Shown: positions 1 through 64,000 of the stretch, one piece after another
Position numbering within the stretch: position 1 is the first letter of the stretch
Layout of the letters: every line of letters starts with the position of its first letter
NCBI GenBank assembly: GCA_046563655.1
Contig: CM102286.1
Location: 15,314,001 to 15,378,000, forward strand
DNA: 64,000 bases
Source of the DNA: Yuukianura sp. NJ FZ-2021
Taxonomy: Eukaryota
Reading direction: 5' to 3'
Translations under genes and position numbers: made by a program
The notes under the pieces: generated by a model
Database searches by the model: none
What the model was told of the DNA's origin: nothing
The model's input: the letters and a program-made list of their open reading frames with translations, nothing else

Positions 1-457
1 CGATGCTATTTTTGACGAGGACACTGACGAGATGGTGGTGGTGAAGGAGATAGAGATGTTCTCCATGTGTGAGCATCATCTTGTTCCCTTCTTCGGCAAA
101 GTGGCCATTGGCTACCTCCCCAACAAGAAGGTCCTCGGCCTCAGCAAACTGGCCAGGATCGTAGAAGTGTACTCGCGTCGCTTGCAGGGTAAGTCACACC
201 TCTACGTTGTTCCAAAGTGACCGACTGATAGTTTGTGTTTAGTTCAGGAACGACTGACGCGTCAAATCGCTGAAGCAGTGCTGGAAGCGATCGAGCCAAG
301 GGGCGTGGGTGTGGTGGTGGAGGCAGCTCACATGTGCATGGTCATGCGCGGAGTGCAGAAAATCAACTCCAAAACACTGACGAGTTCCATGCTCGGAGAG
401 TTCAGAGACAACTCCAAGACACGCGAAGAGTTCCTGTCATTCTGTCGATCCAACTAG
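1..457 (+). CDS. GCH1: GTP cyclohydrolase I, 3' part (exons <1-188 and 243-457)
   Basis: Translation contains [28 protein letters not shown] and HMCMVMRG. A 54-bp GT-AG intron at 189-242 joins the two frames. Stop TAG at 455-457. Confidence 0.97.
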
Positions 458-1005
458 GCGGGGCCATTAATACTTGGACAACACGGTGCTAACTTCCACG
501 ACTTCCCAATTATTCAAGGGACCAATCTACGACGAAACAAAGGAGACTGGAGAGGGACCAAACTAATCGTAGACGTGCATAATAGCATAATAGGCACAAC
601 TACTATGATAGTCTAGAGTAGAACTTCCGACAATTCAGAGGAAAGGCCTCCTTTTAATTAATCCTTGTTGCAGCAAAGTCCTTTATTGATTATAGACTAA
701 GTAAAGAGTGGGACCAACCATTTACTCGCATAATCGCTTAAGCCAATTGTTGTAGTCAAATAAATTAAACGTTTGGGTTACATGCAAGGGACGAATGTGC
801 TAGGCAAAGCGACGCTCATCAAATGCTCAAATGCAGCTCTCCGTTTCCGGCTGACATAACACAGCTTTTAATCCATTGTGACCAAAAGTGCCAGATAATT
901 GTAACCCACGTTCGTTGGAACAGTGCCCAAGTAAAAAAATAACTTTAAGATCTTATTAGAATCACAAACACATTTTTCAAAAGTAAATTAACTTTGAATT
1001 TTCTA

Positions 1006-1235
1006 TGAAAATTCATAACTCGGGAACGAAAAGTGATAGAGACGTTAGCTCGACCGTTCTGAAGTCGCCAAAGTAAGAAGAATTTTATAGAAAATTAAAA
1101 CCACGACCCAAATTCTTGACGAAATTTCATAAAAATTGAAGGCTATAGCCTAGGATTTATTTTTGGCGGAAAATTTTTTCTTCGTTTTTGACCCTTTTAA
1201 AATTTCTAAAAATTCTCCATATGTGTCAATGTTCT
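1006..1235 (+). repeat. Left copy of a diverged ~220-bp direct repeat flanking the 315-bp array
   Basis: TGAAAATTCATAACTCGGGAAC...ATATGTGTCAATGTTCT aligns by eye with 15113-15327. Confidence 0.85.
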
Positions 1236-1242
1236 TTTCACA

Positions 1243-4200
1243 TCACAACATCTTCCCTGACAACTGCATCAAATTTAATTTGATATCAAAAAAGTAGCGT
1301 TTTCATTTAGTTTTGTCTCAAAACAATTTCGGCAAACTCCTCCTTATGGACGTTTCTATACAAAAACTTTAGATGTCTACAGTAACCATGTCTTACGTCA
1401 CACATAGCAACATATATACATTTTCTGAATCAGGAAGTCAAGCCCTTTCCAACGATATGCTACTTGCATGTGGTCGTCATAAGATCAAATGACGTCATTT
1501 GAATCCCCGTCACACTTTACCCTTTGCTTCTGGAGGGCTGAAAATTGATACAAATGATTACAACATCTTCCCTGACAACTGCATCAAATTTAATTCGATT
1601 TCAAAAAAGTAGCGTTTTCATTTAGTTTTGTCTCAAAACAATTTCGGCAAACTCCTGCTTATGGACTTTTCTATACAAAAACTTTAGATGTCTACAGTAA
1701 CCATGTTTTACGTCACACGTAGCAACATATATACATTTTCTGAATCAGGAAGTCAAGCCCTTTCCAACGATATGCTACTTGCATGTGGTCGTCATAAGAT
1801 CAAATGACGTCATTTGAATCCCCGTCACACTTTACCCTTTGCTTCTGGAGGGCTGAAAATTGATACAAATGATCACAACATCATCCCTGACAACTGCATC
1901 AAATTTAATTCGATTTCAAAAAAGTAGCGTTTTCATTTAGTTTTGTCTCAACAATTTCGGCAAACTCCTCCTTATGGACTTTTCTATACAAAAACTTTAG
2001 ATGTCTACAGTAACCATGTCTTACGTCACACATAGCAACATATATACATTTTCTGAATCAGGAAGTCAAGCCCTTTCCAACGATATGCTACTTGCATGTG
2101 GTCGTCATAAGATCAAATGACGTCATTTGAATCCCCGTCACACTTTACCCTTTGCTTCTGGAGGGCTAAAAATTGATACAAATGATCACAACATCTTTCC
2201 TGACAACTGCATCAAATTTAATTCGATTTCAAAAAAGTAGCGTTTTCATTTAGTTTTGTCTCAAAACAATTTCGGCAAACTCCTCCTTATGGACGTTTCT
2301 ATACAAAAACTTTAGATGTCTACAGTAACCATGTCTTACGTCACACATAGCAACATATATACATTTTCTGAATCAGGAAGTCAAGCCCTTTCCAACGATA
2401 TGCTACTTGCATGTGGTCGTCATAAGATCAAATGACGTCATTTGAATCCCCGTCACACTTTACCCTTTGCTTCTGGAGGGCTGAAAATTGATACAAATGA
2501 TTACAACATCTTCCCTGACAACTGCATCAAATTTAATTCGATTTCAAAAAAGTAGCGTTTTCATTTAGTTTTGTCTCAAAACAATTTCGGCAAACTCCTG
2601 CTTATGGACTTTTCTATACAAAAACTTTAGATGTCTACAGTAACCATGTCTTACGTCACACATAGCAACATATATACATTTTCTGAATCAGGAAGTCAAG
2701 CCCTTTCCAACGATATGCTACTTGCATGTGGTCGTCATAAGATCAAATGACGTCATTTGAATCCCCGTCACACTTTACCCTTTGCTTCTGGAGGGCTAAA
2801 AATTGATACAAATGATCACAACATCTTCCCTGACAACTGCATCAAATTTAATTCGATTTCAAAAAAGTAGCGTTTTCATTTAGTTTTGTCTCAAAACAAT
2901 TTCGGCAAACTCCTGCTTATGGACTTTTCTATACAAAAACTTTAGATGTCTACAGTAACCATGTCTTACGTCACACGTAGCAACATATATACATTTTCTG
3001 AATCAGGAAGTCAAGCCCTTTCCAACGATATGCTACTTGCATGTGGTCGTCATAAGATCAAATGACGTCATTTGAATCCCCGTCACACTTTACCCTTTGC
3101 TTCTGGAGGGCTAAAAATTGATACAAATGATCACAACATCTTTCCTGACAACTGCATCAAATTTAATTCGATTTCAAAAAAGTAGCGTTTTCATTTAGTT
3201 TTGTCTCAAAACAATTTCGGCAAACTCCTGCTTATGGACTTTTCTATACAAAAACTTTAGATGTCTACAGTAACCATGTCTTACGTCACACGTAGCAACA
3301 TATATACATTTTCTGAATCAGGAAGTCAAGCCCTTTCCAACGATATGCTACTTGCATGTGGTCGTCATAAGATCAAATGACGTCATTTGAATCCCCGTCA
3401 CACTTTACCCTTTGCTTCTGGAGGGCTAAAAATTGATACAAATGATCACAACATCTTTCCCTGACAACTGCATCAAATTTAATTCGATTTCAAAAAAGTA
3501 GCGTTTTCATTTAGTTTTGTCTCAAAACAATTTCGGCAAACTCCTCCGTATGGACTTTTCTATACAAAAACTTTAGATGTCTACAGTAACCATGTCTTAC
3601 GTCACACATAGCAACATATATACAATTTCTGAATCAGGAAGTCAAGCCCTTTCCAACGATATGCTACTTGCATGTGGTCGTCATAAGATCAAATGACGTC
3701 ATTTGAATCCCCGTCACACTTTACCCTTTGCTTCTGGAGGGCTGAAAATTGATACAAATGATTACAACATCTTCCCTGACAACTGCATCAAATTTAATTC
3801 GATTTCAAAAAAGTAGCGTTTTCATTTAGTTTTGTCTCAAAACAATTTCGGCAAACTCCTGCTTATGGACTTTTCTATACAAAAACTTTAGATGTCTACA
3901 GTAACCATGTCTTACGTCACACGTAGCAACATATATACATTTTCTGAATCAGGAAGTCAAGCCCTTTCCAACGATATGCTACTTGCATGTGGTCGTCATA
4001 AGATCAAATGACGTCATTTGAATCCCCGTCACACTTTACCCTTTGCTTCTGGAGGGCTAAAAATTGATACAAATGATCACAACATCTTTCCTGACAACTG
4101 CATCAAATTTAATTCGATTTCAAAAAAGTAGCGTTTTCATTTAGTTTTGTCTCAAAACAATTTCGGCAAACTCCTCCTTATGGACTTTTCTATACAAAAA

Positions 4201-7200
4201 CTTTAGATGTCTACAGTAACCATGTCTTACGTCACACATAGCAACATATATACAATTTCTGAATCAGGAAGTGAAGCCCTTTCCAACGATATGCTACTTG
4301 CATGTGGTCGTCATAAGATCAAATGACGTCATTTGAATCCCCGTCACACTTTACCCTTTGCTTCTGGAGGGCTGAAAATTGATACAAATGATTACAACAT
4401 CTTCCCTGACAACTGCATCAAATTTAATTCGATTTCAAAAAAGTAGCGTTTTCATTTAGTTTTGTCTCAAAACAATTTCGGCAAACTCCTCCTGATGGAC
4501 TTTTCTATACAAAAACTTTAGATGTCTACAGTAACCATGTCTTACGTCACACATAGCAACATATATACAATTTCTGAATCAGGAAGTCAAGCCCTTTCCA
4601 ACGATATGCTACTTGCATGTGGTCGTCATAAGATCAAATGACGTCATTTGAATCCCCGTCACACTTTACCCTTTGCTTCTGGAGGGCTGAAAATTGATAC
4701 AAATGATCACAACATCTTTCCTGACAACTGCATCAAATTTAATTCGATTTCAAAAAAGTAGCGTTTTCATTTAGTTTTGTCTCAAAACAATTTCGGCAAA
4801 CTCCTCCTTATGGACGTTTCTATACAAAAACTTTAGATGTCTACAGTAACCATGTCTTACGTCACACATAGCAACATATATACATTTTCTGAATCAGGAA
4901 GTCAAGCCCTTTCCAACGATATGCTACTTGCATGTGGTCGTCATAAGATCAAATGACGTCATTTGAATCCCCGTCACACTTTACCCTTTGCTTCTGGAGG
5001 GCTGAAAATTGATACAAATGATCACAACATCTTTCCCTGACAACTGCATCAAATTTAATTCGATTTCAAAAAAGTAGCGTTTTCATTTAGTTTTGTCTCA
5101 AAACAATTTCGGCAAACTCCTCCTGATGGACTTTTCTATACAAAAACTTTAGATGTCTACAGTAACCATGTCTTACGTCACACATAGCAACATATATACA
5201 ATTTCTGAATCAGGAAGTCAAGCCCTTTCCAACGATATGCTACTTGCATGTGGTCGTCATAAGATCAAATGACGTCATTTGAATCCCCGTCACACTTTAC
5301 CCTTTGCTTCTGGAGGGCTGAAAATTGATACAAATGATTACAACATCTTCCCTGACAACTGCATCAAATTTAATTCGATTTCAAAAAAGTAACGTTTTCA
5401 TTTAGTTTTGTCTCAAAACAATTTCGGCAAACTCCTGCTTATGGACTTTTCTATACAAAAACTTTATATGTCTACAGTAACCATGTCTTACGTCACACAT
5501 AGCAACATATATACATTTTCTGAATCAGGAAGTCAAGCCCTTTCCAACGATATGCTACTTGCATGTGGTCGTCATAAGATCAAATGACGTCATTTGAATC
5601 CCCGTCACACTTTACCCTTTGCTTCTGGAGGGCTAAAAATTGATACAAATGATCACAACATCTTTCCCTGACAACTGCATCAAATTTAATTCGATTTCAA
5701 AAAAGTAGCGTTTTCATTTAGTTTTGTCTCAAAACAATTTCGGCAAACTCCTCCTTATGGACGTTTCTATACAAAAACTTTAGATGTCTACAGTAACCAT
5801 GTCTTACGTCACACATAGCAACATATATACATTTTCTGAATCAGGAAGTCAAGCCCTTTCCAACGATATGCTACTTGCATGTGGTCGTCATAAGATCAAA
5901 TGACGTCATTTGAATCCCCGTCACACTTTACCCTTTGCTTCTGGAGGGCTGAAAATTGATACAAATGATCACAACATCTTCCCTGACAACTGCATCAAAT
6001 TTAATTCGATTTCAAAAAAGTAGCGTTTTCATTTAGTTTTGTCTCAAAACAATTTCGGCAAACTCCTCCTTATTAACTTTTCTATACAAAAACTTTAGAT
6101 GTCTACAGTAACCATGTCTTACGTCACACATAGCAACATATATACATTTTCTGAATCAGGAAGTGAAGCCCTTTCCAACGATATGCTACTTGCATGTGGT
6201 CGTCATAAGATCAAATGACGTCATTTGAATCCCCGTCACACTTTACCCTTTGCTTCTGGAGGGCTGAAAATTGATACAAATGATCACAACATCTTCCCTG
6301 ACAACTGCATCAAATTTAATTCGATTTCAAAAAAGTAGCGTTTTCATTTAGTTTTGTCTCAAAACAATTTCGGCAAACTCCTGCTTATGGACTTTTCTAT
6401 ACAAAAACTTTAGATGTCTACAGTAACCATGTCTTACGTCACACATAGCAACATATATACATTTTCTGAATCAGGAAGTCAAGCCCTTTCCAACGATATG
6501 CTACTTGCATGTGGTCGTCATAAGATCAAATGACGTCATTTGAATCCCCGTCACACTTTACCCTTTGCTTCTGGAGGGCTAAAAATTGATACAAATGATC
6601 ACAACATCTTTCCTGACAACTGCATCAAATTTAATTCGATTTCAAAAAAGTAGCGTTTTCATTTAGTTTTGTCTCAAAACAATTTCGGCAAACTCCTGCT
6701 TATGGACTTTTCTATACAAAAACTTTAGATGTCTACAGTAACCATGTCTTACGTCACACGTAGCAACATATATACATTTTCTGAATCAGGAAGTCAAGCC
6801 CTTTCCAACGATATGCTACTTGCATGTGGTCGTCATAAGATCAAATGACGTCATTTGAATCCCCGTCACACTTTACCCTTTGCTTCTGGAGGGCTAAAAA
6901 TTGATACAAATGATCACAACATCTTTCCTGACAACTGCATCAAATTTAATTCGATTTCAAAAAAGTAGCGTTTTCATTTAGTTTTGTCTCAAAACAATTT
7001 CGGCAAACTCCTCCGTATGGACTTTTCTATACAAAAACTTTAGATGTCTACAGTAACCATGTCTTACGTCACACATAGCAACATATATACAATTTTCTGA
7101 ATCAGGAAGTCAAGCCCTTTCCAACGATATGCTACTTGCATGTGGTCGTCATAAGATCAAATGACGTCATTTGAATCCCCGTCACACTTTACCCTTTGCT

Positions 7201-10200
7201 TCTGGAGGGCTGAAAATTGATACAAATGATTACAACATCTTCCCTGACAACTGCATCAAATTTAATTCGATTTCAAAAAAGTAGCGTTTTCATTTAGTTT
7301 TGTCTCAAAACAATTTCGGCAAACTCCTGCTTATGGACTTTTCTATACAAAAACTTTAGATGTCTACAGTAACCATGTCTTACGTCACACGTAGCAACAT
7401 ATATACATTTTCTGAATCAGGAAGTCAAGCCCTTTCCAACGATATGCTACTTGCATGTGGTCGTCATAAGATCAAATGACGTCATTTGAATCCCCGTCAC
7501 ACTTTACCCTTTGCTTCTGGAGGGCTAAAAATTGATACAAATGATCACAACATCTTTCCTGACAACTGCATCAAATTTAATTCGATTTCAAAAAAGTAGC
7601 GTTTTCATTTAGTTTTGTCTCAAAACAATTTCGGCAAACTCCTCCTTATGGACTTTTCTATACAAAAACTTTAGATGTCTACAGTAACCATGTCTTACGT
7701 CACACATAGCAACATATATACATTTTCTGAATCAGGAAGTCAAGCCCTTTCCAACGATATGCTACTTGCATGTGGTCGTCATAAGATCAAATGACGTCAT
7801 TTGAATCCCCGTCACACTTTACCCTTTGCTTCTGGAGGGCTGAAAATTGATACAAATGATTACAACATCTTCCCTGACAACTGCATCAAATTTAATTCGA
7901 TTTCAAAAAAGTAGCGTTTTCATTTAGTTTTGTCTCAAAACAATTTCGGCAAACTCCTGCTTATGGACTTTTCTATACAAAAACTTTAGATGTCTACAGT
8001 AACCATGTCTTACGTCACACGTAGCAACATATATACATTTTCTGAATCAGGAAGTCAAGCCCTTTCCAACGATATGCTACTTGCATGTGGTCGTCATAAG
8101 ATCAAATGACGTCATTTGAATCCCCGTCACACTTTACCCTTTGCTTCTGGAGGGCTAAAAATTGATACAAATGATCACAACATCTTTCCCTGACAACTGC
8201 ATCAAATTTAATTCGATTTCAAAAAAGTAGCGTTTTCATTTAGTTTTGTCTCAAAACAATTTCGGCAAACTCCTGCTTATGGACTTTTCTATACAAAAAC
8301 TTTAGATGTCTACAGTAACCATGTCTTACGTCACACATAGCAACATATATACATTTTCTGAATCAGGAAGTCAAGCCCTTTCCAACGATATGCTACTTGC
8401 ATGTGGTCGTCATAAGATCAAATGACGTCATTTGAATCCCCGTCACACTTTACCCTTTGCTTCTGGAGGGCTAAAAATTGATACAAATGATCACAACATT
8501 TTCCCTGACAACTGCATCAAATTTAATTCGATTTCAAAAAAGTAGCGTTTTCATTTAGTTTTGTCTCAAAACAATTTCGGCAAACTCCTCCTTATGGACT
8601 TTTCTATACAAAAACTTTAGATGTCTACAGTAACCATGTCTTACGTCACACATAGCAACATATATACAATTTCTGAATCAGGAAGTCAAGCCCTTTCCAA
8701 CGATATGCTACTTGCATGTGGTCGTCATAAGATCAAATGACGTCATTTGAATCCCCGTCACACTTTACCCTTTGCTTCTGGAGGGCTGAAAATTGATACA
8801 AATGATTACAACATCTTCCCTGACAACTGCATCAAATTTAATTCGATTTCAAAAAAGTAGCGTTTTCATTTAGTTTTGTCTCAAAACAATTTCGGCAAAC
8901 TCCTGCTTATGGACTTTTCTATACAAAAACTTTAGATGTCTACAGTAACCATGTCTTACGTCACACATAGCAACATATATACATTTTCTGAATCAGGAAG
9001 TCAAGCCCTTTCCAACGATATGCTACTTGCATGTGGTCGTCATAAGATCAAATGACGTCATTTGAATCCCCGTCACACTTTACCCTTTGCTTCTGGAGGG
9101 CTAAAAATTGATACAAATGATCACAACATCTTTCCTGACAACTGCATCAAATTTAATTCGATTTCAAAAAAGTAGCGTTTTCATTTAGTTTTGTCTCAAA
9201 ACAATTTCGGCAAACTCCTCCTTATGGACTTTTCTATACAAAAACTTTAGATGTCTACAGTAACCATGTCTTACGTCACACATAGCAACATATATACATT
9301 TTCTGAATCAGGAAGTGAAGCCCTTTCCAACGATATGCTACTTGCATGTGGTCGTCATAAGATCAAATGACGTCATTTGAATCCCCGTCACACTTTACCC
9401 TTTGCTTCTGGAGGGCTGAAAATTGATACAAATGATCACAACATCTTCCCTGACAACTGCATCAAATTTAATTCGATTTCAAAAAAGTAGCGTTTTCATT
9501 TAGTTTTGTCTCAAAACAATTTCGGCAAACTCCTGCTTATGGACTTTTCTATACAAAAACTTTAGATGTCTACAGTAACCATGTCTTACGTCACACGTAG
9601 CAACATATATACATTTTCTGAATCAGGAAGTCAAGCCCTTTCCAACGATATGCTACTTGCATGTGGTCGTCATAAGATCAAATGACGTCATTTGAATCCC
9701 CGTCACACTTTACCCTTTGCTTCTGGAGGGCTAAAAATTGATACAAATGATCACAACATCTTTCCCTGACAACTGCATCAAATTTAATTCGATTTCAAAA
9801 AAGTAGCGTTTTCATTTAGTTTTGTCTCAAAACAATTTCGGCAAACTCCTCCTTATGGACTTTTCTATACAAAAACTTTAGATGTCTACAGTAACCATGT
9901 CTTACGTCACACATAGCAACATATATACATTTTCTGAATCAGGAAGTCAAGCCCTTTCCAACGATATGCTACTTGCATGTGGTCGTCATAAGATCAAATG
10001 ACGTCATTTGAATCCCCGTCACACTTTACCCTTTGCTTCTGGAGGGCTGAAAATTGATACAAATGATCACAACATCTTTCCCTGACAACTGCATCAAATT
10101 TAATTCGATTTCAAAAAAGTAGCGTTTTCATTTAGTTTTGTCTCAAAACAATTTCGGCAAACTCCTCCGTATGGACTTTTCTATACAAAAACTTTAGATG

Positions 10201-13200
10201 TCTACAGTAACCATGTCTTACGTCACACATAGCAACATATATACAATTTTCTGAATCAGGAAGTCAAGCCCTTTCCAACGATATGCTACTTGCATGTGGT
10301 CGTCATAAGATCAAATGACGTCATTTGAATCCCCGTCACACTTTACCCTTTGCTTCTGGAGGGCTGAAAATTGATACAAATGATCACAACATCTTCCCTG
10401 ACAACTGCATCAAATTTAATTCGATTTCAAAAAAGTAGCGTTTTCATTTAGTTTTGTCTCAAAACAATTTCGGCAAACTCCTGCTTATGGACTTTTCTAT
10501 ACAAAAACTTTAGATGTCTACAGTAACCATGTCTTACGTCACACGTAGCAACATATATACATTTTCTGAATCAGGAAGTCAAGCCCTTTCCAACGATATG
10601 CTACTTGCATGTGGTCGTCATAAGATCAAATGACGTCATTTGAATCCCCGTCACACTTTACCCTTTGCTTCTGGAGGGCTAAAAATTGATACAAATGATC
10701 ACAACATCTTTCCTGACAACTGCATCAAATTTAATTCGATTTCAAAAAAGTAGCGTTTTCATTTAGTTTTGTCTCAAAACAATTTCGGCAAACTCCTCCT
10801 TATGGACTTTTCTATACAAAAACTTTAGATGTCTACAGTAACCATGTCTTACGTCACACATAGCAACATATATACAATTTTCTGAATCAGGAAGTCAAGC
10901 CCTTTCCAACGATATGCTACTTGCATGTGGTCGTCATAAGATCAAATGACGTCATTTGAATCCCCGTCACACTTTACCCTTTGCTTCTGGAGGGCTGAAA
11001 ATTGATACAAATGATTACAACATCTTCCCTGACAACTGCATCAAATTTAATTCGATTTCAAAAAAGTAGCGTTTTCATTTAGTTTTGTCTCAAAACAATT
11101 TCGGCAAACTCCTGCTTATGGACTTTTCTATACAAAAACTTTAGATGTCTACAGTAACCATGTCTTACGTCACACATAGCAACATATATACATTTTCTGA
11201 ATCAGGAAGTCAAGCCCTTTCCAACGATATGCTACTTGCATGTGGTCGTCATAAGATCAAATGACGTCATTTGAATCCCCGTCACACTTTACCCTTTGCT
11301 TCTGGAGGGCTAAAAATTGATACAAATGATCACAACATCTTTCCTGACAACTGCATCAAATTTAATTCGATTTCAAAAAAGTAGCGTTTTCATTTAGTTT
11401 TGTCTCAAAACAATTTCGGCAAACTCCTCCTTATGGACTTTTCTATACAAAAACTTTAGATGTCTACAGTAACCATGTCTTACGTCACACATAGCAACAT
11501 ATATACATTTTCTGAATCAGGAAGTCAAGCCCTTTCCAACGATATGCTACTTGCATGTGGTCGTCATAAGATCAAATGACGTCATTTGAATCCCCGTCAC
11601 ACTTTACCCTTTGCTTCTGGAGGGCTAAAAATTGATACAAATGATCACAACATCTTTCCTGACAACTGCATCAAATTTAATTCGATTTCAAAAAAGTAGC
11701 GTTTTCATTTAGTTTTGTCTCAAAACAATTTCGGCAAACTCCTGCTTATGGACTTTTCTATACAAAAACTTTAGATGTCTACAGTAACCATGTCTTACGT
11801 CACACATAGCAACATATATACATTTTCTGAATCAGGAAGTCAAGCCCTTTCCAACGATATGCTACTTGCATGTGGTCGTCATAAGATCAAATGACGTCAT
11901 TTGAATCCCCGTCACACTTTACCCTTTGCTTCTGGAGGGCTAAAAATTGATACAAATGATCACAACATCTTTCCTGACAACTGCATCAAATTTAATTCGA
12001 TTTCAAAAAAGTAGCGTTTTCATTTAGTTTTGTCTCAAAACAATTTCGGCAAACTCCTCCGTATGGACTTTTCTATACAAAAACTTTAGATGTCTACAGT
12101 AACCATGTCTTACGTCACACATAGCAACATATATACAATTTTCTGAATCAGGAAGTCAAGCCCTTTCCAACGATATGCTACTTGCATGTGGTCGTCATAA
12201 GATCAAATGACGTCATTTGAATCCCCGTCACACTTTACCCTTTGCTTCTGGAGGGCTGAAAATTGATACAAATGATTACAACATCTTCCCTGACAACTGC
12301 ATCAAATTTAATTCGATTTCAAAAAAGTAGCGTTTTCATTTAGTTTTGTCTCAAAACAATTTCGGCAAACTCCTGCTTATGGACTTTTCTATACAAAAAC
12401 TTTAGATGTCTACAGTAACCATGTCTTACGTCACACGTAGCAACATATATACATTTTCTGAATCAGGAAGTGAAGCCCTTTCCAACGATATGCTACTTGC
12501 ATGTGGTCGTCATAAGATCAAATGACGTCATTTGAATCCCCGTCACACTTTACCCTTTGCTTCTGGAGGGCTGAAAATTGATACAAATGATTACAACATC
12601 TTCCCTGACAACTGCATCAAATTTAATTCGATTTCAAAAAAGTAGCGTTTTCATTTAGTTTTGTCTCAAAACAATTTCGGCAAACTCCTGCTTATGGACT
12701 TTTCTATACAAAAACTTTAGATGTCTACAGTAACCATGTCTTACGTCACACGTAGCAACATATATACATTTTCTGAATCAGGAAGTCAAGCCCTTTCCAA
12801 CGATATGCTACTTGCATGTGGTCGTCATAAGATCAAATGACGTCATTTGAATCCCCGTCACACTTTACCCTTTGCTTCTGGAGGGCTGAAAATTGATACA
12901 AATGATCACAACATCTTTCCTGACAACTGCATCAAATTTAATTCGATTTCAAAAAAGTAGCGTTTTCATTTAGTTTTGTCTCAAAACAATTTCGGCAAAC
13001 TCCTCCTGATGGACTTTTCTATACAAAAACTTTAGATGTCTACAGTAACCATGTCTTACGTCACACATAGCAACATATATACAATTTCTGAATCAGGAAG
13101 TCAAGCCCTTTCCAACGATATGCTACTTGCATGTGGTCGTCATAAGATCAAATGACGTCATTTGAATCCCCGTCACACTTTACCCTTTGCTTCTGGAGGG

Positions 13201-15037
13201 CTGAAAATTGATACAAATGATTACAACATCTTCCCTGACAACTGCATCAAATTTAATTCGATTTCAAAAAAGTAGCGTTTTCATTTAGTTTTGTCTCAAA
13301 ACAATTTCGGCAAACTCCTGCTTATGGACTTTTCTATACAAAAACTTTAGATGTCTACAGTAACCATGTCTTACGTCGCACATAGCAACATATATACATT
13401 TTCTGAATCAGGAAGTGAAGCCCTTTCCAACGATATGCTACTTGCATGTGGTCGTCATAAGATGAAGTGGCAACATTTGAAGCCACGTCACACTTTACCC
13501 TTTGCTTCTTGAGGGCTAAAACTTGGTACAAATCACCAAAACATCTTCCCTAACAATTGCATCAAATTTAATTCGATTTCAAAAAAGTAGCGTTTTCATT
13601 TAGTTTTTCTCAAACCAATTTGGGCAAACTCCTCCTTATGGACTTTTCTATACAAAAATTGTTTACCTCTAGAGTAGCCATGTCTTACGTCGCACATAGC
13701 AACATATATACATTTTCTGAATCAGGAAGTGAAGCCCTTTCCAACGATATGCTACTTGCATGTGGTCGTCATAAGATCAAATGACGTCATTTGAATCCCC
13801 GTCACACTTTACCCTTTGCTTCTGGAGGGCTGAAAATTGATACAAATGATCACAACATCTTCCCTGACAACTGCATCAAATTTAATTCGATTTCAAAAAA
13901 GTAGCGTTTTCATTTAGTTTTGTCTCAAAACAATTTCGGCAAACTCCTCCTTATTAACTTTTCTATACAAAAACTTTAGATGTCTACAGTAACCATGTCT
14001 TACGTCACACATAGCAACATATATACATTTTCTGAATCAGGAAGTCAAGCCCTTTCCAACGATATGCTACTTGCATGTGGTCGTCATAAGATCAAATGAC
14101 GTCATTTGAATCCCCGTCACACTTTACCCTTTGCTTCTGGAGGGCTGAAAATTGATACAAATGATCACAACATCTTCCCTGACAACTGCATCAAATTTAA
14201 TTCGATTTCAAAAAAGTAGCGTTTTCATTTAGTTTTGTCTCAAAACAATTTCGGCAAACTCCTCCTTATGGACTTTTCTATACAAAAACTTTAGATGTCT
14301 ACAGTAACCATGTCTTACGTCACACATAGCAACATATATACATTTTCTGAATCAGGAAGTGAAGCCCTTTCCAACGATATGCTACTTGCATGTGGTCGTC
14401 ATAAGATCAAATGACGTCATTTGAATCCCCGTCACACTTTACCCTTTGCTTCTGGAGGGCTGAAAATTGATACAAATGATCACAACATCTTCCCTGACAA
14501 CTGCATCAAATTTAATTCGATTTCAAAAAAGTAGCGTTTTCATTTAGTTTTGTCTCAAAACAATTTCGGCAAACTCCTCCTGATGGACTTTTCTATACAA
14601 ACACTTTAGATGTCTACAGTAACCATGTCTTACGTCACACATAGCAACATATATACATTTTCTGAATCAGGAAGTCAAGCCCTTTCCAACGATATGCTAC
14701 TTGCATGTGGTCGTCATAAGATCAAATGACGTCATTTGAATCCCCGTCACACTTTACCGTTTGCTTCTGGAGGGCTAAAAATTGATACAAATGATCACAA
14801 CATCTTCCCTGACAACTGCATCAAATTTAATTCGATTTCAAAAAAGTAGCGTTTTCATTTAGTTTTGTCTCAAAACAATTTCGGCAAACTCCTCCTTATG
14901 GACTTTTCTATACAAAAATTGTAGACCTCAAGAGTAGCCATGTCTTACGTCACACATAGCAACATATGTATATACATTTTTCTGAATCAGGAACTCAAAC
15001 GCAGTCCAACGATATGCTATTTGCAAGGGGTCGTCAT
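1243..15037. repeat. Tandem array (satellite) of ~44 copies of a 315-bp unit
   Basis: CAACATCTT recurs at 1246, 1561, 1876 and onward with period 315 +/-1. Units differ at only a few sites, except one diverged unit near 13461-13690 and the terminal unit. No long ORFs. Confidence 0.98.
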
Positions 15038-15112
15038 TAGACCTCCCCATAGTTTCCGGTAACGAGGTATGAATCTTCAGAATTTTCCTAATTTTGACTT
15101 TTCGCTAAACTT

Positions 15113-15472
15113 TGAAAATTCATAACTCGGGAACAAAAAGTGATAGAGACGTAAGCTTGACGGTTCTAAATATGCAAAATTATGAAGAATTCTACAAAAA
15201 ATTAAAAACATAACCCAGATTTTTGACGAAATTTCGTAAAAATTGAAGGCTATAGTCTTGGAATTTTTTTTCTTCGTTTTCGACCCTTTTAAAATTTTTA
15301 AAAATTCTTCATATGTGTCAATGTTCTGACGTGAAAGATGAGCAATGTATAGATGAGCATAGATGAGCACTTTCCGTGCCCAAGTTACGATTTTTTTTGA
15401 AATTTTGAACAATTTTGAAAATTCATAACTCGCGAACGAAAAGCAATAGAAAGGTAAACTCATCGGTTCTGA
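15113..15472 (+). repeat. Right copy (15113-15327) and partial third copy (15416-15472) of the flanking direct repeat
   Basis: Same motif order as 1006-1235 with scattered substitutions. Confidence 0.8.
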
Positions 15473-16093
15473 ACTCGCATATTCTTATCGTGTGCAGAAG
15501 GCTTAAGATTCGAAAAATCTAGAAAAAATATTCTCATCGTATGTAGAAGGCTTAAGAATGGAAAAATCCAGAAAAAATATTCTCATCGTTGCCACGGATT
15601 TTCGAAAATTATTGGTTTCGTGACTGTGGGTTCTAAGGGCTAGACGACACTTTTTCCATTCCTCCATTGTTTTGGAGTTAAGAATGTCAATTTAATTCCG
15701 AAGTTTGGACTCGACTACTGCCAGTACGCATGATCCAATGGGCTAATTCGTGGCATCATCTATGTTGAGAGAGAGATCCGAGGAATTTGCGGATTCCGCC
15801 GTTTAGGTAGACCCCTCATCTCGTCGTTTCCTTTCGGAAAGAGTCCGGGGTGTGGAGTAGTGGAAATTCCTGACTGCTGTTCAGTTTGAGCAGTGCATCA
15901 CCCAGTATTCTCTTGTCACTTCAAAACATTTTCAGTTTGACCAAAATGGAACATTAGTCATCGGAACACTACGCACTTCATTACCACAACTTCAAAACAC
16001 TTGGAATATCTCTGGTAACACTCATTAGTCTATCTCAATAACTCAGTCGTTCCATCCTCATTCTGTCCTTCATTCCTAGGTTTGGTGGAGAAG

Positions 16094-19163
<3,070 letters not shown>

Positions 19164-19382
19164 GACACTCAACTGCACAAGTATTATGATCTTAACCCCT
19201 CATCCCACTAACTACTCTCACCATTCCAACTTCATCACTCCTTTTGAGTATGTACACGGATTTCAGTATTCAACACTCCCTCCAATTGCAACAACCCCAC
19301 ATTCCAATCAAATCCCACCAGGATTTAGTTGTCTTTTTATTAATTAAACCTACCCTCTCATCCACTTTGGAGGAAATTGTTG

Positions 19383-19924
19383 TCAGTTGATACGACGGAG
19401 GGCTGCGATGGTTTCTGCGCACTCTCTCATATGGCGAATGTAGAGTTGTTTGTGTTCCAAATCCGTGTCAGAGGGAAGGTTTTCCAAGTGTTGAGTGGCT
19501 GAAGTGATTTCCATGAGGAGCAGAACCTCGGCGGAGTGGAGGGGATGTTGGGGTGTGGTCGTGGGTCCAACGCCTTTCTCACCGCTTTCACTCAACACTG
19601 CAAAAGAAAGGATTTGTGGATTGGATGAAGTGATTTTTAGAGTGAGAGAGTGAGACTGACCTTGAGTTTCGTTGGTGGGTGGCGTCAAGGGCTCGTCTTT
19701 GACTGGTTGGGTGCAGTTGATGCACAGGATGACCCCTTCACGATCTTCAAGCAACACGTTCTGAAATAAAAGCATTGTTTCACTTTTTGTGCATTTTAAA
19801 AAGTAGGAAATGTTGAAAGTACGTTGCATGTGTCACAGGAAGTGGCCAGCATTCGGTAGCCTTTGAGCAGGAGTTGTCCCATGCACTGCGCCACGGCATC
19901 CGACCTTCGCTCATTTGTCCCCAT
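19383..19924 (-). CDS. ZNRD2: SSSCA1/ZNRD2-like zinc-ribbon protein (start codon uncertain)
   Basis: RSDAVAQCMGQLLLKGYRMLATSCDTCNNVLLEDREGVILCINC (CxxC...CxxC) after removing intron 19761-19822. Helical C-terminus ECAETIAAL. Confidence 0.85.
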
Positions 19925-20978
19925 CCCTCTGCAAACAAAAGAACGGGAATTACAAGGGAGTTTGCGCACTGTCATCTCACCAAACACCTCAATTTCTCTC
20001 CTTGTTTCCAAAGGATCATATTCTAAAAACTAAACATCATCTTTTATTTTCTACTCTGACAAACAGTGGGATTTCTTCAGCTGGGTTTCTTCCAAAAACG
20101 TTCCATGCCAAACGGATTCTGTCATGGGCAATTCAATTTCAAATTGGATTTTACCTTCAGACTTCATAATTGACGTTCGTTATTGTTTGAAAGTGGCTCT
20201 TTTTGCTTAATTTCCATCCTGTCAAATTGAAAAGGTTCATGTTCAATTTGACGAATGTGCTAAATTTAGATTCATCTCATAATTCGTCCTTGGGATTTCC
20301 TCAGTGCCAAAAAAGAAATGTCGTAAAGATTGGATTGTTTCTGCGTGTGCCAAATTGTGATTGGGAAGAGGACCCCTCAACATCCCCAAATTCCAACTTC
20401 CTGTTCCCCCAACTAAGAAGGGGGTGAGTTTGCGAATGGTTCTTTGTGACGCAAACTCCCAAAAACGTTATAAAGAGGCCGATCCAACTACGTTTTGGCA
20501 AAACTACGACGCCCTTCCACTTTTTTTTTGACTTGGAACAATGGTTCCAACTTTCACTAACCAACATCTCGATCTGAGCAACCAAGGCGTGCAAAACGCT
20601 ACTTTCAACTCTCTGCAATTCTCTACTATTCAATCTTAAACTTTCCATTTCATTTCAAACAACGCCAAAACTATTCTCGAGTCAACACAGTTTCCATCAA
20701 ATTGACCCGTTTTCAAAACAATCTCGAAAAACAGTTTCCAAAATTCTTTAGAAAAGTTGATTTCAAAGTGCCTAGTTGGTATCTGACTTTGTATGCACTT
20801 TTGATTTGGTGATTTTGATTGAAGAGTGAATGTGAAAGTGTTTGCTAAAAAGTTTGTTAGTTGAGATGGCGAATTTGAATGGACAAGGGGTTGTGTGGGG
20901 ATTTTAGAAAGTGATGACATGACAAGTTGTGTCAAGTCAAACGTTGGAATCCGTCAAACTTTGGATTTTGACAGAAGG

Positions 20979-22920
20979 ATGAAGTGGATTTGCGTAGCGG
21001 TGGGAGTGTTCCTGTGTTGGTTGTGCGCAGTAGTTACTCCCTCCAAAATCCTCATTCTGCATCCTCTCTACTCGGGATCACACGTCCTCACTCTGAGGAA
21101 TCTGGCGGAATCTCTGGCCGCAAGAGGGCACTTCATTCAAATTGTGAGATGGAAGGATGCGCATGTCTTCCCAGCGCAAAACAACCCCAACATCACCACA
21201 ACTACGCTAGCGATGGACAACAGTCAAGGACGCTACCACTTCCTAACGAAGGAGACCGCAGCAGCCTTCCAAGTAAGAACTTGACTCAATCTGCAGTGAC
21301 AACGCTAATTCTTTCATTTTCAGGTTCCCTTTGACATTCTGTGGAACTCTGGCCTTGCATTCTTCAAAGCAGTGTACCAAAGCAGAGAGGGATTCCCGCT
21401 GTTGGCGGAACAGTGCGATGTGTTGCTAGGCAACAACCAACTCATCACTCAACTGGACAGACAGCACTTTGACCTCGCAATCATCGACATCCTGTACAAC
21501 GAATGTGGCCTAGCACTGCTCCACAACCTGGGAGTGCCAGCAGTGGGCTACTGGGCATTCCCCTTTGCCTCTGGAGAAGCTGACTACACAACAGCATTCC
21601 TCCCGCCCTCCCATGTCCCCGCATTCCTCTCCAAACTAGGACAGGACATGAACTTCCTAGAGAGGCTCTACAACTTGGTACTCAAGTTAGGGAGTGACGT
21701 CATGATGTGGATCCACTCCAACAATGTAAACTCTGTCGTCCGCACCCACTTCCCACTCACGCCCCACCCTTTTCAACTCCTCAAGGAACTAAATGGCATG
21801 CTCATCAACACAGACTACGCTCTGGACTACCCCAGACTCCTCCCACCCACCTTCATCAACGTCGGAGGCATGCAGATCCGCAAAACTAACCCACTCCCAA
21901 AGGTCAAACATCAAATTATAAACATCATGCCAAATCTAAACAATTGTTGTATTTGAACAGGACATTGGTGAGTGGATGGACAGGGCAGAGCATGGAGTGG
22001 TCCTCTTCACAATGGGCTTCATCTTCAACCCAAATGTGGTGCCCAGGGACTTTGTGAACACTTTCATGGACGCCTTCAGTCGCCTCCCGCAGAGAGTCCT
22101 CGTCAAGTTCAACGGACCCATTGACTACATTCCTCCAAATGTCAAAGTGCTGGACTGGATTCCGCAACAAGACGTTCTGGGTACACACCAAAAGTAATTT
22201 ACATAAAAGTAACTTTGAGTTCAACTGTGCTCTTTTGCAGCACATCCGAAGACGAAGGTGTTCCTGACGCACTGTGGTCTGCACGGAGTGATGGAGGCCA
22301 TCTACTTTGGAGTTCCGATGGTCGGCATGCCAATCTTCATCGACCAAGGAGACATTCTGGTTCGCATGAAGGAACACGGCATCGCACTCGGATTCAACAA
22401 GGACAACACCACTGCAGCCGAGATCTACAACCTCCTGACAGAAGTGATGACAAACCCCACATTCAAGCAAAACGCCCTCAAACTATCCTTACTCATGAGA
22501 GATGTGAAGGAGACACCGTTCCAAAGGGCCATTGACCTCGTGGAGTTCCTCATTCGACACAAGGGGGCGCACCATCTCAAACTAGCCAGTCGCCATCTCA
22601 ACTACTGGCAGTACTTCTCCATCGACACTCTCGCCTTCCTTTTTGTACTGGCCACAATACTGACTTACTTCCAGTACCTTCTGCTCAAACGCATCTGTCT
22701 CTCCCTCCATCCCCTCCTCACTCCCAAACTACTGGCTACCATCAACTACTTGTTCAAAGACAGGAAAAGAAATAGAACATTGTCTCCGCCACCATCCAAG
22801 TTCCAAAGTGAGCAACTCATTCCTCAATTCCCAACCAAGTTCCTCACGAGACTGGAACTGGACATGAAGGGCACGGAAGTGACTGGCTACAAGTACGATG
22901 AATCCAAGAAAATCATTTAG
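20979..22920 (+). CDS. UDP-glucuronosyl/glycosyltransferase (membrane-bound UGT)
   Basis: Signal peptide, UGT signature [44 protein letters not shown], C-terminal TM helix and KKII end. Exons 20979-21272, 21324-21902, 21961-22180, 22241-22920. Confidence 0.95.
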
Positions 22921-24063
22921 TGGGCACAAACTTCGGAAGGGGGCGCTTGAGTTTACACACCTTTTAACAGTTGTTGCCCTCCGTCCAAAATTCCGTCCCC
23001 AAAAAAGAGGCAAAAACATACTTTTATGGTGCTACACAACGTGGTCACACTATTCAGTCCATTAATACTATGTTTTAGTATCATACACACTAAACAAGGT
23101 ACTTTCTGATAACTTTGAGCCCTTGTTATTACGTTGTCACCTCGAATCTCACAAATTCCCACGCTAAAAGGACTTAATTTTTAGCCGAAAATCCATTAAT
23201 GCTAGAGTTTAATGGAAGCTACCGAGTTGGCACAGATTGTTTATTCTTCAACGTCTGTACTTTGAGTTAGATTTAGTTATGACTTAGAAAAGTTGTTTAA
23301 TTTTCTGAGTGGGACAAAAAGAGAGGACTTGGGTGGGATGGATCAATTTAGTTTGTTTCTTTCTAGTCTCAACATCTTTCCGCCTACCGTTCCAAACCCC
23401 TAACATCCCACTTATTATGCTAAATTACTGCAAAGTTAAGATCCTTAAATTAGTGCAGGTCCAAAAAACTGTGATGAATTTGTATTTGTCCAATTCTGCA
23501 GAGACTAATTGATGGTTTAATTAAATGTTGGGAATCGTTTTGGACGTGAAGATTGGTTGTGAGTGAGATGTTCAGAGCACATGGCATAGACTGCTACTTG
23601 ACGTGAGATCAGCTGTGGATGATGAGATGAGAGGAAATGATGAAGAGGTGTGGAGTGGTTAGTGACGTTGACTTAGTAATCAGTTGTTTCAACTACTAAT
23701 TCCTTCAACACCTAAAACCAGGACCACACAACTACAAACGTTGGAAAGAGATGGATTGACTTACCTTTGGAACCTTGTGATTTTACAGTAGTAGAGTCTT
23801 TGTTGGAGCGTGACTGCTGACTGGTAGCGACACAAGTTTGTGGAACTTGGTGGATGCAGTGCCTGTTGCTTCGTGTCCTCAATAGTGACCAAGAATAGAG
23901 AAGAAGATGAGGGGATGACTGAAGGACCAGTTGACGAGAGTCCCTTTGAAGTTGGCGCCAAAGACGCCGGATTTTGGCAAGTATTTCTCAAGTCACCCAA
24001 CTACTTTGCCCTTCTAAAACGTTTCTGTTTTGTTGTAGACTTGGGTACGAAGGGACTGGGACA

Positions 24064-25467
24064 ATGGCGTTGGGCGGAAGTGCAGAATTTGGTCGGGGAA
24101 TATTGGATCGAAGGAGCCTCTTTGCATGTCTGGGTAAGTGAACCTTGCACGTGGAAGAGAGTAACTGGACGGAATGAAGTGCTAATGTTTCGTTTTTGGT
24201 TTTAGGAGTCGTTGGAATGGGGGCGGTGGGTGGTGGGCTACTGTACATGTTCCACCAATTCCATGCTCAGCACATCCTGCTCAAGAGGTTGATTCGTCAA
24301 GTGGAAGTGCTGGAAGTGGAGGTAGAGAGACTCAAGCAAGTTGTAGGATCTTCATCCAGTCCATCCGCTCAACCCAAACCAAGCAGGAGCATCGCAGATG
24401 ACGACGAATACCTCACGGCAGATGAGGACGAAGAACCGGAAGGGGTCAGCAGTCAGTCGCTCTTCTTTGCCAAAATTGATAGACTTCTGGATGGATCGGC
24501 GGAGGAGCAACAGCGAGCTCAGAGGATTTTCCAGGAAAAAGCAGACGAGGACCAGGTAAAGAATTTATCTGGAAAATCATCTACCTTCACCTTCCCTTTA
24601 AATTGTTCCTTGTCCAGTTTCAGAATTCATCTGAATTTTGGTGGCGACTAGCGAAAAGTACTCATTTCAAAGCGTCGCTTGCAGAAGCTGAAGGGGATCA
24701 AGCTACATTCCAGGAATTAATCAACAAAGGTCACTTTCCAGTTGTAAAACGGAAGCCTTAACCCCTAACCACTTCTTCACTTTGTTTAGGTTTCAAGTAT
24801 GCGGAGAAGGCAGTGGGACTCAATGATGACTCTGCCAGTTGTCACAAATGGTACTACACTAATTAATTAAGATCCATTACCCTCCTCCAAAAGTTCATTT
24901 GGATTTCTTAGGTTTGCAATCCTCTGTGGTTCGAGGTCACAATTCCTGGGGGTCAAGGACAAGATCCAAAGTGGCTACGTTTTCAAGGAGCACGTGGATC
25001 GAGCAATTCGTCTCGATCCCACGGACTCCACTTCCTACTACTTGCTCGGACGCTTCTGTCTCGAGGTAACAATTGAAAACAACTAAAGTCACTTTTGACA
25101 AGAATGTAAAGTAATGATTGTTGAAACAGGTTTCCATGTTGTCGTGGATCGAACGGAAGGTTGCTTCCACTTTGTTTGCTGCCCCACCCACTTCCACTCC
25201 AGAGGAAGCCATGACTTACTTTGCCAAGTCAGAATCCCTCAAGCCTCTCATGGACAATCGACTGTACATGGCCAAGTGCTTCCATGCTCTGGGCAACAAA
25301 GAACAGGCGCTGAGGTGGCTCCACATCGCAGCCTCCATGCCTCCAACGACAGCCACAGTAAGGGCATGACCTTCGTCACTCAAACAACCACCTTCTAATT
25401 GTTTATCTTCTTTTAGGACAAAGCCTGTCTTCAACAGGTCAACAAGTGGAGGACAAAGTTGGAATAA
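24064..25467 (+). CDS. RMDN: Regulator of microtubule dynamics protein (RMDN2/3-like: TM, coiled coil, FFAT-like motif, TPR)
   Basis: EFWWRLAKS, CHKWFAILCG, FKEHVDRAIRLDPTD and LSWIERKVASTLFAAPP across 7 exons with canonical introns. Acidic DDDEYLTADE. Stop TAA at 25465-25467. Confidence 0.9.
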
Positions 25468-25840
25468 GTTACAAACTCCGTCGGAAATGAATATGACACA
25501 AACGTTGGTTTTATATCACCTAATTACTGGCTGAACACATTTCAATTATGTTAACATTACTTAGGTTAAGACAGAGACAACACTATTTTCATATTGATTT
25601 AGTGGGAGGATGAAAGTTCTTGATGTACCTAGGAAGTTAAGATTAAGGATAAACCAGAAAGTTAAGTTTAATTTGTGAAGTAAATTGACGTGGAAGTTGG
25701 AGTGAGGAGTGTTTCAGTTAGCAGAGAGTCTTTGTGTTTGTTTATTTTGAATTTTGATGTGTTTACTTGACCTCTGGAGTTGACTTCGGTGTGAACAGGA
25801 GTGGAAGCCACTTGAGTCTTGTCAATTTGGTTTCTTTTCC

Positions 25841-25975
25841 TTTTATATGAACACGAGAGGAGTAAGATCCTACTCCTTTGCCTCTATTTATAACATTTCT
25901 TTTCCCAAGTGCGGACCGAAAGGCTAACAAGAATTCCTCCACAATTTGATAGGTGGAGGCTATAATACTCTGAAA
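25841..25975. repeat. Copy 1 of a dispersed ~135-165-bp two-hairpin element
   Basis: Shares TTTTATATGA, GAGAGGAGT..ACTCCT, GTGCGGACCGA, TTCCTCCACAA, GGAGG and CTCTGAAA with 28833-28997. Confidence 0.7.
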
Positions 25976-26235
25976 ACAAGGAAACTGCAGACATGCTTAT
26001 CTCAGAATTAGACACAACTCTGCCTTGTGCTTGAGACAAAAGTCCGCCAAATCTTTTGAATTCTTCAAAAAGATTTTAAAAGTTAAAACAAAAAAAAAAC
26101 ACAGAATCAGAAAGCATAGACGAAGACGAAATTAATTAATTAAGGGAGTGAGGTTGATTAATTGTGGTTGGTTAATTAGTTGGATAATGAAAAGTGAGTT
26201 AAGTTTGGATTGGTCAAAGGTCAGTGAGTGGAGCA

Positions 26236-27748
26236 ATGACAAAGGTGCGTGGTCTACTGTTTGTTGTCCTTTGGTACGCCAGCATCCTGTGGAGTGTCTT
26301 CTTCGTCTACTGCCCGCTCGTCCCACTCCTCGTCATCAGTCGAAGATGGTTTCGGAAGTGTACTGACATTGTGCTGGCCTGCTGGGAAATGTATCCTGCA
26401 GTAAGTCTTTTCCAACTCCCATCAAATCCCACTTTAATCCTGATTTCTGTGATTGGCAGGCGATGCTGGAAATACTGCTGGGTTGTCGTGTGTACATCTC
26501 GGGAGACCACATTGATCCCTCTGAAGGGGCCATCCTAGTCATGAATCATCGCAATCGTCTCGACTGGTTCTTCCTCTGGGCTGCACTGCTCCACGCAACC
26601 AAACCGCCACGACACAGGTCACCGACTACTTTCTATTTATGATGGACTTGGACACATCAACAATTCATTCCTGTTCTCCTGTTCCAGGTGTAAATTCGTT
26701 CTCAAGTCTGGAGTCAAAGAAATTCCAGGAATTGGGTGGGGTCTCCAATTGGCTGGATTTCTGTACATTCATCGCAATTGGGATAAAGATCAACGTCTCC
26801 TGGGAAGATCCTTGGACTACTTCAAGGAGTTGGGCTATAACTACCAGGTCACAAAAACTCTTCTGTCGCCTAACTTCTTTTCTTTACAACCATTCAACTT
26901 TCCTCTTCTTTGTAGATCCTCATTTTTCCGGAAGGAACTGATCTTTGCGATGACACCAAGACAAAGAGCAACGCATTCGCAGCGAAGCAATGTCTTCGTC
27001 CATATGAATACGTTCTACATCCTCGAACAACTGGATTCACATTTCTAGTCTCCAGAATGAAACAAAGTAAAGAACATGCTTTCACTTTCAGCTTCTTGTC
27101 TCTTGTTATTACACTTTTCAACTCCCTCTTCATTTTCAGATTCTCAAATCAATGCAGTGTATGACATGACCATCGCTTATCCAAAAACTCTCCCGCAGAG
27201 CGGAGCGGAAGTTATCCAAGGAAAAATTCCAGAAGTTCATTTTTTGATCAAACGGTGAGACAAGAAACCTAAGTTCCATCCAAACATTTAATTTACTTTT
27301 CATTTCTCTCACTTGACGCAGACACGATCTGTCCACTTTGCCAAGTGACGAGGAAGGACTCAAGACTTGGTGTGAGAAGCGCTGGGAAGAGAAGGAAGCA
27401 ACACTCGAGAAATTCTACTGCGCTCCGGCGATGGAGCGGAAACTGTCTTCGTTCCCAGTGCGTGACGAGCCCTGGAACGCCATGTACTTTGTGCTGTGGG
27501 CTTGGACTCTGTGGACATTCTGGACTATTTATGTCACATTTACGAATTGGTATGCTTTCTGCTGGGTCATCTTCTGCACTCTCCTCTTCATCATCCTCTC
27601 CCACTTCACGGATGGAATCCAGCAGCTAGAGATCTCTCTCCACAACTACTTGGCAAACAGTCATGTGGCCAAAGGAGAACAGTCAACACTCAAACTCAAA
27701 ACTTCACCACTCAACACTCTGGGATCCGGTGATCACAAATTGGATTGA
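26236..27748 (+). CDS. LCLAT1: Lysocardiolipin acyltransferase 1-like (AGPAT family)
   Basis: Motifs MNHRNRLDW (HxxxxD), FLYIHRNW, IFPEGTD, LHPRTTGF, AVYDMTIAYP and WCEKRWEEKE, with C-terminal TM segments. Short canonical introns. Confidence 0.9.
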
Positions 27749-27950
27749 TACTTTCAAACGACAAACAACCTGGATCGTCTCTCCTAATTTACGTAGTACT
27801 TACTATTTACTCTGTAAATGAAAATTCAGCTTCCCAGCATTGGATCTCCTACACTCCGATGTATTAAAAGCGAATACGAGTACTACTAATTTGTGAAACT
27901 AACGATGCTTTATCATCCAAAGAAAAAAACAAGTTTTTAGTTAATTACGG

Positions 27951-28599
27951 TTAGAATTGATTGAAGTCTGTTGGTGTTTGGATTTTATTTTCAAAAAGAA
28001 AGATTGGCCTAGGCTCCTGGTCAATTGTCCAGGGATCTGCTCCCACCACACCTTCCTCCTTCAAGTATTTGTCCCAACTAAAGTTGTCGTAGGTGGGTGG
28101 TGGTTCAAGTGGGTGATTGTTGTCTCCACACCTTAACAATCAAACAACAACATTAAGAGACTACAACCAAAATAGAAATGCAAAAACTTACCATCCCGGG
28201 GGGAAAATGTCATAAGAGTCTGCATTCACCCAAAAGTCAAAGATTTCCGAGTAGCCAGTGAGGTGGAGACGGATGCGATAGCCCTGCACATCCACAATGT
28301 TGGCAACACAGAAGAGGCTTTGATGTTGAGGATCCACTGCTTCCAGCATCATCCCGATCCTTAAAAATACAAGATTATCAAAGTAGTATGTTTAGTTAGT
28401 TTAGTTGTTGGAAAATAAAGTTACTTGAAGGGATTTGGACCAGGAAAGGCTGGTTGGCGGAAGAATCGGGATGGAGCTGACTTGGAGTTTGTTTCCTGCA
28501 AATACTTGGGCCAGTTGAATTCAATTAGTGGAGCACATCGCCATGTCCATCAGATGTAACATTCGTCACTCCACTCCCGTCACCGGGAACACCGCTCAT
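27951..28599 (-). pseudogene. Truncated, frameshifted L3MBTL-type MBT-repeat gene fragment
   Basis: Spliced translation FNWPKYL...PFKIGMMLEAVDPQHQSLFCVANIVDVQGYRIRLHLTGYSEIFDFWVNADSYDIFPPGWCGDNNHPLEPPPTYDNFSWDKYL gives one MBT repeat plus the start of a second, then runs to a stop. The upstream ATG frame does not match the MBT frame, which has an in-frame TGA. Confidence 0.65.
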
Positions 28600-28832
28600 T
28601 GTCACTAATCAACAACACATTAGTAAACAAACATTCAAATAATGACTAACATGGAAGCACTTTGACTATCCAGTTAGATGCACACAATGGGTTTACCTGA
28701 AGCGATGTAGTTGTGATGCTTTAAGATTAACCGGAACTCAATTAATCTTAGTACGACCCTTAATTAAACAACTTTAGATTCTCGTTTTTTGTTCTTGTGG
28801 CTGTAGAATGAAGTGATTTTGGCTTGACTTCC

Positions 28833-28997
28833 ATTTTATATGAGAGCGAGAGGAGTTGGATTTACCCCTTGGAGGAGTTGGATCTTACTCCTCTGCAGTA
28901 TTTATGTGAATCTCAATTCCTGGTGCGGACCGACGAGTGGACAAAACTTCCTCCACAACTTCTTTTTTTGTGAATGCGGAGGGCTAATCCTCTGAAA
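28833..28997. repeat. Copy 2 of the dispersed two-hairpin element
   Basis: Aligns with 25841-25975. The first hairpin module is internally duplicated. Confidence 0.7.
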
Positions 28998-29063
28998 TGT
29001 CATAATAGTCATCGCGAGTACTTGCGATATCTACGATTGCTGATTACGCCTAAAGTAATCGAT

Positions 29064-29421
29064 TTAAAATCCTGAATTGTGTTGTCTCGACTTGTAATCG
29101 ATTAGTTCTTTGCCGTATAACGTATTCCGGAGTTTTAATGTGCGTAATTAAGCTAATTAACGCCTATTGTCCTCAAATTCAGTTTTTGCTTAATTACTCA
29201 GTAATTATGCAAATTAAAATTCTGGAATACGTTATCTCGACTTGTAAGTGATTAGTTCTTTGCCGTATTACGTATTCCAGAATTTTAAGATGACGTTTAG
29301 CTCTATTGTCTTAACGCTATTGTGAAAAAAACGCTTTTTTCGTCGGAAAAACGTTTCGGAGATGGCCGAATTTGGTGTCAAAAGATCGGAAATTTAAAAT
29401 AGTATCGATTTTGACACCAAA
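29064..29421. repeat. Palindromic 75-bp units (two copies, period 150) and a further 13-bp inverted repeat; transposon-subterminal-like
   Basis: Units at 29064-29138 and 29214-29288. The second has perfect 19-bp arms TTAAAATTCTGGAATACGT/ACGTATTCCAGAATTTTAA. TTTGGTGTCAAAA/TTTTGACACCAAA at 29371-29421. Confidence 0.8.
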
Positions 29422-29527
29422 GTCTCGCCTATCGGTGGATTTTGCAGTTTTTTTTTGCAAAAAACATGATTTTTTTGCGAAAAAACACAACATAAATACA
29501 AGTTTTGATTCCTTTGCTTCCAGTGTT

Positions 29528-29599
29528 GGCATAGTAGCTTACAGGTATAGAGCGGGCCTGTTTAGCACTATGGACGGTGGTTCGAATCCACCCAGCGGT
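29528..29599 (+). mobile_element. tRNA-derived sequence (SINE head or tRNA pseudogene) with Pol III A and B boxes
   Basis: TAGCTTACAGGT A-box with D-arm GCTT/GAGC, and T-arm GGTGG-TTCGAAT-CCACC. Acceptor and anticodon stems do not pair. Confidence 0.7.
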
Positions 29600-29749
29600 G
29601 TGGGTATTTCGAGATGCCGTAGCTATGCACCAGGCTCTCCTACCCCCCGTGTTGTTTGTTTGGGGGGTAGGGGGGCCTGGGGGTGGTAGGGCATGGGGGG
29701 AAGTAGGCTAAAAAATAGAAAATTAATAATTAAATTAATTTTTTGTTCT

Positions 29750-30620
29750 AAGTTCAATTTCTTTCAAAGTACTTTTTCCCACGCTCAGTTTTTTCCCACG
29801 GTCATTTTTTCAAAGTTCAATTTTTTTCAAAGTTCATCTTAGTTTACCACACTTAGTTTTTTTCCCACACTCGTTTTTTTCCCACAGTCATTTTTTTTAA
29901 AGTTCATTCTTTTTCACAGTTTATTCTAGTTTCGCACGCTCAGTTTTTTCCCACCGTCATGTTTTCTTAAGTTCATTTTTTTTTTCAAAGTACACTTTAG
30001 TTTCCCACGCTCAGTTTTTTCCCACACTCGTTTTTCTTTCAAAGTTCATTTTGTTTTCCCACATTCATTTTTTTCCAAAGTTCAACTTATTTTCACAATT
30101 TCATTTTTTTCCCACAGTCATTTTTTTTTCGAAGTTCATTTTACTGTGTCATCTTTAATTTCTTCCGACGTTGAGTTTTATTTCAAAGTTCAATTTATTT
30201 TCTCACCGTCATTTTTTCCCCACGTTCATTTTTTCCAATAGTCATTTTTTTCAGAGTCCATTATATTTTCCCATATTCATTTTTTTCCACAGTCATTTTT
30301 TTTTCAAAATTCATTTTATATCCCCACCTTAATCATTTTCCCACAATCACTTTTTCTCCACCGTCATTTTTTTCACAAAGTTCATTTTATGTTCACAACT
30401 CCTTTTTTTCCCGACAGTCATTTTGTTGAAAGTTCAGTTTATTCTGACACCTTCATTTTTTTCAAAGTTCAATTTACTTTACCATATTAATCTTTTTTCC
30501 ACAGTCCCTTGTTTTCAAAGTTCAGTTTATTCTCCCACCTTCGTTATTTTCTCAGTCAATTTTTTCTCACGTTCATTTGTTCAAAGTTCAATTTTTTCAC
30601 AAGTTCACGTTTTTTTTCAG
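29750..30620. repeat. Degenerate T-rich minisatellite (TTTTTCCCAC.GTCA / TTTTCAAAGTTCA motifs)
   Basis: Dozens of alternating motif copies with strong strand asymmetry. Confidence 0.85.
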
Positions 30621-30760
30621 AATGGCGATGCAGTATTATATTTTCAAGATTCTGCATTAGGAAGGCCATTGCCAGTAGTTTGCTGGTGTTTGACATTTTA
30701 GAAAATTTTGCATTACACCTTTCGTTGTCGGGGGTTTGAGATATGTCCAAAAGCTCTATA

Positions 30761-30860
30761 AAGGTTAGAATTGGCTCTGAAAGCTCAGAAACGGGCGATA
30801 TCGGGGTCGGAAGGTTAGAATTGGCTCTGAAAGCTCAGAAACGGGCGATATCGGGGTCGG
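30761..30860. repeat. Two perfect tandem 50-bp copies directly before the TTAGG tract
   Basis: AAGGTTAGAATTGGCTCTGAAAGCTCAGAAACGGGCGATATCGGGGTCGG at 30761 and 30811. Confidence 0.95.
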
Positions 30861-30862
30861 AA

Positions 30863-30907
30863 GGTTAGGTTAGGTTAGGTTAGGTTAGGTTAGGTTAGGT
30901 TAGGTTA
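30863..30907 (+). repeat. Interstitial arthropod telomeric repeat (GGTTA)9
   Basis: Nine perfect GGTTA units, followed by degenerate GAGTTAGAGATAGG. Confidence 0.92.
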
Positions 30908-31099
30908 GAGTTAGAGATAGGTGCGATAGGTTTTGTGTTCACCCAACCTTCTTAGGCTCAACCTACTCGGTGAACGGCAAGCTTAGTCATATAAGAACAC
31001 ATAGAAAACGGGGGAACCAAGGTTTGGTTAGCTAAGTGAACTTGTTCGGTTGGCCTTTCTCAACCCAATCTACCAACGAATGGCAGTCCAGTTTGGACT

Positions 31100-34000
31100 T
31101 ATAAAGCCCATCCATTTCAACTCAAAATGGAAGTCCAAATGGGGATTTAAATTGCATTTCCACATGGGACTTCAACGTGGAAGTCTGGAAGTCCAAATAC
31201 CACTCCAAATAGGACTCCAACATCGAAGTCGAAATGGAACTCCAAAGTGGAGGTCCGAAGTGGACTCCAAAATGGAAGTCCAAATGGAGATTTAAACTGG
31301 ATATCCAAACGGGACTTCAACGTGGAAGTCTGGAAGTCCGATACCACTCCGAATTAGAACTTCAAAATGGAACCCCAATTAGGACTCCAATTGGGAACAC
31401 AAATATTACTGCCGAGGCATTCGCCTTTGTATCAACACAAAATAAAAGTCCATATTGAATCCAACTAATCTAAGCTAATTTGGGAGCTAATTTGGGAGTC
31501 CACTTTATTTGGTAGGTACTCATGAATAAATTTGGGATCCCAATTGGTAGTCGAATTTTTTCTATTGTAATAGAAGCGTGCCTTACGACTCCCATATGGA
31601 CATCCATTTGGGGGTTCGATTTAGGAGCCCATTTTGGAGTCCAATATGGACATCCATTTGGGGTTCTATTTAGGAGTCAGTTTTGGACTCCCAAATGGAC
31701 CACCATTTAGGAGTCTTATTTAGAAGTCAATTTTTGAGTCATAAATGGACCTCCATTTGGGAGTCCTATTTAGGAGACAATTTTGGACTCCCAAATGGAC
31801 CTCCATTTAGGAGTCAATTTTGGACTCCAAAATGGAAGTATAATTCGGACTCCCAATGCTCTTCAGTTTAACTCAAAATGGAAGTCGAAATGGGACTCCA
31901 AAATAGAAGGCCAAATGGACCTCCATTTGGGAGTGCTATTTAGGAGACAATTTTGGACTCCCAAATGGACCTCCATTTAGGAGTCAATTTTGGACTCCAA
32001 AATGGAAGTATAATTCGGACTCCCAATGCTCTTCAGTTTAACTCAAAATGGAAGTCGAAATGGGACTCCAAAATAGAAGGCCAAATGGACCTCCATTTGG
32101 GAGTCCTATTTAGGAGTCAATTTTGGAGTCCTATTCGGACATCCAAATGGGAGTTACAATGGGATTCCCAAATGGAACTCCCACAGCCCTTTCAAAATGG
32201 ATGTCCAAATGGGACTCCAAAATGGATGTCCAAATGGACCTCCATTTGGGAGTTCTTTTTTGGAGTCAATTTTGGAGTCCTATACGGACCTCCAAATGAG
32301 AGTTACGATGGGACTCCAAAATGGATGTCGAAATGGGACTCCAAAATGGAATTCCAATTAGGACTCCCAAAGGTGTTACTTTCAACTCAAAATGGAAGTC
32401 AAAATAAGATTCCAAAATGGAAGTCAAAATGGGACTCCAAAATGGAAGTCGCAATGGGACTCCTAAAGGGGTTAATTTCAACTCAAAATGGAAGTCAAAA
32501 TAGGATTCCAAAATGGAAGTCAAAATGGGACTCCTAAAGGGGTTAGTTTCAACTCAAAATGGATGTCAAAATGGGACTCCAAAATAGACGTCCAATTAGA
32601 CTCCCAAAGAGTTTAGTTTCAACTCAAAATGGGACTCCAAAATATAAATCAATTTGGGATTCCAAAATGGAAGTCAAAATTGGACTCAGAAAGCCCTTCA
32701 TCTCAACTCAAAATGGAATTCCAAATGGGATTCCCAAATGGAAGTCGAACTGGGACTCCTAAAGGGGCTAGTTTCAACTCAAAATGGATGTCAAAATTGC
32801 CCTCCCAAATGGTGCTCCCAATGTGACTCCAAAATGGGTCCCAATTTAAATCTAGAATTCCATTATGACTCCAAAACGGAACTCTAGTTCAAACCCCCCG
32901 CCATGGGAAATGTAATGTAATAATATTAAACGCGGGTCAAACCCCCGGAGACGGGAAATCTAACAAAAAATATCGAACGTAGGTCGTAATTTGACTCCAA
33001 AATGAAGGTCCCTACTCGACTCCAAAATGCTGATCCCTATATGACTCCAAAAATAAAATTCCATTATTTACTCCGAAATGGAAGTCAAAATGGGACTCCA
33101 AAAGCCCTTCATCTCAACTCAAAATGGAAGTCAAAATGGGATTCACAAATTAACTCCAAAATGGAAGTCCAAATGGACTCCCAAATGGAAGTCAAAATGG
33201 GACTCAGAAAGCCCTTCATTTCAACTCAAAATGGAAGTCAAAATGGGACTCCAAAATGGACGTATTGTCAACTCAAAATGGAATTCCAAAATGGAAGTTA
33301 ATTTGGGATTCCAAAATGGAAGTCAAAATGGGACTCCCAAATGGAAGTCGAAATGGGACTCCAAAAGCCCTTCATTTCAACTCAAAATGGAATTCCAAAT
33401 GGGATTCCCAAATGGAAGTCAAAATGGGACTCCAAAATGGAAGTCAAAATGGGACTCCTAAAGGGGTTAGTTTCAACTCAAAATGGATGTCAAAATGGGA
33501 CTCCAAAATAGACGTCCAATTAGACTCCCAAAGAGTTTACTTTCAACTCAAAATGGGACTCCAAAATATAAATCAATTTGGGATTCCAAAATGGAAGTCA
33601 AAATTGGACTCAGAAAGCCCTTCATCTCAACTCAAAATGGAAGTCGAAATGGGACTCCAAAATGGAATTCCCAAATTAACTCCTAAATGGAAGTCGAAAT
33701 GGAACTCCAAAAGCCCTTCATTTCAACTCAAAATGGATGTCAAAATGGGACTCCTAAAATGGACGTATTGTCAACTCAAAATGGAATTCCAAAATGGAAG
33801 TTAATTTGGGATTCCAAAATGGAAGTCGAAATGGGACTCCCAAAGCCCTTCATCTCAACTCAAAATGGAAGTCAAAAATGGACTCCTAGCAAGATCGGCC
33901 CCAGGGGTTACACTAGATGTTGATGTTTTAGTGAGAGATCGGCAAGATAGCTGTATGGGTTACTCCAAACCCCTGCCAAATAGGACTCACGAAGCACTTC

Positions 34001-37000
34001 ATTTCAACTCAAAATGCAAGTCAAAAAGGGGGCTCCAAAATGGAACTCAAATTGGGACTCCTAAACCCTCTCCTAGTTTCAACTCAAAATGGAAGTCAAA
34101 ATTGCACTCCCAAATGGTGCTCCCAATGTGACTCCAAAATGGGTCCCAATTTAAATCTAGAATTCCATTATGACTCTAAAACGGAACTCTAGTTCAAACC
34201 CCCCGCCATGGGAAATGTAATGTATAATATTAAACGCGGGTCAAACCCCCGGAGACGGGAAATCTAACAAAAAATATCGAACGTAGGTCGTAATTTGACT
34301 CCAAAATGCTGATCCCTATATGACTCCAAAAATAAAATTCCATTATTTACTCCGAAATGGAAGTCAAAATGGGACTCCAAAAGCCCTTCATCTCAACTCA
34401 AAATGGAAGTCCAAATGGGACTCCAAAATGGAATTCCCAAATTAACTCCTAAATGGAAGTCGAAATGGGATTCCAAAATGGACGTATTTTTAACTCAAAA
34501 TGGAATTCCAAAATGGAAGTTAATTTGGGATTCCAAAATGGAAGTCAAAATGGGACTCCTAAAGGGGTTAGTTTCAACTCAAAATGGATGTCAAAATGGG
34601 ACTCCTAAAATGGACGTATTGTCAACTCAAAATGGAATTCCAAAATGGAAGTTAATTTGGGATTCCAAAATGGAAGTCGAAATGGGACTCCCAAAGCCCT
34701 TCATCTCAACTCAAAATGGAAGTCAAAAATGGACTCCTAGCAAGATCGGCCCCAGGGGTTACACTAGATGTTGATGTTTTAGTGAGAGATCGGCAAGATA
34801 GCTGTATGGGTTACTCCAAACCCCTGCCAAATAGGACTCACGAAGCACTTCATTTCAACTCAAAATGCAAGTCAAAAAGGGGGCTCCAAAATGGAACTCA
34901 AATTGGGACTCCTAAACCCTCTCCTAGTTTCAACTCAAAATGGAAGTCAAAATTGCACTCCCAAATGGTGCTCCCAATGTGACTCCAAAATGGGTCCCAA
35001 TTTAAATCTAGAATTCCATTATGACTCTAAAACGGAACTCTAGTTCAAACCCCCCGCCATGGGAAATGTAATGTATAATATTAAACGCGGGTCAAACCCC
35101 CGGAGACGGGAAATCTAACAAAAAATATCGAACGTAGGTCGTAATTTGACTCCAAAATGCTGATCCCTATATGACTCCAAAAATAAAATTCCATTATTTA
35201 CTCCGAAATGGAAGTCAAAATGGGACTCCAAAAGCCCTTCATCTCAACTCAAAATGGAAGTCCAAATGGGACTCCAAAATGGAATTCCCAAATTAACTCC
35301 TAAATGGAAGTCGAAATGGGATTCCAAAATGGACGTATTTTTAACTCAAAATGGAATTCCAAAATGGAAGTTAATTTGGGATTCCAAAATGGAAGTCAAA
35401 ATGGGACTCCTAAAGGGGTTAGTTTCAACTCAAAATGGATGTCAAAATGGGACTCCAAAATAGACGTCCAATTAGACTCCCAAAGAGTTTAGTTTCAACT
35501 CAAAATGGGACTCCAAAATATAAATCAATTTGGGATTCCAAAATGGAAGTCAAAATTGGACTCAGAAAGCCCTTCATCTCAACTCAAAATGGAATTCCAA
35601 ATGGGATTCCCAAATGGAAGTCGAACTGGGACTCCTAAAGGGGCTAGTTTCAACTCAAAATGGATGTCAAAATTGCACTCCCAAATGGTGCTCCCAATGT
35701 GACTCCAAAATGGGTCCCAATTTAAATCTAGAATTCCATTATGACTCCAAAACGGAACTCTAGTTCAAACCCCCCGCCATGGGAAATGTAATGTAATAAT
35801 ATTAAACGCGGGTCAAACCCCCGGAGACGGGAAATCTAACAAAAAATATCGAACGTAGGTCGTAATTTGACTCCAAAATGAAGGTCCCTACTCGACTCCA
35901 AAATGCTGATCCCTATATGACTCCAAAAATAAAATTCCATTATTTACTCCGAAATGGAAGTCAAAATGGGACTCCAAAAGCCCTTCATCTCAACTCAAAA
36001 TGGAAGTCAAAATGGGATTCACAAATTAACTCCAAAATGGAAGTCCAAATGGACTCCCAAATGGAAGTCAAAATGGGACTCAGAAAGCCCTTCATTTCAA
36101 CTCAAAATGGAAGTCAAAATGGGACTCCAAAATGGACGTATTGTCAACTCAAAATGGAATTCCAAAATGGAAGTTAATTTGGGATTCCAAAATGGAAGTC
36201 AAAATGGGACTCCCAAATGGAAGTCGAAATGGGACTCCAAAAGCCCTTCATTTCAACTCAAAATGGAATTCCAAATGGGATTCCCAAATGGAAGTCAAAA
36301 TGGGACTCCAAAATGGAAGTCAAAATGGGACTCCTAAAGGGGTTAGTTTCAACTCAAAATGGATGTCAAAATGGGACTCCAAAATAGACGTCCAATTAGA
36401 CTCCCAAAGAGTTTACTTTCAACTCAAAATGGGACTCCAAAATATAAATCAATTTGGGATTCCAAAATGGAAGTCAAAATTGGACTCAGAAAGCCCTTCA
36501 TCTCAACTCAAAATGGAAGTCGAAATGGGACTCCAAAATGGAATTCCCAAATTAACTCCTAAATGGAAGTCGAAATGGAACTCCAAAAGCCCTTCATTTC
36601 AACTCAAAATGGAAGTCAAAATGGGACTCCAAAATGGACGTATTGTCAACTCAAAATGGAATTCCAAAATGGAAGTCAAAATGGGACTCCCAAATGGAAG
36701 TCGAAATGGGACTCCCAAAGCCCTTCATCTCAACTCAAAATGGAAGTCAAAAATGGACTCCTAGCAAGATCGGCCCCAGGGGTTACACTAGATGTTGATG
36801 TTTTAGTGAGAGATCGGCAAGATAGCTGTATGGGTTACTCCAAACCCCTGCCAAATAGGACTCACGAAGCACTTCATTTCAACTCAAAATGCAAGTCAAA
36901 AAGGGGGCTCCAAAATGGAACTCAAATTGGGACTCCTAAACCCTCTCCTAGTTTCAACTCAAAATGGAAGTCAAAATTGCACTCCCAAATGGTGCTCCCA

Positions 37001-38830
37001 ATGTGACTCCAAAATGGGTCCCAATTTAAATCTAGAATTCCATTATGACTCTAAAACGGAACTCTAGTTCAAACCCCCCGCCATGGGAAATGTAATGTAT
37101 AATATTAAACGCGGGTCAAACCCCCGGAGACGGGAAATCTAACAAAAAATATCGAACGTAGGTCGTAATTTGACTCCAAAATGCTGATCCCTATATGACT
37201 CCAAAAATAAAATTCCATTATTTACTCCGAAATGGAAGTCAAAATGGGACTCCAAAAGCCCTTCATCTCAACTCAAAATGGAAGTCCAAATGGGACTCCA
37301 AAATGGAATTCCCAAATTAACTCCTAAATGGAAGTCGAAATGGGATTCCAAAATGGACGTATTTTTAACTCAAAATGGAATTCCAAAATGGAAGTTAATT
37401 TGGGATTCCAAAATGGAAGTCAAAATGGGACTCCTAAAGGGGTTAGTTTCAACTCAAAATGGATGTCAAAATGGGACTCCAAAATAGACGTCCAATTAGA
37501 CTCCCAAAGAGTTTAGTTTCAACTCAAAATGGGACTCCAAAATATAAATCAATTTGGGATTCCAAAATGGAAGTCAAAATTGGACTCAGAAAGCCCTTCA
37601 TCTCAACTCAAAATGGAATTCCAAATGGGATTCCCAAATGGAAGTCGAACTGGGACTCCTAAAGGGGCTAGTTTCAACTCAAAATGGATGTCAAAATTGC
37701 ACTCCCAAATGGTGCTCCCAATGTGACTCCAAAATGGGTCCCAATTTAAATCTAGAATTCCATTATGACTCCAAAACGGAACTCTAGTTCAAACCCCCCG
37801 CCATGGGAAATGTAATGTAATAATATTAAACGCGGGTCAAACCCCCGGAGACGGGAAATCTAACAAAAAATATCGAACGTAGGTCGTAATTTGACTCCAA
37901 AATGAAGGTCCCTACTCGACTCCAAAATGCTGATCCCTATATGACTCCAAAAATAAAATTCCATTATTTACTCCGAAATGGAAGTCAAAATGGGACTCCA
38001 AAAGCCCTTCATCTCAACTCAAAATGGAAGTCAAAATGGGATTCACAAATTAACTCCAAAATGGAAGTCCAAATGGACTCCCAAATGGAAGTCAAAATGG
38101 GACTCAGAAAGCCCTTCATTTCAACTCAAAATGGAAGTCAAAATGGGACTCCAAAATGGACGTATTGTCAACTCAAAATGGAATTCCAAAATGGAAGTTA
38201 ATTTGGGATTCCAAAATGGAAGTCGAAGTGGGACTCCCAAAGCCCTTCATCTCAACTCAAAATGGAATTCCAAATGGGATTCCCAAATGGAAGTCGAACT
38301 GGGACTCCTAAAGGGGTTAGTTTCAACTCAAAATGGATGTCAAAATGGGACTCCAAAATAGACGTCCAATTAGACTCCCAAAGAGTTTAGTTTCAACTCA
38401 AAATGGGACTCCAAAATATAAATCAATTTGGGATTCCAAAATGGAAGTCAAAATTGGACTCAGAAAGCCCTTCATCTCAACTCAAAATGGAATTCCAAAT
38501 GGGATTCCCAAACTAACTCCAAAATGGAAGTCGAAATGGGACTCCCAAATGGAAGTCAAAATGGGACTCACAAAGGCCTCAGTTTTAACTCAAAATGAAA
38601 GTCAAAATGGGACTCCAAATTGGAAGTCCAAAATGGAACTGGAAGTCAAGATGGACTCCAAACCCCTCAATTTCAACCCGAAATGGAAGTCCAAATACGA
38701 CTTCAAATTAGAATGCCAAATGCGACTCCAAATGGAAATAAAAATGAACCCAAAATTTTGCTCCTGAGTCAGGCGCACTCGTATCAACCAAAAATAATGT
38801 CCAAGTGGGACTCCAAAATAGCACTCCCAA
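31100..38830. repeat. Satellite array 1: 12-bp-based (AAAATGGGACTC / CAAAATGGAAGT) with higher-order units
   Basis: GGACTCC and GGAAGTC cores at ~12-bp spacing. Non-12-mer inserts recur at 32881, 34186, 35037, 35757, 37061, 37781 and at 33886, 34737, 36761, giving periods of 851 and ~2024 bp. A 170-bp duplication lies near 31780-32120. Confidence 0.95.
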
Positions 38831-39118
38831 ATAGAAATCCAGAATTTGAGTCCAGAGTTACTCGCCGTTGAAAGTCGAGGTTCGCTTAGTTGTCATAACT
38901 GGCCGGGATAGCGCTTCAGGCTGCAGCATAGGTTTGCCACTAAAATTCCACTCCGAATGTACGCGTCCATATACTAAACCAAATTCGGAGCCCCGAACTA
39001 GTTTGTAAGTCTAAAGCTTATTTTACACTTAGCGTTGACGGCCGGAATAGTGGTGTACATTTCAAAATTCTGTTTTGCTTGCAGTTGGAATTCTTGATTC
39101 GTTTCCTTGTGGTAAACA

Positions 39119-40381
39119 ATGGAAGGTGAAGCAGGTATGCAATGTTTATTTAAAACATTTGTGAATGTATTTTTGAATATTTACATGCCGTTATAATTAG
39201 TAAGCGCACTTTTTGATAAAGGTGACAGCCAGAAGGATTATGGCCAATTGGATAACGAAAAACTTTTATCGTTTTACTCCGCGCACCCCAACATTTTAAG
39301 AAACGACGAGAGAGGACGAAAAGGACGCGAAACGTTGTGGAACACTTTTCGAGCGACAAACAATTCCGACTTGTCAGGTAATTTGTGATTATGGTTGTAG
39401 CGTAGCACCACTTTAAGAATTCAACAATTGTACGAAAGTGCGGAGTTGGGAGTATTCAAGAATTTGAACGCTTTCAGTTGAGGACATTCAAAACAAGCTC
39501 ATCGATCTTCTTGGGAAATGGAGATCGTCAGACGTCGACACCCTCATTTCTCACTTTCGAGAAAATCCGATGTTGTGGGATGCATCTCGTTCCGATTATA
39601 AGGACCGCGTGGCAACGAACATTTGCATCGAAAACCTAGCAAGAAAATTAAACTTTCGAAAAACATGTAACTAAACAAACGATTTAGTATTCGACAAATT
39701 ATAATTGTCATTTTTTTCTTAGCTGCTGAGATTCTAGCAAAGTTTGATAACTTGCGAACTACTTTTCAAGCCAAAATCAAAAAAGGAAAAACGGGCGAGG
39801 GAAGAAAACTAGACAAACGATGGCCATACTTTCAAGACCTGACGTTTCTAGAGCAAGCTGGTGTCAATCGATCATCCTTAAACATTATAACGGTAAGAAG
39901 AGACTGACACGTATGAGTTGATGATTGTTATGACTTTTAAATTTAACGTTTTATCTATTATTAGATCGCTTCAAGTCCATCCGTTACATCGTCTTCAAGT
40001 CCATCCAATACAGATTCGGAAGGCAACGAATTCCTGGAATATAAAGGCAGACCGCCGTATCCTACAACATCAAAAAACGCGTTTGCTGGATCTGGAAAAA
40101 AAGTGTTTTCTGAAACTGGAAAATACGTGTTCGCTGGAACTGGGAGTAAGCGCAAGCATAGCCCTGGAGATCTACAAAGAAGTCAACCACAGCACAAACG
40201 AAACTGTACAGATGAGAAACCAGATGGGTTAACCTCCTTCGGAACGAGTATTGGAGAAGCGCTCCGGAAATTTACGGATACAAATCAAGAGCTGGTAAAA
40301 GCAGAACTTCAAAAACTTCTGGCAATCTCGCTACGACATCAGTCAAAAGGCCTAGATGTTCCAGTATTCAAGTTATGTTAG
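39119..40381 (+). CDS. MADF (Myb/SANT-like in Adf-1) DNA-binding protein with C-terminal BESS-like motif
   Basis: Spliced translation has WRSSDVDTLISHFRENPMLWDASRSDYKDR...KFDNLRTTF...RWPYFQDLTFL, an upstream degenerate MADF-like segment (KLLSFYSAHP...LW) and DGLTSFGTSIGEALRK...KAELQKLL. Five exons. Confidence 0.85.
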
Positions 40382-40519
40382 TAACTTTCGCACTCAAGTT
40401 CATGTTCATGTAGTTTGTTTATCTCCTCTTATTACTTCTTTCAATAAATGAGCAGACATTTATACATTCCACCCTTCAAAATGATAGTTTCGATTCCTAA
40501 TTCTATTATCAGTTTTTAC

Positions 40520-40839
40520 CATCGAGTTACCAAGACAATTCGATTTTTTCTTTTAACTAGAGTGGACATAAGGCATTTTTTCAACAAAATTTTTGAAACA
40601 TTTCTAGAGCGGATAAAAACCGCTTTCATCTCAACTTTAAGCCAGTTTCACACAAACTATGAACTGCAGGTGTCTTTTTTGTGCCACCTGCAGTTCATAG
40701 TTTGTGTGAAACTGGCTTAAAGTTGAGATGAAAGCGGTTTTTATCCGCTCTAGAAATGTTTCAAAAATTTTGTTGAAAAAATGCCTTATGTCCACTCTAG
40801 TTAAAAGAAAAAAAATCGAATCGTCTTGGTAACTCGATG
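40520..40839. mobile_element. Palindromic MITE (hAT- or P-superfamily-like), 320 bp, 8-bp TSD GTTTTTAC
   Basis: Near-perfect ~153-bp arms starting CATCGAGTTACCAAGAC. Identical 8-mers at 40512-40519 and 40840-40847. Confidence 0.9.
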
Positions 40840-40876
40840 GTTTTTACTACCTAGAATCAAGGGTGGAGGTTTGAAC

Positions 40877-40957
40877 CATAGAGTTACCAAGACGATTCGA
40901 TTTTTTTTCTTTTAAAAGGTCAAAAGAAAAAAATCGTATCGTCTTCGTAACTCTATG
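40877..40957. mobile_element. Internally deleted 81-bp copy of the same MITE family, 8-bp TSD GTTTGAAC
   Basis: Termini CATAGAGTTACCAAGAC / GTCTTCGTAACTCTATG. Identical 8-mers at 40869-40876 and 40958-40965. Confidence 0.88.
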
Positions 40958-41080
40958 GTTTGAACTATTTCATTAGCTTATTGTCAAAATGTTAACGTAG
41001 TCGGAGTTGACCCATTCTACATACTATTCTAGTCGCATCAACTTGTTTGGTGTTTATTTCGTGTAACTTGTCTTCTAACA

Positions 41081-42170
41081 ATGCAGTTCGGACGAGACGC
41101 CAAGCCATTTCGGTGCAAATACATAGAAATGTACAACTTAAGGTACAATAAATGTACGAAAAGTAAAGAAAGAGACACCGATCTGAATGAAGAAGCGCTT
41201 TGCGTGGAAACTGCTTTGTCTTTTCCGTATCTGGGAAATCCGGATGATGAGGAAACCGAAGGAGACAAATTTTACAAGCAAGAGTTTGCAAGCGTAAAAC
41301 ATCGACGCATAAAACCGAAGCCTGTTAATGCTGCAAAACCTCAAACTATTGTTGCAAGTATCCCATCATTGGCTTGCGACCTGTTGGAGGATTCTAAAGT
41401 GTACGTCGAAAAACTGTTGCAACAACTTTGAATGATACTAACCTTTTATTCTTGAGTAGAGAATCTAAATGTGCCGTCGATGTCCCGGCAAATTTAGCGG
41501 TGCCACCAATCGATGTGTTAGCTACCCATAATGAAAATATTTTGAGGAAAGCAATTGCCTTAGTTCAGTAAGTTTTTGCCAACAATATGTTAGGTTAGTT
41601 TAGTCTTGAGTATAATTCTTCATATTCTTCTAGAGAAGGCGACTCCGATGTCCCTTGCGTTGGCGATGATTTTGTTGTAAAACCCGTTAAACTAGATGCT
41701 CCAGTGGAACGTGAAGAACTGATTTGCCCCAGTAGTTTGGCACCTTTGAATATTGAGCTTACTACACAAGTCCCACGGTTAGCATTAGTTAAGGTTATGT
41801 TAGTTTTCGTGTCTATCCAACAATACTATACGTGTCTAATTCTGTTTTGTGTTGCAGGAAGCGTGTGCCAAGGTTTTTTCTCAAGAATATAGAGAAACTG
41901 TTACTAGATTGCATTTACGAGGTTGCTGTTCATAGTGGGATGGACTCATTGGGAAGGAATGAACTCAAATGGAAAAAAGTATGCGAATTAGTTGCAGCTG
42001 GCAAAACTGATTTGAGAACAATACAATGGAAATGGCGTAGCCTAAAAAAGTATTTCTATGAGAAGCTCCTGAAGACGCATCGCTATAAATGTTATTATAC
42101 AAAACACTCTCCCATATATAGTTACTTTGAGTCTAAATACAATACAAGGCCGAAAATTAGACTTATGTAA
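41081..42170 (+). CDS. Spliced gene with C-terminal Myb/SANT-like (trihelix/MADF-like) domain
   Basis: Last exon FFLKNIEKLLLDCIY...LKWKKVCELV...RTIQWKWRSLKKYF. Three short putative introns. 5' end uncertain. Confidence 0.6.
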
Positions 42171-42702
42171 GACTCTGGACTGACTATGGAATTTCAAACT
42201 CTCTTGTTGCGTTATAAAAACTAAATAAATCTCAAAACTGGATGTTCGCAACCACACTTAGGAGTGCTTTTTCAATTAACCTTCATTTGTTCAGCTTGCC
42301 GTAGTCTGTGAATACCCTAACCTGGTGTGTCTCAGTCGTTGCTGTTTCTTTCAAAAAGGTTTGTTTCAATCCTGTTTCCTTCGGACTGCACTAACCTAAC
42401 TATCCTGATTTGATTGTGTCGTTGTTCGATTTCCTGCCAAAGAAGTCGCACACCAGTATTTGTTACCGGCAACGATTCACGTACCATCTTACGACTGGTT
42501 GTTGTCTTACTTTTCACTTAATGTCACAGTCCTACGACATTTGTGCTTTGCTTAGAGTCCGAAGTGTTGGGAGATAATCATTCCTTTCTCGCATTTTTTC
42601 ATAGTTCTTCCTCCGGTCGCTCCTATTATTTCAAATCAACTTTTAGAACGAGCAACAGTAATGTGACAAAATAAGCGAAAGCGACATAACAGTGAGAAGA
42701 AC

Positions 42703-43027
42703 GCTTTTTTTGCCGAAACGAGTTGCGTCTTCTGTTCACTGACAAAACTGCCGCAGAAAAAGAGCTCTGAAAGGGTTCCTCAGTCAAGGTTTTGTGAGTT
42801 TTGCTAAACAAAGCAGAAAAGCAGAAACTGCGTCTTCCCCTCTTTCCGAAGTGAACGTGTTCACATACAAACGCGACTTCTGCTGTGAAGCGTCTGCCCG
42901 CAACTTTCCCGAGCATTCGGGCCGAGAAAATGTCAAGTGTAAGCACGCAACTCGCAGGAAGCAAAAAACTGTGAGAACTTGCAACTAGCAGAAAGTCTAC
43001 CAGTTACTTTGTAATGTGAACCCAGCA
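42703..43027. mobile_element. Old non-autonomous DNA transposon remnant (possibly PIF/Harbinger-type)
   Basis: 42703-42842 is a diverged reverse complement of 46535-46676. Both carry repeated TGTGAAC-type motifs. Confidence 0.5.
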
Positions 43028-43204
43028 GAAGACTTAAACACTGGCGTTATTTTGAATCGACTGAAAACATCAAGCGAGAGAAACTCCTTTTATTTCCAGT
43101 TTAAGATTTGATTTGTGTGGTAGTTCGATTCGGAGATTTCGACAAGAATCTCACTTCTTGCTGTTTTGTCCCATTTTTTTTGAGAAACCCCTTTTGGAAT
43201 TAAA

Positions 43205-46111
43205 ATGCCAAAGGGTCAGTCCACAACCGTGTTTCGGCGTTGGAAGCACGTAGAATGCTCCGAAATTGAGGAGTTTGCTAAAACAAGGTCAAACCATAAA
43301 CCTACTTATGTTGAATTTTGGAGAACGTGTTCTCTTGTCAAGGTAAACTGTACTATTAGTGGTCATTTTCGTTAAGGTAGTTATTCACTCAATAATTCTT
43401 AATAATGTTCATTTCAGAACGGGACACGTACTGCAATGGGATGCAAAAATAAGTATTTGGAAATTATAAAATCCAAAACAACTTTGAATCCTGGAAACCG
43501 ACCTGTTGATATTTGGAACGGGCAGCAGGCGGCAAGTCCCATGAAACTGTTTCTGCAACGGGAAAAAGCGAAAGCTACGGAAGATAGCGATGGTTCGTTC
43601 TTGCATAAAAAGATGAGTATTATTTCTGCTAATAACAGTCGGTTTCATTTCAGACGAGATCGAGATTATTCGAGAAATAAAGGCGGAAAACACCAGCACA
43701 TTACAGTCTCAACTGAAGGCTTACGGATTTATCAAAACTGAAAAACAAACAGGAGAGGAATACTCCGATCGGTGCGGTTCACTGAATACGTCTAAAAAAC
43801 TACCTAGAAACCAAAGTCAACTGGACACCCCTGTTCAAGAAATTACACCTATATTCGTTGAAAGCCCTACATCATCATCATGGAAAACCAAGCCACAGTA
43901 CTTGCAAAAAAAAAGGAGGATTGACAGTTTCGACGTAGACGGTTAGTTTGTTTGTGAGTGACTACGTAGCAAGCATTACAGACTGAACCATTTTTATTGT
44001 TTTTCATTTTATATGCAGATGTTAGAGTCGAGAATTCGCCCAAGGCGACCACGTCACGCGCTGATATCAAGGAAGCTGATGAAACGATTTCTGTCACAAA
44101 GAATTTCCCACAGAATAGTGTTTGCCAGTCGTCTATCACACATCAGTCACCCATCCTTCCATCAGGTGATAATCATATCCCAAATTGGTTAAATGCTAAT
44201 TTCTCAGTTTGATTCAACTTTTGACTTTAGCAGCTAAGCGTTCAGGTTTGGTGATCAGTGCGGAGACAAGCAAAAAGTATATGAGTATGTATAAGCGGGT
44301 CAGATCACATCAAGATTCGGACATGAACGACATTCGTTTAATGGCGCTTAACATTGACACGTATGCTCACTCGCACACAGCCTAACCTAGAAGTAATATT
44401 ACAACTCACTGTTATATATTTTCTTACCTATTCCTTTTTAGTGTCGTCAACATTGCCTACGATATGCTCGGGTAATTGCTGATATTATATTCATTTTCGT
44501 CAAATGTTCAATTACTCACACTAACTAAACGCTTCCGTGACAGATTCACTTGTGAGTGCAATACCGAGAAAATGTTGGAATCAATTTTAATTCCTGAAAA
44601 GTCAACCGGAGAATCGGCCGACTTGAAAAAGCTTCTAATGTTGTAAGTGATTAGATTAAAGAGTTTATGTTGAATCTTTTTTATTTAATCATTTTTCTTT
44701 TTGTTGCAGCAACATCTTTGCAAGCCACAGTAATATTCGCTTCGTGGAAAAATTTGAAAGTATCGGCTTCAAGTTGTGTTCTGTAAGATTGGAGAATGTT
44801 GCGAACCCATCATGTAAAGCTTCTACAACGCAAGCAAGTTCATTGGCAGTTTTGCGTGAAAAAGATAGTAGTTCACTGCCTTGTACGCTAGAATCTGATG
44901 GTGATACATGCGGCCAAACTTCCCCACAGTATGAACTCACACAGTTAGCACCTGAGACGAATATTGAAAACGCCGAATCCACCACACCCAAGGGATTGGC
45001 TAGCAACATTGTAAAACTGGTAATACCTATGCAGTTGCTTAATTCCAATTAGGTTAGGTTTTCAATCCTTAGTTTTCTAACTCGCATTTTATTTTCCAGT
45101 CCGTTGATCGTGTTGCCAGAGTATACGTTCACGATTTGATGCAAGCGTACGGTATGCACCGGAATGGAAGTTTGTCACAAAAGATTACGGCAGTGTTGCA
45201 TAAAGGGGCAGAAATTCTTTCCAATTTGAATGGCAATCTCGCTGTAGTGACTGAGTTGGTTTACGTAAGTTTTTGCTGTAATTTAGCTACGCTGCTACTC
45301 ATGTTAAGCCTGGTTTTTTATATTTCAGTTACGAGTTGTGTCAAAGGCAGCTGGATCCGGAGTAAGGGTTGATATTTATCGAATGGAAAAGAACGTTCCA
45401 AAGGTGCGAAACGTCTTAATGTATTTTGGAACTGAATTGGAGACAATGATTTCTGAAGGCGACGTGGTTGTAGCAAATGGAGCTTGTAATAAACCCACAA
45501 ATTCAACAAAAGTCATATTCTTTAACCCGGCTTGGGCATTAATGGAAGTTATTCTGCTAAAACTGGTTGGTATTATCGATTTTATTCCCGTCTTTACTGC
45601 AATTGTGATGACAGCGGTTTAGTAATACGTTGTGATTTTTTAGGACATGCGGGAACTGGTTATCCCAATTGACGACAGGAGAGCTATCCCCGTGGGACCC
45701 ATGATGGACACTTTCCTCTTAGAGTGTACATTGGATATGGATTACGTAACATCTGTGGTCAAACTTGTTTGCAATGCAACTGAAGATGAAATTTTTGCCG
45801 TCATTTCGAATCCAATGTTTAAGAACAAAATTCTGCTTACATTTGAAAACTTATTTAACGACAAGGTGCAAGTGAGAATTACTGACAACCCAACTAGTGA
45901 TGAAAATGATCAAGATTATGCGTTTTTACGAGTAAAGCCGTTATTCTGTTCCAATAACGTTTTTACTTTGGAACCAAACGATACAATTAACTCATACTTT
46001 GAATTCGACCCCATTGAGTGCGACAAAGTGAATCGGCTGCTGCTGATGTTTGTTGCATCCACATCAACACAACATGTGACAGTCTCTCTGGAGTTGGTAC
46101 TTCATCACTAA
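43205..46111 (+). CDS. Multi-exon protein with N-terminal Myb/SANT domain and a shared unknown helical domain (paralog 1)
   Basis: RRWKHVECSEIEEFAK...PTYVEFWRT...|NGTRTAMGCKNKY. Central exons align with the gene at 51552. Internal exon structure around 43540-44230 is uncertain. Confidence 0.7.
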
Positions 46112-46498
46112 GACCACGGAATTAAAATGTGGTTTAAACAATTCTTTCAAGATTATGTCACCAGTGATTTTGACTGTAAATTATGACACCCAACGTGTAT
46201 AAGAATTTTTAAATTAATTTCAAATTATGCATCAGTAACATTTGGTGTATTAAATCTAGTAAAACCTTACGCCAGGTATATGATTGTAAATAATAGGGCA
46301 TTTAAAAAGCTAAATAAACTGACTGACTAAAATTGATGAAAGAATTTTTTAGGTAGTCACAATTATTGAGCCACTATTACAATGAGAGACAGCTAGAAGA
46401 GTGGGCATTTTGTTTTTTTTTCTTCACAGTTGCGAAATTAAACAGTACGGCTTTCAAGGAAAGTTGCGGGCAGACGTTTCAAAGGAGTTACAGCAAAA

Positions 46499-46803
46499 GT
46501 CGGGTTCATATGCGAACCCTTTCACTTAGGGAATAGGGGAAGGAATGCAGTTTCTGCCTTTCAGCTTCGTTTGACGAAGCTCACAAAATCCTGTCTGCCC
46601 AACCCTTTTGGAGCAGTTTTTCTGCCGCAGTTTTGTGAGTGTAAACAGAAGCCGCAACTCCTTTCGGCAGAATAACGTGCCAGCAACTTTTGATTTGATA
46701 AAATTTTCTCCACATTCCATTCTCTAATGTGAACACGCATCAGCAGAGACCACCCAGAATTCGAGCAGAAATCTGCGAGTTGCGGTGTAATGTGAATCCA
46801 GCA
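46499..46803. mobile_element. Second remnant of the same old transposon family, opposite orientation
   Basis: Imperfect terminal inverted motifs GTCGGGTTCATAT / ATGTGAATCCAGC, and internal similarity to 42703-42842. Confidence 0.5.
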
Positions 46804-46958
46804 TTACGTTGAAGAAGTACTGTGTTAATTGTTTGGCACCAGTCTAACCACCCAACAGAGGTTGCTGAGCGATAGTTAGTTGGCTTGGAGTAAGGTCACA
46901 GAAGAAATGTATCGGACTCAAGTTACGCATGTGGACAGTTAACTAGTTAACCTCAGAA

Positions 46959-49264
46959 ATGGGTAAGTTGTTGGCCTTTAATCCGTTTCTATTCATGTTG
47001 TGTAAACTTTTTTTAATTTGTCCTTTATCAGATGTCAATTTGGATGGAATTGTGATTTCTACCACATCGTGGAAGTGCTTGCCTTTATCCATTGGAAACA
47101 TGAGCATATTTGGTCGACTAGAATGTAAAATCGTTTCTTCGTCCTGGCTTAAGGGATCGGCAATTGCTTCGAGTCCAATAATTGTAAAGGTGTACATGAC
47201 AGAGTACTCTGGCTTTGATTTGAGCATTGTGTTGCAAAGTGACAATCGTATCGACTTCAAATACGTTCTTAACCACATCTACAACTCGTTTTATGATGCA
47301 TTAAATGATAATGTAGTAAGTCATCGCATCAATGTTATTTATAACAAACAGCAAGTTGACAATTCTTCTATAATTCAACTGTTTTCAATTATTTATAGAT
47401 GGCGGGTCGGAACACGTCTGTTCGGTATAGCCAAATGCGAGGCAAAGAAAACTTTTTGTCGTCGTCCTCATTCGTAGTGTTTATTGAAGATATTGAGATT
47501 TTTGGAAGTGTTTTACATCACTATGTTAACAATCGATTGCCCGAGTATAAACCTCTGTTTGTTCTCTGCAAATTCGGACAGAGTGGATCGTTTCAACGAA
47601 TGGCTTCTATTTTGTCGTCTATCTCATCAATGGAAGACGTATGTGAACTCGTTTTGCACGTAGCATATGATTTACCTGCTGATCAAGGAAAAATCCTACT
47701 TTGGAACAGAAGTGTGGTGTTTGATAAAATGAATCATATTAACAATTTGTATACTTTCGAGTACTTCGTTGGCGGTATCCCTGGTTACGGAAACTTCACA
47801 TTTGAGTCAAAAGTACATGAGCCTACCATGATTCTCGGAAGTTCGAAACTTAAGAAAATCAAGTTTTACTCTTCATTAGGAAAGTATCTTAGCAGTCAAC
47901 CCAATGTACCATTTTCTCAACCAAAGGTTTCCGAACTGCTTCTGAAACTATCAGTCTTTGATAAGCAAGAAATTAAAGACTCATCAAAATTGACGGAATG
48001 CTTTCAAGACATAAATTGCATTCGTGGAATTGTTGACAAGATACAAACGGAATCGCAATATGCTAGATGTGAATTGATCATCAATGCCACTATTCGCGAC
48101 TCTATTCAGGAAACACTACAAGATGTACGTACACTCGCCGAATCAATTGTTCTGCAGCTCGAGCTTACAAAGTGTATTCAGCAATTCACGTCACAGCGTA
48201 TGTATTTCTTGATTGATCGAACCGTAGGATGTTGCTTGGACACAATTCTAGAACAACTCGTAGCAGCAGATGAAGCTATTGCAAATAGAAGGAATTATCT
48301 TCTACCCATTGACAAGTACAAGAGTTTACTCACCTGCGAAGCAATAGTTTGCTTTATGTTCAGAGGGAGTGCAGTATCGACAGGAGGAGTTCGTAGGCAC
48401 GACAATCAACTTTTACGTGTATTGGAACTTGTTCCAGGAGCATTCCGAGACTCATTCAGCCGTTCGGAATATCTTTTTGACGCAATATCTACTGTTGTCA
48501 AAATTGAAAATGGAAAAGTATGTTTCCATGGCCCTACTGAATTTCTCCCTCAGTACTTGTCAAAATTAAAATTGGATCCGGCTAAAGATTTCACATTTGG
48601 AGACCTTTTCAATGCCTTACACGAACGTTCAAAAATTGCTTACGCCGCGAAAATCGTCGCCGCCTGGATATTTTCATGCACCATCTACAATTTGCTTGGA
48701 AGAAAACAATCAAGTACAAATTGTGCCTTGACACATAGATCTGTTGCATCATGTAAAGACTTGACCATTGGTAGCGGATATGAAGTGGTGAAACTGCTTG
48801 GGAATAGTTCAAGTTCAATCATGTGGATTATAGATGAATGCAGGAAAGTGGCAGAAAGATATGGCTTAAAGGATTGCTGGACTCGGGCACTAGCCTGTGA
48901 GTTAGAGAAATGTGGATTTAGAAATAAGGATTACGTTTGTTTCAACTATGGAGCATTAGGAGACAGCTGTATAATTGTTTTGCCATATATTTGCCTTAAC
49001 TTGGACAAGATTCATATTGCTGTTCCGATATGGGTTAACGTAATAACCTCCGTTTTAAATGATGAAACGGAAAGTAATGACAAGGTAGTCCTAGCTGCCC
49101 AAGTAGAGGTTTTGTTACAACGTTCAGTAGAAAAGTTGAGCAGTACTCAAAGGGCATCAGTTAAAATACGCGACATGATCGGTAAATTATTTGATAATGA
49201 TGGTTTTACAAACTGTCAATCTGAAGAGTACAAATTGCTGTTCCAAAATCCCTTTCCGTTCTAA
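46959..49264 (+). CDS. Orphan protein of ~717 aa with a 1.87-kb final exon
   Basis: 621-codon open frame at 47399-49264 is preceded by a TTTATAG acceptor. Upstream exons 46959-46962 (ATGG|GTAAGT) and 47032-47315 join in frame. No family recognised with certainty. Confidence 0.8.
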
Positions 49265-49598
49265 TTAATTTAATTTGTAAAAATTTAACGCTGTTTTAGA
49301 GCAGCTGTTTATAAGCCTGATATAAATAAAGCTGTGGATAGAGAAATTCTACATTCGTTGTTCTGCAAGTTGGTTGTGGTTTGGGTTTTGCATTGAATAG
49401 TAGTTTTCGTTCTTTTTGTGGTAAATTCAAATTTGTTGCAGGTACCATCCAATTGCTTTCTGCAGTGGAGTAAAGATATCTGCTCGCACAAGTCGTCCCC
49501 CTCCTCTTTTTGTTCAGTTTAATGGTTCATTTATCAGATTAAGAAGCATAAAGTAAATTAACAACGTTTCAGTTAAAGTTGGCAATTTTACTTTTAAA

Positions 49599-50014
49599 AT
49601 GCGGAGACACTGCAGTACAAGTATGAATCGGAATCATTGGCTGCCGTCGGAAGTAGCTGAACTTGTTGCATTTGCAAAGAAATGGCCGAAGGGAAACCCA
49701 ATGCGCATCGAATTCTGGGATACCTTCTCAGCGGTTAAGGTTAGTAGCACAATATAAACTTGCTTCTGAGAAAGATAAATTGGCGGCTATTGTCGGGTGT
49801 TGTATTTCTTTTTTTTTGTCAGAACGGACGTCATACAGCCAGTAACTGCAGAGACAGATACGAATGTATTGAAGTGAATCGAAGGGTTGTGCATTCTAAC
49901 AATGAATCATGGATTTCCCTTGGGATAGAAAAATTGCAGAATGAAGGCACTATATTTCGCCATCCTAGCTATACACCCCGAAATAAAGGAACCATGCGTA
50001 AGACAATTCCATAG
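49599..50014 (+). CDS. Short or truncated Myb/SANT protein (paralog 2)
   Basis: HWLPSEVAELVAFAKK...PMRIEFWDTFSAVK|NGRHTASNCRDRY, with the intron at the same position as in the genes at 43205 and 51552. 3' end unclear, next to a transposon. Confidence 0.65.
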
Positions 50015-50143
50015 CCTAACCTCTGTTAAATGAAGCCCAAAAGCGTCAGGCTAAAATTTCGTTTGACAATAGACAGCCAATTTAAAAGCTTCTGTATTTT
50101 GAATTTGCCTTTAACCGCGTTAAACAAACCGTTTTCAAAACTA

Positions 50144-51286
50144 CCGTATTTTCCCGTAGATAATACGCGTATTATGTATGAAATTTCAAGGAATTTGGGC
50201 GAGAATTTTGTTTTTAATTTTGAAATCAAAGAAAAATTTTCACTGTAAAACGTAATGATGCTTTTGCCACTAAACCTAAACTATTCTAACTTAACTAAAC
50301 CTAATTTTTTGGAGAGATTGACCCGAGAGCATTTTTTTTCTGCCACGTACGCCCGAAAAATCTCCAACTTTTCCAACAAATCCTTCGGAAGTGACCAACC
50401 GCAGTACTTTATCGTATTGAAAACTTGTTTCTTTTTATGAATCTGACATACCAAGCATCACAAGCGCAAAACTCGGGTAATTCCTTTCATTTGTGTAGTG
50501 TCAAAGCCATACATTTCATGGAGTGTAGCGTAAATTTCATAAGTTTAAATGAGAATTGGTTAACGTTGATTTTAAATTTGAAAGAGTCCTGTACCTTACT
50601 GAAGTCCCTGCTACCCGGGCTCTCAGGTTACGTTTTAGAAAAAGTCGACTCACTAAACTAGAAGCTTGGGTTATAGTAAAGCGATCTAGTCCGTTTTACT
50701 ACTTAGAAATTTTTTTCGAGTGACATGACCTATGACAACCCAAAAAATGACCTCTACAAAAGTTGTTGGGCTTGATGAGGGGATCATTTTTGTCCTGTGA
50801 CATATGACCCTGTGACCTTCCGTTGAGGCGATAGGTCAATTTGAAAGTTAGTTAGGTTAGGTTAGGTTAAACCTTCAAATTGACCTATCGCCTCAACGGA
50901 AGGTCACAGGGTCATATGTCACAGGACAAAAAATGATCCTCTCATCAAGCCCAACAACTTTTGTAGAGGTCATTTTTTGGGTTGTCATAGGTCATGTCAC
51001 TCGAAAAAAATTTCTAAGTAAAACGGACTAGATCGCTTTACTACAACCGAAGCTTGAACTCGGCGGTGTACGATTTTCGTAATATCTTTTGTTTAGGATT
51101 CATGGTTGGTTAAGGTCAAAAGTATAAATTAAATGCGTACATTTAAATTAAAAAAAAGTTTCCAGAAAAATGAATTATTCTTAGATTGGGAAGCTTAATA
51201 CGCGTTGTTCCCGCCCAAACCCAGTTTTAGTAAATTTTTAGACTGCGTACTATACACGGGAGCGTATTATAGACGCGAAAATACGG
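50144..51286. mobile_element. Non-autonomous Tc1/mariner-superfamily (Tc2/pogo-type) element, TA TSD
   Basis: TA|CCGTATTTTCCCGTAGATAATACGC ... GCGTATTATAGACGCGAAAATACGG|TA. Confidence 0.8.
50669..51048. mobile_element. Foldback MITE (GG...CC termini, 8-bp TSD GAAGCTTG; Merlin- or MULE-like) with TTAGG repeats at its centre
   Basis: Near-perfect ~180-bp arms. TSD at 50661-50668 and 51049-51056. Centre TTAGTTAGGTTAGGTTAGGTTA. Confidence 0.9.
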
Positions 51287-51551
51287 TATTAGCTGTCAGT
51301 TGTGTTTTGCGTGTCAGAGTGAGTGATTGTGCTATTGGCTTAGAACAATATTGAAGGTTAGTAGATCTGCATCAAAAACACAGTTTTTCAGTGTTGCTGC
51401 CTATTGTCACAAAAAGCTTTGTAGTCGCTTTTCCTGATTAATTTTGTAAATACTCTTCTGGAGTTTTCTGCAAGTGGCGCTCATACCTCAATCAAGTGTT
51501 TCGTTTGTTCTGTTTCAAGTGTCGGGGATCAATTCACATAGAATTGGAAAA

Positions 51552-53088
51552 ATGGAATGGCCCGCGTCAGAAATCTGTGAGCTGATTGCATTTGCAGAGA
51601 AAGCATCGGACCGAGATCCTACTCACGAGGAGTTCTGGGACACCTTTTCCTCAGTTATGGTTGGTTCTAATATTTAGTTTTCATACTTATTTTTTCCATT
51701 TATTTTTAAATGTCCTAACACGTAATGTATTTTTGTTTATATTAGACTGGAGATCGAACTGCACTGAACTGCAAAGAAAAATACCAAAGCATTGCAAATA
51801 ATTTCACGTCATGTCGTTCACGAAATGCACACTCTCCATGCCAAGATGTTGTTGTAGACGCTGACAAATGCATCTTTCATCTAGGATCAAAGAAAAGAAA
51901 GATAGAAAAGGAGGCATCCAGTTTGCCTTTGCAGGAGGCTGAAGCTTCAGCTATACTTGACAATGACGGTAAAAATAATAAATAACAATGCATGTTTGCA
52001 TGACATGAACAATTTCTAAGTGTCCAAAATTCTATTTGTTTCTCATCGTACAGCTTTGGACAAGAGTAAATCAGGTCTGTCAAAGGAAAGCATCCCGCAG
52101 CAGAAAGCTTCTTCCGAAGATGACCAAAGGAACGTGTTTGCGGAAACTGATGTATCCGACGCAAATGTTGAAAATAACTACCTAGATGACATAGGTAAAC
52201 CAAAAATAGGTTTGTTTACGTTTTTTCACACCAGTCCCTACGTGACTACTACTTCTATTATAATGAATGAATGGGAAAAGATGTATTTTTCTGAATAGTT
52301 GGTCGGGAACTTGTGCTCAACAGTACGACTTTTACAACGTACTACGAGATGTACTGCTCAATCAAGGCAAATGTGTCATCAGCTACGCGGGAAATGCAAC
52401 TGATTGCAGGCAACATCGACAGGTTATATAGCTTAAGCGAAACTTAAAAGCTATTACGTTCCGTATAAAGGTATAACACGCGTATATTCCTTTTTTCAGG
52501 GTTCTGCAAATGACTTATAAGTTGTTGGGGTAAGACACATATGTCAATATTAGGTATAACCTAAGTATATACGTAATAATTTTTACTATTTAACTCTAGT
52601 TATGATGGTGCAACAAATCCTCACAAAATGCTGTCCGAAATTTTTGAGCCAGACATACCGAAGAGCGGAGATGAAGCAGATTTGACACGTATTTTGCTTT
52701 TGTAAGACTTATTTAAGTATAGGTATATTCAAACTTTAGTAAGCAAGAAACTAGTATTTATATATATATTTGAAATTCTAGTACCATCTACGCAAGCTTC
52801 AGTTATGTGAAGATGTTAAACAAGTGTACAATTGGAATCAATACGATGGTACCATTAGAGTCTAGCGCACCGTCAACATCTTCACCTTTGAAAAAGGATT
52901 TCCCTGCCATGTCGCGTACAAAGAATCAATCTGAATGCAAGCAAACGGAAGGCGACAACAGAAAGACAAAAGAAGAGAAAAAAACTAGAGCTTCCAAATC
53001 CGCTAAGAAAATGATCGGTTCGACCAAATCCAGACAGAAAAAACAAATTTCAGCTTCTAGCTCAACGGAAGTTTCTAAAAAAATATAA
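51552..53088 (+). CDS. Multi-exon Myb/SANT protein with the shared unknown domain and a basic tail (paralog 3)
   Basis: MEWPASEICELIAFAEK...PTHEEFWDTFSSVM|TGDRTALNCKEKY. Central exons are homologous to the gene at 43205, including a 30-nt micro-exon. Confidence 0.75.
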
Positions 53089-53449
53089 TCGACTTGAAAT
53101 ATGACGTAGTATATTCTACTAACCAATCTATTCACCAAGGTTGTAATTTAATATTGCAATAAATGTTTATAATAGCCCTAGCCCATGTTCTCAACAAACT
53201 TTCACTGCTATTATACCAAATTCAAATTTTTATCATATTCAAAACGTCATACTACAGAAAATTGCCGACGAGGGATTGTGAAGTATAAGGTTCGCCAACC
53301 GATTGCACACGCTTGAAGTTGGCCTTGTTTTTCATTTTGTTGAACAAATAATTTAAATCCTTTTTACTGCAATCCTAAATTTTTACAAATTGTTACCCAA
53401 AGAGAATACCAAATACATTTAAATTTAATCCGATGCTAGAATATAATAC

Positions 53450-56345
53450 AGAATTGGAGTCCCGAGAAGACTCCCAAATGGAATCCAAAACTGGAGTCCC
53501 AAAGGTAACGCCAAAGGAAGCCAAAACTGGAGTCCGCTGTATGTTCCAGAATTGGAGTCAAAAATAGATTTCAAAACTAGCCCTTAAAACACGAAATAAA
53601 GTTCAAAACTGGAAACCCAAAAAGAACCCCAAATGAATTGCAAAATTGAAATTCCAAATCAAACCCCAAATGGAGTCCCAAAGTAAGTCCCAAATGCTAT
53701 CCAAAATTGGAGTCCTAAAGAGAGTCCAAAATGAAATCCAAAATTAGACTCCCAAAGAAAACCCCAAAGTGAATCCCAAATTGGACTCCTAAAGTGAGTC
53801 CAAAATGAAATCCAAAATTGGAGTCCTAAAGGGAACCCCAAAGTGAATCCCAAATTGGAGTCCCAAAGGGAGTCCAAAATGAAACCCAAAATTGGAGTCC
53901 TAAAGGGAACCCCAAAGTGAATCCCAAATTGGAGTCCCAAATGCTATCCGAAACTGGAGTCCTAAAGAGAGTCCAAAATGAAATCCAAAATTGGAGTCCT
54001 AAAGGGAACCCCAAAGTGAATCCGAAATTGGAGTCCCAAATGCTATCCTAAATTGGAGTCCTAAAGAGAGTCCAAAATGAAATCCAAAATTGGAGTCCCA
54101 AATTCAACCCCAAATGGAGTTCGAAATCGGACTCCCAAAGAGAGTCCCAAATGCTATCCAAAATTGGAGTCCTAAAGAGAGTCCAAAATGAAATCCAAAA
54201 TTAGACTCCCAAAGAAAACCCCAAAGTGAATCCCAAATTGGACTCCTAAAGTGAGTCCAAAATGAAATCCAAAATTGGAGTCCTAAAGGGAACCCCAAAG
54301 TGAATCCCAAATTGGAGTCCCAAAGGGAGTCCAAAATGAAACCCAAAATTGGAGTCCTAAAGGGAACCCCAAAGTGAATCCCAAATTGGAGTCCCAAATG
54401 CTATCCGAAACTGGAGTCCTAAAGAGAGTCCAAAATGAAATCCAAAATTGGAGTCCCAAAGAAAACCCCAAATGGAGTTCGAAATCGGACTCCCAAAGAG
54501 AGTCCCAAATGCTATCCGAAATTGGAGTCCTAAAGAGAGTCCAAAATGAAATTCAAAATTGGAGTCCCAAATTCAACCCCAAATGGAGTTCGAAATCGGA
54601 CTCCCAAAGAGAGTCCCAAATGCTATCCGAAATTGGAGTCCTAAAGAGAGTCCAAAATGAAATCCAAAATTGGAGTCCCAAATTCAACCCCAAATGGAGT
54701 TCGAAATCGGACTCCCAAAGAGAGTCCCAAATGCTATCTGAAATTGGAGTCCTAAAGTGAATCCCAAATTGGACTCCTAAAGAGAGTCCAAAATGAAATC
54801 CAGAATTGGAGTCCTAAAGGGAACCCCAAAGTGAATCCCAAATTGGAGTCCCAAATTCAACCCCAAATGGAGTTCCAAATCGGACTCCCAAAGAAAGTCC
54901 CAAATGATATCCGAAACTGGAGTCCTAAAGAGAGTCCAAAATGAAATCCAAAATTAGACTCCCAAAGGGAACCCCAAAGTGAATCCCAAATTGGACTCCT
55001 AAAGAAAGTCCAAAATGAAATCCAAAATTGGAGTCCTAAAGGGAACCCCAAAGTGAATCCCAAATTGGAGTCCCAAATGCTATCCTAAATTGGAGTCCTA
55101 AAGAGAGTCCAAAATGAAATCCAAAATTGGAGTCCCAAAGAAAACCCCAAATGGAGTTCGAAATCGGACTCCCAAAGAGAGTCCCAAATGCTATCCGAAA
55201 TTGGAGTCCTAAAGAGAGTCCAAAATGAAATTCAAAATTGGAGTCCCAAATTCAACCCCAAATGGAGTTCGAAATCGGACTCCCAAAGAGAGTCCCAAAT
55301 GCTATCCGAAATTGGAGTCCTAAAGAGAGTCCAAAATGAAATCCAAAATTGGAGTCCCAAATTCAACCCCAAATGGAGTTCGAAATCGGACTCCCAAAGA
55401 GAGTCCCAAATGCTATCTGAAATTGGAGTCCTAAAGTGAATCCCAAATTGGACTCCTAAAGAGAGTCCAAAATGAAATCCAGAATTGGAGTCCTAAAGGG
55501 AACCCCAAAGTGAATCCCAAATTGGAGTCCCAAATTCAACCCCAAATGGAGTTCCAAATCGGACTCCCAAAGAAAGTCCCAAATGATATCCGAAACTGGA
55601 GTCCTAAAGAGAGTCCAAAATGAAATCCAAAATTAGACTCCCAAAGGGAACCCCAAAGTGAATCCCAAATTGGACTCCTAAAGAAAGTCCAAAATGAAAT
55701 CCAAAATTGAGTCCTAAAGGGAACCCCAAAGTGAATCCCAAATTGGAGTCCCAAATGCTATCCGAAACTGGAGTCCTAAAGAGAGTCCAAAATGAAATCC
55801 AAAATTGGAGTCCTAAAGGGAACCCCAAAGTGAATCCCAAATTGGAGTCCCAAATGCTATCCGAAATTGGAGTCCTAAAGAGAGTCCAAAATGAAATACA
55901 AAATTGGAGTCCCAAATTCAACCCCAAATGGAGTTCGAAATCGGACTCCCAAAGAGAGTCCCAAATGCTATCCGAAATTGGAGTCCTAAAGAGAGTCCAA
56001 AATGAAATCCAAAATTGGAGTCCTAAAGGGAACCCCAAAGTGAATCCCAAATTGGAGTCCCAAATGCTATCTGAAATTGGAGTCCTAAAGAGAGTCCAAA
56101 ATAAATCCGAAATTGGAGTCCCAAATTCAACCCCAAATAGAGTTCCAAATCAGACTCCCAAAGAGAGTCCCAAATGCTATCCGAAATTGGAGTCCTAAAG
56201 AGAGTCCAAAATGAAGTCCAAAATTGGACTCCCAAAGGAAACCCCAAATGAAATCCGAAATTGGATTCCCAAAGAGAGTCCCAAATGCTATCCAAAATTG
56301 GACTCCCAAAGGGAACCCCAAATGACATCCAAAATTGAATTCCCA
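53450..56345. repeat. Satellite array 2: 12-bp-based (AAAATTGGAGTC / CTAAAGAGAGTC / CAAAATGAAATC) with 108-, 445- and 679-bp higher-order units
   Basis: TTGGAGTCC cores at multiples of 12 bp. Higher-order periods are visible as repeated identical pseudo-ORFs (53659/54104; 54857/55536). Confidence 0.95.
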
Positions 56346-56622
56346 AAAAAAAACAGCTGAAAAAGAATAGTACTTAAATTGAATCCAGGTTAGGCTTCTA
56401 ACATAAATCCCAAATCGCAGTCAAAAATACATCCCTACATTGATCCAATCAAATTTATACTTACTGCTCTGCTTATCTAGATTGTGGCCAGCGTGTTTCC
56501 TCTGTTTTTTGAAAAGTGTTCAGTTGAGTTTGGAAATCCGACCTGAACAGAACCTAGACTGTGAAACACCGGATCATTTTTTTTACATTCCTTCCACAAA
56601 CTAAGCCAAGCTTAAGCCGAGA

Positions 56623-59600
56623 ATGGAGGGAGCGCAAGAACAGGAGTTCAGCAATGCTGGTATTGATCCTGGATCTGCATCGGCTACTCCTAGCTTTGTC
56701 AAATACCAGCCGACATGTAATTTTAAAGTTTGCTTTAGTCGTACTGTTTACCGGCATTAATTTTTTTGTTTCTTTAGTGGCTTGCGCCCTACCTGAGAGG
56801 GTTCATCCAGCAAATGTTGTAGAGTCATCATCATTGGCAGCTATTAAGCTACCCCAACTGACGTATCGTGTCACACCATCGGTACTATACTGCAATGCCC
56901 TGTCCTCTTTACAAGTAGAAGCTATAGCTTTGAGCGGTCATACGCACAGTACCTTCAACGGTGATAGAAGAAATGCGATGCTTATAGGTGGGTTGTTCAA
57001 TTATGTTGTCTTATTGATATCTTAACCTTCGATTACTTTACTTCAAATTTAGGAGACGGGGCGGGGATTGGTAAAGGAAGAATTATAAGCGGGGTGATAA
57101 AGGACAACTTTGAGAAAGGACGCCGAAAGTCATTGTGGTTCTCGAAAACGTATAGCTTGTTTGACGACGCTTGCCGAGACTTTCGTTCCATTGGCCATAA
57201 AGCAAGTTATTTGAAAAGAATGGACCACGTCTTCATCGACGGTGCTATTGCTGCTGCTAATGAATGCTGTATTTTTACAACTTACGCTGCATTTCAAAGG
57301 AAGGGAGATGCAAAAGTTGCTGCTCTTTTATCATGGCTTGGAAAAGGCTTCAACGGGGTTGTAAGACTTTTCAAGGTTATATCTGCTTTTTCTACTTCAT
57401 TTATATCTCCTTTACAACAGATCGCACTTGACGAGTGCCACGAAGTGAAAAATGAAAAGTGCAGATCATCCAACATTATACATCAATTAGATACTTGTGT
57501 CCCTAAAGCTCGTATTCTCTACTCGTCCGCAACAATTGCAGAAACATTGGAAGGACTGTGTTATTTACATCGACTAAATCTTTGGGGTGAAAATACGCTG
57601 TACCCAGGTGGCTTTTCCCAAATGGAACAAGAACTCCGGAAAATGTAAGTTTCAATGTGTTGGCAGTAATATAACCTACCTAACCTAACTTTCATAATCC
57701 TGATCTAGTGGAATGCTTGGACTGGAACTTATTGCAATGGAGCTCAAGAGTCGTGGTGCTTACGTCGCGCGTCGTCTGGATTTTTCAGATGCATCTTTCT
57801 CTCTCGTTAAAATAAAACTCACAGAAGATCAGCGCGCCAAGTATAATGCGTGCGTTTCCATTTGGAACGACATTTACGACCATCTACTGCGACTTCAACA
57901 AAAATCTGTAAAGCGTTACTTTTGGGCGCAACACCAACAATTTTTCCGGCTGCTCTGCTTATCTTTTAAAATACCCGAAGTCATCAAAAACATCAAGTAT
58001 GCATAGCAAGGCAGTAATATGTGAGTAATATGAGTAACAATGCATTTTAATATTATCGCACGATCCTTTGTTGCAGACGCCATTTAAAAGAAGGCAAAGC
58101 AGTCATTGTAGGGTTGCAGTCAACGGGAGGGTTTTTGTCTGCGAAGCGCCAGCGACGCGAACTTAAACTTTTGTCGAGCTTGGAGTCTAAGCTTTTAAGC
58201 GTAGTACGTCAAACGTTTGGTGAGTGCCAACCTTTGTCTGTTCAGTATTTCATGCCAGATGTTTCGTATTTGTATCACTTGAAAACTAATACACAGAACC
58301 CGGCGTGCCGAGGTATGAAATGAAAATGAGGGTCGTTGATCTCAAATTGCCAGCAAGTCCACTAGATGCTCTGGTAAACCGTTTGGGTCCTCGTAAGGTT
58401 TCCGAGGTAATCTACATTTTTGCACTTTATCCTTACTTTATTTTCTTAACGTAACGTTGGTTTTTAATTCAGTTAACCGGAAGATCAGTAAGGCTGGAAA
58501 AAGTTGGAACCAAATTCAAATGGCGTACTATTCGAGGAGAGAAGAACGATCGTTTAACCCACTTTATGAACGGCAAAACTCATGTAGCAATCATCTCTGC
58601 TGCGTGTTCAACTGGAATTTCTTTACACGCCGACCATCAGGCTAAAAATCAAAAGCAGCGGGTGCATATGACAATTGAGTTGCCCTGGTCCGCTGAGCAG
58701 GTACAGTTCAATTTTTACTGCTAGGTAACCTAGGTAACCTTTGGGCAGCAAATTTAATATAATTTTTGTTACACATTAGGTCATTCAGCAATGCGGTCGA
58801 ACCCTTCGTAGCGGTCAGTCCAGTGTTCCAAAATATGAACTAGTTGTCGTGGATGTGGGCGGGGAGAATCGATTTGGTTTTGGCGTTTCTGCAAGAATGT
58901 CAGCGCTTGGTGCGATCACACAAGGAGATCGGACTTTTTCAATCAACAGCATCGAGGAATTTGACTTGAATACATTTTACGCTGGAGATGCTGTGACCTA
59001 CACTTTGAAAACGATTAGCACTGAAATACCGCCATTGATTCGATATCCTGGCACAAATATGATCACCTTCTTCAGCGAGGCCTTTAAAGTTTTATCCCCT
59101 GTCGGGTTAGTAGCGATGGGAAAACTTTCTCCGTACATGACGAAAACGATATATGTCAACAAATTCTTAAATCGGTAGGTTAAAGTTACGGTGTTTCCAC
59201 TCATGTAAGGTTAGGTTAGGTTAGGTTATGTTATAGTCATATACAGGTCGTATCATATTTTCTGTGTTACAGGCTTTTGGGTGTTCCGCTTCCGCAACAA
59301 AACACTATCTTCAATTACTATCTAGACATCTACAACCACACGATACAACAGCATAAACAAGCAGGATGCTATGAAGGAGGTGTTGTTGGTAAGTTGTCTT
59401 CTACTTATATTATTAAGAATTGTAACTTTAATGTATATTATTTTTGCTCTAGATTTTGGGAAACCGAAAGATTACAAAATCACTTCTGTCGCTTTAGAAG
59501 ACCGCAGTACAATTGAAATTTTTGCCGTTATAATCGACTGTGGAATTACCTTCGATCGAGCATTTGACATTTATCGAACTGAACGAAATTGTCAATTCTA

Positions 59601-60153
59601 CGCAGGAAAAATAGGAAAAAATCTTTGTGTTTACTTGGCCATACCGATCCCGGATACGCACAAATTTTCACTACTATTCCCATTTGGCCTCCTTCCTACC
59701 AAATATGACGACCCACATTTTTCTAAATCCTTTACTGCTCGCTCCTGGGACCAAGCTCGAGATCTTTGGAATACCAACTACGCTTACAAAAGTTGTTGTC
59801 ATGCTTACAGGTGAGAAAATGGCACAATTGGAGCATTTGTTTTACTTACTAATTTCCTGACTCATTTATGCACTTTCAGTTCGCTACCTTGTCCAAATTC
59901 TGCCAATGGAAGTTTTTGTGGGGCTGGAAACCGATATAAACTACGAATAATTGTAACTGGCGTTCTGTGGTCTAACGTCCAACTGATTGACAAACTCTTC
60001 CGTTCTTGTTACATCAAATCCTTGCAGCTGGTGCGATGTCATTTAAATCTTGGTCCAACACGCCCCAACGTCGTGGTGGGTGTGGAGGTACCAACAAAAA
60101 ACATGTCAACCCTAGAAAGAAAATTAGGAAAGAAATTTTACCATTGTAATTAG
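56623..60153 (+). CDS. SBNO: Strawberry notch-like SF2 helicase, divergent and compact, apparently intact (~13 exons)
   Basis: [32 protein letters not shown] (Walker A), LDECH (Walker B), [96 protein letters not shown]. All are collinear with animal SBNO. No internal stop found after splicing. Confidence 0.92.
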
Positions 60154-60880
60154 CGAAGTGTTTTTCACCCTACTTACTTTGAAATCTAAACCAGTTATGT
60201 TATCCGAACTAATTGTTAGATAATTGAAACTATTTATATAATGTAACCTAGGTTAGTCTTTTCCTCGGACGTTTGAAGCCAAAATGTTTAAGTTATTTAT
60301 AAAAAAAAATGCCAAAGAAATTTTTGATGGACTTATTTTGGCAAATAAAGTGGTATGTAGCTTCTCGACAAAGCTTTGCGTTGGACCTTCGTTTTTTTAT
60401 TGTAACGTTTGAGCAGTAGCGATCAAGGTAGTGTGACGAAACAGTTTAGTCTTCACCAGTTTGTTCAGTAACTCTTTTTGTTTTGAATTTATCCTTGCGA
60501 AAAAACTTGCGAAACATGAGTCGCCGTGCCTTTCTATGGTAATAATTTATAATGTAAATAGGAATCGTAGGGAACCTGTAGAAGAAGAATTGTTGGAAGA
60601 ATTTTGAAAATTCCTGGATACCTGAGTTACTGGACAACCTCTTGTAGGTTAGGTTTGCTGTAAATTTGTTGCTCTAGCAACCTTGGTAGTGGTGCTATAT
60701 GTCAGCTTTTTGGATGGTGATGGAGTGATTTGAAGTGTTCTTGAACTGTCAGTTAGCTATGTCCTTGACGAGTACAGGTCAAAGTCATCACAACTAAAGG
60801 ACTCTTGACAAAGTCAAATGTCAAAGGCAAACGGGATAAGGTATTAGACTTAGAGTATTGTTGAAGTAGTGATAAGTCGA

Positions 60881-61290
60881 GCAGGAAGTGGTTAACTCAA
60901 GCAGGAGGTTAGGTAGGTTACCTGTTAGTGGACAGTGTGTTTGACTTTGGGAGTATTTTATTGTTCAGTTCATTGTCAGGACGTTAAGGTGACCTTCAGT
61001 AAGGCGTGCTGGAAAAGATTCCAAGTCGGAGTGTCCACCAGACTCTGGACATTGTACATTGAGACTTTCAGTAGTGAACATCTTCGTGCAGGAAGTGGTT
61101 AACACTAGCAGGAGGTTAGGTAGGTTACCTGTTAGTGGACAGTGTGTTTGACTTTGGGAGTATTTTATTGTTCAGTTCATTGTCAGGACGTTAAGGTGAC
61201 CTTCAGTAAGGCGTGCTGGAAAAGGTTCCAAGTCGGAGTGTCCACCAGACTCTGGACATTGTACATTGAGACTTTCAGTAGTGAACATCT
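60881..61290. repeat. Recent tandem duplication, period 207 bp
   Basis: GCAGGAAGTGGTTAAC...GTGAACATCT at 60881-61083 and 61088-61290, almost identical. Confidence 0.95.
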
Positions 61291-61339
61291 CTCGAGACCG
61301 CTGACTCCTTGTGGCACCGTGTCATCATCGACTGGAGAA

Positions 61340-63856
61340 ATGGAACAAAAGGTAAGGTTATTGCTTTAAGAATTGTCTGGTTTCTAATTGAACAAAGAAA
61401 TTTCCTTTCAAACTGTTGACGTTTTTTGGTATTTCTTTCTTAGCTTACCTTGTCCACGTTCAACACCACAAATGAAAAGCAGATCAGAATTGTCCCTACC
61501 GCGATGGACATTCCTGCTGATTTGCTGTTATGTTCCATGGCTGATGTTTTGGCAATCGGATTATCCGGAAATGGAACGATAGATTTTACGCTTGAAGACT
61601 GGAAGTTACTATTCGATGAACCAAAGGGGTCGGAAAAAGCAAAGAAATTTTGGTCTACTTGTTTTGTCCACATCAAAAAATTCTGTTGCAATCTTAAGAA
61701 CGTAGCCTACACCCCAAGGACGGCGACATTGAAGTCTTCGCGGTTCATTTCCGCTGATACCAGAATCCAACTGCCTCAATCGTTGGTAGATTTCGTTAGT
61801 AAAACGAAATTCGGCGAAAAGTTGGCTGCGGAGGGAAATCAAGCTGATGCCAACCAATTCATTTCTGGGATCTCCACGCTTATGAAAGGCTCATTCAATG
61901 CAGGATATGTCGCTTTATTCCTGTTTAAGTGTTACCGTAAGTGTACCCTATTTTCTGTCAGATGACTTGTGGTAAAAACTTGTGGTAACTTTTGCTAGAA
62001 TGCTTGCCGGATGTTCTCCAAACTGTCCCAATCAAAGACGTTTTGGGCGAGAGAGGACTAACCCTTATGCATAAAAGCCTCGGTCAATCCCACGAATTCC
62101 TAAACTTGGTGTGGCAACAACCCCTGGAGCTCCCGGCTACACTGCAAGAGGTTTTTTCTCCGCGGAAACTTCCGACCCAAACGCAAGAAGACCCCGAGCT
62201 ATGGTTCTTTTTTGGAGAGCGCATCCAAAGAGGAGTGGAGAATAACGCCTGCTACAATGGGGCTGTCAAACGTGCGAAGAGCGTTTATTCTGGGAAAGGC
62301 GGGAAAACAAAGAAGGCCAAGAAGAATGCTGCAAAGGAACCCAACCTTAGCGATTCGGGTAAAATTAGTACTCTTGGATGATGTTTTATTCTTAGCTGTT
62401 GATTTGCATCAAACTTTTTATAGGTTCTGACTCGGATTCCAGTTCCAGCTCGGTGTCTTCCAGTGCGACTTCAGTTCAAACAAAATCTACCACTAAGCAG
62501 CAAGCACAGGTGATACTGGAAGAAGACATCAAGTCAGCAACAGAAAAGTTGGACAAACTACAGAAGGAAGAAGTAAACTGCATCAACGAAATCCGAGCTC
62601 AGGAAGAAAAGCTAGCGAATGTGAGGTCCGAGATCACGCTGACGAGATGCAGTCTAAACGAGTCAATTTTTCGCCTGCACTTGTGCAATATTTCCAACGA
62701 CCACGGAGATTACATTTTCAACGCGATTTCATCAAATGCAAAGTTTAAGGAGATGGTAGCTGAATTTGAAGAATTCAGAAGTTTTGTATTAGAACAATAC
62801 GGAAAACTGGCGCGTTCGGAACGCTCGTTTGAAAAATCACCAAAAGAATTGGTAGAAGCTGCATTGGAGATTTCATTCAAGACTTTCGACACTCAAAAAC
62901 ACAAGGTAATTTATTACTTAAACCAGGAATTATGTTAATCTAAAGTAAACTATACTTGTATTTAGACTTCCGAGACGTTTCTGATGCCACCCCCAGTGAG
63001 CTCCCGCTCAAATCGATTCCAACCATTAGGTTTGGAGTATATCTTACCTCTACCGACTCCAGTGAGATCTGTACCTTCGAAGGGAATACTTGACCAGTCT
63101 ATTGCTGTGAGTATAACCTAACCTAATGAAAAACATGCAAATGTACTAATACCTAACCTAATACAGGGATTTGCGAGAACTATGGGACATCATGCTAGAA
63201 AACCTACCAACAGCATTGCCGGGTCCAGCTCACATAACATCACTATGGAAGAGATCATCACTGCCCGAAAAAAAACCACCCCGCAAATGGTGACTTCAAG
63301 GACCAACTCAGACAAAGAGGCAGAAGTTTATTACGGCAACAGTACGAATCACATAAATTGTTTTTGTTCTGACAAATTGTGACCATGACTTAATATTTCA
63401 GGCCAAGATAACGGGGAAACTTCGTCAGTGGTGCTGCGTGAGAGATCCGTGATGGAAGTTCCTGCCCTCTCAATTCAACCAGAAAATTCAGTCCAAATTG
63501 ACCAACCCAATATACAAGTGCCTTCCGTCGCCGAGGAAATTGAAATACGAACTGACTTGCTGGAGGAAGTGACACAGAATATCGTTGATGCATTCGGTGG
63601 TAAATTTGTTTCACTGTTTCGCAATAACCTTGCCAACCTAAACTAACCTCATTTTACTTTTGAATATGTAGGTTCACCTGAGAGTGAGGGCACGCACGAA
63701 AGGGTAGGTAAAGCTCCTGCCCGGGTAGGTAACGCTCCTGCCCAGGATTCGTTTCAAGAGTTCATTGATACACGGGATGAAACTTATGAAGTACAAATGG
63801 ATGAACATGGGACACCAGTTTTTGGGAATGATTCTGGGATAGGGCATATGTTCTAA
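61340..63856 (+). CDS. Orphan multi-exon protein with a basic NLS-like stretch, Ser-rich linker, coiled coil and acidic tail
   Basis: Successive open frames (61444-61936, ~61999-62358, ~62424-62905 and later ones) bounded by GT-AG sites. KGGKTKKAKK. Heptad-like EEDIKSATEKLDKLQKEE. Stop TAA at 63854-63856. Confidence 0.65.
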
Positions 63857-64000
63857 ATGTTATGACTAAGTTGATACGGTGAAGCCACCCTTGATCATGA
63901 ACTTAAAGGTTAGTTAGTTTGCATTTGTAGTTTAGAATCATGACAAATTGATATTTATCGGCCATTGACTATTAATGAATTAATTGACAAAATTGTTAAT

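What the first reader, a model, noticed from the sequence alone, without database searches (positions are those of the whole stretch)
41589..63920. Telomeric TTAGG/CCTAA motifs recur inside the small introns and spacers of the accessory genes
Seen: short telomere-like runs at 41590, 44381, 45049, 50015, 50271-50304, 50848, 52551, 57674, 58721, 59208-59228, 60646, 60907, 63115, 63151, 63634 and 63908, in both orientations and mostly within short introns. Host introns left of 29 kb show very few. GGTTAG resembles a 5' splice donor and CCTAAC a branch point. Inference: the block may recruit a telomere-repeat-binding protein (host, or one of its own Myb proteins), may have evolved in a subtelomere, or may have introns seeded by TTAGG-bearing micro-elements.
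Basis: partly seen in the sequence, partly recalled or inferred. Interest (0 to 1): 0.75.

Follow-up and report, generated by a model that had tools for sequence, protein, structure and literature searches.

The report
Telomere-repeat scars inside short introns
Short pieces of the chromosome-end repeat TTAGG really are scattered through the small introns and gaps of a gene cluster in what is probably a springtail, and they look like harmless scars of repaired DNA breaks, not the seeds of the introns or the mark of a mobile element.

Summary
Between 41.5 and 64 kb there are 17 exact TTAGG-periodic runs of 8 nt or more, and 9 of them are 10 nt or more (about 0.12 expected from shuffles). The 14.6 kb of genes on the left has one 8-mer, which is chance level. 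TTAGG is the only pentamer that reaches 19-21 nt. Six of the nine long runs lie in five predicted short introns, none lies in supported exon sequence, and one forms the exact centre of a 394-bp palindrome. The flanks share nothing, so these are not copies of one micro-element.

A homologous helicase gene on a metagenome contig (L001, 41-54% protein identity) has the same intron positions. It also carries telomere-like runs in the same three introns, with different length, place and, in one intron, orientation. The introns therefore predate the runs.

Best reading (0.55): these are short interstitial telomeric sequences left by break repair, and they persist only where they cannot put stop codons into a reading frame. 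Donor or branch-point likeness explains one or two sites at most. No RNA data, polymorphism or whole genome was available.

The scan has already noted TTAGG repair scars elsewhere in this genome (e1-7470529, e1-7495224, e1-7499285). The shared three introns remain unexplained.

The parts
41589..41598 (+). GTTAGGTTAG, 10 nt, at +22 in predicted intron 41568-41633 (66 nt, GTAAGT donor)
42316..42323 (-). CCTAACCT, 8 nt, in the spacer between two genes; chance-level length
42391..42400 (-). CTAACCTAAC, 10 nt, in the spacer 42168-43183
44381..44389 (-). CCTAACCTA, 9 nt, at +21 in probable intron 44361-44441 (GTATGC...TTTTTAG)
45049..45060 (+). TTAGGTTAGGTT, 12 nt, at +30 in predicted intron 45020-45099 (80 nt); a separate CTAAC lies at -20
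50015..50022 (-). CCTAACCT, 8 nt, just after the stop of ORF 49748-50011
50662..51055 (.). 394-bp near-perfect palindrome (arms about 188 nt, 95-99% complementary). Its 20-nt centre, 50850-50869, is the run GTTAGGTTAGGTTAGGTTA (19 nt).
   Evidence: (pairs I2, I4, I7)
57645..57708 (+). Intron I2 of the SBNO-like helicase gene (64 nt). ACCTAACCTAAC at 57678-57689 overlaps the branch-point zone (CTAAC at -21 and -26).
   Evidence: exon continuity from the Pfam AAA_34 hits; position shared with L001
58701..58779 (+). Intron I5 (79 nt) with the degenerate (CTAGGTAAC)2; the longest exact run is only 7 nt. The homologous L001 intron holds (CCTAA)5.
59175..59272 (+). Intron I6 (98 nt; neighbouring introns are 60-69 nt) with (TTAGG)4 at 59208-59228. 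A 32-nt unit, GTAAGG...TTATAG (59205-59236), lies between two TCAT copies. Removing 36 nt leaves 62 nt.
   Evidence: FLNR|LLGVP junction from the Helicase_C_4 profile continuity
60645..60655 (+). TAGGTTAGGTT, 11 nt, in the region after the helicase gene's stop (60150). It lies about 100 nt from a 42-nt high-copy motif (60507-60548).
60877..61290 (+). 207-bp tandem duplication (98% identity). Each copy carries AGGTTAGGT (60906 and 61113), so the run predates the duplication.
63107..63166 (+). 60-nt predicted intron with two C-rich runs, 63114-63126 and 63151-63161 (24 of its 60 nt), arranged as a 37-nt-period direct repeat. TACTAAT lies between them.
30862..30914 (+). Outside the finding's range: (TTAGG)~10, starting in register with the AAGGTTAG that opens a 50-nt unit repeated 2.2 times (30761-30868). 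It is followed by decayed units and then a 12/25-nt satellite (31.1-38.5 kb).
56798..60150 (+). SBNO-like helicase gene (AAA_34 and Helicase_C_4) with ten predicted introns of 60-98 nt

Best explanation
The runs are short interstitial telomeric sequences. A few TTAGG units were added or copied at broken DNA ends, by telomerase or by template switching into telomeric DNA, and were then sealed into the chromosome. They have no function of their own. They persist only in introns and spacers, because a pentamer repeat puts a stop codon (TAG or TAA) into every reading frame in either orientation. Within ~65-nt introns they survive only in the free middle part between the donor and the branch point. 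The block is rich in them because it lies in a break-prone, repeat-laden stretch (satellites, palindromes, tandem duplications) of fast-evolving, lineage-specific genes.

Shown: the enrichment; its specificity for TTAGG; absence from exons; lack of shared flanks; introns older than their runs.

Inferred: the role of breaks and of telomerase.
For: Enrichment and specificity for TTAGG:
- Nine runs of 10 nt or more against about 0.12 expected; 0 of 500 shuffles per block reach the observed count.
- TTAGG is the only pentamer class above 12 nt.
- (TTAGG)n is the reported telomere repeat of Collembola (passage in PMC8977481).

Not a mobile element:
- No shared flanks.

Not in coding sequence:
- No run lies in exon sequence supported by a profile or homologue.
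- A + strand ORF of 80 aa or more overlaps only 63151, and I read that as an ORF running into an intron.

Insertion into existing introns:
- Intron positions I2, I5 and I6 are shared with L001, while the runs differ.
- The homologous introns are otherwise unalignable.
- I6 is 98 nt among neighbours of 60-69 nt, and drops to 62 nt without the 32-nt unit and one TCAT copy.
- L001's I5 is 110 nt, and about 75 nt without its tract.

Links to DNA breaks:
- The (TTAGG)~10 tract at 30862 begins in register with an 8-nt AAGGTTAG seed. Its two upstream paralogous units show the uninterrupted continuation. This matches the in-register microhomology test of PMC2246262 (section 9).
- One run is exactly the centre of a 394-bp palindrome, where hairpin or cruciform breaks are expected (the break-at-centre idea is recalled knowledge).

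Precedent:
- Human ITSs are absent from exons, and the authors give the same stop-codon argument (passages in PMC7215372).

The runs are real:
- Contigs from two studies agree.
Against: - No empty allele or orthologous empty site was seen for any of the short runs, so insertion is inferred, not observed.
- Four DNA runs show no length variation, which gives no polymorphism support.
- Long runs are denser in introns than in spacers. Six of 9 runs lie in 2108 nt of predicted intron out of 8890 nt outside + strand ORFs of 80 aa or more. That is about 0.008 by run, or about 0.02 by locus (my arithmetic). Random neutral insertion does not predict this.
- The same three introns hold the runs in two diverged homologues (1 in 84 for the top three, or 3 in 36 at 9 nt or more). 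That hints at selection or at a site preference.
- Removing the runs would leave some introns unusually short (63107-63166 would be 36 nt).
- The gene models rest on ORF chaining and splice rules, without RNA evidence.
Confidence: 0.55

Rival explanations
1. Functional intronic element. The telomere-like runs are kept by selection as binding sites in DNA (a telomere-repeat-binding or Myb-type factor) or in pre-mRNA (UAGG-binding hnRNP A/B-type proteins on G-rich runs; tandem CUAAC branch sites on C-rich runs), and they tune chromatin or splicing of these genes.
For: The three highest-scoring introns (I2, I5, I6) are the same in the window gene and in L001, despite 41-54% protein identity and otherwise unalignable introns. 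Long runs prefer introns over spacers. I5 and I6 have non-consensus donors in both genes: GTACAG and GTAGGT in the window, GTAATG and GTACAC in L001. Protein binding to telomere-like words is recalled knowledge, not a call.
Against: Orientation flips between the homologues in I6. Length varies from 7 to 25 nt at the same intron. The window's I5 holds only a degenerate 7-nt match. Other runs sit in spacers, in a palindrome centre and in a duplicated non-coding segment. The coincidence rests on nine introns and a post hoc cut-off. No expression or binding data exist (one search lists no RNA run).
Confidence: 0.15
2. By-product of splice signals plus slippage. The donor consensus G|GTTAG(T) and the branch point CTAAC are near-telomeric words, and small duplications of them give the dimers.
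For: Three of 30 predicted donors begin GTTAG, and 8 of 30 introns have CTAAY at -8 to -45. 57678-57689 is a doubled branch-point word. 41785-41807 is telomere-like around a GTTAGT donor.
Against: No run of 10 nt or more overlaps the donor in use. G-rich runs start at +22, +30 and +34. Only 1-2 of 6 intronic runs lie in a branch-point zone. Other pentamer repeats never exceed 12 nt, whereas TTAGG reaches 19-21 nt. The 16 left-hand introns use the same signals and carry no run. Three runs of 10 nt or more are not in introns.
Confidence: 0.08
3. Intron birth or a mobile micro-element. The introns were created by, or carry copies of, a small TTAGG-bearing insertion (introner-like, or telomere-repeat filler turned into an intron).
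For: Telomere-like sequence makes up 24 of the 60 nt of intron 63107-63166. The 32-nt unit in I6 begins GTAAG, ends TATAG and lies between two TCAT copies. The scan reported telomere-repeat introns in other genomes (e1-7377310, e1-7377132; leads only).
Against: I2, I5 and I6 are at positions shared with L001, so they predate their runs. The flanks share nothing. The 32-nt unit lies inside an intron, not in an exon. The age of the other run-bearing introns could not be tested.
Confidence: 0.05
4. Subtelomeric heritage. The block once lay beside a chromosome end and picked up the runs by exchange with telomere arrays, rather than by repair of internal breaks. This is not exclusive of the best explanation.
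For: A (TTAGG)~10 tract and three satellite arrays lie in the window. Earlier notes on this genome describe subtelomeric patchworks and TTAGG scars 123 kb further right (e1-7496131, e1-7470529; leads only).
Against: The position of the window relative to chromosome ends is unknown. Earlier notes place it at least 14.5 Mb from the start of its piece. L001 shows the same feature in another organism, next to a different downstream gene.
Confidence: 0.15

Closest known systems
Short interstitial telomeric sequences inserted during double-strand-break repair in primates, rodents and horse (PMC2246262: outline and section 9 read; PMC7215372: passages read)
   Same: A few exact telomere units at internal sites; absent from exons; found in introns; no transposon flanks. 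The 30862 tract starts in register with a telomere-like word, as at many mammalian sites.
   Different: The repeat is the pentamer TTAGG, in an arthropod. Density is very high (9 runs of 10 nt or more in 21.75 kb). Runs are shorter, 2-4 units. There is an apparent excess in ~65-nt introns, whereas the human intron share matches random insertion (PMC7215372). No empty orthologous site was seen here.
Chromosome healing, or de novo telomere addition at seed sequences (as summarised in PMC2246262, section 9)
   Same: The (TTAGG)~10 tract continues directly from an AAGGTTAG word of a local repeat unit.
   Different: The tract is internal and is followed by other DNA, so the end was rejoined rather than kept as a telomere.
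Telomere-word cis-elements such as plant telo-boxes, and internal sites bound by telomere proteins (recalled; TRF2 at interstitial sites appears only in the search listing)
   Same: Short telomere-like words inside genes, recurring in homologous genes.
   Different: No fixed position, orientation or length here, and no binding or expression evidence.
Telomere-associated giant retroelements with co-oriented, intron-bearing accessory genes (bdelloid Terminons/Athena; recalled, no call)
   Same: Co-oriented, intron-bearing, lineage-specific genes near a telomere-repeat tract.
   Different: No reverse transcriptase or other element hallmark among 117 ORFs. The L001 homologue has a different downstream neighbour.

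Membership tests
Short interstitial telomeric sequences (repair-inserted) | A few exact units of the species' own telomere repeat at a non-terminal site, beyond chance | tested here: met
   The Collembola repeat is TTAGG according to a passage in PMC8977481. That the organism is a springtail rests on earlier scan notes only.
Short interstitial telomeric sequences (repair-inserted) | Insertion shown against an empty orthologous or allelic site | tested here: inconclusive
   Contigs from four DNA runs show no indel at any site in 56450-63999. Support is only indirect: the excess length of I6 and of L001's I5 equals the tract, and the intron positions are shared with L001.
Short interstitial telomeric sequences (repair-inserted) | Bases at the break in register with the inserted repeats (the telomerase signature) | tested here: inconclusive
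   Met for the 30862 tract, with 8 nt in register judged against two paralogous 50-nt units. Not testable for the short runs, which have no empty site.
Short interstitial telomeric sequences (repair-inserted) | Excluded from coding exons | tested here: met
   The gene models have no RNA support.
Introner-like or other intron-generating mobile elements | Copies share sequence beyond the simple repeat and have target-site duplications | tested here: not met
   Flank comparison of 18 sites. Only one 4-nt TCAT pair was found, at I6.
Introner-like or other intron-generating mobile elements | The introns are young (absent from homologues) | tested here: not met
   I2, I5 and I6 are at positions shared with L001, which has 41-54% protein identity. 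The other run-bearing introns were not testable.
Telomere-associated giant retroelement (Terminon-like) | Reverse transcriptase or other element core gene in the block | tested here: not met
   None among the 117 ORFs of 63 aa or more (nearly all 80 or more) from 15-64 kb. The block may extend beyond the window.
Functional telomere-word cis-element | Conserved presence in homologous positions across diverged genes | tested here: inconclusive
   The same three introns carry runs in two homologues, but orientation, length and place differ.
Strawberry notch (SBNO) helicase family (the gene that holds I2, I5 and I6) | AAA_34 P-loop domain followed by the Helicase_C_4 domain | tested here: met
   Pfam hits above the curated cut-offs on five ORFs, with a sixth just below. 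The best database relatives reach only 31-33% identity. The N-terminal ~450 residues of those relatives have no match in the window.

The most novel reading that the evidence does not exclude
Telomere-like tracts are a maintained feature of particular introns (I2, I5, I6) of a springtail SBNO-like helicase gene family. They are renewed by repeated telomerase-type insertion and kept by selection because they act on splicing or chromatin: UAGG or CUAAC arrays in the pre-mRNA, or sites for a telomere-repeat-binding protein. Break repair with telomere repeats would then be a regular source of intronic regulatory sequence in these animals.
Probability: 0.13. Interest if true: 0.65.

Novelty: new member of a known kind. 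Interest (0 to 1): 0.36.

Why it matters
It extends a repair signature known from mammals to a basal hexapod, at unusually high local density. It also gives a concrete set of loci for asking how often telomere repeats are used to patch internal breaks in arthropods. The recurrence of tracts in the same three introns of two diverged homologues is a small, testable oddity: either a site preference of the repair pathway or a functional intronic element. For the scan, the block need not be treated as a mobile element on this evidence.

Tried and rejected
- RNA evidence: no RNA holder listed, so all introns are predictions.
- Polymorphism: contigs of X1-X4 laid on 56450-63999 differ by one base and have no indel. 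The few 'joints' have sides of 23-35 nt and unknown content, and I did not use them.
- More homologous loci: two viral-contig scans found none. The single metagenome scan gave four loci. L001 was informative. L002-L004 are more distant, have higher G+C and carry no run.
- The rest of the L001 contig could not be searched because the record is not held.
- Protein Atlas on the 621-aa ORF 47399-49261 gave only helical-repeat look-alikes at 0.91, with recognition below the tool's stated level. Not used.
- A general alignment of homologous introns showed no conservation apart from the telomere-like words. I therefore dropped the idea that the shared 'TACCTAACCT' in I2 is inherited.
- A generic intron predictor gave many opposite-strand false positives. 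I used only + strand predictions consistent with ORF chains.
- Literature: 'springtail' with 'TTAGG' (8 papers) and 'Collembola' with 'interstitial telomeric' (2 papers) gave nothing on interstitial repeats in springtails. 'Intron gain' with 'telomeric repeat' and 'double-strand break' (6 papers) gave nothing relevant in the one paper I opened (PMC6759080).


Full report
WHAT THE WINDOW IS. No whole genome is held for it. The sequence looks like arthropod nuclear DNA. Earlier notes of this scan on the same genome call it springtail-like, which I did not verify independently.

Layout of the window:
- A 315-bp satellite in 43.8 copies at 1242-15041.
- Ordinary + strand genes at 16-28 kb: TPR, UDP-glycosyltransferase, RMD1-3 and acyltransferase (Pfam).
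- T-rich short repeats at 29.7-30.6 kb.
- A 50-nt unit repeated 2.2 times, running into (TTAGG)~10 at 30862-30914.
- A 12/25-nt satellite to about 38.5 kb.
- Block A (39.4-53.6 kb), with a MADF-domain gene, three small paralogous genes, a 621-aa ORF of no known family and others.
- A second satellite at 53.6-56.4 kb.
- Block B (56.45-64 kb), with a Strawberry-notch-like helicase gene (AAA_34 and Helicase_C_4) and one more gene.
None of the 117 ORFs scanned hits a transposase, integrase, reverse transcriptase or polymerase family.

THE OBSERVATION. The window holds 19 exact TTAGG-periodic runs of 8 nt or more. One is at 25561, one is the 47-nt tract at 30862, and 17 lie between 41589 and 63161. 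Five are degenerate or not telomeric, and five real ones were missed.

Nine runs are 10 nt or more: 41589, 42391, 45049, 50851 (19 nt), 57678, 59208 (21 nt), 60645, 63114 and 63151. In 500 dinucleotide-preserving local shuffles per block, the mean count of such runs is 0.07 in block A and 0.05 in block B, and no shuffle reaches the observed 4 and 5. The left 14.6 kb is at chance, with 0 observed against 0.07. A mismatch-tolerant scan agrees.

Generic pentamer slippage does not explain the runs. Other pentamer classes give runs of at most 12 nt. TTAGG is first in block B and joint first in A, and it alone reaches 19-21 nt.

The left/right contrast is not due to coding density. The space outside + strand ORFs of 80 aa or more is 6521 nt on the left and 8890 nt in A plus B. 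If the rate were equal, all nine long runs falling on the right has a probability of about 0.007 (my arithmetic).

Contigs of four DNA runs from two studies reproduce 56450-63999 with one base difference and no indel. The runs are therefore real, and they are not length-variable in those samples.

WHERE THE RUNS SIT. I chained + strand ORFs with GT...YAG introns. For the helicase gene I checked the junctions against Pfam profile continuity and against homologues. This gives 30 predicted introns (2108 nt) in blocks A and B, and 16 (1027 nt) on the left.

Five of the 30 hold six of the nine long runs. None of the 16 holds a run of 8 nt or more. A seventh run (44381, 9 nt) lies in a probable intron at 44361-44441. 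The other long runs are:
- in a spacer (42391);
- after the helicase gene's stop (60645);
- exactly at the 20-nt centre of a 394-bp near-perfect palindrome at 50662-51055.
Two 9-mers (60906 and 61113) are the two copies of a 207-bp tandem duplication.

Relative to non-ORF space, introns are over-represented: about 0.008 by run, or about 0.02 by locus (my arithmetic). This rests on gene models without RNA support, because no RNA run was listed.

Within introns the runs start at +8 to +34 from the donor, with the second run of 63107-63166 at +45. That is mostly the free middle of these ~65-nt introns.

SPLICE-SIGNAL LIKENESS. Three of 30 donors begin GTTAG, and 8 of 30 introns have CTAAY at -8 to -45. 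Only 57678-57689 is a doubled branch-point word, and 63151 is borderline. No long run overlaps a donor in use. The genome-wide form of the test could not be run.

NOT A MICRO-ELEMENT. The 80-nt flanks of 18 sites, oriented alike, share nothing except overlapping neighbours, the palindrome arms and the 207-bp duplication.

A HOMOLOGUE ELSEWHERE. One metagenome scan with exon 58780-59175 found L001, the first 5628 nt of a 16.2-kb contig with 37% G+C. It encodes a homologue of the helicase gene with 41-54% identity over eight exon pieces in the same order. Nine intron positions are shared.

L001 is itself enriched, with 6 runs of 8 nt or more against 0.67 in simulations (0 of 300 reach it). Its runs lie in the introns homologous to I2 (ACCTAACCT), I5 ((CCTAA)5, 25 nt) and I6 (CTAACCTAA). 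A fourth, 17-nt run lies inside a ~635-bp element bounded by inverted repeats.

Longest exact run per intron, window / L001:
- I1 6/4
- I1b 6/4
- I2 12/9
- I3 4/7
- I4a 5/4
- I4b 4/7
- I5 7/25
- I6 21/9
- I7 4/5
. The top three introns coincide. That is 1 in 84 if independent, or 3 in 36 if only runs of 9 nt or more are counted. The cut-off is post hoc.

The homologous introns are otherwise unalignable: diagonal alignment scores are no better than off-diagonal ones. In I6 the orientation is opposite.

Two conclusions follow. First, these introns predate their runs, so the runs did not seed them. Second, the runs were acquired or renewed independently in the two lineages. Intron lengths fit insertion. 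I6 is 98 nt among neighbours of 60-69 nt, and becomes 62 nt without a 32-nt unit and one of its two flanking TCAT copies. L001's I5 is 110 nt, and about 75 nt without its tract.

MECHANISM. I take the runs to be short interstitial telomeric sequences left by break repair. The closest described case is the insertion of TTAGGG repeats at double-strand-break sites in primates, rodents and horse.
- In that work, bases in register with the insert at the break point to telomerase (PMC2246262, section 9).
- Human sites are absent from exons, and the authors give the stop-codon argument (PMC7215372, passages).

Two local observations link the repeats to DNA ends.
- The (TTAGG)~10 tract at 30862 continues directly from the AAGGTTAG that opens a 50-nt unit. 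The two upstream copies of that unit show what should have followed. This is an in-register seed of 8 nt.
- One run forms the centre of a long palindrome, where hairpin or cruciform breakage is expected (recalled knowledge).

Telomerase involvement, the timing of the events, and the reason for the regional excess are inferences. I have no empty site for any short run.

WHAT DOES NOT FIT NEATLY. Three things do not fit: the excess in introns over spacers; the coincidence of I2, I5 and I6 in two homologues; and the fact that 24 of the 60 nt of intron 63107-63166 are telomere-like. These keep open a functional reading (sites for a telomere-repeat-binding factor, UAGG or CUAAC arrays in the pre-mRNA) or a site preference of the repair process. 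I rate the functional reading at about 0.13-0.15.

- A subtelomeric past is compatible with the TTAGG tract and the satellites, but it is untested.
- Only one gene has a recognised Myb/SANT-like (MADF) domain, and nothing links it to TTAGG.
- Nothing marks the block as a mobile element. In L001 the helicase gene is followed by a different gene.

RELATION TO EARLIER SCAN NOTES. These notes are leads, not evidence. The same genome already has notes on TTAGG scars at break junctions 123 kb to the right (e1-7470529), at satellite borders (e1-7495224) and at a gene-fragment junction (e1-7499285). A further note describes a similar satellite-flanked gene cluster judged not to be a mobile element (e1-7499269). 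The 30862 tract, followed by a satellite, repeats the pattern of e1-7495224, and I checked that here.

VERDICT. The feature is real and telomere-derived, and it is most likely a set of neutral repair scars. It is a new arthropod example of a known kind, at high local density, with one unexplained regularity worth a follow-up.

Noticed in passing
window 30761-30914: A 50-nt unit repeated 2.2 times (100% identity). Its third copy is cut after its first 8 nt (AAGGTTAG) and continues as (TTAGG)~10, then decayed units (TTAGAG, ATAGG), then a 12/25-nt satellite. It looks like a healed and rejoined DNA end with an in-register seed.
   Followed up: partly
window 1242-15041: A 315-bp satellite in 43.8 copies at 97% identity, with strong negative GC skew.
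   Followed up: no
window 31100-38500 and 53600-56400: Two satellite arrays built from related 12-13-nt words (TCAAAATGGAAG-like, with higher-order periods of 25 to 170 nt). The many single CCTAA pentamers there belong to the satellite unit and are not telomere-like runs.
   Followed up: partly
window 40512-40965: A perfect palindrome (arms 40544-40672 and 40685-40813, 129 nt, 100% complementary, 12 nt between them), framed by four copies of a ~44-nt unit in alternating orientation. It looks like foldback or MITE-type elements. Its centre is T-rich, not TTAGG.
   Followed up: partly
window 42737-42909 and 46458-46641: An inverted pair of a ~100-170-nt repeat (80-90% complementary), 3.5-3.7 kb apart, bracketing the gene at 43.2-46.1 kb. 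A short direct repeat lies beside each arm (42993 and 46769).
   Followed up: no
window 60507-60548 and 60775-60810: Two short segments with roughly ten-fold higher contig depth in run X1 and many loose ends in all four runs. They appear to be high-copy dispersed motifs in this genome.
   Followed up: no
window 43184-43372, 49557-49754, 51450-51674: Three paralogous small + strand genes share a W...EFWDTF...V(K/M)V first exon and an intron at the same place. None matches any Pfam family, even at E up to 5.
   Followed up: partly
window 57361-57420: A 60-nt intron of the helicase gene is in frame and free of stops, so it reads through as part of a 226-aa ORF. The homologous L001 intron (712-804) exposes it.
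   Followed up: yes
window 56450-56800: The SBNO-like gene appears to start right after the satellite. It lacks a match to the N-terminal ~450 residues of its database relatives, so it may be truncated or have a novel start.
   Followed up: no
L001 3325-3959: A ~635-bp insert bounded by 44-51-nt inverted repeats rich in GCCCGAAC words sits after the last matched helicase exon. It carries a 17-nt (CCTAA) run 32 nt inside its left arm.
   Followed up: partly

Follow-up and report, generated by a model that had tools for sequence, protein, structure and literature searches.

Three neighbouring genes in a 64,000-nucleotide stretch of a chromosome of the springtail Yuukianura sp. NJ FZ-2021 (hereafter the window) encode a similar Myb/SANT-like domain, which raises the question of whether they are a small family of host genes or components of a larger unit at the chromosome end. 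The original prediction described a three-member family with an intron at a shared codon and, in two of the members, a second domain containing a 30-nt micro-exon, and attributed it to an old duplication followed by purifying selection. When spliced by coordinates, the predicted frames of genes A, B and C (Table 1) are open with GT-AG introns, and in each of them a phase-0 intron interrupts the Myb-like domain, whose kinship is supported by HHalign, at the identical codon. The second domain (domain 2, about 105 aa and unnamed) extends in A and C over four exons, with a preceding phase-1 intron and internal phases 2/2/2, and the two versions are 34% identical (local score 159, when none of 300 shuffles exceeded 56). 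The same exon structure with its 30-nt micro-exon is found in 6/6 domain-2 genes of the genome, and both micro-exons in the window lie exactly where they had been placed. The start of gene A had also been located correctly; its extent had not, as three further conserved exons at 45100-46111 had been missed, and exons 9-10 of the full gene form domain 3. As modelled, the second intron of A measures 37 nt; an alternative donor at 43592, equally in frame, would lengthen it to 61 nt.

Table 1. Features of the window and their positions (position 1 is the first base of the window).
Feature	Position	Strand	Exons and product	Description
Universal subtelomeric junction	29011..30766	+		On the host side; composed of 172-bp-type repeats, a core and a T-rich part
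Joint	30761..30909	+		Two 50-bp telomere-associated repeats, then short TTAGG tract
Conserved start of appended block	30910..31110	+		Terminal motif at 30927-30943
First repeat array	31123..38720	+		12/13/25-bp repeats
MADF-domain gene	39120..40381 (approximate)	+		Two exons match Pfam MADF_DNA_bdg above the cut-off
Gene E	41033..42170 (approximate)	+	Multi-exon	Orphan; Trp-rich C-terminal domain
Gene A	43205..46111	+	11 exons, 736 aa	Myb/SANT-like domain, domain 2, domain 3, predicted C-terminal domain
Micro-exon of A	44442..44471	+	30 nt	Within domain 2
Gene D	46959..49264	+	717 aa	Unclassified family; predicted nuclease/strand-transfer enzyme
Gene B	49599..50014	+	2 exons, 110 aa	Myb/SANT-like domain only
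Gene C	51552..53088	+	7 exons, 344 aa	Myb/SANT-like domain, domain 2, basic low-complexity tail
Micro-exon of C	52500..52529	+	30 nt
Second repeat array	53654..56347	+		Short-unit repeats
Strawberry-notch-like SF2 helicase gene	56600..60150 (approximate)	+		Pfam AAA_34 (E 4e-39), Helicase_C_4 (E 5e-21)
Gene G	61444..62938 (approximate)	+		Multi-copy orphan block gene, also found in C4-distal and C18

The family comprises eight intact copies, i.e., A, B and C plus five more paralogues that had previously escaped notice, located in three places, two of them close to chromosome ends and the third on an unplaced contig, flanked by repeat arrays and accompanied by the orphan genes E and D. Six matches of the Myb exon plus two found by tblastn fall in these three places (all close to a contig terminus or unplaced), as do 4/4 candidates for exon 10, three of the four for D and six of the seven for E (six genomic copies). 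The domains are under purifying selection, and an old duplication is supported as well. The three members first recognised stand, and their framing as a local host family is incomplete, given the eight copies, the repeated multi-gene cassette, the conserved terminus and the foreign-looking codon usage.

The Myb/SANT class is defined by a three-helix repeat with spaced Trp/aromatic residues and an RT..C motif, and the domains were assigned to it by profile comparison. When the eight spliced domains were compared as a set with 16 Myb repeats of the host, HHalign gave a probability of 86% (E 5.1e-6); at most 8 of 500 shuffles equalled or beat seven of the eight domains in the control for this comparison, and 95 did so for C18_A2. 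Single exons of the domain had no Pfam or PDB match. Over their first 70 residues, the four A proteins carry a net charge of +7 to +13 and the two C proteins one of -5 and +1, a pattern that is suggestive only as to whether the family binds DNA in the manner of Myb or histones in the manner of SANT. Domain 2 had been left unassigned, in agreement with the one exon of it that was searched, which matched nothing in Pfam or PDB; a by-eye likeness to the core-binding domain of tyrosine recombinases was dropped, as no match accompanied it. Exons 9-10 resemble an OB-fold by eye, and Pfam and PDB lent this no support. By its Atlas features (score 0.95, with 190 of them shared and 10/10 top matches in one clan), exon 11 of A is like the Ig-like domains of the ASH/MSP/Cep192 group, at a recognition value of 2038 that lies below the 2300 mark; this putative ASH/MSP/PapD-like exon had no Pfam or PDB match and no homologues in a word-based search. 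PDB sequence searches with exons 1, 5, 10 and 11, D and E returned chance-level matches only, and E had no detectable relation to the first exon of the A-type Myb domain, an exon that lacks the third helix. A search for POT1 gave no match, and its controls were likewise silent. No homologues of A, B or C were found outside this genome, including on the metagenome contig L089 and on L090.

The genes are arranged in a cassette with the order E-A-D-B-C in C4 and C6 and A1-D-E-A2 in C18, each full cassette being single-copy in the assembly. With D only 44-54% identical between cassettes and synonymous sites near saturation, we regard them as old families of a single cassette that have evolved separately. 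They are part of a block of more than 100 kb that also holds F-box and chromodomain genes, coiled-coil frames and exonuclease-like frames, among them a weak ISG20-like match (E 0.014); the MADF-domain gene occurs only in the window's copy among the stretches examined. The helicase gene, with an open frame in each of nine tested exon stretches, has a copy in C18 at 48% identity and a more distant one in C8 at 39%, which we take to be the host gene. Block genes are intron-rich, as host genes are, and are oriented towards the telomere; their GC3 is 0.30-0.43 (10 genes) compared with 0.55-0.67 in four neighbouring host coding segments.

The block has a conserved start. The first 690 bases of the junction on its host side recur in 11 near-full copies (92-100%), none more than 172 kb away from a contig end, and on the left of both C4 and C8 the junction runs into terminal telomere repeats without a block. 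At C7:32 kb a 97% copy of the block start adjoins unrelated DNA, and related starts occur in C6, C7 (three) and C18 (two). A scan of 647,983 bases found the terminal motif seven times and a further 166,046 bases held it once (about 814 kb with eight occurrences), always at a block start; the corresponding chance estimate of 0.04 is too favourable because the motif was defined after the ends had been seen. Three of the eight motif-bearing starts follow TTAGG tracts, four come after AGG within a G-rich tract of the junction and one follows CCTAA-type repeats. The alignment of the ends of the three families beats all but 0-3 of 2000 shuffles and all 656 internal windows, and this common end is joined to differing upstream DNA. 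A terminal hairpin is significant at only one of the three ends (z 0.97, -1.42 and -2.72). The arrays that bound the cassettes have at most 7% of their 10-mers in common between C4, C6 and C18, and the two around the C4 cassette only 5-15%. Neither an inverted terminal motif at the far end, which may be unassembled, nor a far end as such, a target-site duplication or an empty site was found, and an apparent terminal inverted repeat in C6 was rejected, as it spans the assembly gap at which that copy is cut. Distal regions are mosaics with dead or duplicated host-gene fragments and TTAGG scars.

Gene D belongs to a family of its own, with 53 homologues at E<=1e-3 from springtails and other assemblies, mostly about 20% identical, in which Tyr, Arg and Glu are invariant and a His-x-Ala-x-Asp motif and a Lys near-invariant. 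Two clusters include named springtail proteins, and the springtail homologues of D comprise Folsomia OXA39021.1 and Orchesella CAL8140671.1. One member of the set, P0038, looks like a repeat-driven false match. On contig L089 a homologue of E lies directly upstream of a homologue of D, a linkage outside this genome. No Pfam match was obtained for the 53 members and no consistent family from Pfam, PHROGs and NCBIfam, an Atlas search was weak and mixed, a word-based search found no homologues of D, and the D profile recovered just two known members. Relatives were absent from two IMG/VR scans, with only two single weak matches in PHROGs. The residue pattern resembles the catalytic Asp/Tyr/Glu constellation of Rep_trans initiators; assignment to that family was not supported, as the HHalign probability against a shallow four-sequence template was 0.5% and within controls (52/53 D rows kept after dropping those with <=120 core residues). 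D is predicted to cut and join DNA.

Known mobility and viral genes were sought in the blocks. Pfam detected no transposase, tyrosine recombinase, Helitron Rep, polymerase or viral core family, nimaviral core genes included, in 22+57+138 long frames, and no DDE_Tnp_4 domain (PIF/Harbinger) in block frames or D members. No HUH Rep or PIF1 helicase was found, the helicase of the block being of the strawberry-notch SF2 type. None of 150 scored RVT_1 matches (405 candidates) lay within blocks, and 12 reverse transcriptase frames plus TERT as queries had no blastp match in 8543 frames, a search that a very divergent or split reverse transcriptase could escape. One BEL/Pao-type DUF1759 frame is read as a later insert.

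With moderate confidence, we interpret A, B and C as selected cargo of a likely giant mobile element, whose repeats or terminus the Myb-like proteins likely bind and for which D is the predicted cut-and-join enzyme. We favour this interpretation because the family is confined to three end-linked or unplaced places with a conserved cassette order, because one terminus starts each block and is joined to differing upstream DNA, and because of the GC3 gap, the flanking of the cassettes by arrays that differ between C4, C6 and C18, the D family and the E-D linkage on L089. It is weakened by the lack of a known mobility enzyme, far end, target duplication or empty site, by the intron-rich genes, single-copy cassettes, low 10-mer sharing between the two arrays of the C4 cassette and missing outside homologues of A, B and C, and because ordinary subtelomeric recombination also makes mosaics with dead fragments and TTAGG scars. 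An ancestral E-A-D unit would have been duplicated in tandem, C18 retaining two full A genes and the C and B genes of C4 and C6 being truncated derivatives of A that kept the Myb-like domain with domain 2 or the Myb-like domain alone. Protein A may be an adaptor in which the Myb-like domain reads DNA in the arrays or terminus, domain 2 serves to form oligomers or bind a partner, and the tail, predicted to be Ig-like, contacts other proteins, while the helicase could unwind or remodel DNA during copying. More tentatively, the blocks might represent a new class of giant (>100 kb) springtail DNA element that appends itself to chromosome ends with D as nuclease/strand-transfer enzyme, a captured helicase and Myb adaptors co-evolving with the arrays.

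That ordinary recombination is at the heart of a rather unlikely alternative, a host subtelomeric cluster of lineage-specific Myb proteins spread between ends by ectopic recombination or break repair and acting as telomere, satellite or pairing/segregation factors, where each end might encode readers of its own satellite and the Ig-like tail might link to spindle or envelope. The intact frames, conserved introns and purifying selection fit such a cluster, as do the duplicated host fragments and TTAGG scars, the absence of a mobility enzyme among those sought and the likeness of exon 11 to ASH/MSP/Cep192 domains, albeit below the recognition mark. However, it does not by itself account for a conserved terminus at different joints in three diverged families, for the GC3 gap or for the E-D linkage outside this genome; at least two ends (C4 left and C8 left) lack the block and telomerase is present in the genome.

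We judge it improbable that the block is instead a long-endogenised large DNA virus of majanivirus type that integrated at TTAGG and gained introns, its arrays being homologous repeat regions and its Myb proteins regulators. The size, repeated internal arrays, TTAGG at the joint and captured host-like genes (helicase, F-box, chromodomain and the weak exonuclease) would suit a virus, but Pfam identified no viral core gene or tyrosine recombinase, D relatives are absent from two IMG/VR scans and, apart from two single weak matches, from PHROGs, and most genes examined have introns. Harbinger and Helentron elements carry Myb/MADF genes and internal tandem arrays, both present here, and the end of the C6 copy at an assembly gap could conceal an enzyme gene; still, a derivative of these elements or a terminon-like giant retroelement with an unassembled or too diverged enzyme is very improbable, as no reverse transcriptase, DDE transposase, Rep or PIF1 was detected. 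Co-oriented genes, telomeric joints and exonuclease-like and coiled-coil frames recall terminons as portrayed in the excerpts of their description (PMC6431247), whereas genes here point to the telomere, when attachment by an RNA 3' end would presumably orient them inward, and the hairpin is significant at one of three ends only.

No published description of the block or of D was found in the literature searched, subscription journals and supplements being outside its scope. If the element interpretation is correct, the block would be a telomere-colonising giant element without any known mobilising enzyme, and D a new enzyme family with three invariant and several near-invariant residues. The diverged Myb proteins and diverged arrays would then form natural pairs for a direct test of co-evolution between DNA-binding proteins and satellites. 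If the genes instead belong to the host, their products are candidates for chromosome-end proteins in a hexapod lineage that branched off early and in which such telomere proteins are, to our knowledge, poorly known.

Parts of this organisation are familiar from other systems. In PIF/Harbinger elements the helper protein is Myb/SANT-like. The available portions of two reports describe two-gene elements with a DNA-binding helper beside a catalytic protein (PMC9710019, PMC2836001), as A and B adjoin the putative catalytic gene D; in contrast to these elements, D is not a recognisable DDE transposase, and no terminal inverted repeats or target duplication were found. The block differs from yeast Y' units in being far larger, with many intron-containing genes, a Myb family, satellite arrays and a strawberry-notch-type helicase. 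Y' units likewise encode helicases, follow a universal subtelomeric junction and short telomere tracts, and are exchanged between ends. TRF1/TRF2 combine a single divergent Myb-like domain with a second conserved domain; here the Myb-like domain is N-terminal, the telobox signature is absent by eye, and no Pfam or PDB match ties the one searched exon of domain 2 to TRFH. The same combination is shared with the Myb-domain telomere proteins TEBP/DTN, as far as the consulted sections on them go (PMC8113555, PMC7819708). Crustacean endogenous nimaviruses insert at telomeres and have some genes with introns, according to excerpts of their description (PMC10871703); they and majaniviruses resemble the block in being large and endowed with host-like genes, and they are joined to the arthropod TTAGG repeat, as are three of the eight motif-bearing block starts, but no tyrosine recombinase or viral core gene was detected in the block and most of its genes examined bear introns. 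Bdelloid terminons, in the same partial account as above (PMC6431247), reach up to 40 kb with accessory exonuclease-like and coiled-coil frames; the block, at more than 100 kb, has Myb, D and SF2 helicase genes directed towards the telomere and yielded no Athena reverse transcriptase, yet like terminons it is giant, multi-gene, attached at telomere repeats and furnished with captured host genes.

The three Myb/SANT-like genes A, B and C lie in the window at positions 15,314,001-15,378,000 of contig C4, which spans 15.51 Mb of an assembly totalling 98.7 Mb, and the original prediction about them was confirmed as an observation. With splicing predicted by coordinates, the three genes share motifs and intron phases as claimed, and both 30-nt micro-exons of A and C are as described. 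Domain 2, the second domain common to A and C that encloses the micro-exon, is 34% identical between them and scores 159 against a maximum of 56 in 300 shuffles. The proposed purifying selection also held, synonymous differences exceeding non-synonymous ones in every domain comparison, and domain 2 remained without assignment, its largest exon, the part searched, having no match in Pfam or PDB. Gene A has two more conserved regions in exons 9–11, absent from the earlier account; exon 10 has an OB-like look by eye only, and exon 11 a weak likeness to ASH/MSP/HYDIN Ig-like domains (Atlas). Compared with a profile built from 16 host Myb/SANT repeats, the N-terminal domain gives a match probability of 86%.

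Coordinates of the Myb/SANT-like genes and of further features of the window and related DNA
Feature	Location	Description
Gene A	C4, window 43205-46111	11 exons, 736 aa; open frame, GT-AG introns, spliced by coordinates
Gene B	C4, window 49599-50014	110 aa; open frame, GT-AG introns, spliced by coordinates
Gene C	C4, window 51552-53088	344 aa; open frame, GT-AG introns, spliced by coordinates
A, B, C of C6	C6, 16–26 kb	
A1, A2	C18	unplaced 145-kb contig
315-bp array	window 1242-15041	13.8 kb, 315-bp units, 97% matches
Foldback elements	window 50590-51060; 40523-40880	small, long inverted arms; doubled or tripled TTAGG units in centre of the former
Candidate ISG20/REX4-like 3'-5' exonuclease of blocks	L039:7099-7910; L025:4040-4543	best PDB match ISG20, E 0.014
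Chromodomain gene	L018:7537-8446; L041:9789-L042:702	minus strand, common to C4 and C18 blocks
DUF1759 (BEL/Pao-type) frame	L033:5621-8566	982 aa; probably a later retrotransposon insertion

Searching the genome, also by local tblastn, gave eight family members in three places (C4, C6 and C18); every one of their frames is open (B of C6 encodes 104 aa). The micro-exon and intron phases are kept in all six domain-2 genes, which are 32–64% identical in that domain with 15 invariant columns. Between the A genes of C4 and C6, omega was 0.29 (Myb), 0.12 (domain 2), 0.32 (domain 3) and 0.09 (domain 4), values that are rough, many other gene pairs being saturated. In weakly supported trees the A-type Myb domains group apart from B and C, and A of C4 pairs with A of C6 in domain 2, because of which the A/B/C duplications appear older than the split of the C4 and C6 copies. 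The family is real, selected and without assignment beyond Myb, and that part of the first interpretation stands; the setting changes the reading to one of a multi-gene cassette.

The cassette includes two orphan genes, D and E, in the order E-A-D-B-C in C4 and C6, where all genes are oriented towards the contig end, and A1-D-E-A2 followed by an F-box-like gene in C18. Short-unit repeat arrays flank it in all three places, with at most 7% of 10-mers in common between places; the two arrays of one place share 91–93% in C6, 41–55% in C18 and only 5–15% in C4. Beyond the second array, C4 and C18 carry a strawberry-notch-like helicase, and more distal genes (F-box/LRR, chromodomain, coiled-coil orphans and a weak ISG20-like exonuclease) are partly common to both, with 76–96% DNA identity in the longer matches. 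GC3 is 0.30–0.43 in the cassette genes versus 0.55–0.67 in four host coding segments of the window. Introns of the block genes often contain two or three TTAGG/CCTAA units in a row (window 45049, 57679, 59211 and 63117). Gene E of C6 has stops within its match (L008:6704-7012; C6:26.7-27.0 kb), reflecting either a broken gene or an assembly error, and the related C7 copies are open. Both C7 ends (L054, L062-L065) bear short chimeric derivatives, in three occurrences, that join a C6-type block start and 48-bp array, gene E only, and then C4-type repeats with dead host-gene fragments.

The junction sequence upstream of the first array occurs in 11 near-full copies, each at most 172 kb from a contig end. 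On C4 and C8, its left-end copies lead through 40–46-bp repeats into true telomere repeats; in the window and C18 the junction is followed by only 8–10 TTAGG units and then the block, the large region containing the cassette. One junction copy (L071-L072; C5:2.22-2.24 Mb) is internal; it carries telomere repeats, adjoins an assembly gap and may be a chromosome end that was mis-scaffolded. At the start of the block is a short conserved terminus, whose three diverged versions (C4, C6/C7 and C18) share a motif. This motif was found at 7 sites in 647,983 bases and at one site in 166,046 further bases, every time at a block start, although its derivation from these same ends makes this rarity less telling than the alignment controls. 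The alignment of the three 100-bp termini was matched or beaten by 0–3 of 2000 shuffles and was better than all 656 internal windows. The C4-type terminus recurs on C7 (97% identity), joined there to unrelated DNA, and the C18-type recurs at 126.6 kb (truncated) and at 140.4 kb, in both cases behind a short TTAGG tract. Searches for a far end of the block, an inverted terminus copy and a target duplication found none. On the host side, ordinary genes by eye occupy window 16019-28822, which we take to be kinesin light chain, UDP-glycosyltransferase, RMDN-like, lysocardiolipin acyltransferase and MBT-domain genes; fragments of the last two recur in distal blocks (C18:98-101 kb; C4:15,410-15,412 kb). 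A 315-bp-period array starting at C7:14,369 (L055) has a unit that looks similar by eye to that of the window.

Gene D (717 aa) is present three times in the genome; the copies outside the window are 44–54% identical to the one within it. It has no consistent match in Pfam, PHROGs, NCBIfam or PDB, and comparison with Rep_trans initiators was negative, with a shallow template. Its profile retrieved 53 homologues (E<=0.001) from 1.84 billion representatives; two of the 30 clusters examined had an organism, Orchesella dallaii and Folsomia candida, from which the host is probably a springtail. Tyr, Arg and Glu are invariant, and Gly-Gln, His-x-Ala-x-Asp, Asn, Lys and Phe nearly so; because these polar residues are invariant, the sequences suggest a putative metal-dependent nuclease or tyrosine strand-transfer enzyme. 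An E homologue (30% identity) and, immediately downstream of it, a D homologue occur on a metagenome contig (L089), with no A homologue detectable in those 3.3 kb.

We lean towards a giant mobile DNA block with E-A-D as its presumed core, whose site of attachment would be telomere-type repeats located behind the subtelomeric junction. Its D protein is predicted to cut and join DNA, the helicase would unwind it, and the Myb proteins are predicted to bind arrays or the terminus of the block itself; C and B would be truncated A duplicates kept by selection. Telomerase is present in the genome, and the block is therefore not evidently its replacement. The main rival, which we regard as rather unlikely, sees the genes as a subtelomeric cluster of the host that encodes factors for chromosome ends or segregation and was dispersed through ectopic recombination. 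Introns, selection and the lack of known enzymes agree with it, but it does not readily explain the reused terminus, the GC3 gap or the E-D linkage outside this genome. An endogenous virus seems improbable, and a Terminon, Helentron or Harbinger derivative slightly more so, the defining enzymes of each having not been found in the long frames scanned, from which intron-split or unassembled genes could escape.

What makes the Myb family interesting is its setting, which is probably, if not demonstrably, a new telomere-appending element. The yeast Y' element has a placement like that of the block. The available parts of the literature searched (including PMC6431247 and PMC10871703) contain no description of the block. 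In placement it is also most like Terminons (PMC6431247), and it resembles PIF/Harbinger in that a Myb helper accompanies a candidate enzyme; on the tests run, it is a member of neither Terminon, Y' nor PIF/Harbinger, with each of which it has a feature in common.
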